A stretch of DNA of 64,000 bases from contig NC_043004.1 of the NCBI RefSeq assembly GCF_006345805.1, positions 62,000,001-62,064,000 on the forward strand, in the 5' to 3' direction. Under the pieces are notes generated by a model. The model saw nothing but the letters and a program-made list of their open reading frames with translations. It ran no database searches and was not told the DNA's origin. This stretch comes from Octopus sinensis. Taxonomy: Eukaryota. Positions 1-64,000 of this stretch are shown here, in pieces (position 1 is the stretch's first letter; each line of letters starts with the position of its first letter). Made by a program: the position numbers and the translations under genes.

Positions 1-170
1 ACCAAAATACGTGATGTCCGACTCAACGAATTGAGAGTCTTCATCACAATACAGAGATAACCCTTAACATTAATTGATGAGGGAATTAAAAAGGTGATGA
101 AACTGAACATCAAGGAGCAGAAGTAATGAACACACGATTCCGTTAGTTAACACACACAGCTCTTTGGATA
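1..170 (+). mobile_element. Penelope-like element RT thumb fragment (window edge)
   Basis: Frame 1 reads TKIRDVRLNELRVFITIQR*PLTLIDEGIKKVMKLNIKE, matching RNFRLQELKNTLIDRHYPAQLIEDGIRRATEINIE in the PLE at ~3750-3860 (-). Confidence 0.6.
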
Positions 171-800
171 ACCAACGTCTTTCACACCATAAAATCGAAC
201 TTAGACTACAAAGCCCCAAAATGAAAAACACATACACACACACACAAACACACTCACACACACATGCGCAAAAATATATATTTATTTTATCATAAATTCT
301 CTTATCTTCCTTCCGGCACCTTAAGAAAAACTAAAACATGTTTTAGTGATAACTGCACTTCATCCTTTTATCATTATTTTCCCCATCCTAAAATCGACAT
401 CTTGGAGAGGTCACCATCGATAAACCCATGTCAATAGGTGTACAATGGTAAGAAACTGAAATAAATAAACGAATAAATGGTAAATACATTCATAAATTGA
501 AAAGTAATCCCTCCCTCTACCGATATATTTGTTTGTTTATATATCTGTATATCTATCTTTTTATCTATCTGTCTTCCTATCTATATACCTATCTCCATTG
601 TCCTGGAGCCACACCCATCAAATCAACCAAAAAGAATGTTCTCTTTTTCTGAAAAAAGCAAAAATATAACACTTGATTTATATAAATGAACAACCTGTTC
701 GTTAATAATAATGAATAAAGAAAAAACAATTTCCAGAATTCTGGTGTCCTCCCTGTTTCCACAATATATATTTTTTCTCTCATTGTTTCTTTCTGTGTTC

Positions 801-837
801 CTCTCTACGGAAGAGCGTAGGCTCGAAACGTTAAAAG
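801..837 (+). ncRNA. Degenerate minimal hammerhead-like motif in a PLE-type 3' end
   Basis: CTCT-CTACGGA-A-GAG cgtagg CTC-GAAA-CGTT-A-AAAG. Stem II, GAAA and palindromic AACGTT are present, but the CUGANGA box is damaged. (TA)n follows ~90 bp later. Confidence 0.4.
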
Positions 838-921
838 CATTTTCACTTCCCAAGCATTATACTAATACATTTGTCTGTTGTCTACACCACTTGTTCACGT
901 CTTTTGCTTTTTGTGAATTAT

Positions 922-924
<3 letters not shown>

Positions 925-1011
<87 letters not shown>
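925..1011. repeat. (TA)n microsatellite
   Basis: Pure TA tract. Similar tracts at ~7165-7280, 8237-8425, 12090-12229, 17080-17177, 19523-19605, 28310-28387, 37824-37872, 41860-41985, 42570-42715, 49406-49481. Confidence 0.98.
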
Positions 1012-1018
<7 letters not shown>

Positions 1019-1086
1019 CATACATACACGCATACATGGATGTCATTGCGTATCTATGATGCGTTGATGTACATCACATGGATCGA

Positions 1087-2306
1087 CATTTGAATTCAAG
1101 AATTTATATATGATATCAACATGTTCGCTAAATTTAAAATAAATGTCCTCCGATTATTAACTGTCTTCTCCATTTATCCGTTATTTATCGCATTTAATGT
1201 TTCTCTTACACTGATACATATATAAATGCATAATTTAGTTAGGATGAAGGCTTATTATGAAACTACGCACATAGACAGACGGATAGTTTCACATTAAAAT
1301 TTAAGTTTAAATTTTATTCCCTGCAGACAATTTCTCTTCTATATCCAACATATGTATTCCAATATAATATTGGATGTATAAAAGTCTGTAGCATTATTAC
1401 ACTAAACGTTAGCATCCGACTGAATAGCGTTTAAATGCATAGAAAATTATTTATTCCAAATGTAATTTTTTTCACATACACCACACACATTCATATGACT
1501 GCAGTTCAAACGAATATACATGCAGGTATTTTTCTTTTAACTTTTCTCAATGAAAATCGTATGACTTTAGTACACAACGTTTTAGCACAAAAAGTGATTT
1601 TCTAGAATTTTTAGCACAAAAAGTTACAGCAAAATTCATCGCATATAATTCTGAATTATTATGGAAAAACAGTTAATATCACTATTTAAAATATGACGAC
1701 CAGCATGCATGTGACTTTGGTATAATTACCATGTATACAAGCAAATGCCGAAGATTAAAAATGCTATAGATATTATAACAAAATACCTTCCGTTTATTTA
1801 CAAGTATATGATCTTAATTTTTAAGATAAAAATTAATAAAATAATTTTAAAGCAATAGATATGTCTATAGCCTTTAAGAAGAAGATGCAACAGTTTTAAG
1901 CACCATTTCCAATATCACGTATCGAATTTCATGGTGTAGGCATAATCATATAGGTGTGTGTATGTGTGCGTCGTTTGTATATACATTTGAATTCAAGTAT
2001 TTATACATGAAATCTATATGTTCACTATCTTTAAAATACCTGCGCTCCAATTATTAGCTATCTTCTCCTCTTATCCGTTATTTAACGTATTTAATTTTTC
2101 TGTTACATGGATACATATATAAATGCATAATTTAGTAGATATGAAAGCTTATAATGAAAACGCTGGCAGACTTACACATTAAAAGCAATCTTTAAATTTT
2201 ATTGCCTCAAGACAATTTTTGCAACTATAATTAAGATATATATTCCATTATAATTCTTCATATATAAATGTATATAGTGGTATTATATTTAATATTAGCA
2301 TCCAAC
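1087..2306 (+). repeat. Diverged ~330-bp direct repeat pair (1087-1420 and 1983-2306)
   Basis: Collinear shared blocks: CATTTGAATTCAAG, TTATCCGTTATTTA, GATACATATATAAATGCATAATTTAGT, TTTAAATTTTATT, TTAGCATCC. Confidence 0.8.
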
Positions 2307-2716
2307 AGCAAAACATTTTACATCATAGATTTTGTTCAGACACACCACATACGTTCAGATATGTTTTTTTTATTTCGACATACATACATGCAGCTATACA
2401 GTAGACACACGCCCACACACATACACGCGCACTGTCTTCAACCTGGCCGCGCACCGTAGATCCACCGCTGCTACATTTCACCTTCAATATTGCTACACCT
2501 CCCTCCGATCCCATGTACCGTTTGTATGGGATATTCCTTTCCTTCCCGTACCATCTTCCACACACTTCCAACACCCATAGCTAAACAGATACAGAGGAAC
2601 ACACGCAGGCTCACACACATACACATATACATAGATATATACATACTCCCCAACACGCATACGCTAACATACAAACTCAGACACACAGACACTCGCCACA
2701 CACAAACACACACACA

Positions 2717-2747
<31 letters not shown>

Positions 2748-2772
2748 CACACACACACATATATATATATAG

Positions 2773-4288
2773 ATAAGAAAGTTTGTTTGGTAAAGCACGT
2801 GGGTGAATATATAAGAAAATAGTAAAGAGTGAAAAAACGACAGAAGGCTTAAATGTTAAAAAATATATATATTTGTGTCAAAATGTCTGGAGAATATTGG
2901 AAAATTTTTTTTCCTTTCCTTAAAATGACATAATTTCATAATTTTTAAAGAAATACCGGTTTCGCGTGTAGCTTTTCAAATTTCTGGTGACGTTATGTTT
3001 ATATTGCATGGAGTTATCGTTGTGTTTATTTTCAGGAGATTTCTAAATAAGGGGAGGTAGTGAGTGATTTCTTCCGGTGTAAGGGAGATAATCGCTTAAA
3101 AATTTTTTTCCTTTCCCTTGTTAATTTCTCTGTGTCAGTATGTTCGGATGGTTGAGTCTGGGTTTGTACTTTACAATGAAGAATGTTTCCTTGTTCAGTC
3201 TCATTTGTGTTGATGATCCGAAAGCACATTGGTAAAATGGGAAGATTAAAAATGGTGGCAGTAGTTGCTTTGCGCATTTCTCAATGTGTTCACTAAAAGG
3301 TATCATTCTATATTCTGGGAATGCAATCTGTTGTCGATGCAGTGTGCATCTACGCCTGAGTGATAGTCCCGTGGAACCCACGTAGTCTTGGTGGCAGCCC
3401 GAGCATTTGATCTTGAATTTCTGTCCCTCTTTAAAGAAGAATTCTGATCCTTCCAATAGGTTAGGACATGTTGCACAGTTCGATCTACCACATTTTTTTA
3501 CTTTTGCATCCGTAATTTCAGAAGACAATTTTGCCTTTGTGAGAATCTTTTTAAGTGATTTAGGCTGTTTGTAGCTTTTAATGATTTGGTGTATGTTTAG
3601 AATTTCCTGTAATTTTGGGTTTTTATGAAGTCTTGGTAAATTCTGGGTGATGATGGTGAAGGCTTCTTTGTTTCTGGGGTTGTATGTAGATATCTAAGGT
3701 AGTATTTTCGGGGAAGGTGTGTTGTTGTGTTGAACTTTTCTTAAAGTTTCTATGTTGATTTCTGTTGCACGTCTGATCCCATCCTCTATGAGTTGAGCTG
3801 GGTAATGTCTGTCAATTAGGGTGTTTTTGAGTTCTTGCAGTCTAAAGTTCCTGGTATTTTGTTCTGACAATATTGTGCATATCCTTCTTGCAAGGTTGAA
3901 GGGGATGTTTGTTTTAGTGTGTCTTGGGTGGCATGAATTAAAAAGAAGGTATTGTTTGGCGTCTGTGGCTTTGTAAAAAATGTCTGTTTCTATTTTAAGG
4001 TTAATTTTTTAAATTAGTATATCCAAGAATGGGAGCTCCTTTTGATTGTATTCCATTGTGAACTGTATATTTGGGTTTATGCTGTTCAATAGGTTTTTAA
4101 ATTTTAGGAGTTTATCTATGTTTTCATTCCAGAGAATGAAACAATCGTCTAGGAATCGTTTCCAATTCTCTTTTATGTATTGAGAGAGGGAGTTTCCAAA
4201 GATTGATAGAGATTCTTGGTCAATGATTATTTCCATGTATCCCATTGTTAAGTTCGCAATGACTGGTGCTGCCCTTGTACCCATAGCA
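2773..4288 (-). mobile_element. 5'-truncated Penelope-like retroelement (RT C-half + GIY-YIG + 3' end with HHR)
   Basis: ORF 4009-4326 has AMGTRAAP and WKRFLDDCF RT motifs, then IQFTME..LPFLDI. ORF 3121-3528 has the Cys linker CGRSNCATC, YVGST..LRRR..LH and ETFFIVKYKPRLN of GIY-YIG. Flanked by (CA)/(TA) microsatellites on both sides. Confidence 0.92.
2949..2985 (-). ncRNA. Minimal type-I hammerhead variant (U3-A8 core)
   Basis: RC: AGAAAT-TTGAAAA-GC tacac GC-GAA-ACCGGT-ATTTCT. Stem I is 6 bp and stem III is palindromic ACCGGT. The cleavage-site nucleotide H17 appears missing or slipped in this copy. Confidence 0.6.
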
Positions 4289-4789
4289 ATATATATATAT
4301 ATATATATACAGCCGTGCACATGCACACACGTTCATATGTACACACACAAACAAATCCTTACATACAGAGAAACAACAACGTTCTCATGCCCATGTGATC
4401 TCACCTCATCACAAAAAGTAACTACTGCTACTAATCTCTCTGGATCACTCCCTCACACATACATTTCTCATACAAATATGAACGCACATGCGCACACTGG
4501 TCATTTTCACATTCTTCAAGACACCCTATATATTTCTCCACTCCGATCACTTCATTCATGTCGGCATAATACTTTCACCCTCTACAGCTTTCTTGGTTTT
4601 GTTTTTATTCTTGATTTTACTATATACGTATGTATCAGGTCTGACTAATATGTTTGCAGAGAGTTGCCATAGAAACGAATCTGAGGCACGTGGAATGAAG
4701 CTGACCTTGAAATCTGCTGTCGATATGCTCTAAGTTTTCACATTCTACTTCACTTCCGCTGTTTACAGGAGGGCTTCGAATGAAGGTCT

Positions 4790-5255
4790 GCAACGTGTGA
4801 TCGTCGCATTGCCCATGGCAGAGAAAGTTTTCATGCCAACGCAAACTTGCAGAAAGAAATACAAGTATATGAGAGAAGAGTTTGTGGAGAAGTGTGTATG
4901 AGCCGCACATAAGTGCACGAGTGTTTTCGACGTTTCCAAGATGGCCGAAAATTAGTCAATATTTACGAACGTTCTGGGAGACCGCAACCAGCAGAACAGA
5001 AAAAAAAACATTATAGTTGTGCGTGCAGTTTTGAGGGAAAATCGTCGAATCACCGTTCGTAACAATTCAAAAGGATAAGAAGATTAGACACGGTTCAGGT
5101 CAATCTATTGTCGCTGAAGATTTGCGTATGAGACGCGTGTCATCCAAATTTGCGCCAAAACTACTTTCAGCTGAGCAAAAAGACACCCGGGTTTCAGTTG
5201 CACAAGGACATCCTTGATTGTGTCGAGAACGATGAAAACGTTTTGAAAAGTTTTG
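4790..5255 (+). mobile_element. Mariner transposase N-terminal (HTH) relic
   Basis: Frameshifted translation: MSRT*VHECFRRFQDGRK..ERSGRP.TSRTEK..VLRENRRITV..EDLRMRRVSSKFAPKLLSAEQKDTRVSVA. Related copy at 19110-19475. Confidence 0.8.
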
Positions 5256-5359
5256 CGTGGGTCTCAGAGCAGGTATCGCCAAGACTTTCAGGAAGCTTCA
5301 TGCTGTTTCTCTTTATGTAGAGTGATTCTAAGGGGTCTCTCCGCTGTATAGGAGTAAAT

Positions 5360-6567
5360 CTGAGAATAGCACATAAAGGATCAGTAATAAGATAAAGTAG
5401 GCCAACATTTGGTATGACAACAAAAAATACCAGATGTCATATTCGTCGATAAATTCCTGACGGCGATCTAGCATACATTATTAGAAAAAAAAACATTAAG
5501 TAAGGCTAGTCTACGAATTAAAGTACTAGAAAGGCACCGTGCCCCATTAAAAGAGATTAAAGAAGGGAAAAGCTCGTCCGTGCTCTACCAACATGCTAAG
5601 GCAGAACATGAAGACTCGATTAATAGCATAGAGGTTAAGGTATTATCAACACATAGAGCTGACATGACACTTAGATTCCAGAAGCTATACACATAGCAGT
5701 AGACACACCGAGCCTTAATAGAATACACGAATGGAACAGAAACACCCACCATCACACCACATGACTAAAGACAGAAAAGATGAGAAGAGTAAGGAAAAGA
5801 ACTCAGAAAAAGAATCGTAAATAATACACAGAAGCATACGACGTAATGCACCCACAATAGACACATATGCATTTATCTGGGATACTTTTTAGAAATTATG
5901 ATAGATGTATAAAAATTATATGAATAACTATATAAGTAGATAAATAAAAAAAACATATAAATATATTTGTCACATACCTGGGATAAGTATAATATATAGA
6001 TATAGTTAAAATAAATAAATGAATCTATATAAAATGCATGGATGCATAAAACATACGAAGCAAACTCATACATACATACAAATACACACACAAGAAATTT
6101 CATGGACGGCCACAAAAATGTCAACAACATGATTAGCAACGACAGCAGCGGCGGCGGTGAAAACGATGGCAATAACAACAAATACAACGATGGCAATACC
6201 CTGGGCGAACACACATACAGAGAAAAATAGGGGAGCTGTACCATACTTTCGGCTATTAGAAAACCAGCAGCACAACCGGCTGACGGGAAGGCCACACTGC
6301 TGCTAAAAACTATGACACACAAGCATAGACGCATACACACACACACACACACACACAGACACACACACCTACACATACACACACGCAATGATACACACCT
6401 TAGACGAAAAGTGCCACTGAAGAGGTCACGGATGTGTGATGAAAGATTTCCGGAAAATGGATATGAATAAAAATAATGAAATAAAAACAGTAATGAACAA
6501 GTGAAGGAAAATATATGGAGCCTATGATTAGTTTCCAAAATAAATAACCAAATAACTGTCCCGAAAT

Positions 6568-6577
<10 letters not shown>
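5360..6577 (+). mobile_element. PLE 3' portion (GIY-YIG C-terminus + 3' end with HHR), same family as 17820-18577
   Basis: 5545-5740 reads IKEGKSSSVLYQHAKAEHEDSINSIEVKVLSTHRADMTLR..EAIHIAVDTPSLNRIHEW. It ends CCGAAATACAACAATAT, like 18562-18577, and abuts (TA)n. Confidence 0.75.
6414..6453 (+). ncRNA. Type-I hammerhead motif, canonical core
   Basis: CCA-CTGAAGA-G-GTCAC ggatgt GTGAT-GAAA-GATTT-C-CGG. CUGANGA, a 5-bp stem II, GAAA and a UUC site are present; stem I is weak. Confidence 0.6.
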
Positions 6578-6609
<32 letters not shown>

Positions 6610-6974
6610 CAATGGATGAGTATGTGTAATATATATAAATGTGTAGTTTTCAACCTATCTTCTCCAAACTATACTAACATATTCCTTATATGCCAAGGAT
6701 GGCCATGTACTATAAGTTTTTGCTCACAGCTCCCGCGTAAAGCAATAAATCTGTGAAATGTTTTTTTCTAATTTTTCTCTCTGAAATCTGCAGTTTCAAC
6801 CGATCCTTTCCCTTTTCTAATTCTCTATATGTCCTGCCTACATATATTCGCTCTCTTGATTCTTTTTGTCTTTTTTCTGACTAAAGGCCACACTCAAAAT
6901 GACAGAAACAACTAAAAGAATAATAAAAAAAATCTATGCCGTTTTAATACCAAGCAACGCCGGGTATCTCTGCT

Positions 6975-7008
<34 letters not shown>

Positions 7009-7199
7009 GTGAATCAAAACGAAGAACAAACAAGAAAAGACAATAACGCGAGAACGTGGTACAAGTACTGCATTATCAGAAATAGAGCAAAGTCCAAAGG
7101 GAGGGAAGAGGGAGGAAGAAAATCTCCAACGATACTCGCGTGGTTGCATTTTTACATGTGTGTACATATATATATATATATATATATAATATATATATA

Positions 7200-7276
<77 letters not shown>

Positions 7277-7284
7277 TATAAAAT

Positions 7285-8231
7285 ATATTGTTTACAATGG
7301 TATCAAGCGGTATGGCATGCGTTAATTACCATGGAGGTAATGCCAGAGGGTAATAAATTATAAATGAATAATTAACGTGCTATAAGTGGCAACAGCACGC
7401 TAAATATAGCAGTCAGAACATGACTACAAACTCAAATTTTCACTGATACCCGTTAATTGAAATCGGGGGAATACACAGGTATTCTTATCTCCCTTACCTG
7501 TAACGAAAAGAATCTTAAATTGAAAATCTAGTCATCCCCATATTGTCACGATTTCAACCTTCGTTAAAATGTTACTACTTTCCTGAGCGAGTCTTACTAA
7601 CCCAAGGGTCATAGAAACTGTCAATCTCAACAATGTTCGCGATGACCGTTTTTAATGTTGCCGCAAATTTAAAATTTAAAAAGTGATTGAAATCGTAGCC
7701 ATATGGTTATGCCTGGCTTTTCAACTTACGATTCTTCCCGTCCGAGGTACGGGCACTCAAAACATCAACTCATTCCCCGTTATCAATTAATGCGTATCAG
7801 TGAAAATTTTTAGTTTAGTGGTCTTCTGACTGCTATTGTTAACGTGTTGGTGCCACATGTAGTACCCTTAATTATTAACTAATAATTTTTTCTTATGGTC
7901 TTACCACCAGATATTATTGTAAACAATCATATCCTTATCAATATTTTTTAGAATTTTTTATTCACTTGCATTACCTTTTTAAATTTGCTGTGGCATTAAA
8001 AACGGACAACGTGCACATTATTGAGACGGTTAGTTTCTATAATACTTAGGTCAGCAAGACACGCTGAGGATAACTAAGTGACAATTCAATTTAGGATTAT
8101 TTTCGTTATTGGTACATGGACTTAGAATTTATGGTCATTCAATTAATGTGTATCAGTGAAAAATTGCGTTTTTAGTCGTCTTCTGGCGCTATTTTTAGAG
8201 TCATTGGGGCCACTTGAAACACGCTTAATTA

Positions 8232-8235
<4 letters not shown>
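7285..8235. repeat. Three diverged copies of a ~100-170-bp repeat end (7285-7470 +, 7775-7930 -, 8138-8235 -)
   Basis: Shared motif AATAATTAA..GTGGC..ATAGCAGTCAGAA.A.CACTA..AATTTTCACTGATAC.C.TTAATTGA in all three. The first two form an inverted pair. Confidence 0.7.
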
Positions 8236-8280
<45 letters not shown>

Positions 8281-8300
8281 TATATATATATATATACATC

Positions 8301-8365
<65 letters not shown>

Positions 8366-8369
8366 CATC

Positions 8370-8407
<38 letters not shown>

Positions 8408-8444
8408 TGTACATGCATATATATAATTATATAATTATAATTAC

Positions 8445-9139
8445 TATTATTTTTATTATTATTATTACTTTTTTTTCCTCTTTCAAATTTGCTTCCATTT
8501 CTTGCCGAGTGTCTTCCCGACTCTTAGGGCAAAGAAACTCATAGTATACATTGGTAGGCCATTAAACTAAACTCAATAGTTCGTTCATTTTTTAAATTTT
8601 TCTTTTTTTATTAAATTAAAATACATGGGTAGTAATATTTCTCACATCGACAATGCTCTTCTCAATACGTGTGATGTACCAGTTAAGACAATCTTTTGCA
8701 CTTCTTGCAGGGATGGTAAGCCAGGGATCATTCTCATATAATTTTCGGTTCCCTTCTTGATCATTCCTAGTGCTCCTATGATCACTGGTATTGTAACCGC
8801 CTTGAGATGCCACATTTTCTCAATTTCAATGAGTAGGTCTTTATATTTTCTGAGCTTGTCAAACTCTTTCGCTGAGATATTATGATCACAGGGGATGCTC
8901 ATGTCGATCAATAAGCAAACTTTATTGTTTTGGTCTTTCACAACAATATCTGGTTTATTGGCCTTGATGGTTCGGTCTGTATGTACTGGAAAGTCCCACA
9001 TAATGGTTACATTTTCTCCTTCAGTTACAGCCTCAGGGTGGTGATTATACCACTTGTTGGCAGTTTTGATATTGTAATGCCGACTTATTAGCCAGTGTAG
9101 ATATTGGCCAACTCTGTCATGTCTTAATTTATACTCCAC
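8445..9139 (-). mobile_element. R4/Dong-clade non-LTR retrotransposon 3' fragment (restriction-like endonuclease)
   Basis: Open ORF 8642-9139 with RHD, WDF...TD, KPDIVV..LIDMSIP.D, KLRKYKDL and PVIIGALG. The 3' UTR has a stem-loop and A-run, then (TAA)n; (TAA)n also flanks the 5' side (9140-9185). Confidence 0.9.
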
Positions 9140-10074
9140 TTATTGTTATTAGCGTTATTATTATTATGATTATTATTATTATTAGATAATAAAACGAATG
9201 GCTTATACCTCATAGCTTACTAGTAAAGCACGATCATTTTCATAGTGTTCATTATGTATTGGGCTCATGGGAGATACGAAATTCTTTCATCATTACAATT
9301 CTTTCGACACATCTAGCATCGATCATTCACGGGATGCCTAACAACGGGTTTAGGAGTATTCGACGGTGCAGGGGTGTATCCCATCGTTTGATAAATAGAT
9401 ATAACTCGTTAAAATAACCACTCTGCAATGAATATATATATACGTGTATAGGCATGAGTTTATTTTATGCACAACTGTACTTTTAAAAGAATAATTGTAC
9501 ACGTGAACACAAAACATTGGAATGCGGCATGTTTAATTTCTATATAGTATGCCAAGTTGCACAACAGTTACACAGAAAAAGCTAACCAGATCATAAACTG
9601 AGAATATTTACGAAAATATTATATCACCGAGCGTTGCAATCGCCATAGCAAATATTGATAAACGATTCTATATTTAAACGGCAGTTTCTCTAAACGATAA
9701 CAGATGTGCAATTTCTTTTTTCTCACATTTATGGAGGATTGACTCAAGCACCCATTAACTATGCTACTTACAGGAATGCAACTCTCCACATATCGGATTC
9801 CATTAATCTTCGATGTCTTCTGTGTAGATGGTATTTCTTCAAAAAATAGCTTAACATACTTCATAGTATAGCCTATTAATTGACGATACGTAAATATAGA
9901 GAAATTTTGAAATTTCTCATGAAAAGATTGTATACACGTACAAGTATGCACATAAATATATGCACACTCACACACATATAGACACACACACACACACGCA
10001 TATATGTATATATATATATATATATAAATATATATATATATAAATGTATATATATATATATACAAGCAACACGC

Positions 10075-10174
10075 CCCCCAAGTTCAATGGACGTGCTGAG
10101 TTGTCAACCATTTAAACCAAATTTTCTCAAAACAACTTGTCCGACCGTCCCATACCCCACCTTGAGAAACACTG
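10075..10174. mobile_element. hAT/Charlie-like MITE terminus
   Basis: Ends CCCCACCTTGAGAAACACTG (RC CAGTGTTTCTCAA). A similar end, GGGGTCC...TTGAGGATCACTG, lies at ~30400-30471. Confidence 0.4.
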
Positions 10175-10199
10175 ATTTAACCTAAATTTGAGACGCCAG

Positions 10200-10743
10200 C
10201 AAAAGAAGAAATAGGGATATACTTTTTTCTATTCCAAAGGAAAACGATTTTATTCACGCAAATATGCAACCGAAAAGTGTAAAGTTCCAGTAAGTATAAG
10301 GCTGTTGACTGGGAGAACACAAACATGGTTTAAACAGTAAGCTTGGCAGGAAAGAAACGTGCCTTTAAACAGTACAAAAACAACAACAAAACGGGAGGTA
10401 CAGTTATGTACAGGTTGACCGATGAAAAGCAGGACAAAAACGATGCATGCAAATGGGTTAGCTGAAAGTAAATCTAGATGGAAAAGCATGATGATTTTTT
10501 GGCGCAAACAGCACGTGCATTTCTCTCGCGTGCGCGTAGTATCGATCGTAACAGCTGATGTACTTGCGCGTACAAATGCCCGTTCCCACGGCTTTATCGA
10601 TTGCATTCTCACCTAGAATCGATTTTTGTAATTTATCAAGATTTATACACGCCCTGATACACCTGAGTGCAATCAGGTGGAGGATGCTCGAGATCCTAGA
10701 AGACACACACAGAGACAGAGAGAACGGAATTTATATGATAGAT
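10200..10743 (-). mobile_element. Possible non-autonomous Helitron/Helentron-like element
   Basis: RC begins A|TCTATCATATAAA..CTCTCTGTCTCTGTGTGTGTC, resembling Helitron-type 5' ends with an internal GTCT/GT microsatellite. No 3' end identified. Confidence 0.35.
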
Positions 10744-11021
10744 ATAATGTTCAGATTATATCGAACATTTATATATTATAGATGTTTTAGAATGTTCGTA
10801 TACATGCATCGTGTGTTTGAAATATTACCGTACGGTATTATTTCTCTCCAAATGTGGAATTAATTACTTGATTTCAGTTTTAATCTGCATTTTGCAATTT
10901 GAAGACCAATATATGGAGATATATAAATATGAATGTTGAAGTTCATTCTGTGATAACTGATTCCATATCTGAAAATAATAGAAAGTAAAATTAGTGAAAT
11001 TATAATCATATTAATTAATAT

Positions 11022-11256
11022 TTATTTCCTTACTACCCACAGGGGGCTAATCACAGATGAGACAAACAAGGACAGAACAAAGGGATTAAGTCGATTACAT
11101 CGACCCCAGTGCGCAACTGGTACTTAATTTATCGACCCCGAAAGAATGAAAGGCAAAGTCGACCTCAGCGGAATTTGAACTCAGAACATAACGGCAGACG
11201 AAATACGGCCACGCATTTCGCCCGGCGTGCTAACGTTTCTGCCAGCTCGCCGCCTT
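11022..11256 (-). mobile_element. tRNA-derived SINE, family A
   Basis: RC starts AAGGCGGCGAGCTGGCAGAAACGTTAGC (A box) and has GAGTTCAAATTCC (B box) and core GGGGTCGATAAATTAAGTACCAGT. Flanking repeat AATTAATATTTATT (TSD). Confidence 0.9.
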
Positions 11257-12088
11257 TTCAATTAATATTTATTATCATTGTAAGGCGTTTGTTACGTTAA
11301 ATTGATTACGGGATATATATGATGCATTTTCAGGTCAGCATAACTGTGACCGATATCACTGATTCTGCTTGAGAAGCATTCATATTCCGCTAAAGCAATC
11401 TAATAAAATATCTTTAATAATAGCAACAATTTTTTTTTATTAGAGCATGCCCATAAATTAATCGGGGAAGGGTAAAGTAATTTGACATGAAACCAATATT
11501 TGTCTATGAGTGAGGCGATTTAATGGAACAGAAAATATTTAGGTAAATTTTAACTTTAAATTTAAAACTTAAAAGCAGCAATTTATCTTGAATTGTCTCA
11601 TCAATGCCATTTTAGTTTCAACTGAAATGAAAACTGTTTGATGACTTACTGCAAGGAGACAGTAAAGCGTAGGATCATACAAATGTCAGGCGTACAATGA
11701 AAGAAATCACAATAGAGAAAAAAGCGAAAGTGATCATAGATATAACAATTTAGCAGTTTATGCTATTAGATTTGCATGTGACTCAGAATTAGATGTGCAT
11801 TCTGCAGATAACTAATTTAATTCTCGTACATTTCCTTATGTATTATTCAAGTGTATGCAACAGGAGTATATGAAGGGAATTGTTCAAAGGTAAAACGACA
11901 ATTATTCATTGAATCTCGTTTAAATTTTAAAGAAAGACGATAGTAAACATAACATTTTAGTAACCAAAATGTCCTATTTCCTTAGAAAGACACTAAGACT
12001 CACAAACATGTAGATGTGTGTGTATATATACACATACACACAAACTCACACACACACATTTATATATATGTATATATATGTATGTTTA

Positions 12089-12230
<142 letters not shown>

Positions 12231-12234
12231 AGAC

Positions 12235-12541
12235 AAAGTAGGAATGCTAAAGTAATTTTATCATGGAAAACGTTTTAGTACCGGTTTCAGACCTTTTCTT
12301 CTTGGAGTAAAGCATGAAAAACAATTATATTGTGGAATAATTGAATGAAATGTTTTTTAAAAACATATTTGCATAGTTTTCAAATGCAAGGGACATTTTC
12401 CTCTTTTCTGTCTGTTTCTCTCTTTTTTATTCTTGTGAAGGCGTGGTAGCAGGTAGTAGCAAATCTAAAAGGATATTTGTCATGAACTCTTGGATTTAAA
12501 TGTTTAAGCAGCAGTAGTTGCTAAGGAAGGATGCGACTGAC

Positions 12542-12587
<46 letters not shown>

Positions 12588-13690
12588 AGAAAAGAAGAAG
12601 AAGAAGAAGAAAAGAAGAAGAAGAAGAAGAAGAAGAAAAGAAGAAGAAGAAGAAGAAGAAGAAGAAGAAGAAGAAGAAGAAGAAGAAGAAGGGGTAGGAA
12701 AATAAGAGAAAGAATATTAAAAATACGTGTGTGATATGATAGTTGTAGTATGTTGGTGGAACCCTCTTAATTGATCAAGTGTCCTAAGAGTAACCTTTGA
12801 GGTAGTAATATGAACTAGAATTGTTCTGAATAAATTCATGTGAATTGACTGTTTCGAATATATCGTTTTTAATATTTGCATGGATATTTTTCTAAGGCTT
12901 TTCTAGTAGTGTTATTTGGATTGGATTCATTCAAAAGGGGTTTATATTTTGTGATAAAACATGACTGACTACAGGTTGCATCATCCTGGAAATTATAGAG
13001 GGAGAAAATTCTGAAGGTGTGTTGTTCGTTAGTGGTGCAAATGTTAATGTGTTCGCTGAATGCTAGTTTTCTGTATTACCGCATTTTGATCTGGGATCTA
13101 TGTAAAACCATCCTTTGATGTAGACTGTTTTTGGTTTGGCCATTGTATTGCTCTCGACACCCTGAGCAAGTTAATATGTATATTAGATTTTCCAAAGCAT
13201 ATATGGAGTTGTTTTTCACTGTAAAACATAGACCCTTTTTGACAGAGAATTCCGATCCCTCGATTAGGTTGACGCATGTACCACATTTAGGTTTACCGCA
13301 ATTTTTTACTGACTGCTTCAGTGTTGTTTTCGAGTGTACTTGGGCTTGTCGTAGCAGACTTTTCATAGATTTGTGTTGCCTTTTGCTCTTTATAATGGTG
13401 TGCGTTTGGAGGATTAAGTTCATTCTGTGGTCCCATTGTAGTAGGGAAATTTTCTGAAGGATGATGTCGAAGGCTTCATTATTTAGGTGGTTGTGTGTGG
13501 AGATGTATGGTAGGGCTTTTGGTTGTAAATCCTCCTGTAGTTTGGTATGTCTGATTTCGTGGACGTTGAGTTGCAGGGTACGTTGATAACTTAGATCAAT
13601 TAGTGATATTTCGTAGTTCTTGGTAATGAGAGTTTCCTTCAGTTCATGTGATCGCGTATTCCTGTTGCTTGTATTAGAAACTATAGTTCA
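12235..13690 (-). mobile_element. Penelope-like element 3' half with internal (TTC)n in the 3' UTR
   Basis: ORF 13076-13423: KNCGKPKCGTC..ENLIYILTCSGCREQYNGQTKNSLHQRMVLHRSQI (GIY-YIG), with ALPYISTHN upstream. A GAAACCGGTA HHR remnant lies at 12278-12287. Confidence 0.88.
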
Positions 13691-13945
13691 ACCTAATATC
13701 CAAGAGCTCAGACTGCCTAAAGTAAACAAGGATCTGCAACCAAAAGCCCTACCATACATCAATCACTACTGTTGCAACCCAAAAGGTCACTTTTAGGTCA
13801 TTTGATCATTTCCGAGGATTCCACCAACATCCCACATGTGTCATCTCACTCCCATATTTTTATTTTTCCTGCTCTTTCCGTTGTCGTCGTCGTCGTCTTC
13901 TTCTCCTTCTCCTTCTTCTCTTCTTCTTCTTCTTCTTCTTCTTCT

Positions 13946-13980
<35 letters not shown>

Positions 13981-14295
13981 TTCCTCTTCCTCTTCTTCTT
14001 CTTCTTCGCTCCCTTCTTCGGCAACTACTGCTGCTTCTACAAACAAAACCAAGAACTCATATCAAATATTCTTTTAGGACTGGGGCTACCTAATACCTGC
14101 TAACAAGCAAACAAAAGAGTAAAAAAGAGAGTAAAAAGAAAAATGTCCCTTGTATTTGAAAACAATGGAAATATTTTGGAAAAGCATTTGATTTAATTTT
14201 TCCACAGTTTTAATTTCTTTCGTTCTCCACTCGAAGTTGAAAACGTCGCAAATATTAGAATCGTTACTAAAATCTTCTAAATGAAATTGCTTTAG
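13690..14295 (+). mobile_element. Internally deleted copy of the same PLE family, head-to-head with the previous element
   Basis: PNIQELRLPKVNKDLQPKALPYI mirrors LNVHEIRHTKLQEDLQPKALPYI. It then jumps to 3' UTR blocks (GCAACTACTGCTGCTT, AAATGTCCCTTG.ATTTGAAAAC) and (TTC)n 13897-14006. Confidence 0.8.
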
Positions 14296-14313
14296 AGAAT
14301 ATATATGTGTGTG

Positions 14314-14377
<64 letters not shown>

Positions 14378-14639
14378 TGTGTCTGTGTATGTTTGTAAAC
14401 AAGGAATAGCGGTACAAGGCACCAATGTTTGCTGGAATTAACAGTCGATAACGTTGCTTTATTTGGATGTAAAGTGATGCTATTGTATTGCAATAATATT
14501 TAAAATATCTATACATGTATGTATGGATGTATTTAAGTATGTATGTATATTATAGTCGACATAGAATTTTGCATGCATATTTATATCTGTATGTATGTGA
14601 GTGCATATATGAACACACACCCACAAACATATATCTTTT

Positions 14640-17060
14640 ATCTGTTACTGTTTTCAGGCCAGGGCTGAGTTGAAGCTTGTACACCACCTATAGTTACTCG
14701 GTGGTGTTTCCGATATTGATTTTGGTGAAGTAGCGAGTTGCACGAAGCTACTGGTCTTTGTGTTTCTTACCGCGATGTGGGTTCATCGTGTATCTCAGAT
14801 AGAAACCTGTCCGGACGTTTCTTGAAAACTTTTACATCCAAAACTTGTAGATGTCTGACGCTGCTTGAACAATTACGGGACCTTGAAACTCAAACTGTCC
14901 TCAGAATCTATGCAGCGATACGGCTGCAGAGTGTTGCCATCTTTGTAATATGCAAATGGAATGTTTTATCATTGCTCATGTGAACCGCCAGGGCATGCAC
15001 CGAATCTGACTCCTAGTTCCTTACGTCTGGTTCAGTGATTTTAGCATGATTTTAGACAGATAGTTGAGTTCCTGAAATTTCATAGCATTGAATTGCCTGT
15101 TATTTTTGTGAGCCCGTTTGGAGATTTTGTTCAGGTGTTTCCGAAGTTTTATGATATCTTATGGGCAGTGGCTTCAGTACAGTTCTCCGTGGTACTAAGC
15201 AGAGGACTGGTATCTCTTCAGAGTGAGCACCGTTGGCTAAAACTGTCTCAAATCTGCCTTTCAGAAAGTCATGATGCCACTTTCCCAGTTTCCCGGCAAT
15301 ACCAAGGTTTCGTAGCTTGTGACATATCATGCCATGATCAACTGTGTCGAAAGCCTTGGCAAAGGGATACAATGTCTACAACGTCTACAACTGACTGGTG
15401 TAGCTGTTGCTTCAGTACCCAGTGAAAGTGATGCAGCATCTGTGTGATACAGCTCCTCCTGGACGGAAGCCATGTTGTATGTTTGTGAGAGGGTTGTTTT
15501 TTTCTAGGAATGTGATCAGCCTCTTTCTCACAATGTGTTCCATTGACGAGCGAATATGTGAGGTCAGAGAGATGGGCTTGTAGTTAGCATCTGTTCTGCT
15601 CCCTCCTTTACTTTATAGCCAGTGCATATTATGTTTTGGGAATTTACCACATACCTGCAAGAAGCTCTGAAAGAGTATCTGCCGTGGCTTTGAAAGAGCT
15701 TTTTACATGTCTTTAAGAGAACAGCTAGGAGATCATCTGGGCTTGTTGCTGAGTCTCATCTCATTTCATTAATGGACGATATTACATCCTCTTGTGATGT
15801 GCTGATGTAATCGATGGCTGCCCCTTTTCCGTATTGATACATTACATAGAAAAGCACCTTCGGCTTCTTTATTTGCACCCTTTCCAGTAGAGAAATTAAA
15901 ACACTTCGGAATTGTTTATTTAGTGCTTCACTTATCTAGCCCGGGTCTGCAGTATACTCTGGCAGACTCCTTTGCTAACATAGAAGGTTTAAGATTTCAG
16001 AGTTTGATTCTCTAAAAGAGTTCCTCTCTCAGGTGAGATTACAACCTACCATTAAGGTGTTTGTTTAAACAATGCGAGGTCGTTATTCTCCGCCACATGA
16101 GTGTTCTCCCGTCTCGGAGAATGATGCTTTTCCGTATAGTGACGCCTTCTCTGGGACATATTTAATACATAAGACTCGCATTATTGACATGAATGTATTG
16201 AGTTTCATATCTATGTCTTGCATAGAGGGGCTTTGAGGCCAGGCCTGTCGGAGTGTCTATTTTTCAAGTCACTTCCAATCAGCCTTATAGAAATGTAGGC
16301 GGGATAGGATTTCAGCGCCATCTGTGCGGAGTTTATCTTAATTAATTATTGGCAGTTCTATCATGTTATGGACTAAGAATATTGTCCGTGATAATTTACC
16401 ACATTGTTTGTAAACAGAGGTCCAGTATATGTTTGTGTCTGTTTCGAGAGAGTATGACCTACTCCATGAATAGCTTTTTTGTATGATCAAGTAGAGATTG
16501 TGTTTGATTCGCTTTTTGCGCGTCATTGCTAGGGTTATATTGACCTCGGGTCACCTGATATTGGGGATTCTGACGTCACCCATCAGGAATATAGCAGTGC
16601 ATTGGTCCAATTGTGTTAGTACTTCCTTTATCGCACTGGAGCTTTCCTAAAATCTTCCATCATGATTTCAGGTATCAGGTGGGCGATCTAGTGTGCATAT
16701 AAAGTTATTATGAATTTACTATGAGAGTTCCACACACCGAGTTCGAGTTCGCCAGCAGTGTTAGTGTGACAGCATCTTGGATGTACATTGCAACTCCACC
16801 TTTGTCTATTCTGTACAGAAGAAAGCATGCATTGGTATGTGTATCTCTGCATCACTTATGTCTGCAGATAAATATATTTCTGTAAGTGCAATGCACTTAG
16901 CTTGATTACATGCAGAAATATACTCCAGATGCTCAATTTTGCATTTGGTATTGTTCTGCAACAGGCCTTTTATATTCATCAGTAGAAATGACGTTACTGT
17001 TGGTGTCTTGAGTGGTTTGGTGGCCAACCCGGGATCATGGTTGTGCTTTTGTCTGTACCC
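14640..17060 (-). mobile_element. Decayed CR1-group LINE ORF2 (APE + RT), older relative of 37945-40160
   Basis: APE start FLLMNIKGL..CIALTEIYL..DAEIHIP (16806-17027) and RT FAKAFDTVDHGMICHKLRNLGIAGKLGKW (15100-15372). Many stops and deletions. Confidence 0.88.
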
Positions 17061-17077
17061 ATGACAACCGTATATAC

Positions 17078-17164
<87 letters not shown>

Positions 17165-17572
17165 CATATATATATAATATAATTACATTTATGTATATTT
17201 ACGTGTAAGTACGATTATGACATTTATTCATTATGTTTTTTTTAATGCGTGTGCATTAATATACATTAGCCCGCATATTATATACGTGTGTCCAAACATC
17301 ACTTCTTTAATAAAATAGATAGTGTTAATGAAATTTTTACATATACGATTCACACGGCAAGTTATATCGGAATTTATTCGTTAATTCGCTTATATATTTG
17401 TAGTGCAAGATCTTTTATGTGAAGTCGTGTGTTGAAACAGATATTGTTATATTTCGGAATGCTCATTTTGCCAGTTTAGCCAATAAAAACACACGCACTA
17501 TATATTTGGTGTTATTTTGCTTCAGTGATATTTATAAATTTTTTTTTTTTACATTAATCTTAATCTTATTTC

Positions 17573-17617
17573 GGCCAAAGTTCTTTCGTCACACTCCTGT
17601 GACCGCATCAGTGGTCC
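17573..17617 (-). ncRNA. Hammerhead-like motif (A9>C variant) in the left inverted arm
   Basis: RC: GGACCA-CTGATGC-G-GTCAC aggagt GTGAC-GAAA-GAACT-T-TGGCC. Confidence 0.55.
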
Positions 17618-18413
17618 TTTGTTTTCTTCTTTCTTATTTGTGTCTCTCCTTACTAACCGTCAGCCATTTTGTATTTCTATTGTATGTCTTCATTTGCGCA
17701 CGCTTATATCTCTATGTGCGTCTATGTTTATTTAGTGTGTGTGTGTGGGGGTACCTGTAATATTTGTATCTTCTGTTTATATACGTTCTTGTAATTTGTT
17801 TTTGTTGTTGTTTTTGTTGCAAGGAAGGTAAAAGCTCATCGATTCTGTACCAACACGCCGAACAGGAACACGGGGGATCAATCAACAACATAGAAATTAA
17901 AATATTATCCACACATAGAACAGATGCAATAATCAGACAAATTACAGAAGCTACACACATAATAGAAAATAAACCTGGCCTGAATAGGAATTAGAATGGA
18001 ACACTAACACACACCACAACATATGACGGTAGAGGATCCCGAAAACATAATAAATACACAGATAAATAAACAAATAGAAATAAATAACTATATAAGTTGG
18101 TTTTTTAAATTTATTATTATTATTACTAGTATTGTTGTTATGCATACATACAAGCATATGTAATGATAATAATAAGTGGATGTAAACACATGAACAAAAT
18201 AAGAATAAACAAAAACAACAACAATAAAAACAAATTACATGAACGTATATAAACAGAAGATACAGATATTACAGGCATCACACCCCACACACCCACTAAA
18301 TAAACATAGACGCACATAGAGATATAAGCATGTGCAAATGAAGAAATACAATAGAACTACAAAATGGCTGACGGTTAGTAAGGAGAGACACAAATAAGAA
18401 AGAAGAAAACAAA

Positions 18414-18456
18414 GGACCACTGATGCGGTCACAGGAGTGTGACGAAAGAACTGGCC
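18414..18456 (+). ncRNA. Hammerhead-like motif (A9>C variant) in the right arm
   Basis: GGACCA-CTGATGC-G-GTCAC aggagt GTGAC-GAAA-GAAC-TGGCC, with a 2-nt deletion at the cleavage site relative to the left arm. Confidence 0.5.
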
Positions 18457-19109
18457 GAAATAAGATTAAGATTAAAGTAAAAAATAAATAACACTGAAGC
18501 AAAATATCACCAAATATATAGTGCATGTGTTTTTATTGGCTAAACTGGCAAAATGACCATTCCGAAATATAACAATATTCGTTAATTCTTTTTTGAAAAT
18601 CAAATGCGATGTGTGCCATTATAAATGTGTGCCCCCCAACCAATTTTTATCATCATCTTAAATGCCGATATGATAATTATATTAAAATTTATTGGCAGTA
18701 TTTCGGCAGAAAATATTCATAGCCCTTTTATAAATGTAGGCTCTTATAAGATAATTGCATTTTATCTTATAGCTCTATGTACCTATACTCTTTCTTACGT
18801 TCGAGGTTCCTTCATGTTGCATCCTTGCAAGTGGTCCACTAAATTAATATTTCATTGTTTCTCAAAAAGGTTAATCTAACTTGTGTATTTATCTGTTCAA
18901 CATAAATAAAATAACATGTACATTGCTGTTAAATATCCATAATTTTTTAAAAGGAATCTCACCTTCAAAACCGTTTAATTGTCCTCAACGACAAAAGTAT
19001 GAATCTTGCAGAGAGGATGGGTACTAAGGGACGACTAAAACAAACACGGGTAATAGCCGCATTGTTTCTTCATCGGCTTCAGTTCAGAGGCTTTTTGCAT
19101 TGGAAGAAA

Positions 19110-19475
19110 GGTGTGCAACGTGTGATCGTCGCATTGACCATGACAGAGGAGGCTTTCTTGAGGATACCTGCTCAGAGACCTATTCAAAGTTGTAGAAAGT
19201 GTATGCAGAAGAATGTAGGATCCACACGAAGTGTACGAGTGGTTCACATGTTTTCAAAATGGTCGAAAAGAGTCGATATTGACGAACGCTCTGGGAGACC
19301 CGCAACCAGCAGAAGTGAGAAGGGCATCGATGTGCGTGTAACTGTAAGGGGAAAACGTCAAACACCAACCCTGAGTTATCAGAGTATGTGCAGTTTGTTT
19401 GCGGTTCAGTTCAGTCCAATATCACTAAAAAATTGGGTACGAGACGCGTGTTTACCAAGTTTGTGCCAAAGTCAA
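19110..19475 (+). mobile_element. Mariner transposase N-terminal relic
   Basis: CAACGTGTGATCGTCGCATTG is shared with ~4791-4811. Translation includes VDIDERSGRPATSRSEK..DVR and LGTRRVFTKFVPK. Confidence 0.78.
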
Positions 19476-19531
19476 TCTGGAACATGGGATTGGGAAGCAA
19501 GACACTCAGCGACTCATGCGCCTATATATAT

Positions 19532-19595
<64 letters not shown>

Positions 19596-19607
19596 ATATA
19601 CATATAA

Positions 19608-19957
19608 GTAATTAAGGTTTAGCAACGATTTGCTTCACCACACACCGAATTTAGAATAGCAGTCAAAGAGTTATAGCTATTCTTTCTACTAAAAGGGACA
19701 TCTCAGTAAAACCACAGCACTTGAAAGGCAAACACAGACAGGCAAGAGAGAAAGAAATGACGGCAATCTATCATACAATTTTAAGTCACCTACGGACGTA
19801 CGTTTCGAAATTAAGTTTTAGGAAAGCATAAGAATTAGATAATTATGTCTTACCCAACTTCTTTTCTCATCAGCGTAGGACACGACAATTATGAATAATT
19901 GTATATTAAATTTCGAGATACTAGAAGGCATCATCTCAACTAGAAGGCATCATCTCA
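19608..19957 (-). mobile_element. Short non-coding HHR-bearing element (PLE pseudo-LTR or retrozyme-like)
   Basis: ~350 bp between two (TA)n tracts, containing an intact HHR. A 19-bp tandem duplication ACTAGAAGGCATCATCTCA (19920-19957) sits at one edge. Confidence 0.6.
19789..19879 (-). ncRNA. Type-I hammerhead ribozyme, intact core, extended stem II
   Basis: RC: CCTACG-CTGATGA-[GAAA..AAGTT..CATAA/TTATG..AACTT..TTTC]-GAA-ACGTACGT-C-CGTAGG. Perfect 6-bp stem I, G10.1-C11.1, palindromic stem III and a GUC cleavage triplet. Confidence 0.9.
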
Positions 19958-20273
19958 TATATATATATGAGAAGAAAATTAATGCAACAAGAATGGGAAA
20001 CTCGTGGTTTTCGCTGGTGTGTCGTACTGCTTCTCCCTTTTTGTTATCTATCTAATAAAAGGCATATCAGCGAAAAACACGAGTTTTCCAATGTTATTAT
20101 ATCCATTTTCTTATCCAATATAACTTAAACTCCGGTTTACATACCGAACCACCTGCTACCGTACAACTTTACAAAAGACCGTGCTTACCCAGCTAATAGC
20201 CAGGAGCGACTCTGGATTAAATATCCCTTAAAGGTATTAAACCCCTCTATATTGATACCTACGCTATATATAT

Positions 20274-20312
<39 letters not shown>

Positions 20313-20954
20313 CTTATATATCGTTTCTGTCAACGTAATTTCCTACGATGGCTGCAATATACTATACATACTGCTAAAAATCCTTTTTTTATGATTCGTT
20401 GAATCGACATTCAGCAATATCAGTAATTAGACCACTGCGTAAAAGGAAAATATGGATCGCCGTATAACGCTCATTTTGTCACTTTATATTTTGAATTCAA
20501 AGTATAGTCGTTTTATCATTGATCTCCAACAATATTGTCTATAATCCATACAGAAAAAAATGCCTGTCTGTGTTTTTAGAGTTGTATTTTACTGAGGTGA
20601 AATACCTGTTCCTAAAACTTTGTTAAATGACTTGCCAATACAATGCTGCTTATTGCCAACGGAATCGTTGAACAGATATCTGTTTCTACTCATTTACGTA
20701 TTCTGTTTATTTTGTTGTGTTGGCAAAGTTATTACGCGTCGTAAGACTACGTTGGACTAGACTAGCGCATTAGCATTTTGAGTAGAGTCTTTCATAGAAT
20801 CAGGATAAATTACAGTATGTTTATTGTAGCTTTATGAATTCGTCCCTCTGAAAGTATAATCTTATTTATAATATATATGAGTGGAAATGACTAATAACAT
20901 CAAAACAATAAAACTGATTATCTTCTGTTTGTTTTAACATATATTGTACTATAT

Positions 20955-21418
20955 ATGGGCACGGACACATTGAAACTCCGACGTCTGGCAGCTGACTTGG
21001 CAGACACCCATAAAATTATCAACCATCGTACAAACAATAACTCTGAGCACCTTTTCAAACTCCACCCATCTAACACCCGTGGACATATTTACAAAGTCAG
21101 AAAACAGCACAGCTCCCATGACTTCAGGAAACATTTTTTCACGCTGAGAGTTGCTGAAGCATGGAACAAACTGCCGGCATCAGTTGTTAGTTGTCGGAGC
21201 ACTGCATCCTTCAAAACGTCCATGCTTTCTGAGATTCGCCAACACTACACCTGATTTTCTCCCCTCCATACACACACAAGCATGTATCTGACTCATGCAT
21301 TGTTCGCTTTCCAGTCATTCTTACATTGCTGCATTTACTTTATATGCACTTTCTGACAAGTTGTGGTGCACCGTAGCACTGTATACAATAATTTCATTAT
21401 TATTATTATTATTATTTT
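20955..21418 (+). mobile_element. CR1-like LINE 3' fragment
   Basis: LKLRRLAADL..HKII..TRGH.YKV..FRKHFFTLRVAEAWNKLPASVV..ASFK is a CR1-type ORF2 C-terminus. The 3' UTR ends in (ATT)n. Confidence 0.88.
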
Positions 21419-22259
21419 AAATATCAACGAATGATAAAATGATAACAATGAATTACTACAACGTGTCCGATTGATTTGCACAAAGTAACATCCAAATCTG
21501 CCTCAGATAACATCCTAGAATTCTGTTTTGATTATAGAAGGAATATTGCGTAATGTCTTACACCTGAAAATAGATTAAATGGACATGAAATTAATATCTT
21601 TAATCATATTTCTTTTCATTGAGCTTTGCGTAGAATTAGAAATAGCGAAATCACATCAATTATAAATGATGTTACACACTGATAATATGTACATTTCTAT
21701 GTACATTCTTGACATTTAAATGTATTTCCATTCCAGTAAATAATATCAATTATTTGACAACGACATGAACTTTCAAGCTGAATGAATATTGTTCCGCACG
21801 TTGACATTACAAAAATTCTTAGTAAAACACAAAATAATACAATGATGAATATCAGAAGAAGAGAACGGGAGAAGGTAGCGAAGGGTGGGAAAGGCAGAAA
21901 TGAGGCAAAGACAAATATGAAATACCTACCGAATCAATGTCTAATGTCAGTTTAAAAATATATTTACTTGACTTCAACAGAATCTATTACACACACGTGC
22001 ATACATGAAATGGGAGATGATTAAATATGAAAATATAAAGATATGTAATAACGCCTAAACACATACACACGCAAACGAACGTATAGCGGCACGCACCCCC
22101 ACACACAGTTATATATATATATATGTATATATATATGTGTGTGTGTGCGTGTGTATGTGTGTATGTATGTACATATACATGTATATTTATAAATGTATAC
22201 ATACATATATATTAATACATAAATACATACATACACACACACGGACACACACACACACA

Positions 22260-22356
<97 letters not shown>

Positions 22357-24166
22357 GGTGGAAATATGTGTATACGAGTGTGACTCTATATCCTGTGTCA
22401 TTTCTAAACATGCGCAGCATAATTTTTTACTCTGATATCATGTTACGCTAACATTCATTTTATATACGAAATGGCATTTGGTATGGAAACAATTTTGTCT
22501 TATATTACAAGATTTCATTGTTTATGTAATCAATTAAATAACAGCCAACATCATCATTGTCATCATCCTCACCTTCACTTTGTGTGAACACTTGAGCACA
22601 TACTTGTTACTTCTAGCTGTTGGAAACAGTAGCCTAATACACTAAAACTTCATTGGTTTTGAAGGAAGGGAAGTACACCTTAGGACACCTTACTAACAGT
22701 TGGAAAAAAGAAACGGTTACAGATGAAATATCGTTGGCCATATAACTGCTTTATGACGGGGGATTAACGAAAACAACAACTATTATTTTCATCATCATAA
22801 TCAACTCCTAACAAACTTAATTATTACAGATGTAGTTGAAAGTAATTAACACCCACATATAGCAAATTCTCAGACAACTTTCGTATGAAAAATTCTTTTT
22901 CTGTAATACCAAACTTGTTTATTCTTTGTAAAATTATAATGTTATATATTTACTATGCAAAATCTGTTTCCAAATCCTGTATATTGTTTAAAGCGGAGCA
23001 CACATATCTCTCTCTGTTACTCCATAAATCATTCCAAAATATTAGTTATATCATATTAAGAGACTCTATGCGAGATTTAGTAGACTTACCATCTTGCTGA
23101 TTTTAATGATGTATCATTCCCACTACCAACCAAACTCTGTATACACGCGAATATTCGATGCACTTCGGGCAGCGAGATGTTGTCAAACAGTTATCATTAA
23201 TGCAGCTGTTATAAAGATGACAGTTAGACGTTGGCATTTACTGATAATCTAAGACAACAGGATGCAATATTTTATCAGCAAAGAAATGTATACACAAGGA
23301 AATAAATAATTATTCCTACCACCAATACCAGATAAATTAGGTGTCCTCTACTATTTGCTTAATCGGTGTTTTAATGAGCATGTGCAGATGGGAGGTAAAT
23401 CACACAAGTAAGAGCCAATATTCTTCATGTTTGATCATGATTAGCAGTTCTCCCCATAAAAAAATACACTCAATATTTCTACGCGAGTTACATTTCTCCG
23501 AATGAAAATCTTCGATTTGGTGGATCAATAGAATGTTTACATAGAATTATTCGCAGACTTTGGTGTCTGAACGACAAAAGCAGGAAGCTAACACCACAAT
23601 TCATTTTGTCTATACCTGTAAGACTTCCGCGAATTATCACTGTAGAAAGGTACCTCGATATTGACCAGGAAATGGTGTCCTGAATCAGCTTGAAAGGAGT
23701 CGGGAAGAAAGAGCATGAGAAAATTTAATCAATACTCGAATGTCTGTAATTCTCTTCTTTAATTCACGTAACTTCGAGGTAATTTTTTTTTTAAATTGAT
23801 AAAATGTTAAGCCACTTAAACTGAATCACCTAGTCAATATTTGTTATTTGATATCTGTACGAATGCAAAACTTAGCAGTTAGAAGTGAGAGATATATAAG
23901 ACGGCATAAGAATTGTCATAATATTTTCATTACGCAACCACTTGCTTACTTGATTTAGGGAACAGTCAAGCTGCACATGATATTACATAGGCATTTCCTA
24001 CGACAAACTAAGGCAATGAAAATTCTTCAGGATTACATTTGTGTATGCGTACGTACATAATACATACATGCATACATAAATTCCCTGTTGATGTTGAAAT
24101 TCCGGCTCTTTGTCTATTGGCAAAAGTTATTCAAATACAACTGAATGACATACACACACGAACACA

Positions 24167-24269
<103 letters not shown>

Positions 24270-24289
24270 TGAATATATATAAATTCAAA

Positions 24290-26700
24290 TGAATAACATG
24301 ATGTATAATTGTCAGTTCATTACAGGTGTTTCGTAATTATATTTTAAATAGAAGGGGGACATTACTCGATTACAAAAACACATAAACACCAGATGAGACG
24401 TAATTTTCCAAACAAAGGAATACAGAATAGTGGTGGCTGATGTCTGTCGTGGCCTACTATGAAATAGGAGAATGACCAACAAAATTGGCCGTTGAGGTAA
24501 GAATATAGTTCTTGAAAGTGTAATATATCTAAGATCAGCGACCCGGATGAGATAGAAGTCTGCTAGACTGGTACTTAGGTTGGCTGTAGTGGGGTGTAGG
24601 TGATATTTTATTGTAGGAAGCTTACTGCAGTGGGAAGCAAGGGGAAGTCCAAATATAAATTAAGGATAAAGAAACACAAGGATAAATAAAGCAAAATAAG
24701 GGTGAAGAAAAATAAAGCATACAAGCCAATTAGGCATAGGGTCGGGGTTTAGGATTCGCTATCTTAAGCTAAAGGATAAAGGGAGGAGCAGAGACATACA
24801 GAATTTAGGGGTGTTCTGTGGATATTAGTTGAATGATTAGGGAAGGTATGAAGGGAATCGAATAATACGATCTAACTTTTAAGGAATTGCGTTAGTAAAA
24901 GTAGAGTTCTACTTATCATTAACGTGTTTAAAGAAGGATGGTCTTATTTAATAAACTACACCTATTATGGAGTTAAAGGAAGTACCTGATCGGTTATCAA
25001 AGAAAGCCAGCAGTAGAGAGTAATATCATAGTTAACAATATAGAATGTTATACAGGTAGCGTTGATACTATTTTATTAGATTGTATAATCACCTTTATGT
25101 GAATCAGGTAAAGCAACTCTAGTCAATAGCCGCAGGTAAGAGGTTTCGATAGTGTGTTCTAGCTATCATTTAACAAGCGCAGCACACATAACCATCTTGG
25201 TGTAAGGATTACTTACCTAGTAGAATTGGAAAAGAATTGGCTAGGGTATGAAAGGTACTACTTGTAGGTTAGATATCTTTGCTATAGTCATTGCATAATA
25301 ACGGGTGCACCACAGATAGATTGGTTAGTTACTTCAATACAGCACACCACGAATATAAAGATTAGTTAGAAGATAATGGTTAAGGTCAACGGGACAAAAA
25401 GGTCTCAGAAATAAATATGAAGATCGATCGTCTATTGAGTCAACAATAGTGGGAGTAGATTAGACTGGCCCTAGGTTAGAAGCTATTATAGAGGTTGTTT
25501 AAAGTCCATAACATATTTTGACGTGAGGGTAGTCTTATGTGTAGAGGAAAGACGAAGGTCTAGCGTATTATTTTGTAGATTTTCACTATTTGATCTCTTT
25601 AAAATTTCAAGTCGCTCCATGCAGCAAAGCCTGCACCCGTATCTCCTGTTTATGTACGGTTTAGGGACTCTAATGGTGTTCCATCTCAAATGAATTTAAC
25701 ATTGTCGTCCTTGAACTCACAAATATTCGTGGTTAGATACGTCCTACCAGCCCTCTGTATTAATTTAAAGGAAGAATAGTGGTTACGTAAGCGACACTTC
25801 AGACTTACGGAGCAACAATATAAGTTTAAGTATTGGTTTCCCTTATATCATGTTTGTAAACCACATTTACTGCTAGAGTTCGAGCAGAAAGTGGGACATG
25901 ATATTTTCTCTAAACAACGGCATCCAATATTTTCTAATACTCGAAATTTATTATTACGGCTACGCGATCCAGCGTTATTACGGCGTAAAATTTTTCCAAC
26001 TTGCGAGGGTTACTGGTGTTCGCTATGGTTTATTTTACTATGGTCAATGTAATCATGATTAATAGCCGAGCTCGGGGCCAGGGAACGCTGGCATTGTCGT
26101 AAGAGATTTGGCTTTCAGATAGTGACGCTAGATAGTCGAGGGTGGGTGGTATAACTGAAAGATTTCGAGCTCAGGTGTTAGTTTTCTGTGCATTCAGCAT
26201 ATCGACGACATGAATGGGAGTAGGTGGGCTGTCATTACAGCTATGGGAGTGTGTTACAGTTGTAGGGAGCGCTTGGTGTGAACTTTAGCTACCACTACTG
26301 GTAGTTGTAGCAGAGTTGTTACAGCGGCCATCCCTTTTAGTGGCAGGATGACTAGTGCCAATATAATAATATATACAAACTGACAGGGCTTGCTCTCTGA
26401 TGGTATAATTGTGTACATTATTAGTGTCGCTTGAGACAGTAGTAATAGGAGGAATACTAATATTATTATTATTGTTTTTCATACTGCGATTTCTCTTTGG
26501 TGCGATGCTGCTAGGGGTATTATTACTACTCCGAGGCATGGATATGTGTTTCTTATTCAGGCCAGCTATAATTTTATCTAGATTGAGGAGTGTTGAGTAG
26601 GAGGCCCTAAAGTTTCTATAATTAGTTTGGATTTTGAGTGAAGAACTTTTGTTTTTATTTTTATTTTCATTTTGTGTTGTCGGTATAGTTACTGTCCATT
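24290..26700 (-). mobile_element. Decayed PLE of a second (Neptune/Naiad-like) type
   Basis: NYRNFRASYSTLLNLDKIIAGLNKKHI (~26540-26625), then NVVYK..LKCRLRNHYSSFK..RWNTIRVPKPY..CRLCCMERLEIL (25486-25900). Long 3' UTR with an HHR relic, ending near (TA)/(CA)n. Clade assignment is by motif recognition only. Confidence 0.72.
24317..24397 (-). ncRNA. Degenerate long-stem-II hammerhead motif
   Basis: RC: TCAT-CTGGTGT-(~53 nt)-GAAAC acct GT-A-ATGA. Stem I, stem III and the GUA site are kept; the core has 2 substitutions. Confidence 0.45.
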
Positions 26701-27522
26701 GTAGATTTTAATTGTCCTGTTACCATTGCTCGTGATTCATATTCTCTGGACAGTATTGACAACACGGTCAAGTTTATTATTATTACGCTTCAGTCTAACA
26801 CCAGTTCACCGAGGTAACTCTAGTTGTGTTCAGATTATCTCTCCCATGAAGAAGAGTTTTAGAAAAAGTCACTTGATCTTCCTCTATGTCCATATCACTT
26901 ACAATAACTTTATCTCAATTTTGTGTGAGGGACATCACAGGAAATAATTTGAAGATGGATAGTTTCGTGATCTCACTTGCTTGAGATGTACCGTAAATGC
27001 TAAGGTACATCTTATTCTACAATGCAATATGGTCTTCCGAGTCTTTGTCATTTGAATCCATATCATGTCTCCGAAAAGAAAAGATAATTAATACATGCAG
27101 GTGTCCGTATTGATGTTTCTATGACTTTATGATTGTTTGAGTGTAGTTAGTACAGAAATTGTTTATGAGCTCTTTTAATTCTTCCGTGTTATTGAAATCG
27201 CCCCACTAACTGTAGTAACTGTCTTTGTGCACCGATTACCGTTGAGCTGACAATGTTGGTATTCGTTTTAACACTGTTCCCACCGTGTACTTCATGAAAA
27301 CTCCATGAAAGCGTTTAACACGTTTAATCAATTATCAGGCACAGGATTCATTGAGTACTCTTTTGAATTAATGGGTAAAACTTAAGCTACTTCATGGATC
27401 GGATAGAATCTGTTTCTTAAATCTTTAAAGAAAAACTAGAAATTACGAGTCTGAATGAGGATAAGAGAGAATGATGAGAGTGTGGGAGTAAGAGAGAGTG
27501 AGAGAGATATAGCAAAAGAGAC

Positions 27523-27557
<35 letters not shown>

Positions 27558-27589
27558 GAGTAGTTTAATGTCAAAGGAAGTGCAATACT

Positions 27590-28250
27590 TCTATGCATGT
27601 TATACATTCAAATTCTCGTTGTGAGGAAGCACGCTGGCTTTGTTACTTGCAGTTCAGTCTAGAGTTATACCTGATATGCACAATATATTATCAGTTGCGT
27701 CCATTTGGAACGTTAGGTGTACTAAGCATGGACATATTGTACTAAGCATGGACATATACACTTTATGCTTTGAAATGACTCATTGTGATTCGAATGAAAT
27801 GAATATTACCATGCCTCACACCTATATCACATTGGTTTACACCGGCAATAAAAACACCGATATGGTGACTTGTACGCGATATTCTGTGAACAATATAAAG
27901 GCTGCACGTGGTGTATGCACATCATTAAATCCAAGTTCACCCACACTGTCATTATCTTTGCTTGTGTTTCCAGTGGGTGACGCCATGCTAGCCCACACCT
28001 TTGAATATGGCTTTACACTGAATTCAGACGGTTATGTCAATCTGCTGAAGACTGTGCCCAAATCCTGGATGGAGATGGTTGATAATGATAGTCCATGTGT
28101 GAGTGAGCACAGGATTTGACGCATTAGTATACCTCAATAAAGGATCAGAAATGGTTAGCATACAATCTCATCAAGTTAACCAGTCCTAATCTATGGTCAT
28201 GTAATCCCCATGATTGTAATCCCATAGGTTACTATGTGTTGAGAAAGTCA
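27590..28250 (+). mobile_element. Tc1/mariner (maT/DD37D-like) transposase relic
   Basis: [72 protein letters not shown], a decayed WPPNSPDCNP.DY motif. A related piece, MVFGVITS, is at ~49778-49801. Confidence 0.78.
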
Positions 28251-28307
28251 CAAAACGCCCTATCTGCAACGCAAAATCGGGACTCTCTCAGGGACATAAT
28301 GAAGGAA

Positions 28308-28414
<107 letters not shown>

Positions 28415-29653
28415 TGTGTGTATGTATGTATGTATGTGTGTGTGTGTATTAGACAGACATAGCAAAGTCTCAGAAAATAATCGTATGAAACATTTTATTT
28501 TCTCTAATACCAAACTTGTTTATTCTCTGTAAAGTTATGATATATTTACTTTGCAATTTCTGTTTTCAAATTTGGTGTCCTCTTTTCGACGCAAATCTAT
28601 GTATATTTGCTAAGTCGGTGTTTTAATGAATATGTACACATGGGATGTAAATGACATACGACAAAATTGTTTCAGTTACCGTCAACGAAATCTACTCACA
28701 AGGACTTGGTTGGCGCCTGGCAGTAGGACGGAAGCCGGAACCATCTGGTTGAAAAGCAACATTGTGATTACACAACAACCCCTGTACCTACACAACACAC
28801 ACACACACACACACATACACACACATACATGCACTCTCACACTCACACATATGACGTTACTGTACATCCATTTAATTATTCCATTCGATATTCAGTCCTA
28901 CGCTTCCAAACAATTAAAACAGTTCGCTACCATTCTTCCTTACCTAAGGTAAAATAACACTGCAAATATCAATGTTTGTTTCTATAAGGCCTCACAATCT
29001 TAAATTTACATTATACATAAAATAGTTGCGTATCATCATAGTTTTAATCCTTGCTACTTTAGATCTAATTTTCACAGAGTTTTGAAAATAAAAGCAAAAT
29101 TATATCTTAAAATATAAATTTTACAGAAATATTTATTCTTGTGTTGCGGATATAAATTTACCGCTACAATAGTTTGTTTCCTTTTCATTGACTAGAAGTG
29201 ATGTAAATATTTTTTCAAAGAAGAACTCTAACAGCCTTGTAATATATGTTTCGCTATAATCCTCGAGAATTTATAACTTACAGAGCTTCAACTACTTAAT
29301 ATCCAGTTTCCATGTAGCTTTCGTAATATTTTCAAGCAATAAATTTTCAAGTGTTCAGGCGACAATAATATGTTTATAGACTAGAACAAAAATACGCTAC
29401 AAATCACATAATCTAAAATAAAAAACAAAACATTTGAATAATTTTTTTCTCATATGCATATCCAAAAGACAGAATTTTACATATAACCACCGCCACTCTA
29501 TCACAGTATATATGAAGTTATATATATATATATATACATGAGCATGTGTGTATGTGTGTGTGAGTATTTGCGTATGTGCGTGTGTGTACATACATATATA
29601 CATACTAACAACGATAAATGTATGGATACATACATATACATATATATATACAT

Positions 29654-29731
<78 letters not shown>

Positions 29732-32700
29732 CATGATTCCGGGTTCAGTCACATTGCTTTGCAGCATGGGCAACTTTAACTCTGTCCACGATGGCGTCGC
29801 ACGCAACAAATTCCTTGCGAATGGACAGGATATGCGCAAATTGAGAAAGCAGCCCTGTATACACACGGACACACAGAGAGACACACAAAGGCACACATAC
29901 ACACATACGCACACACACACATATATGCACATTCCCCTCCCTTCCCTCTTGCTTTCTCACACACACACGGACATACACGTATGTATGTTGGTGTGTATGC
30001 TGTATTTATGTATATGTACATACATACATACATACATGTTTACAAGTCAAAGCATATAAAGAAAACTAACTACACACTTCAAGTTATCATGGTTACACCA
30101 ACGATTCAACCCCATAAAAAAAAAACTTTCGCTGCTCATATAACGTATGGCAGACCGAGCTTAACGAAATTTATTTTTGAATAGTCGGTAAAATTAAAGA
30201 TATTTTGTTACACATCAACTAAATTGGTACATCTAATTTCAGGGAATTGACCATCCATGACGTTAACAAAAAGAGGACTGTATAAAAGGAGGTTTTTAAG
30301 TAGTTATATTACATATTTTAACATGCATATGTTATTAGATAAAAAACAATATAAGAATTCAAAAGATGTTTGTATAACTCTAATTTATAAACGTCGAATG
30401 GCTATGGGGTCTTTCAGAATAGAATAAGAATCAAAGGGGTCCACAGGTGAAAAAATATTTGAGGATCACTGGTATAAATGAATGAAATAGGAAAGCGACA
30501 ACTGGTGAAATAAGGATCAAACAAAAAGCGTGTGTCAAAAAGTTTTAAAAGGTGAAATGATCTCACCTAAAATTTGCGGACATTCATTTCAATCATATTT
30601 TTTTAACCGCACCCAAAATATTTCCTACCTGAATGAAATGAAGTGGAAGCAAAACCTACCTAAATATATATGCACAATATTTCCCACATACTAAAAAAAT
30701 ACCAACGACATTCACAAAGTGTATGAGCTTATGCCTTACAATATACACACAGAGACAAGCATTAACATACAACAACCCACCAACACACACATGCCCACAC
30801 AGACAGACACACACACACATACACACACACACACACAAATATAAATATATTTTCACATACATCATACATACTTGCATCTATCAATATACCGTAGAAACAA
30901 CGTAATAGATCACAAAACGAGTCAACAAATAGAGAAATGAATATAACCTCCGAAAAATAACCCACGTGAAAGAAAGTGATTCTGAAAATCATTCTCAGGT
31001 GGGTGCTTTTGTAAGGCCTCCAAAGCAACATCGGTGAAGCAATATAAAACACACACCCATCCGATCAGGATATCTTCACTGCGTCCTTCTACTATACCAC
31101 AGTTTTATCGTTTCAGAATGTTAAATTTCGTAACATTAATTAGCCATTCACAAGTTATAGTTGTCAGAATTGAATTTGTGTATTGAAAATCTCTTTATTA
31201 TACGTAAAGTACTTCATCATACCATAATCCCCCTTAAGCTTTTCTATTTTAACTCCTTTGTTTTGTTGACCTGTCTGTTTTGTTGCTAAATAATTTTCTT
31301 GATAGATGCGACAAACGAATCAAAGTTGTCTACATGTTATCTCTACTCGAAAAGAACATTTAACCAATTTCAAGAAACTGGCTGTCTCCGAATCGCTGAT
31401 ATCCTTCGCAAAATGCTTAAGTATTGATTCCATTTTTATATTTTTGTTACCGACAGAGGTCTTTCGTGTGGATAAAGTCGAAAGGTCTGAAAGGGAAATT
31501 AAAATGTAGGCGTAGATACTGTAAACTTTACTTTGCTCGTCTACCATTTAAATCTCGCTAAATGATTCTGTTTGCTGGAGCAGGCGAAGTTTGAACAAAT
31601 ATCTTGTTAATTTTATGAGAATTGTAGGTTATTACTAACTTTTCTACTGTCTTGGAGATCTTGGTTTGAATATATTGCTAGTGTTAGAAATCAACGCAAA
31701 GAGAACCCTAATAATTATAAAATTTCTATCCAACGCTCTAACAAACTATGTATTTTACGAATCTCTACGACAGATGACGAAAATCCGAAATTACCTTCAT
31801 AATATCTAGTATAAGCATGCAGTCCATCACACTTCTGAATGTAGTTCAAATTCAGACAAGCTTTGTATTTTTCATTCTGTTTTGGAGCTAAAAATTATTG
31901 GAGACGATTGAATAATCATGACCCTCTTTCAAAGTTTTTCAGCTGCAATTTAGAGTCAAACATTATTATTCATTGATGGAAACTTTCATTACTTTCATAC
32001 ATTTATCGATACATTGTTGCATACACTTTCCTTCATTTTTTAAAAACAGATATGATGTAATTTAGAACAAACTGAACAGTGTAGAGTGACGTGTTTTATC
32101 ATACGTCTTTTGCTGTAAAGAATGTTCAGCTATAGATTTATGCAAAATACAACGTAAATATATTTCATCTTACTGTTTTGGTTTTCTTTAAATTCTTTTA
32201 TGACTGTCTGAGTTTCTTCACTGTCTTCAAGCTATTGTTGGAAATCATTTAGCTGGAAATTCCATTTTTTTCTTTTGGTTTGATATCTATATATTTCCAA
32301 CATTTGGTTGAAATTTTTGAAATATGAATCTCAATTCATTTTAAAGAATAGGAAAAAAATAAAAGAATTTCTAGTGTAAGATGCCAATAATAATTATGTG
32401 TCATACGTAGCTTTTGAAAGACTAGAATATTAGTTTACTTGCTACGTTTTCCTGTCATCACAAGTTAATCTATCGCATTTATACGGCTAGAGTGTCATTT
32501 TGTGTTGAAGATAGAACTTTAGAAATTCTCATAATATGATAATTTTTCACTATTTAATATTTTGGAAATGGACCTTCCGAAAAGTAGGAAATTATCGTTA
32601 ATATCTCAAAAACGACACGGCACAATAAATATTCATACTACCATATATTATATTGAAATATTTCGCAATGCATACATACATTGTTATAGATTTGATGAGT

Positions 32701-35144
32701 AATGGAATAACATATAATCAATGAACAAAGCTCGAAACCTTACTGAGCTACATGTGTTATCCTGTAACAATTGAGTAAAATGTCCCCAATTAATTGAAAT
32801 TATCTGACGTTTCTCACATTAAGATATCTATTAGAATCTACGAAGATTCACCTCTAATATATACAACGTAAACATTTTGATCATTATTACGTGACATATG
32901 TTCCTTTTGTTCAAAACCACGCAGAGAATATTTGGTGAACAGAAGTTGTGGAATCTAATCAAGATGTTGACCATTCCTGTTCTTTTATGGTAGAATTAAT
33001 CCTTCACAAAACCAGAACTTTGGGTAACTGAAATTTAAAATGTAGACTTGTATTTTCTGCAGGACATTCGTGCAGGTAGCAATGGATAATTTCCCGAAAA
33101 CATGTAAGCGGAATTATTAAATAAATGGTTCATTTGTGGTTCAGGGCAAACGTTGCACAAACAGTAGTGTCACCAGCCATGATTACATAATATGCAGAAG
33201 GTGGTGAAATCGCCTTGCGAACACTCTTACAGTGTACATTTATACTATAACATAATATACTATGAATACAACATAGTTAAATGTAATAAAAATACAAGAA
33301 GCCCTCAATTTGTTTCGACTAATATAGATTATTTGATTTATAAACACTTGACATCCATTTATATAAATCTTTTCAGAAAAGACAGACGAAATTCCGTGTG
33401 AAAGGACGGCTGGATTGTAAAACAAAATTAATTAAAATACATATGTTTAGGAATGTGAGCATTAAATTGTCAGCTACATTTCAATTACAATTAAAAAAGA
33501 ACAAAAATATAATGCACAACTTAATTTAGTGAATAGAATCTACAACTATCGAAATATATTTATGTATATCTCAAATGATATTAATCCAAAGTCGTTTAGG
33601 TCGAAGGCAATCTTTGTCTATTTTAATAAAATACAACAAGAATGTATAAGTATATAAAGTAAGTATCAACGTCTTAATCTAGTATGGTATTAAAACTTCT
33701 AAATAAATATAAAATATATGCATTATATTGATAATATATAACGACTCTTTACATTTATTTAATGTTATTGATATAAAATTTGTTTAAAGTTACTAACAAA
33801 ACATATTCTTTATTTACATAGTTTATGGGAGAGAGAATATCGTATTAAATATGAAGATAAACTTGATTTTGAGAACGTGGATTTTGAGAACGCTTGTTCC
33901 GCTTTCTGTCATTTCTGAGTTCTGTGTTCGGATTTCTGAAAATGTTTATCTGCTTTCTATCATTTCTGAGTTGTGTTTCGTGTAGTGTGCAACTACTCTA
34001 AGCATCCTGGTAGCTGTGTCACCCTTATTGCTGCTCTTGGTTATTATGAAATATCATTCCTTCCGCACCGAAAATTTCATATTACATATAATCTCACCTA
34101 CACCACTTAGTAATATTTTCTAGCACTTTCACTATCAGTAACCCTGAAACTCTAATTACCTTCCTTCTCTCTCTATTCAGTGTTACATATTGTTTTGGTA
34201 AACTCTTTTTAACATATAATTGCCGTATGTTCCCATTAACTTAACTTCCTCTCTAACTCAGACACGAGTGTAATAAAGCTATCAAAATAAATGTAATATG
34301 TAGGACGAAAAGCAACGTGATATAAATACATTGTGAACTAAAACATTGGCCAACGAATCTTATTGCCTCTTCTCCCCCCCCCAACCATTAACATACTCAC
34401 TAACCCCGCTGAAGCTGTAAATATTTGGAATGCCCTACCCACAGACTAACCTCATAATGAAATCGCAGTTTTGTTGCTTCTCTCATTACAAGTCTGTTTG
34501 CTATCAAGTTCGACTGCCCACTGTGATAAAGCACTACTTATATATTGTTGTGGGATATTATATATCACCTGATGGCAACATTTTATTCTATCTTATGAAG
34601 TAGTATACTCACTAACCTATTAAAGAAATCCGCTGGAAACGTGTAATGAATTGACGCGTATCCATCATTTCCCAATGCATTTATTTGTTCATTGTACTCC
34701 TCATTGAAATCACGACCTGTCTGATATTCTTGAGTATAACAAATAAGGTACGACTCACACAACGTTGGATTAGCACTAGGCTATTAAAATATACATAAGG
34801 GTTAAATTCTCTGTAGACATATGTACGTAGGTACCCGCGATATATATTCGATTAAAGGTGCTGTTTACAAGCTGATTTCGCCCCACCTAGTGCCTATCAT
34901 TTAAATATTTGATGTTTCTGAATCTTATATATATATGTATAATAGAAATACGTTACAAAAAGAAAATAGAAACTACACGTTGAAATATAAGGGGAAAGTA
35001 AGAAAAATCAACGAAAATGCACATTGTAAATTAAAAAATAAAAGGCTTTTTATGAAAGGTAACGACAGATATATACAATTAGATGAACTGAGGTAGTAAT
35101 AAAAGTAATAAAAGTCATTATTATGAGATTATGAAAAAGTTTCC

Positions 35145-35180
35145 AGCATACCGTGGTTTCGTCAGATACTATTCATTGCT
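35145..35180 (-). ncRNA. Minimal type-I hammerhead variant (A3-U8 core)
   Basis: RC: AGCA-ATGAATA-GT atctg AC-GAA-ACC ac GGT-A-TGCT. All three stems close and the site is GUA. Confidence 0.72.
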
Positions 35181-35342
35181 TTGAATGAACACCGGCTAAT
35201 GAACGGTGTCAGGTCTAATAGTTCCTGAGTAAAAAGATTATTTGTAAGGAGGTAAGTAGTTCTGGATTTTGTGCAGTTAGGTTAGATACAGAATTGTAAT
35301 GTGAATGGTGCAAGGGATGTATGGGGGTTAGTGGTATTAATT

Positions 35343-35574
35343 AAGGCGCCGAGCTGGCAGAAACGTTAACACGCCGGGCGAGATGCTTAGTGGTATTTCG
35401 TCTGCCGTTACGTTGTGAGTTCAAATTCCCCGAGGTCGACTTTGCCTTTCATCCTATCGAGGTCGATAAATTAAGTACCAGTTACGCACTGGGGTCGATG
35501 TAATCGACTTAATACGTATGTCTGTCCTTGTTTGTCCCCTCTATGTTTAGCCCCTCGTGGGTAATAAAGAAATA
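35343..35574 (+). mobile_element. tRNA-derived SINE, family A
   Basis: AAGGCGCCGAGCTGGCAGAAACG...GAGTTCAAATTCC. TSD GGTATTAATT at 35333-35342 and 35575-35584. Confidence 0.92.
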
Positions 35575-36927
35575 GGTATTAATTGAAGGGATAGTAGTGT
35601 TCTGTATTATGTTAAGTGTTCATATTTTTGTTGCGGAAGATGTTTACTGATGAAAATTACCTCTTTATTCAATCTTTGTTGCACTGAGGTGTTCTGTGAA
35701 CATTGATAGAAGTGGAAAATTTGGAAATTATGATTAAGATTCTTAGCACACCTTTCTATGTGTTCACTAACTTGTAACTGTCTGTACTGTGGGTAGCGAT
35801 ATTTGTTCTTTGTGGATAGTGGTTCTTCGACGGAGTGATATTCCTGTTTGTTCAATATAGTGGTTACCACATCCTAAGCATATCTCTTTTATGTACACTT
35901 TTTTATGTACATTCTTTTATGTACACTGATTTGTTCTGCTTTTTATATTTAACCCTACAGTCTCTTATGTGGTGTTTTAATAAAGTATGTGATTGAGTAT
36001 TATCTGGTAATTGATATTTGATTTAGATGTATTTCTCCATTTCCTATCTTGTATTAGTAATTTGTGGTAAATCATTTTACCTTTGCCCATATAATACAGT
36101 AAATTAATTGATTGCATCGCAATCATTAACATTTATGTATTAACTTTGTTGGGTATTTCACTAGCAGTATATTGGATATATGTTATCCCATGGAGGGTTG
36201 CATGTACAACCCCTATCTCAATTTGTATATATATATATATAAATATACATATATATATATGTGTGTGTGTTTGTGTATGTCTGTGTGTGTGCGTTTGTAT
36301 GTATATGTATATAAATATAAAGTTTTCTCCTCTCATTCTATATAATAATGTAGATTTTCGAAAATTTATTTTTTAGTTGTTTAATTAAGATATTTTGAAT
36401 ATTTCTAGTGGAAATGCTTTTAGTTAGTGTAAAATACATCATTGTGTTTAATATCAATTACAAATTAGGAATATTTTCATTAGACTGAATTATTATGTAT
36501 ATAAATACATTTATTGAAATTATTAATTGATGATAATAATAACATTAATGAAAATAATAAATGAAAAGTGTTATTTAACTTACTAACTAGACTTTGTAAC
36601 AACTACAATAATAATTTTAGTATTGTATAGTTTATATTTTGTATTCTTATTGCAACATTCTAATTTTGTTATTTACGAAAGAATAATAAAATTTAGATAT
36701 TTGCAATTTATAATCTTTACTGTTTTCTGTATTCCATAACATACGTATATAGGAACAGTTGGTTGTTAGTTACTGTGAATAATCCTTATTTAAATAACTT
36801 CAAATTTTGTTACTTCTGAAATACTAGTAATATTTTGATATCCATTATTATAGCTTAACTCTCTACATATTTTGGGTAATATACGTTGTAGTTATTATAG
36901 ATCTAAGTTTATCTTCATATTTAATAC

Positions 36928-37610
36928 GAGAATGGCGATTTGACGTCTATATCTAGCATGTTGACTGTCCACTTTTCGTGTTCAGTCCTTAATTGGTATA
37001 TATAAATATTTTAATCTTCGGATTCTTTCTTTAATATGCTAGACCACTGGTTCTAATTGATAAATATCAATGTTTACCCTAAATTTAATTTTATATAAAT
37101 ATTTGTTCTCTAACCGATAACTTAACTGCTGCTAACTATTAGCTGCAGGCTAGTTTTCTCGGGTCTCATCGTGCCAAAAGTAAAGACATTGAAATATATA
37201 TTTCAAATGTAATAGGCCGTACTCCATGCACGCGATATTTCGATATCGTGTTGGCATTTAGTACTGCAAATTATATTTTATATGGGACCATGCTGATGAT
37301 GGCTGCACTTTTCCTTGCGGAAAATAACAGCCGAAACTAAATTTAGTACATGGGTAAATATTTATTTCGTATATTTTTCACTTGTTTATTGCTTTGGTTT
37401 TGTGTTGAGTTTGATCTGAGAACATAGACTTTTTGTGGAGAATGGCGATTTGACGTCTATATCTAGCATGTTGACTGTCCACTTTTCGTATTCAGTCCTT
37501 AATTGGTATATATAAATATTTTAATCTTCGGATTCTTTCTTTAATATGCTAGACCACTGGTTCTAATTGATAAATATCAATTTTTACCCTAAATTTAATT
37601 TTATATAAAT
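36928..37610 (+). repeat. Near-identical 173-bp direct repeats (36928-37100, 37438-37610)
   Basis: Two mismatches seen by eye; offset 510 bp. Confidence 0.92.
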
Positions 37611-37819
37611 TTTTAATTTTCTCCTGGTTGTTTTTTAATTTTCTCCGGTTGTTTTGCAGTTGAAGCTTTGGCTGTTATTTCTAGTGGGTGAATGGCCTAT
37701 TATGGCCGTTCCTTGATTGTGATGTTGAATTTATAAATGGTCTATGACTATTTAATTTTTTCCCACTAGGCCGCTGGTGGCAAAAAAATTCTACGAAATT
37801 TTTTGCCACCCTATATTGA

Positions 37820-37876
<57 letters not shown>

Positions 37877-37899
37877 AATTTAATAAATAAAACATATGC

Positions 37900-37910
37900 A
37901 TGATTGATTG

Positions 37911-37944
<34 letters not shown>

Positions 37945-40160
37945 CTAGTTTTAGCTTATGAGCTGTGGCCATGCTGGGGCACCGCCATTTGGTGTTGCTA
38001 CTTGGTTTCACTTCACGAAAGCTTTCTAGCAACTGCCATTTGGTGCATGAGAGAGTTCGATGCAGCTGCCCTCATCTGCCCCTCCTGCCGTGAAGTTGGT
38101 TCATCTGGGACACCTGACAGGAAGAGATCCACCTTCATTTTAAAGACATCTGCATCCACCCCATGCAGGTCTCTCAGGTTCTTCGGGAGGATATTGAAGA
38201 GCTGTGGGCCTCGAAAGCCCAGGCTATCACAGAATCTTGTCCTACATCTTGATGGCAAGTTTGGAGTCCTAGGCACCACGCAGTGGCGCCCAGTTCTGGC
38301 ATTTGCGTAACTCTCGATGCCAAAGTTCAGGACACGTCCCTCCAGGATCTTCCAGATGTATATTATGGCATATCTTTCCCGCCTACGCTCCAGGGAATAT
38401 AGTTTTAATCTCTTGAGTCTTTCCCAGTAGCTTACATTCTGCATAGAGGCTATCTTCTTCGTGTAGCTACGTTGGATCGCCTCGAGCTCTGTGATCAACT
38501 TGACACTGGATGGTGACCATAACTGAGAGCAGTAGTCAAAGTGGCTTAGGACAAGTGTCCTCCAGAGGACCATCATGGTTTCTTGTTCTCTTGTTCTAAA
38601 GGTTCTGAGGATCCATCCGGCCAGTCGTCTACATTTCATTGCCAATTTAGCAACATGTACACGAAAGGTCGCGTCATCACTCATGTAAATACCTAGGTCA
38701 CGCGCTGATTGTGCCTCTGGGATTGCTATTCCTCCGTGTCCAGTGTATTCATTGGGTATTGCATTTAGTTTTGCATGCTGATAGTATGGAGCTTGAAACT
38801 TTTCAGCATTGAACTACATGCTATTCTTTTCGGCCCACTTGTATATTTTGTCTAGCTCACATTGCAGGTGTTTAGTGTCCTCAGGGTTCTGTATTGCCTG
38901 TGAAACTTTTGTATCATCTGCATAACTTGTGATCGTGGCTCTCTGCGTGGCTGAGGGCATGTCTGAGAGGGCCATTATGAACAGTAGTGGTCCCAGAACA
39001 GTGCCTTGCGGAACACCGCTCACTATTTGCGTGTTAATGGAAGTGGCCCCATTGGCCACTACCACCTGACTTCTATCTTTCAGAAAGTCATGAAGCCATT
39101 CTCCCAGTTTTCCAACTATGTTGAGATCACGCAGTTTGTGACATATCATTCCATGATCGACTTTATCAAAGGCCTTTGCAAAGTCGAGATATATCACTTC
39201 CACATTTGAGTGGTTGAGCAGCCGTTTCAGCACCCAGTCATAGTGTTGTAGGAGCTGAGTTAAACAGCTTCTCCCTGGTCGGAAACCATGTTGGGTGTCG
39301 GGCAGCAAGTCATTCTCTTCAAGGAAGGTGATCAGGTTCCTTCTGACTATTCGTTCCATGACCCTGCTGATGTGTGAGGTCAGAGAGATAGGTCTATAGC
39401 TCTTGGCTTCCGCTCTGCTACCTCCTTTATGAATGGGGCATATTTTACCTTCCTTCAGTTTTCTTGGGAGTTTGCCAGCTGCAAGGAAGCTCTGAAAGAG
39501 GAACTGCAGTGGTCTTGCTAGGACTCTCTTACATGCTTTTAGGAGGATTGCCGGGAATCCATCGGGGCCAGTAGCTGAGTCTGTTTTCATTTCATCTATA
39601 GCCTTGATTACATCGTCTTCCTTTATATCGATGTAATCTATCGTCGCCGCCTCTGATTTTATATCTGCAGTGGTAAAAAAGTCAGTTGGATTGGTGATTT
39701 GGAGATGCCCAAGGGGTGGAGTGAAAACATTCTTGAATTGCTCATTCAGTATTTCACTTAACCTCATTGGTTTTCCTGTAAGTGTGCCATCCTTTTCGAG
39801 GAGTGGCCCTATTCTACAGTGCACCGTAGCTGTTTCTTTGGCATACCTGTAGAAAGCTCTGGGGTTAGATTTTATGTTGTCTATAGCCCAGGCTTCTTTG
39901 TCTGCTCTTTCTTTTTCATGGGAGAGTTGCAGACATTTTTCGATTTCCAACAGTTTTATTTTTAGGCGGGACTTTTCACTGCTTTCAATGTTTGTTTAGG
40001 CGATTTGAAAATTTTGTACGCCGTCTCATTAAAATTTTCCTCTCTCTGGGGATGTTGTTCTTGTGTACAGTGGCCTTTCTCTCTGGGAAAAAATTTGTAG
40101 CATATGGCTTGCATTACAGACATGAATTGTTGAAGTTTCACGTCGATGTCTGGCGAGGAG
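37900..40160 (-). mobile_element. Young 5'-truncated CR1-group LINE (RT) with (AATC)n tail
   Basis: ORF 38814-39950 (GPDG, YRPISLTS, QHGFR, YLDFAKAFD, GVPQG, YADD) and ORF 38013-38684 are in the same frame, separated by one stop. There is a frameshift near 39955 and a (GATT)n tail at 37900-37944. Confidence 0.95.
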
Positions 40161-41904
40161 ACATATATGTACATACCTACATCTATATGTATATATACAT
40201 GAATATATGAGTACAGGACACCACAAATAAACGTAGAACACAACGAGAAACAAAAGCATAAAACCAAACAAGGAAACGGACATTTTTTTAACAACGAAAA
40301 AACAGAGTACAAGACAACCAACGCAAGGAGTATTCCCCTTCTTCAGCTGCCCCTGTTTCGATTCAATGCGTGTTTCGAATCATGATTTATTGACTAATTA
40401 TGTGTGTGTTCAATATTAGGGAGTGGGAAATAGTTAATTAAGTTTATATAATTTTTACTTAATGAAGCGCCCAATAGTGTAATTTGGTCACTTTATTCCT
40501 GACTGGGTAATAAATTATATAAAAATAGAGCTGTCTTTAATTTCAAACATAATGTTGATTTGTATACGTTGACTGGCATCCACCCAATATTCCCTGATGT
40601 ACAATTAATCGTTCTAATAGGTTTGTCTCATGCTGTACTAATATAAAAACAATTGCGTCGTTTTTATTGATGTAATAAAATAAGATATGAAAATGTATAC
40701 TAGAATAGAATGGTTGTTGTAACAGTGATAATCATATATTTACGGGAAAAAATGTATATATACAGGAGCATTACAAATAGATTCATGATAGTCTAAGTAA
40801 ATGGACTGTTAAACACTATATCTTAGCTTAGAGACTTCAGCTCACGACGATACAGTTTAACAGACGGAGGATTGTAAATTTCAAAAATAAGAAAGTATAA
40901 GAACAGCTGTCTGTCTCCAGCTTATCAATATTTATATACTCATATATACATGCTTCCGAATGAAAAACTATAATTCAGAAAGTTATTAACGTATTGCATA
41001 TATATTTTCAGGAATTAAATATTAATTTTTAACCCTTGCCTGCGGTGTCAACAGATGCTTGAAATTAAGCTTTTGTTTAATTTTCCTTTACGTTTCTTAA
41101 TATATTCTTCTCAGATCTTTTCTCTTGCTTATTTTGTGTCTAATAATTTTCACTGTACACAGTTTCAGTCGCTGTTGTTTCCTGTTGTAATCCAAAGCTG
41201 TTTTAACGCGTATTTTACTTCATTTCTTTTTCAATTATTATTACCTCTTTAAGCCATTATTTTCGTCTTATTGTTTGAGTATTTTTTCAACGAAATATTA
41301 ACTGCCATGGATCTTTTGAGATAAAATAGCATGGGGAACAAAGAAAATACCATCCAGTTTATACCTGTTGTCACACAATATTTTGTGGAATCAAGCAATT
41401 TAGACATTTTACAGTAGTTTTATATTTTCAAGTCATTTGACATTTTGAAGGTGAGAAAAAAGATATTACCATAAATGCTATTAAAAAGGTTTCGTTTTAA
41501 AATATTGTGATACTGGAAAAATAACAAGAATTTTGTTTGTTAGCACAATAATAATATCTGAGATAAGTTTATAGGTAACATTTCAAATATATATATATAT
41601 ACAAAAAATGTATTTATCATATAGTTTGCTTTATAAACTCAGGTACGCATATAAAATGCATACGTATGTGTGCGCTTGTGTGCAAATTTACTTTCACAAA
41701 TTACGACCTGTATAAGTGAGATGATTCCTGTGTAAAAACAAACAACATTTGTATGAATGTCGAAATGGAAAATTTAAATGTATGGTATTAATATATTACA
41801 TTAACAAAAGTATAATACGTATGTTGAAACATAACATACATTTCTCCGTTTGCTTTATGTATATGTATATATTATATATATAATATATATATATATATAG
41901 ATAT

Positions 41905-41988
<84 letters not shown>

Positions 41989-42149
41989 CACCTTTCGTGT
42001 AATAAATACTCGATGTTTTGGCGATCATACTTTCGGGACAGGCTTCTTGACAATTTTAGTGTTACAACAATTTATATTCATGCAGTATTACCTACAATCT
42101 AAAGTAAAAGGAGAAAACCATATAGCTACCGAGACATAAAATGAGAGAC

Positions 42150-42555
42150 AAAATATGCATTTTGAAGTCAAAAGCTGTTCATGTAGCATCGCAAGGAAAT
42201 TATTTAAGACATTCATATCATCTATACGTCTTCCAGGTCATCTGCTAGCATTTTAATAAAGGCTTCAGGACAGTATTCTTTTAACGGAATTTATCGACTA
42301 GGAAATAAATTCATACATCAGGGAAAACCAGATTTAAGGGACAACCGAGACGAATACATAAAGTCATACTTGTTATAAAATTCGCACAAATCTTCTCTAC
42401 TGTTCTCTCATAAATTATAAGGTATATAACTGCATATAGATCAAAGATTTTTCCGAACGGTCTATAAACTCCAGCCGTTGTATGTCATGGACTCGGAAAC
42501 GTAACGGTTCCTACCAATTTACCTCCACGTAACAACGAAAATTAATTTCCTTTTA
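42150..42555 (+). mobile_element. Possible decayed PLE 3' end
   Basis: YRLGNKFIHQGKPDL resembles the GIY-YIG terminal E..FI...KP.LN. It is followed by AGCCGT...GAAACGTA-ACGGTT (HHR-like stem I/III with no recognisable core) and (TA)n. Confidence 0.35.
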
Positions 42556-42647
42556 ATATGCAAATAGATATATACATATACATATTTATATATATATATA
42601 TATGCAAATAGATATATACATATATATATATATGTATATATATATAC

Positions 42648-42713
<66 letters not shown>

Positions 42714-42765
42714 ATATTTATTATATACATATATCAAATTAGGCAACAAGGATATCCAGAGGTAA

Positions 42766-42852
42766 TGCAGTACGATCGTTTCATGCAACTCCATTTAATT
42801 GAACAATGTAATCATTACATCAATTTAAAATACAGACCAATCTTCAGATGCA
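42766..42852 (-). ncRNA. Type-I hammerhead motif with long stem II
   Basis: RC: TGCAT-CTGAAGA-[..TTAAATTGA TGTAAT g ATTACA ttgt TCAATTAAAT..]-GAA-ACGATCGT-A-CTGCA. Canonical core, palindromic stem III and GUA site; the base of stem II is poorly paired. Confidence 0.65.
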
Positions 42853-43009
42853 CAAAGACATAGAATTTAACTAAATTAAATTAGAACAGGTGGACACATT
42901 AGAATAATTATACCTAAAATCTCCAAGAATTTAAGGGGATAGAGAAAGAACAAGCTGTCTTTCTAGAGAATTAGAAGTTACTGAATTTTCAAGAAGATAT
43001 GCATTGTTA

Positions 43010-44400
43010 CAGACTCTACCCGTCACTGTCTTTTTGTTTTTATGGCGTCAGATTTAATTTATAGACTAGTTTGTCAAATTCCTTGTGTATCTAAGGCTGA
43101 AAGAACAGAGAGCTCTATCTGCTAAGATGTGGGGCTGAGGGAGCTGATCTCTACAGCTGTATATAACCATTGCAGTATCACTTTGCTCCTCTGGAAACAC
43201 TTTTAATTTATTCTAGCGCCTTGTCCAATCTGTGCGATAACATTGCAGTACACTGTATGGAGAGAAGTTATTGTTCTGTAATTTTATGTTTTTGCAGTTT
43301 CAGTGGAGTTGAGAATTAGGATAGTTTTACTTTCCGTGAGCCATTCAGCCACTGTCTTGCTTCTGCTAATATTTCATTCAATTTCTATAGCCAATTTTTT
43401 AATGTATTTCTAGAATTAGGGTATCTTGTTCAGCCTGGGTGCCTTCCAACTTTTCCAGTACCTAGGACTTTAGAATTGATCAGATGCAGTATTTGCGAAT
43501 TTGATAGATATTTCTGAGATTGTTCCTTCCGTGATCATATTTCTTTCCAAACTTCTTCCACTTCTTCTGCTATTGGGGCTGCATTGTTGTAAAAGAAACG
43601 GTGGAGTCTCTCATACCGTTGGATGTTTTGTGCTTTGGCGAGTACGTCTTGCTTTAGCTGTACTTTTACTTCAGGTGTACGTTGTCTGTAATTTTGTATT
43701 TAAGTAATATGTCTCTTCGCTTTTTGTTGATTAGTAGTGTGGCTTAGTAGTGTTGACTGTCTACTAGTTTCATTAACGATTAACAGATCCTTTCTTTGCT
43801 TTCGTTTTCTCCTGGATATTACTTATCCACAGGACTTTTCCGAGTAGTGACACTCTAGTTTCGATGAATTACAGGGCGTATTCAGCTTCTTTTGTGGCTA
43901 CAGATGCCGGTGCGTATATTGTATAATTTAACGTGGTAATAATGACATTTGTTTCTGTGGCTATTAGATCTGTGAAGGGCCAGGTTCATTTTACTTATTA
44001 GTGATGTTTTATTAAAAATTTTGATTTTTGGGTGATACAATCGATAGTCCATACTGAGACCTGTGGCTTTCAATTCTTTGTTTATACTCATTCTTAGAAT
44101 ATCATAAGCATTAGTTTCGCCTTCACTATTTTAAGGTTTTAGAGCTGGTTCATATTCCCTCCCGTTCATATTTGTGGTGTTCTGGTTTCATGCATTTTGC
44201 CCAGCATTAAGCATTTCTACATTTTATGTTTGTTGTCTTTTGTTGCTTACTTCGTTTTTGTTGGATCTATTACGTCTAAGTTTTCCTGAGTCTTCATTTT
44301 AAGTGCTCTATTTCTATTTCAATTTCTGTTTTTTTTTATTGGTTTTCAGAATATATTTCCGTATGTTAGCTAATTTATTGGGGTTCATTGCTATATCCAC
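43010..44400 (-). mobile_element. Decayed R4/Dong-like RT region
   Basis: 43180-43480 reads LNEILAEA.TVAEWLTESKTILI..ETAKT*NYRTITSLHTVY..VFPEEQ, a decayed WLT.G.T.L.PK..NYRPITCL..EQ.G motif. Outer limits are uncertain. Confidence 0.6.
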
Positions 44401-44445
44401 ATCTTTAGCTAGGCTATTTTTATATTATTTGCTTATATGTATATA

Positions 44446-44847
44446 AGCGCAGGAGTGGGTGTGTGATAAGTAGTTTGCTTACCCAGCACATGGTTCCGGG
44501 TTCAGTCCCACTGCGTAGCACCTTGGACAAGTGTCTTCTGCCATAGCCTCGGGCCGGCCAAAGCCTTGTGGGTGGATTTGGTAGGCGGAAACTAAAATAA
44601 GCCCATCGTATATATTTATTTAGATATGTATATGTGCGTATATATTTGTATATCTGTGTTTGTCCACTCAAAATTGCTTCACAGCCGATGGTGTTGTATT
44701 TACGTCCCCGTAACCTAGCGGTTCAGCAAAAGAGAGCGATAGAATAAGTACTAAGCTTACAAAGAATAAGTCCTGGGGTCGATGTGTTCGACTAAAGGCG
44801 GTGCTTCTGCATGGCCGCAGTCAAATGCCTGAAACAAGTAAAAGAGT
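44446..44847 (+). mobile_element. tRNA-derived SINE, family B, with LINE-like 3' tail
   Basis: GCGCAGGAGTGGGTGTGTGATAAG..GGGTTCAGTCCC head and internal microsatellite. Tail is GGCGGTGCTTCTGCATGGCCGCAG..GAAACAAGTAAAAGAG. Degenerate relatives at ~28690-28780 and ~29732-29860. Confidence 0.85.
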
Positions 44848-45431
44848 ATATGTTGTTTCCGCACTTTTGGCGGAGCACTGCTGTAAAATAAGCGTGTAAA
44901 TTTGAAATATATCCCTCACGTGTCGATTAATCCTTCCTTGATTTTGTTTCTGGGATGTAGGGCATAATGTCTGGCCCTTCATTTTGATGGTCATCATTTT
45001 CGTAAGGTACCCGTCCCTTCATTTCTGGTGTTAAATGGATTTGCACGTGCAGATTTTTGTACTTTTTGTGTAATTAGATTAAACTATGTACTTCTCGTTT
45101 TTTATCCTTGGGTTGAATAATGCAAGTATCTTTTAATTTATTTAATCTTATTTGTATATGGTGGTTTGGAACGGAAACGGTCAGCCGTTGATTTGAACCT
45201 TTATGTGCCGAGCGTGTTTACACGTGTTGTACGAGTGATAGACATGATACACAGTTGAGATACATAATGTCATTTGGAAAATAGAAATGATTTTAATGAG
45301 TATTACTCGTATATAATCCAGCACTTTTTCAGTTAATTTGGATTCCCTCTTTTGTCTTTATTCTCGATGTTGTTGAATAGTTTTCGGAGCAGTGTTTTAT
45401 CGCTTTCATACGTTAAACGTCCAGGGAATTG

Positions 45432-45482
45432 TCATCATCATCGTCGTCGTCATCATCATGATCATCATGATCATCATTATTA

Positions 45483-45540
<58 letters not shown>
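45432..45540. repeat. (CAT)n/(TAT)n compound microsatellite
   Basis: Direct reading; source of the poly-H/Y/I ORFs. Confidence 0.95.
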
Positions 45541-45541
<1 letters not shown>

Positions 45542-45542
45542 G

Positions 45543-45750
45543 AAAGTGATGAGCTAGCAGAATCGGTAGCACACTGGGCGAAATGCTTAGTGGTATCTTG
45601 CCTATAGCTACGTTCTGAGTTAAAATTTGGCCGAGGCCGACTTTGCCTTTCAATCTTTCGGGATCGATAAAATAAATGCCTGATGAACATTGGGGTCGAT
45701 GTTATCGACTCGGCTCCACCTCCACGCAGCTGCGTTTGTGGCAGAAATAA
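45543..45750 (+). mobile_element. tRNA-derived SINE, family A (older)
   Basis: GATGAGCTAGCAGAATCGGTAGCAC..CCGAGGCCGACTTTGCCTTT..GGGGTCGATGTTATCGAC. Confidence 0.8.
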
Positions 45751-46616
45751 TAATAATAAGTGTTATTATTATTTATTATTATAATTTATATAATTTATTT
45801 ATTTTTCTTATTATTTTTAGTGGTAGTGGTTGTAGTAGTAGTAGGAATAGTAGTAGTAGGATGATGAATAGGAGGAGGAAAATGATGGGTGAAGTAGGAG
45901 AAGTAGGAGCAGGACAACAGCAGCAACGTCTGTACATATGCATGTGTGCGTATTCATGGTTTTGTGTTTGTTGTGTGTTTGTGTGTGTGTGTGAGGTTTA
46001 ATAAGACAGTGAACCCAAGAATAAAAACCTATGTCATGCTATCTCGTGTAAGGAAACGACTGAGAAGCATGGTGTAAATTGTATTTTGCAAATCCACGAA
46101 ATACTACATAGCAAAATATATTACACAGTAAGATTTTCATGGAGATTACGAGCATGTAAAGCGCATGTAACAATAGAAGGAAAAACTTAAACAAGGAACA
46201 AAAAGAAGCTAAAGAACGTATGAAGATAGGGACGATGTTCATCTGGGTAATGATGTTTTAACTCGATACTTTCGAAGATGGTGGTGAGGATAATGATATA
46301 GGTGTTGTTCTCATTATTGCAGTCGCTTATGATGATAGGGTTGTTGATGTTGTCGGTTATTGTTGCTGTTGTTGTTCAAGATGATGATGATAATAACTAT
46401 GACGACGATAGTGTCACCTCTGACGATGGAGAAGATGTGAATAACCTCATGACTGAAAATTTATATATAAATAAATATAAAGTGTGAGTTACCACATTAT
46501 AAAATATATAAAATAATGTAATTATCATATACTACTTAATATTGTCTGCGGCCAGGCATAGTCGTGTTATGCACAGTTCACACGACACTTAATTTATATT
46601 CAAATTTGTGCCCACA

Positions 46617-46857
46617 GGCATATTGCGTAGTGGTTAAGAGTGCAGGCTAGTAACCGCAAGATTCTTAGTTTGATTTCAGGCAGTGACCTGAATAATAATA
46701 ATAGTAAAAATAATATCATCGAAAAACAGTTTAGGAATGACAACTCAGGTTCGAAATTTCCCCAAAACACCTGATGAAATCTGGAGGATATACCAGCAGA
46801 AACGTTGTGTTAACAAAAACAAGATGAGAACAAATATCCGTCAAATGTAAATAATGT
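46617..46857 (+). mobile_element. tRNA-headed SINE carrying a minimal hammerhead motif
   Basis: tRNA-like head 46617-46688 (TGCGTAGTGG A box, TGCAGG-CTAGTAA-CCGCA anticodon arm, AGTTTGATTTC B box), then an (AAT)n spacer and the HHR at 46766-46811. Confidence 0.72.
46766..46811 (+). ncRNA. Minimal type-I hammerhead motif
   Basis: AACAC-CTGATGA-aat CTGG aggatata CCAG ca-GAAA-CGT-T-GTGTT. 5-bp stem I, canonical core, palindromic AACGTT stem III and GUU site. Confidence 0.75.
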
Positions 46858-48257
46858 CGATTTTATTGAATAAATTCACTCTTTAGTATTTCAAGATAGT
46901 TGTCGTGTAATTTTGGTAAATGTATCTGTGAAAATGAGATGTCGATATTATCTATATGTTTGTGTAATTTAGACGTCAGTTTATTCAGCGCACCCTGCAG
47001 ATTCATTTTTTATTACGAAGGCAGAAGACAATTTGTTTTGTACAAAATTCAAAAAGCGGAAATGACTTGAAAGGATTTGTATATTGTATGTGTTTATGTA
47101 GCATGATGATATATAATTATGCATTCAACGTTAATATATATTCGCCCATGCATACCGGTATGCATGTTTTCATGAGAAAATAACATTGTGGTTTCAAACT
47201 TTGGCCCAAGGCCAACAATATACAGGTAGAGGTTAAGTTAATAATATAGACACAAGTGCTCAATTGGTACCTATTTTACCGACACTGGTAAGATGAAATA
47301 TTTTGAAATATAAAATTTGTTTATATAGAATCACGCCACGCTTACTGTTTATTTACTTGTTTCGCCAAAGGTGATTAATACCTAAATGGCATTAGCAAAA
47401 TATCTATCAAATTCTTCATAATGATTTCCTTTAGAGTGACGTGGGGAACAATTAAAATAACGTTTTGGTTAATGGAATAACATGAATATTTCAGCGTGTA
47501 ATATGGGGTGATAGTTACTATATTCGTAATGAGCACACATACATAAACGTACAAACATATACATATACGCACACTCTCACACAGTGATATATAAGTATAT
47601 AAAATATGCTTCAAAATAATAGTATTTACACTTTATTGTTCATTTCATATCGAACTATGTGAAAAGTGCTTCTGGTTGCAGTTTCCCGGAAAAATAAATC
47701 AATCGTTTGTTTACATTTTAAATAAAAGAGTGTGTAGGAAACAGAACATGCATTTTCATCTTCCTGATCTCCTTATGAACGTCAAATGCAATATAAAATA
47801 TTGTATAGTGCGATTGTTTATTTGGATCGCTAAGTCATACGACATATTGAAATAGTTGACTAGTTACAAAGTATTTATTATTCTCTCGGTTGTTAAAGGA
47901 ACGAATATTATTGATCTTAAATGAGAAGCTGACAAAAAAATTAGATCTAATTTCTATTTATCTATTCATAACTACATTTTTTTTGTAAAATCTTTCAATG
48001 TATCGTACAATACAATGCACCGATGCAAAACAAAGTGAGCAATGCTAATGAGCTTAAGTGTTAGAAATGCGTAATATCTTTATAATATATGATCTTGAAG
48101 GTTTTGATTCTGATTCTGGCTAGATTTCATCATATTTCATTTATTGTTGACTGAATGAAAGAACGTTGCCATCCCTGCACATTGCAGATTGAGAAAAAAA
48201 CGAAGAAACAATTAAACATCTTGGTTTATTTTTGCAGCAGGTAATACGTAAAATATA

Positions 48258-48486
48258 TATTTCTTTACTACCCACAAGGGGCTAAACACAGAGGGGAAAA
48301 ACAAGGACAGACAAACAGATTAAGTCGATTACATCGACCCCAGTGCTTAACTGGTACTTAATTTATCGACTCCGAAATGATGAAAGGCAAAGTCGACCTC
48401 GGCGGAATTTGAACCCAGAACATAACGGCAGACGAAATACGGCTACGCATTTCGCCCGGCGTGCTAACGTTTCTGCCAGTTCGCAG
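48258..48486 (-). mobile_element. tRNA-derived SINE, family A
   Basis: Close match to 11022-11256. 15-bp TSD AATACGTAAAATATA at 48243-48257 and 48487-48501. Confidence 0.93.
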
Positions 48487-49403
48487 AATACGTAAAATAT
48501 AATGTAACTTCAACCCGGCGAAATGATCGACGTACTTTAAAATATCGGAAACGTATACATGCATCACAGTTGGTGATATCCTGGACGATAATGTCTATCA
48601 CACTAACAGAGTTTCAGATAATTAACGCTCACTCACAAACTTTAAGATTTAATATGTCCTGGGCGAAAAAAAAAGATGTGTCTAAGATGACTGGCTGCGT
48701 GATCGAACCTAGAAATACAATAAATTCTATGTAATATATCAAGAACATAATAGCGGTTATAAATAGATTATGTGTAGCGATGTAGCATGTACATGGTCAA
48801 AGAGTAATGTCGGTTACTTCGATAATATCCTCTTGAGGAGGAAAACGATATAATATAGTTATAAATTATGTTGCAAATTAGTTAGAAATTTAATAATCTT
48901 TTCAGACATTGAACTAGTTGTACAGTTAATGGATACTTATTTCCTTTACGGACCTGTTATTTTAGTGTCTACTACTTGTTCGATAGTCAATTAGATTGGC
49001 ATTAGATGCGCTATATTGATAGAAAATAAAATTACAATGATGAAGCAACAGATGTCTAAATGTCTATGATAAATTATAACTAACGAGATTATGAAGTTTT
49101 GATAATATTTTCTCTATTTAGAGAGGCAGTTTCTATTTGTACTTACATGTACATCGTATTTAGATAACTTTCCTTCATAATCATCACCAGCTAACTTGTT
49201 ATTGAACATGTAAACACAGAAGTGTCCTATTACATAACAACATTAGAACGTATAATGCCTAGAGCTAATGCAGTGTGATGCTGTGTACACATCCACATCT
49301 AACAAGAGAAAGCCACGATGGATGAGAAAAGTGAACGGAGAAGCGATATGCATAAATCTATGTTTTACTTATAAGCATAACTGTAGATACACAACACTGA
49401 TAT

Positions 49404-49490
<87 letters not shown>

Positions 49491-50099
49491 CATGTATATA
49501 CATACGACGTGCGATGGGTACATTGTGGCTATATTATAAACATTCACATTGCTTGCTTTAGATTTTGTTGACTACACAGTAAAAAGGTGTCAGATGGGCA
49601 CCTTCGGTGTGAAAAAGCAGCACCGTGGGGCAATTTACTCTGACAGAAGTATGGAGCTCAGCATGTTGCACTGCTTCTTATTCATGCCGTGTGCTCCAGT
49701 ACGAACAATTCAGAGTGTGTGGATGTCAGTCTGAGGACATGTAACGAGAGTGATAAAAATGATACATTCAGACATCATGGTGTTTGGAGTGATCACTAGT
49801 GGACCTTTAGAATCTTTGAAACTGAATCTGCATGACGTGGGAAGTTTTCTAAGACCATACATGTTCTTTCATTGTTTTTGAGTTTTAACACTCATTTCTT
49901 TAGCTTCAAACATAGCCCCCTGCTTCGGAAAGGACAACGCCTCTCAAATCGATCAGCACGAAGAGGTGTTACCTTCTCTCTCTTGTTGTAAACGGAATGA
50001 AAGTAATAAAGTATCTGCAAATGGAAACACCACACAAACCATTTCCAAAACGACCACAGCCGGCAGTACAATTGAAACCTACGAAAAAATAAGAATAAC

Positions 50100-51450
50100 A
50101 AATGCTACTGTCGCGGTTTCGCTTCTGTTGTAAAATTTAATCAAGAGACAATCAACATAAAATTGATGATTTAAGAACTTAAAAAATTTAATTCAGAAGA
50201 AACGGTACAGATGTCAATTTGACCAGCCCACCCTTGTGAAATTATACAACACATATTGCGCAGAACTGTTATCTGCAAAATGCTATCATTGAACTAAAAA
50301 AAATGAGCCATCAACAATTTAAAAAGCGTTTGCAACCAATTTGGAGCAAAATTGTATACGTGGGTAGGGGAAGAAATATAGTACTGTGGAATTAAGGTTC
50401 GCATCAGATGACGAAGCCAAGCAACACTCCACAACACTTGATCGGCGAGTCTCAAAACTAAAAATTGCGGAAATACCCCCAGAATTTGACACTTGTTTGG
50501 TAGTGACAGCCATCCTACTTGACATTGCGGAACAGGTTGAAATTCTGCAAATGAACTACTTACACCAGTAAGATCGGTGGTGGGAGGGACTGGAGCTTTT
50601 AATTCAAGCAGGCCAAGAAACGCTCAAAAAATTTCAGGCCTTATCGACTAGACAGAAGATGCGAAGTTACAAGTATCGGAGGAGAGGCGTAAAACAAGTT
50701 GCTATCTCTGCGGACAGAACGACCGCCTCAAAATATTTTGCCTGTACTGATCAGACCGAAACGCCAGCGACCTTCAAACGTAGTACCACAGCAGCACCAA
50801 ACGCGAGCTATATTACAGGCAACACCAACACCACCTAAAACGGCAACGATTACACAGATTACAGAAGGTGAAACGACAACAGCATCAGGTGTTGCGGCGA
50901 AGTAAACAAGAATCAAATAAACAAGAACGTAGACAAGTAACTTATATTTCACTACAATCAACGCAAATAATGAACACCTAATGAAATGTATACATGAAAA
51001 TACTAACATTACACGAAATGATTTTCTCTGCATTCGATTTAACGTTAATGATCACATACATATATTGAGCATAACTAACACAACCTTAACTGAATTAAAA
51101 GAAAACCACACCATTGCGGTGGATAATCGCCAAAGAACAATACCCAAATGTTTATATAAAACCTGATCGGGGAAACTCCCACGCCCAGCCAGAAATGTGA
51201 GAAAAATATTTCACGATAGGTTGGTAGCAAGGGCGCTTTTTCAAGGACAATAGGTCACTGGATTTCGATGTGCAAACGACGTTGTAAGGATGTCGGTGAT
51301 GAAAGGTTGAAAAAGAGCACCTTTCTCTCCGGCAGGGGTTTTATTAACCATTTCAGTTGGCAAAAGAAGACTGAGACTGAAGAGATAGGGCTTGCCCTCG
51401 TGCAAATTTGAAGATAGATAATGTAGCTAGAATCGTTAGAATGAATGTGT
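50100..51450 (+). mobile_element. Probable internally deleted L1/Tx1-like LINE relic
   Basis: ORF1-like VELRFASDDEAKQHST..RRVSKLKIAEIPPEFD and an APE-start-like NLYFTTINAN (~50939). A C-terminal-like piece KKSTFLSGRGFINHF lies at ~51310. Confidence 0.4.
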
Positions 51451-51567
51451 CCTACGTGAGCATAAATTTCTATATATATGTATGTCTGTATGTATGTGTA
51501 CATACATATTTATATGCATAATGTATGCGTGTATGAAAATATATTCATGTATGTATATCTAAGCAGA

Positions 51568-51683
<116 letters not shown>

Positions 51684-52178
51684 TGCATATCTATATTTGT
51701 ATGTATACTTTTGTGTTTACATACCTTCTTATATTTCTATAGATATATAGTCACACACACGAACACACATTCAGCGAATGCACATAATTGATTATATATA
51801 TGTCTGTGGCCCATAGTTTTCCTATATTATTTTCTTTGTACACAAACACCAACCAAAATCCATGACAAATGCGATTATATTTAGTATACAAAACGCGCAG
51901 CTTATACAACAGCTTCAAAAGCATTCCAACATAGTTTTCGTTTGTTTTGTTTACATATACCATGAATATTTATCTTCGATCTCTATTAAAATAGAACATT
52001 ACAGGTCGTCATGGCGTCGGTCATCGTTTGTTTGTTACACACCACAAAGGGTTATTGAATAACAAGAGCGAGTATATAAGAGTGAAACACAGAAAGAAGG
52101 AAAGAGAATTAAAAAAGCCACGTACACATGAAGGCAAAAATATTGAGGAAAAATTACATGTGCGTACGTGTGTGTGTG

Positions 52179-52212
<34 letters not shown>

Positions 52213-53355
52213 CGTGCGTTCGCATCTTCTGTGATTTTTACCACTGACCTGCTATGCTACTTGAGGTTCAACGCCCGAAAGGATGCAACCTCACTATTTG
52301 TTATACGTACATACATACTTACATGCATACATATATTCATACATACCAAATGGCATCGAACACTGACACAGTTTTTCTTGGATAATGTATAATATTCCCC
52401 ATATATTTGTTGTCTTTAAAGCAAGCTTGTGAAAGAAATGATTATATTCTTTGAGTGAACACGAATACATTTTTTTTTAATCGTAGGAGTAATATAACAG
52501 TAAAATACATACCACTTGGAATAATTACTATATATACATCATGGTCACGAAATAATACGTTGTCTGCCATCAAATTCAAATACCCAGGTTTTGGACAATG
52601 AATGTCCCACTATATTTTGCCAGCAGATAACACTGCAGAAACCGATTCTAATGATAATACAGATGTAAAATGGATTACCTCTAGTGAAAATAACATTAAC
52701 AGACTCAGAAAAAGACAGGGCAGTTGGGCATCATTATAAAATGTAATGCTAAAAATGAATACACGAATCACCAGCTATGACTGCATGATGGATTCTTCAA
52801 ACTGTATGGGTATTACCTTCGAGAATCCCTCTTATAGGCGAGCGATAAGTGAAACCTTCCGTACTGTAAAACGTTACAGAGAAGAATAGAATTACGGTCA
52901 CCCACACATTTTTCTTGGTGTCAAAAACTTATATTCTGCTCACATGGTCAATATCAAGAGACAATTTGAACTAGTCACAACATCCTCATGAGGTGAGGTT
53001 TAAGAATGAAGTCTGGGCGAAATAAATGCCCGAGAAATTGTCGACAAGACAGAACTTGTCCATAAATCGCTACATACATTGTTGCTATGATTAAAGTCAT
53101 CTTAATATAACACTGACAATTTCTACCAACGAAATTACAGTAAATATTATTTAGAGTGGAGTAAAACAGGGGCGCATGTTGCATCAAAACATACAAGAGA
53201 CAACCAAAGTAATAAAAGTATCAAAAAAGAAATCTCTGTGCAACAAGAATCAGGATGCTAACTAAACAGTATACCAATACTAAAAGATTAACGTTTACCC
53301 TAACTCCACGATAATATAACCCGAATGAAATTAAAGGCAATATTTCGGAATTCTG

Positions 53356-53572
53356 AAGGCGGCGAGCTGGCAAAAACGTTAGCAAGTCAGGCAATATGCT
53401 TAGCGGTATTTTGTCTGTCTTTATGTTGTTCTGAGTTCAAATTCCGCTCAGGTCAACATTGTCCTTCATCCTTTCGGGGTCGATAAATTAAGTACCAGTT
53501 GCGTACAGTGGTCGACCTAATCGACTGGCGCCCCAGAAAAAAATTCCGTGCCTTGTACCTAGAGTACAAATG
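53356..53572 (+). mobile_element. tRNA-derived SINE, family A, nested in PLE
   Basis: AAGGCGGCGAGCTGGC head. 17-bp TSD AATATTTCGGA(A/T)TTCTG at 53339-53355 and 53573-53589. Confidence 0.92.
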
Positions 53573-54555
53573 AATATTTCGGATTTCTGCTGAAAGCTAC
53601 TATTCACAGAAACACTAACGTACTGCGAAAACAAGGATGAATCACTGGTTAAAAACGGAAGAAATTATCTTCCACTTAAGTGTGGGATTAAACACCATAT
53701 GACTTCTCTGTGCTCTGTGACCAAATCCAAAATTTCCCAAATACTGTCCATAAACGAAAAAGCAATTCAATTTACAATGGAAAAATTTCATTGAGTTACT
53801 AAACGACAAAGAACTATCAAAGAAGCAGACAACGGAAGTACTGTAATCCTGAAAGACACAGAATAGTGCAAAAACCAATTGCTAGGCATGCTAGAAAGCG
53901 ATGCCTTCCACGAAAAAGCTGGAAATCATAAACAACAAAAAGCAATGAAAAATCTCGTATCCAAAAATTAATCTGCATTTAAAAGGCCTGACCAAAAAAG
54001 AAACAGACATCACGAAATTTGAATGTAAACCTACGTTTTGCTACGCCCTACCTAATATACACAATAGCAAGATAATTCATGAAATCTGCAATAAATCACC
54101 AGGCAAATACATAAATATCCTAGCGCCAGAAGAGTTAAAGTGAAGATCAATTATAGCTGGACTAGCCTGTGAAATCCATCCCCCTAAGTAATTTTATGGA
54201 GATCCTACTGAAATCCTTACTGAAATACATAACAAATTAGAGACGACATAGATATGCTAAACAAATTAAGAGATATTTGTTTCCTTCGATGCTGTTAATC
54301 TTTGCATCAATATCACACATGACTATGGAATAGAAACAATAAAATTCTGGCTGGAAAAGAACGCTGAAGACTTTGGTTAACGCATAAAACCTGTTTTTAT
54401 TATTGAAACAGTAAAATGTATTCTTCAGATAAATTATTTCCTATTTGATGACACCTACCATCGACAAAAATATGGAAATGCGATTGGAGCAAAAGCAGCT
54501 CCTGTTATTGCGAACATAATATTGTGTATATTTAATTCACAATATATGAAGTATG

Positions 54556-54880
54556 TGAGGGCGCGTGGCTTAGTGGTTAGGGCATTCGGCTCATGATCGT
54601 AAGGTTGTGAGTTCGATTCCCGGCGACGCGTTGTGTCCTTGAGCAAGACACTTTATTTCACGTTGCTCCAGTTCACTCAGCTGGCAAAAATGAGTTGTAC
54701 TTGTACTTCAAAGGGTCAGCCTTGTCACTCTCTGTGTCACGCTGATTATCCCCGAGAACTACGTTAAGGGTACACGTGTCTGTGGAATGCTCAGCCATTT
54801 GCACGTTAATTTCACGAGCAAGCTGTTCCGTTGATCGTATCAGCTGGGACCCTCGTCGTCGTAACCGGCGGAGTCTTTAA
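54556..54880 (+). mobile_element. tRNA-derived SINE, family C, nested in PLE
   Basis: GGCGCGTGGCTTAGTGGTTAG (A box), GAGTTCGATTCCC (B box) and TTGTGTCCTTGAGCAAGACACTT core. Perfect 12-bp TSD ATATGAAGTATG (54544-54555, 54881-54892). Confidence 0.93.
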
Positions 54881-56241
54881 ATATGAAGTATGACTGCAAA
54901 ACTATGGATATCCATTTCACCATTAAACAAGAGAGAAATAGAAAATATCTGGATGATGGTTTTATCATTTCGAACGAAACAGTTGATAAACTTTTGGAAT
55001 TTAAATCGATACTTGATAATAAAAACCCCAACATTCAGTTTACAATGGAATATAGCAGCAACCATTTCCCTTTCTTAAATATTCTGATGAAATCGTCAAC
55101 AAAAAATTGTAACCGACATTTATCATAAAACAACAGACACCGAGCAATATGTTTGTTTAGCTCATGCCACCCAAAACACATCAAAAGAAATATTCCCTTT
55201 AATTTAGCGAAAGGATTTGCACAATAGTCACTCATGGAAATACCCGGGACCGCCGTATTAAAGGACTCAGAACAGCACTAACTGAGAGGCACTATCCCCT
55301 CAAACTTATAGATGATGGAACTAAAAGTGCCAAGAAAATAACCATTAAAACTTTAAAGGATACGAAGCGAAACGCCAGAGCTTATCCAAAAATACTACCG
55401 TATATATCAACTCAGAACCTTAGAAACAATGAGGCATGTAACACTACTGTACAAAACCTACCAATGCTCACTAGGGATCCAAGAATGAACATTCTGAAAA
55501 GAAATTTATCAAATGTAAAAAGCAACCCAAATCGATGAAAAGATACTAATAAATGCAAAGATATACACAAGGACCACGAAACCAATGGTTAAAATATGCG
55601 GACGTGCAAGCTATAGAACTTACTCCAACATACTGGAAGGCTAGAAATTCCAATTCAAACAAGGAGAGAGGATCACGATTAAGATTAATTTGTGCATAAG
55701 AGAATTTATGTTATAGATTGTTCAACTTGTCGATACAACTATATAGGACAGAAAACTATGTTATTTAGACTGAGAACCACACTACATAACGAACAGATCC
55801 GTTGCCCAAGGTATAGACAGATACCTTCAGTGAACACATACAGAGATGTGTAAGGTAATTCCAAAAAAATTCAGTTTGTCCCATCTACCAGTGCAAGAAA
55901 CTATTTCCGTACAAGAACGTTTAAATAAAGACAATTAATTTATCGAAAAATACAGCACACGCCTAAATATGAACCCATATCCAATTTTGGACTGAGTATA
56001 TATTTTAAATCATGGTCACATATCCATCAATCTACATATTTCCTCTCACTACATTAGCTCATGAAATTTTGTACGTTTATTTATTCCACGCCCAAAATGA
56101 GCAGTTACCTCCCCTGTCCCGAGTAATAACTATCGCCAATTACCTCATCTTAGATATTTCTATCTCTTGATTCACACTTTCATGGACTTTGAGGAAGATG
56201 GACTAAAATCTTCTTAAGAAAATACGAAATCACAATTTCAA

Positions 56242-56274
56242 TGTCATGATTAGCGAAAGCGAAACCGTTCGACA
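56242..56274 (+). ncRNA. Minimal type-I hammerhead variant (A3-U8 core)
   Basis: TGTC-ATGATTA-GC gaaa GC-GAA-ACCGTT-C-GACA. 4-bp stem I, GNRA-capped stem II and a near-palindromic stem III (ACCGGT with one change). Confidence 0.72.
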
Positions 56275-56355
56275 AACACAGTACTCTTTCGTTTAAAATA
56301 TATAAAAATTATGCAAACTGTGTGCATTTTCCTTCTTTTATTACACACACACACA

Positions 56356-56441
<86 letters not shown>

Positions 56442-57855
56442 ATATATATATAATGTACCCGATTATCAACTCATTCATTTTGTAGCAATCTACACAAGCT
56501 AGTATCTTGCATAAAACGCATATACAAATATAGAACCCCCCGCTTACACACACACCGTGTTGAGTTAACTAAGTATTAATATTTATACACACATACACAG
56601 GCGCGCACGTTTATATATAAACACTTGAGTCGATTTATTTCCACTAAATATTTAAAAATGATGTCCTAACATGGCTGAAATCGAATGACTGAAATAAGCA
56701 ATATCTAGTAATATATATATACTGACATATACGCACATACGAATGTGTGCTGGCCTCACAGTGTATGAGTGTTTCTTTGTCGTTGATGAGCGTGTGTTTA
56801 GGTTTGTTTCGCGTGTTTATTTGTCGTTTTAGAGACTTTAACTCTATAGCGTGCATGTCCTCTACAGAAAATTAAGGTGAATTAGCCAGAAGGCAGAAAG
56901 AAATGGAGAATAGAACAACTAAGTGGTTTTATACCTTTTCTTAACCAACCTTGTCTTCGAACAGTAGTAACTCCATCAGAAATAATCTTAGTCCAGTTCG
57001 AACATGTATAAGGATAATTAAATGCCTTTCAGTATCTTGGAGCTCATGTCAAAGAATCTGAAACTGCTAAAGCTTTTGATATCGATAAACAGGAAATGAC
57101 AGCACGGCCTAAACCAGTCGCAATACCGTATCACGATATAAATTTCTGTAAGACTTATATAATACAAAAATATAATTTATCGCTAAATTCACTTCATTTT
57201 CGAAGTATTTTGAAAATAGTAAAGGTGGATTTGCTGCCACACAAAGCTATTCTATGAATGAAAAATAGAATGAAAGAATGTTACGAAACAGACAGGGGAA
57301 AACGCTCGGCGTCATGGTTTGTTTATTCTCGAAGGATGAAAGACGATTTTGTTTACTATTGTCACGTAATGTCAAGCAGTTGTCATTGAAACTTCTAAAT
57401 GTATTTGTTCATTGTGAAACAGTAGTAATGCTTAGTACCCATAAAAATGTAACATTTCATGAATTCGTCTTCACTTAATTGAAGGAAATAGAAAGAAATA
57501 TATTACAAAATACTGGAATCATTAACAACAAATTCCAATCCAAATTATATTATTCTCTACAGCATAATATTTTTAGTGAGTGTAAAATTTGTGCTATATA
57601 ATGTGTTAGCTGAATTTGAAGGTTACTTAAATTGTTGGCAAAGTTGTGATTCAAGACGCTTAATTCGCCTGGGAAAAAGAAACCATAGAATAATCTAGTT
57701 TTCTAAAAGGACAATTATTATGATCACATGATTTATTAGACCCGGAATATGGTGCATCCTGGCAAGTTTTATGAACAATTCATTAGATATTTTTTTAAAA
57801 TTTTAAATGGCAAAATATTAATCTAAAATATTCATTTGTGTTATTTATGCAACAC

Positions 57856-58040
57856 TTTTCTACTCTAGGCACAAAGCCCGAAATTTTTGATGCGTGGGGT
57901 CCAGTCGATTAGATCGATCTCAGTACGTAACTGGTACTTTATTTATCGACACTGAAAGGTAAAGTCGACCTCGGCAGAATTTGAAATCAGAAGGTAAAGA
58001 CAGACGAAATGCCACTAAGCTTTTCGCTCGTCGTGCTAAC
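57856..58040 (-). mobile_element. tRNA-derived SINE, family A (older)
   Basis: AACTGGTACTTTATTTATCGAC..AAAGTCGACCTCGGC..GTGCTAACGTTTCTGCCA. Flanking repeat TTTGTGTTATTTAT(G/A)CAA. Confidence 0.85.
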
Positions 58041-60515
58041 GTTTCTGCCACCTCGCCACTTTGTGTTATTTATACAATTGAAATAGAAATGTTTCTCTTT
58101 TATCGAATTCATTTAGAGCCAACGTCATTGTGCTTAACGCAACATGCACTAATGCATGTTGGATTAGAATGGGTAATATTCCTTTGAAACTGTTTACAAA
58201 TATTGGAATAATATAGCCAAACTGAAATTCTTGCTGACCGCCGTTTTCTGAAGAATTATCTGGGTGTTTGTTTAATGTAGATTTTATCTGTTAAATCTAC
58301 TATCGCTAATGGAGGAAAGAGATGTGCGAATTGAGTATGCCGGGGGAAAATAGTGTTACGAGGTCACATAGTCATGGTGATACGTAAATCTTGTAGTTTT
58401 AAAGAATACCGCTTAAAAAGGGAACACGTATCTTATACAAACGATGGGTAGCTTTTTTTATGTGATGAGTAGCCAATGATCAAACGTGCCTCTGTTTAGA
58501 ATCAGCTTTGTCATAGCAGTAGAATTTTAGATTCAAATTTGTCATAGAAATAGTCGGACACAGCATAGCCTTCTGCGTATTTTATTAATTATCGTTAACG
58601 CATTTCGTGTCCACGAATATAAAGCTTTGTCAATATGGCGTATATTAAGAATGTATGTTCTCTAACTGTGATGCTCAATGATGGTGGAATTGATAGTAAT
58701 AATGATATATCTATTTGCATGTTAGATGATTGGTAATGTACGATAGTGCATATTATGTGTGATGTACAGTATCGTTATAGCGTTTGCTAGATCCTTGCAG
58801 TGAATTTTTGTTTTGTTTATTTTGTTGAGCTGTTATTCAATGGTACACAACACAAATATTAGATGCTGTCTTCAAAATATGATGCGCATTATATACGCTG
58901 ATAATGAATTGATATTAAAGTGAAGAACATCAGAGAGAGATGATGTGAGGTATCATTTACTTACCTGTGGGATTTATTATAGATAGAAGGAAAATGGTCA
59001 TTGATATTTGGCAGAAAACGTGAGAGGCTTGTTCATTTTGGATTTGATTAAGCAAGTGACACATACCATCCCAGAATAGCGACAGATGGTTCCCGCCATC
59101 ATGTATCAGATATGTGTGGTAAACACGGAGAAATCTTTGATTCCGTAATGAGTAGCAATACTACTTACCTAAATATCTCCTATCTCCACGACAAACATTC
59201 ACTAATTAGTGTCGTATACTAGATGAACTAGTGCAGATCGGGCTTCCCTGAAATATCACTAATTTGCGTAAGAAATTCAAGTGTGCTCAGAATATAGTAG
59301 TACCTTCCTATAGCCAATGTATATGAAATTTTGGAGAGGTGTCGACTTTCATGGAAATAAGATATACTTTTTAGCGTACATAAGTATTGGACCATATCCG
59401 AAAAAAAAAAGAGACACAGGATTAGAGAGAAATAGAGGATTAAGTGTTTGTGCGTTAGGACAAATCAAAGATAATTTTCAGATTCACTAACAACGTTGAT
59501 TTGAAGCTAGTAAGATGAGTGTTACACGCGGTGTGTATACCAACATGACTGTAAACCAACTAGAATAAAAGGGGGACTACGTTAGATAATATTTCGTGAG
59601 TGTTTGCAATCGTGTGGTGTTCACGAATGTAATACGTGAATGAAAGACGGAGATTAATTGGAGGAAGTCTGCTCGCAAATGAAATTGCCTTGAAAGGTTG
59701 AAGAATGTTTTAGGACCGCACGAATTTGTTAGTGGAAATTTTACCCTAGAGTGGCGAAGTGGATCAGCTGCAAATGATATGAGGGTGTGGTACAAAGCAA
59801 GGTATATACCACGCATCACATATATTATGATATCCTCGCAAGTTTATAGTGCTACATGAAAGCCGTACATATTGGGTGCTCTTTCATTCCTCTAAGTCTT
59901 TTAGTCCACATCTTTTGTCTGAATTTGTGCAGCGAGGCTATGAAGAATCTAATCGAGGGCCATAAAGTTGTAAGTATTTGTTACATAAGTATGAATAACA
60001 CCCTACTTTTTATGATCATCTCAGCCCTACATGTTTATATACTTCATAAGTCAGGTATGACAGGTATTTGATACAAGACGTAGTTAACAGAGAATCAACG
60101 GATTTCCTGTAGGTTAATAAATCGAAGTTCTGAATAGACTGGATGTACTAGACATAAGTCAGATTCTAGATGAGATATATAGAGAAGCTTTAATGCATTT
60201 TCTAGCATCTTTTTCTCTTGGAGGGAGGAATGAGGACGTGCTTCTATCAATAAATCATCTAGGGAGGTGTGTATAAAATTCTGTTGATATACAGGACAAC
60301 ATATGCTGCTTCCAATTCGGTGGAATAAGTTTCGTACATATGTCAGCGTTAACTGACAATCTTCGAAATATTTGAATTATCGAGCACAATATCTTCAATT
60401 ATGGGTTATGTAGGATGGGTATGCGTGTCATAGAACGATTTATCATTCCAGAAATTGCAAAAGCGTCCGAGTTATAGAGAAGCATCAAATAACTATGAAA
60501 AAGGCAGAGTGAGAA

Positions 60516-62481
60516 CACTGGTCAACCAACTAAAGCTATTATTCTCTCGCATAAATTCTTAGAGCTGTTTTAGATTAATTTTTCGCTACTGATTTCAGAA
60601 GTAACTTCAGATTCCGAAACTGACATCACGTTATTTGGCCACCAGTATATATTTTTGGTTATCTGGAGCATACCAAAAAAGGTTAACTTCATATCATTAT
60701 TCATGGGAATTTTTGGCTGGATTGTCATGCTAATTTCAAATAATATATTCAAGCTGAGTTTTGCTTTAAAACACTTCAAAGAGAAGAACGTTCTGTAATG
60801 ACCCTCATATTCTGTGTTACATTTGTGTAAACTTCACTCCACATGCTCAGAGGAGCAACATAAATAACTTCGTCAAGAAGGTGTATCTGGCTTACTTTAA
60901 AGTAGCACTTCGAAACCAGAACAAAACTGGGCTCTCCACAAAGTTGGAAAAACATGGGTGGAAACATTGTGATCATGGTCTCAAGGTTTGTTGTGCTAAT
61001 AGTTTGGAGAAAACCAGCAAACCATGTGGATGACTGGTACTTTTCCCTCGTTAAAGAAAAAAACGAAACGACACTTGCAATATCCAGATATCCTGTCTGT
61101 CCGTCTACCGGTTGCACACTCCGAAGAAATAACTATAGCTGCATATATTGAACTGCCACAGATTGATGATGAAGATCTGATTTCGCCAACTACTGATGAA
61201 AATGAACAGGTTATGCTGTTATGCCATCTGATACAGACTGATAATTTTTCTCTCTTTAGTCAGTCTGAATTGAAAGATCTGATCAGGGATTTGTATTAAA
61301 CAAAGCAGTCCGCTAAATTGTCGGCTTCCAGGCCGCAATACAAAAGACAGCTGAAATCTGGCATTTGTGCCCACCTCTTATGTTACATAGAAGCAGAACT
61401 GCGGAAGTACTTCTATTCAGAGGATCAGCTTGTTTTTGTAATGATTTTCAAGTGCTGCTTCCAATATGGGACTCGTGAGCGGGAACTAAATGCAGCTTAA
61501 AACTTGTTTTATTTCACAACGGGTACGAAAGAGGAATATGCTAACATCAAGATTATCCTGGAGAGGTTGCAACATCGTGTTTATCGGTGTGTAATTTTTC
61601 TCAATTTGAAAATGTTAAACTTTCAGCTGCGCTAGCAAGGAGGTTGCACTAAGAATGCTTGTTTCCTGTGCTACTGGGGCAGTGGGGCCACAAAGCATCA
61701 CTAGCTAAAAAAAGAATAACAGCCAAAAACAAAAAAGAGTTGAACGGCGGATGAAAAGAACATCATTAACGACATAAAGTTTGGTGTGACGAAGCAATTC
61801 TTCGAAGTTCTTTGTGAAAGTGGAGACTACATCATATATATATGTATAGCCTTTCCAAGTTTCAGTGACGAGAAAGAGAAGGAAAGAATATTTTAGCAAT
61901 CTCAAAGAACATTCTTCATGAGACCAGATTTTCTTACAGGAATGAGTGCAGCTGACACTAGAGCTGGGAAGAACTTCCTTAAAGTGGTGCAAACTTTCCT
62001 TGTGAACAGGAAAGGTGACAACTCTCAAGATTTTATGGAAGAGCTGTTGTTGTGTTTGCAAGCACTTGGGTGAAGAATGAGCGTTAAATTGCACTACTTT
62101 CACAGTAACTTTAGTGAATTTCCAGAAGACTAGGGTGATGTTAGTGAAGAACAAATTGTACGGTTTCATCAAGATGTGAAAGTAATTGAAGAACGCTACC
62201 AAGGCCCAAAGGAACTTACATCGTAATGTCTATTTACTCCCTTTAACTTTGTCTTTTGATTTATTACATTAAACGCAAGATATATTGTCTATTAAAAATT
62301 GCATTTACGTATGTTAAATTATTCCTTTATGATCATTAACTAGCTGTTTCTAATAAACTAAGATATTCTATCTCAAAAATCTATGGTAGACAAATTTGGA
62401 TGCCAGATTTGAATTGAGCAACCCAGAAGTAGCTAAAAGCCATTCATACATCTTGTGCTGGAAAACATGTGTTGACAAGCG
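60516..62481 (+). mobile_element. Decayed DNA transposon, Chapaev3/CMC-like, with TIRs
   Basis: VWRKPANHVDDWYF..YPDI.SVRLPVAHS, FSQSELKDLIRDL, CTKNACFLCYW and MSVKLHYFHSNFSEFPED*GDVSEEQIVRFHQDVKVIEERYQG. Ends are CACTGGTCAAC and GTTGACAAGCG (9/11 inverted match). Confidence 0.75.
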
Positions 62482-64000
62482 TAATTTAAGCTAGAGTAAC
62501 TAAAAGCCTATGCTGCCGAAGACCAGTGAAAAAGAAGAATCTTAAACCGCTTGCGCAGACATCACCATTCATGGTTTAAAAATTTAGGAAATGGCGTAAA
62601 CTGGACATCAGATATAGACAATAGAAACATGTTTACAGATTTGTATATGGGTAGGAATACATTGTTTGCATTGCGTGAATTAATGAGTTGTGTGGTATCT
62701 ACAGTATTCTAGAGAATATTTGAACCAACTCAGTGAGAAACTATTGGCTCAGTTATAAGCAACGGAACCAGCCCGTTGTTCATATCAAGCACGAGACAGT
62801 TGACGTTAAATTGTATGGTACAATTGGCTGGCCAGCAACTACGTTGGAATTAAGATGATAGTGATTATGGAGCAAATTGTAAAATATTTCTTGCGTAAGA
62901 AAGCTGTTGTTAACGATGCTATGACAATACACAAATTATAGTTGGTTATGAAAATGAAAATTCAAATTGGGCACTGGAAAAATTACAAAGCCGTTTTACT
63001 ACATTCCAAAAAATATTCCATTTCACATTTGTGCTGCTAGAAATGTATAATTTCTGGTATTTTTTACGATGGTAGTCACGAAGTAAAATTAGAGGAAGTG
63101 AAAGTTGTAATAAGGTTTCCTTAGACAAAAGTATCATTACCACTCTGACCTTCCCATCGTCACTCTGTGGTCCTTTCATTATTATTTTTTTGCTATGATA
63201 TGCGTTGGCAATCTGAATGATGCTATGCTAAAAGTTTCCTAACCTTGACTCTATGGGATTCAAAAAGTATTACCATGGAGCCAGTTCATGAATACGTAAG
63301 ATTTGTAAGATTTGTAAGATTTGGTCAAAATTGCTTTCATAGATATATTAGAAAACGTGTGCATAATCAATGTTTAACTTAATTTCTCTTTCCTGGATCT
63401 TTGAATTAATTTCTTAGAAAGAAAATCGAATCCAATGGCAAAATGCAGATTTCGCGATGCCCTTCGTGATTTGAAGGTCCGTTATGTTCATTATTTATTA
63501 TTTAGGTATCAAGGACTAGTGAATCATCTAAAATTAGTTGTAAACTGTGAAATGAGGGAGACACGGAGCTCGAGATGCAGAACAGAAAAATAAAATTGTC
63601 AATTGGGTCTTACAGAACATTCGGTTAGGGTAATTGAAAGCAGAAGGGTCATTTTACCATTTTTTTCATGCTTCAAAGGAAATTATATAATTAAAATAAG
63701 CAAAGAACTCATAAAGTGTTTATTCTAAAACGGATAGTACCAAATTACTTTATTTCAGTAATTTCTTTTCAGTATTCTTTTTATTTGATCATTATATGTA
63801 TTAATGACATTTATCCCGTGTTGCTACAAAGAGATTGTTTTCGTACGATTAGTTTCCCAACACAAAATATATTATCACGTTTTCTATATCACCTCTAGCT
63901 TTAGAGGAGCATCCATCTCATCGACCTTATATGGCAATATATTCAGTAGTGTATTGGCATTCCGGAACACAAATACACCTTATTTTCTGCTATCTGAGTG

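Follow-up and report, generated by a model that had tools for sequence, protein, structure and literature searches.

Hammerhead motifs at three PLE copies

The window, which is the whole 64,000-nucleotide stretch of DNA that was analysed, carries three PLE copies, each with a hammerhead ribozyme (HHR) motif, and two relics of such motifs. The features are as follows.

2759..4290, minus strand: PLE copy 1, 5'-truncated, with the RT end, CX5CXXC linker, putative GIY-YIG-type endonuclease and 3' UTR; open frame at 3124-3693
2949..2985, minus strand: HHR motif of PLE copy 1, with U3-A8, of a young family in clade C; it lacks one A where cleavage site and stem I meet
12273..12305, minus strand: second relic of the U3-A8 long-stem-II family, with box and stem II eroded and the 3' half preserved (GAAACCGGT A, stem I 3' strand)
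12920..13687, minus strand: divergent PLE endonuclease-region remnant, upstream of the relic at 12273..12305
14237..14272, plus strand: decayed HHR relic with a TTGAAAA box, GAAAC lost, of the U3-A8 long-stem-II family, within a PLE 3' end that is duplicated in inverted orientation
35145..35180, minus strand: HHR motif of PLE copy 2, A3-U8, clade A; a single change breaks the stem III palindrome
35,335-35,580: common repeat of ~245 bp, inserted between the endonuclease and HHR of PLE copy 2
35631..35880, minus strand: endonuclease remnant of PLE copy 2
53573..55968, plus strand: ORF of PLE copy 3, decayed but near-full, covering RT and endonuclease in pieces that match the reference frame at 30-38%
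56242..56274, plus strand: HHR motif of PLE copy 3, clade B, with A3-U8 and with ACCGTT as stem III

A preliminary description of this DNA had reported three non-canonical boxes, and we find them where it put them: TTGAAAA at 2979-2973 (minus strand), ATGAATA at 35176-35170 (minus strand) and ATGATTA at 56246-56252 (plus strand). As it also proposed, the motifs lie 3' of a PLE endonuclease, a remnant of which is upstream on the same strand in each case: the motif of copy 1 is 142 nt past the stop, and those of copies 2 and 3 are ~440 and ~270 nt from the endonuclease end, ~245 nt of the copy 2 gap being the inserted repeat. A strict descriptor that includes GAAACC finds the three window motifs, whereas 60 local dinucleotide shuffles give 0.1 on average and never more than 1; a loose descriptor finds seven places, against a shuffle mean of 1.7. 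Searches with canonical patterns miss these motifs, as had been predicted. The CTGANGA pattern fails, and Rfam returned no hammerhead among 104 matches at E<=5.

All three window copies are damaged relative to their families, and the 3/8 swaps are family traits. Copy 1 matches an intact 811-codon frame at 94% and its family copies at ~95% DNA identity; the 6-bp stem I drawn for it earlier consumes the only A after U16.1, leaving the cleavage-site base absent in register. Most copies of this family have two A's after U16.1, with a single A in 3 of 30 protein-selected loci. Stem III of copy 2 reads ACCACGGT in place of the palindromic ACCATGGT of its relatives (-3.9 vs -11.2 kcal/mol as self-duplexes), and ACCGTT in copy 3 is likewise a broken palindrome. 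Hence, the full minimal type-I layout previously attributed to the copies is true of the families but imperfect in the window, because copies 1-3 carry these stem I and stem III defects. The TTGAAAA box at 14237-14243 (plus strand), listed earlier as a fourth relic, does belong to a decayed member of the U3-A8 long-stem-II family; it aligns at 72% to L092, whose HHR is U3-A8 and has a stem II of 13 nt.

By linker and layout, the elements resemble Neptune PLEs. With the Neptune and Nematis clades (PMC8557442) they share an RT, a CX5CXXC Cys-rich linker, a putative C-terminal GIY-YIG-type domain, and inverted and tandem insertions adjoining microsatellites. Intact frames of ~811 codons contain RT motifs, with a weak Pfam RVT_1 match (E 0.005, below cut-off), then the linker that joins RT to EN (CGRSNCATC and CGRPNCGTC), then a YVIKC...YVG motif that was read by eye, a Pfam GIY-YIG match being absent. 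Tandem/inverted pLTR structure is present in the studied PLEs; the tandem unit has a further reading frame upstream of the RT frame, and in one tandem insertion (G000:C1665) two HHR motifs are 3,979 nt apart.

States of the 3-8 pair across the genome

We counted pair states in the genome G000 alongside reversed-pattern controls. With a short stem II, there were 2,896 matches for U3-A8 (control, 97), 1,618 for A3-U8 (control, 261) and 48 for C3-G8 (control, 24). Thus, the literal C3/G8 of CUGANGA is not the rule, its 48 short-stem matches standing against ~4,500 for U-A plus A-U, and U3-A8 is the majority state. A3-U8 had been singled out as the unusual form, and rightly. U3-A8 is both commoner in G000 and already published for PLE HHRs. 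With G10.1-C11.1 fixed, non-A3/non-A8 combinations gave 333 matches against 8 in the control; by hand count, the first 100 listed comprise 52 U·G, 23 G-C, 4 G·U, 3 C-G and 18 mismatches. Recurring G3-C8 and U3·G8 subfamilies, absent from the preliminary description, surfaced in this search of further combinations. For the most part, the 3/8 mismatches within the PLE lineage, roughly 3%, are individual copies dispersed among the main families (A3-V8, 71; S3-A8, 25), and none of the 16 combinations, all searched in G000 with short stem II, showed a PLE-linked mismatch subfamily. When loci were picked by protein and the motif was ignored, 29 of 30 were U3-A8 and one was U3·G8; the A3-U8 protein search in G000 gave 150 matches, of which four were inspected.

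Two candidate conclusions from these counts were rejected. G000 is not without canonical HHRs: their apparent absence arose because the initial pattern limited stem II length, and 1,131 C3-G8 matches (control, 91) appear once stem II is allowed 12-30 nt, only 1 of 30 such loci having a tblastn match to the studied PLE protein. Nor are the 2,662 B3-U8 matches a family of mismatched motifs: by hand count, two coding repeats without stem I, mariner transposase and LINE RT, account for 95 of the first 100. Raw counts are inflated because loose patterns match coding repeats by chance; in the A3-U8 list, 2 of the first 100 rows are of a third such repeat, which codes for a Penelope-type C-terminus. 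A metagenome scan for A3-U8 gave at least 119 loci; among the matches listed, none has a PLE match and two have both stems formed.

Covariation, core bases and folding

Positions 3 and 8 are paired in all 20 subfamily representatives (AU 7, GC 6, UA 4, UG 2, CG 1), which is partly built in because one row per recurring subfamily was chosen; pair-state counts over copies, for their part, are not counts of independent events. Pairing in stem I of the same representatives stands at 86%, each of its five pairs has two-sided changes, and 0 of 500 shuffles equal the score. Assembled contigs in X15, X16 and X19, which bear three organism labels, were compared with a G3-C8 copy, and the shares of depth with G3>A and C8>U, which are marginal and not phased, were 45/43%, 88/87% and 83/76%, respectively. 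These contigs, the genome pattern counts and the representatives uphold, at the level of families, the earlier claim that positions 3 and 8 swap jointly and stay paired; family consensuses do not read CTGANGA with independent 3/8 changes scattered among copies.

The HHR core (U4 G5 A6, A9, G12 A13 A14, A15.1-U16.1 and H17) is present, with the 30 protein-chosen loci and the contigs as motif-independent samples. All 20 representatives agree at G5, A6, G12, A13 and A14, in part because the patterns impose it, and the contigs over the G3-C8 copy contain no variant row for U4, A6, A9, A13, A14 or A15.1. Around this core are the three stems of a minimal type-I HHR: an open stem I, a stem II of 1-4 bp and a minimal stem III. 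In the families stem III is a palindrome, ACCGGT or that of the copy 2 relatives, permitting dimers, and family-typical copies are predicted to cofold into a double hammerhead. We rejected a simple hairpin as the reason for 3-8 pairing, since the flanking 2.1/9 is unpaired in clades A and B; the 3-8 pair is therefore isolated. An out-of-register stem I (extra U before position 3) occurs in young, successful sublineages (L071, L197, L191 and L193), and an HHR core was not found within ~450 nt of the ORF end in a young family (L406 and L407).

Repeated exchange on the endonuclease tree

The endonuclease tree requires at least seven pair-state changes; by position, there are four changes at 3 and six at 8. 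Purine/pyrimidine flips of the pair, each taking two transversions, occurred at least twice. A single origin was rejected both for purine-3 (p-AU 0.003-0.005) and for the G8 forms (p-AU 0.007); the multiple-origin result for purine-3 depends on a single decayed copy, L408, and may instead reflect recombination of the ORF with the 3' end. Window copies 1, 2 and 3 sit in three separate clades (C, A and B, respectively). The selected non-canonical HHR lineage proposed from the window accordingly keeps its paired swaps, at the family level, but not its singleness.

Function of the motif

We consider it fairly likely that the 3' ends of these Neptune-like PLEs carry minimal type-I HHRs whose 3-8 pair has been repeatedly exchanged among U-A, A-U, G-C, U·G and C-G, and which are predicted still to self-cleave, probably weakly, as dimers. 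The 3-8 pair has been observed solely in the active conformation (PMC3884650), and repeated compensatory swaps of such a pair are indirect evidence of selection on the fold. Thousands of copies with a swapped pair suggest, judging by sequence, that the motif was kept working, with cutting as the predicted activity. Two motifs would pair via the palindromic stem III into a double-hammerhead fold in which H17 is predicted to be unpaired. Tandem insertions would place two motifs on one transcript to be cut after H17, and the cut transcript would release a unit-length RNA whose start lies ~210 nt ahead of the next ATG. The general acid is proposed to be the 2'-OH of G8 (PMC6155905); from this chemistry, position 8 would act by its 2'-OH and not its base, and selection on master elements may for that reason keep the pair rather than its identity. 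The element's own protein may help folding and buffer weaker pairs, by analogy with the Anolis PLE, in which C3G/G8C restores cleavage in part and the protein is required for cleavage (PMC11167929).

A bolder form of this reading is tentative, and on balance we doubt it: one lineage would have passed through all four Watson-Crick versions of 3-8 plus the wobble; A3-U8 and G3-C8 would be working ribozymes, unreported in nature, because the PLE protein chaperones the core; and >10,000 HHRs in the genome, and probably many in other animals, would be invisible to CUGANGA searches.

Minimal PLE HHRs may or may not cleave in vivo, their in vitro activity being low and one being dispensable for insertion. 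The fold might instead be kept for a non-catalytic role, in RNA dimerisation or as a PLE protein binding site in reverse transcription, with cleavage so negligible that any shape-holding pair suffices. Min-HHR dimers do have low activity in vitro (PMC4209133). Insertion by the Anolis PLE proceeds in vitro without HHR cleavage, and in that study no RNA-seq reads had their ends at the site (PMC11167929). One type-III HHR has been scanned through all pairwise mutations; of the core doubles, the G:C swap alone rescued, and the others, A-U and U-A among them, had low activity (PMC9901934). Young sublineages with a slipped stem I or without the core also fit a non-catalytic role. However, we judge it unlikely, as the chemistry bases G5, A6, G12, A13 and A14 are the same throughout the representatives, if partly by pattern, and nearly unvaried in the pattern-free contigs, and the only conformation from which the 3-8 pair is known is the active one (PMC3884650).

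It is far less probable that master elements lost ribozyme selection and that AT-biased mutation altered positions 3 and 8, the pairing being coincidence among a few related founders. Independent events are few (four changes at position 3, six at position 8), the window is AT-rich and one family without the core spread regardless, but G3-C8 subfamilies are not AT-ward, five distinct paired states recur with no PLE-linked mismatch subfamily in the 16 short-stem-II combinations, and the flips at two transversions each happened at least twice. Chance matching of short motifs in high-copy repeats is scarcely credible, and is refuted for the PLE-linked families: the loose pattern does match three unrelated coding repeats (a Penelope-type C-terminus, mariner DETW and, in the opposite strand, LINE RT NYRPVS), but without stem I, whereas the true motifs show covarying stems, keep a steady distance past the PLE ORF and also turn up at loci picked by protein alone. 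The natural 3-8 variants are a ready assay panel, with and without PLE protein.

Relation to known hammerhead ribozymes

Crystal structures and rescue by engineered mutants are what defined the 3-8 pair of the HHR; in these PLEs, evolution provides the full 3-8 covariation series within a single lineage. For PLE HHRs, U3-A8 is already known, and we found no published case of a natural A3-U8 or G3-C8 HHR in a partial coverage of the literature. Small PLE-associated HHR variants that cleave as dimers have reportedly been described by Lünse et al. (RNA Biol 14:1499), and may already include 3-8 variants. PLE-linked dimeric HHR variants are mentioned in a review (PMC6765202).

Among the closest known systems are the metazoan PLE HHRs of minimal type I described by Cervera & de la Peña 2014 (PMC4209133), which share the location in the PLE 3' repeat, the short stem I, G10.1-C11.1, the tiny palindromic stem III and the predicted dimer. 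U3-A8 forms were reported there in S. mansoni (~1,300 hits) and Fig. S3 has a U3·G8 row for Saccoglossus, with neither A3-U8 nor G3-C8 among the rows examined. In contrast to those HHRs, stem II here is only 1-4 bp, mostly without an extra base after A9, non-C-G cores are the majority, and there are whole subfamilies of A3-U8 and G3-C8. Natural 3-8 covariation (U3-A8) is shared with the HHR core variants of Perreault et al. 2011 (PMC3088659), where 3-8 variants are rare and the section on core variants lacks A3-U8 and G3-C8. The Poseidon PAc HHR of Anolis (PMC11167929) is also a protein-assisted PLE HHR in which 3-8 was tested and a G3-C8 swap partly rescues, but it is naturally C3-G8, belongs to a different PLE clade and had its swap engineered.

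In G000, CUGANGA descriptors find ~1,180 canonical matches, while variant matches are roughly ten times as numerous. Such descriptors thus badly undercount HHRs in this genome, and PLE groups called HHR-free therefore merit a search with paired N3/N8.

Hammerhead motifs in the window

The preliminary description had placed three hammerhead ribozyme (HHR) boxes in Penelope-like elements (PLEs), and we found all three where it located them:

2979-2973 (-): TTGAAAA, copy 1
35176-35170 (-): ATGAATA, copy 2
56246-56252 (+): ATGATTA, copy 3

A strict descriptor that requires GAAACC and leaves core positions 3 and 8 free matched exactly these three motifs in the window (0.1 expected by chance; 60 local shuffles), each preceded, in the same orientation, by what remains of a PLE endonuclease. 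An Rfam search reported none of the three. The full HHR layout attributed to these copies is present in their families and imperfect in the copies themselves, all three of which are damaged relative to their relatives: copy 1 has a single A at the cleavage site where most relatives have two, and the stem III palindromes of copies 2 and 3 are broken. The relic at 14237-14272 (+) and a second near 12,290 belong to another family with a U3-A8 core, in which stem II is longer.

A common repeat of ~245 bp, whose size and abundance resemble those of a SINE, is inserted in the 3' UTR of copy 2 (35335-35580) and occurs again at 11013-11267 and in many fetched loci. LINE-type reverse transcriptase (RT) frames at 38013-39995 (-) (Pfam RVT_1, 97 bits) are unrelated to the HHRs, and a 165-codon frame at 8642-9139 (-) may correspond to a non-LTR element's C-terminal portion.

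Covariation of the 3-8 pair

We conclude that the feature is real: in minimal hammerheads of PLEs, the 3-8 pair, canonically C3-G8, covaries among five paired states. We used IQ-TREE to build a tree from 55 rows of endonuclease DNA (50 of 80 extracted, 30 near-identical young copies being left out, plus 5 added by hand), with loci covering <85 codons excluded.

3-8 states in clades of the endonuclease tree
Clade A: A3-U8 and G3-C8; contains window copy 2
Clade B: A3-U8; contains window copy 3
Clade C: U3-A8 and U3·G8; contains window copy 1
Clade D: U3·G8 and C3-G8

On this tree the pair state must have changed at least 7 times, leaving aside two single mutants with U-U and three box-less rows. 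Among 20 hand-picked subfamily representatives (a misaligned 21st row was dropped), positions 3 and 8 form a pair in every one, and 5 of the 5 stem I pairs counted show covariation. Two motif-independent checks agree with 3-8 pairing. Thirty protein-selected loci comprised 29 U-A and one U·G; when contigs from three organism labels were mapped to a G3-C8 copy, G3>A and C8>U appeared at near-equal shares (the shares are not phased, a row is missing from the display, and one of the runs may be the window's own sample), and adjacent core bases were constant except G12, with a 3-11% CpG-context change.

A single group of all purine-3 rows was rejected (p-AU 0.005; 0.003 without box-less rows), a result that leans on one decayed copy, L408.

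Genome-wide counts and published variants

We searched a genome (G000) with a short-stem pattern (stem II 7-11 nt, stem III ACC..GGT), counting copies rather than events and including some chance matches in coding repeats, and obtained 2,896 U3-A8 matches (reversed-pattern control 97), 1,618 A3-U8 (261) and 48 C3-G8 (24). The remaining combinations, with G10.1-C11.1 additionally fixed, gave 333 (non-A3/non-A8), 71 (A3-V8) and 25 (S3-A8) matches; the first 100 of the 333, hand-counted, were 52 U·G, 23 G-C, 4 G·U, 3 C-G and 18 mismatched. By extrapolation, mismatched states number ~156, or ~3% of all matches, an approximate figure since pattern strictness differs; this share is what neutral decay after insertion would give.

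U3-A8 has been published as a natural variant (PMC3088659) and in PLE minimal HHRs, in an alignment that also has one U3·G8 row (PMC4209133). In the texts available to our literature search, among them passages of the review PMC6765202, we found no natural A3-U8 or G3-C8, and the available parts of a 2026 retrozyme preprint and of PMC6962438 held nothing further on core variants.

The element and its probable self-cleavage

By the description in the available text of PMC8557442, the element is Neptune-like. In a family-frame protein search, 102 scored copies were 90-100% identical and several had open frames of ~800 codons, so the U3-A8 family is young; the A3-U8 families are more decayed (longest open frame 635 codons among the closest matches). 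Insertions are inverted or tandem. At G000:C1665, two HHRs lie on one strand 3,979 nt apart, the upstream one ~210 nt before the first ATG of the next unit. At L410:553-1401 (-), an upstream frame starts ~20 nt into the tandem unit, is open for at least 283 codons and precedes the RT frame.

The C3-G8 pair marks the active HHR conformation (PMC3884650). With the 2'-OH at position 8 as the proposed general acid (PMC6155905), pairing rather than identity would be conserved. Family-typical copies are predicted to cofold into a double hammerhead via the palindrome. We think it fairly likely that tandem transcripts would be processed by HHR self-cleavage that is weak, dimer-dependent and probably protein-assisted. 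Counting against cleavage, a pairwise scan of another HHR found rescue by a G:C swap only (PMC9901934), cleavage is dispensable in vitro for an Anolis PLE (PMC11167929), stem I is slipped in young sublineages, and the HHR core is seemingly absent from one young family; the main alternative, a non-catalytic structural role for the motif, seems to us rather unlikely.

High-copy sublineages of clade C (L071, L197, L191, L193; window 2949-2985) are without base 1.1, and position 3 is thereby separated from stem I by one additional U. In the young PLE family of L406 and L407 (G000:C1:206854717-206855810; C9752:59100-60191; open frames ~780-800 codons), no HHR core was seen within ~450 nt of the ORF end. 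A 6-bp inverted repeat lying ~170 nt past the ORF surrounds just TTGAAA plus four further bases, possibly a collapsed HHR.

Long stem II families

Non-canonical cores with a stem II of 12-22 nt gave 8,370 matches in the same genome (control 1,001), the first 100 of which, by hand, were 89 true U3-A8, 8 out-of-register repeats of short-stem motifs, 2 A3-U8 and 1 artefact. Canonical C3-G8 HHRs with long stem II gave 1,131 matches, and one stem II family occurs with C3-G8 and U3-A8 alike. These long-stem totals, too, are numbers of copies rather than events, with some chance hits to coding repeats among them. PLE linkage among long-stem families was examined for L408 and the 14237-type family only. 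A very abundant, near-invariant U3-A8 family with long stem II (GGTC...GACC) often forms inverted pairs 2-5 kb apart. At L138-L167, the type-I HHRs are canonical (C3-G8), have a long stem II and fall into several dispersed families without a tie to this PLE protein; these are possibly retrozyme-like or from other PLE clades.
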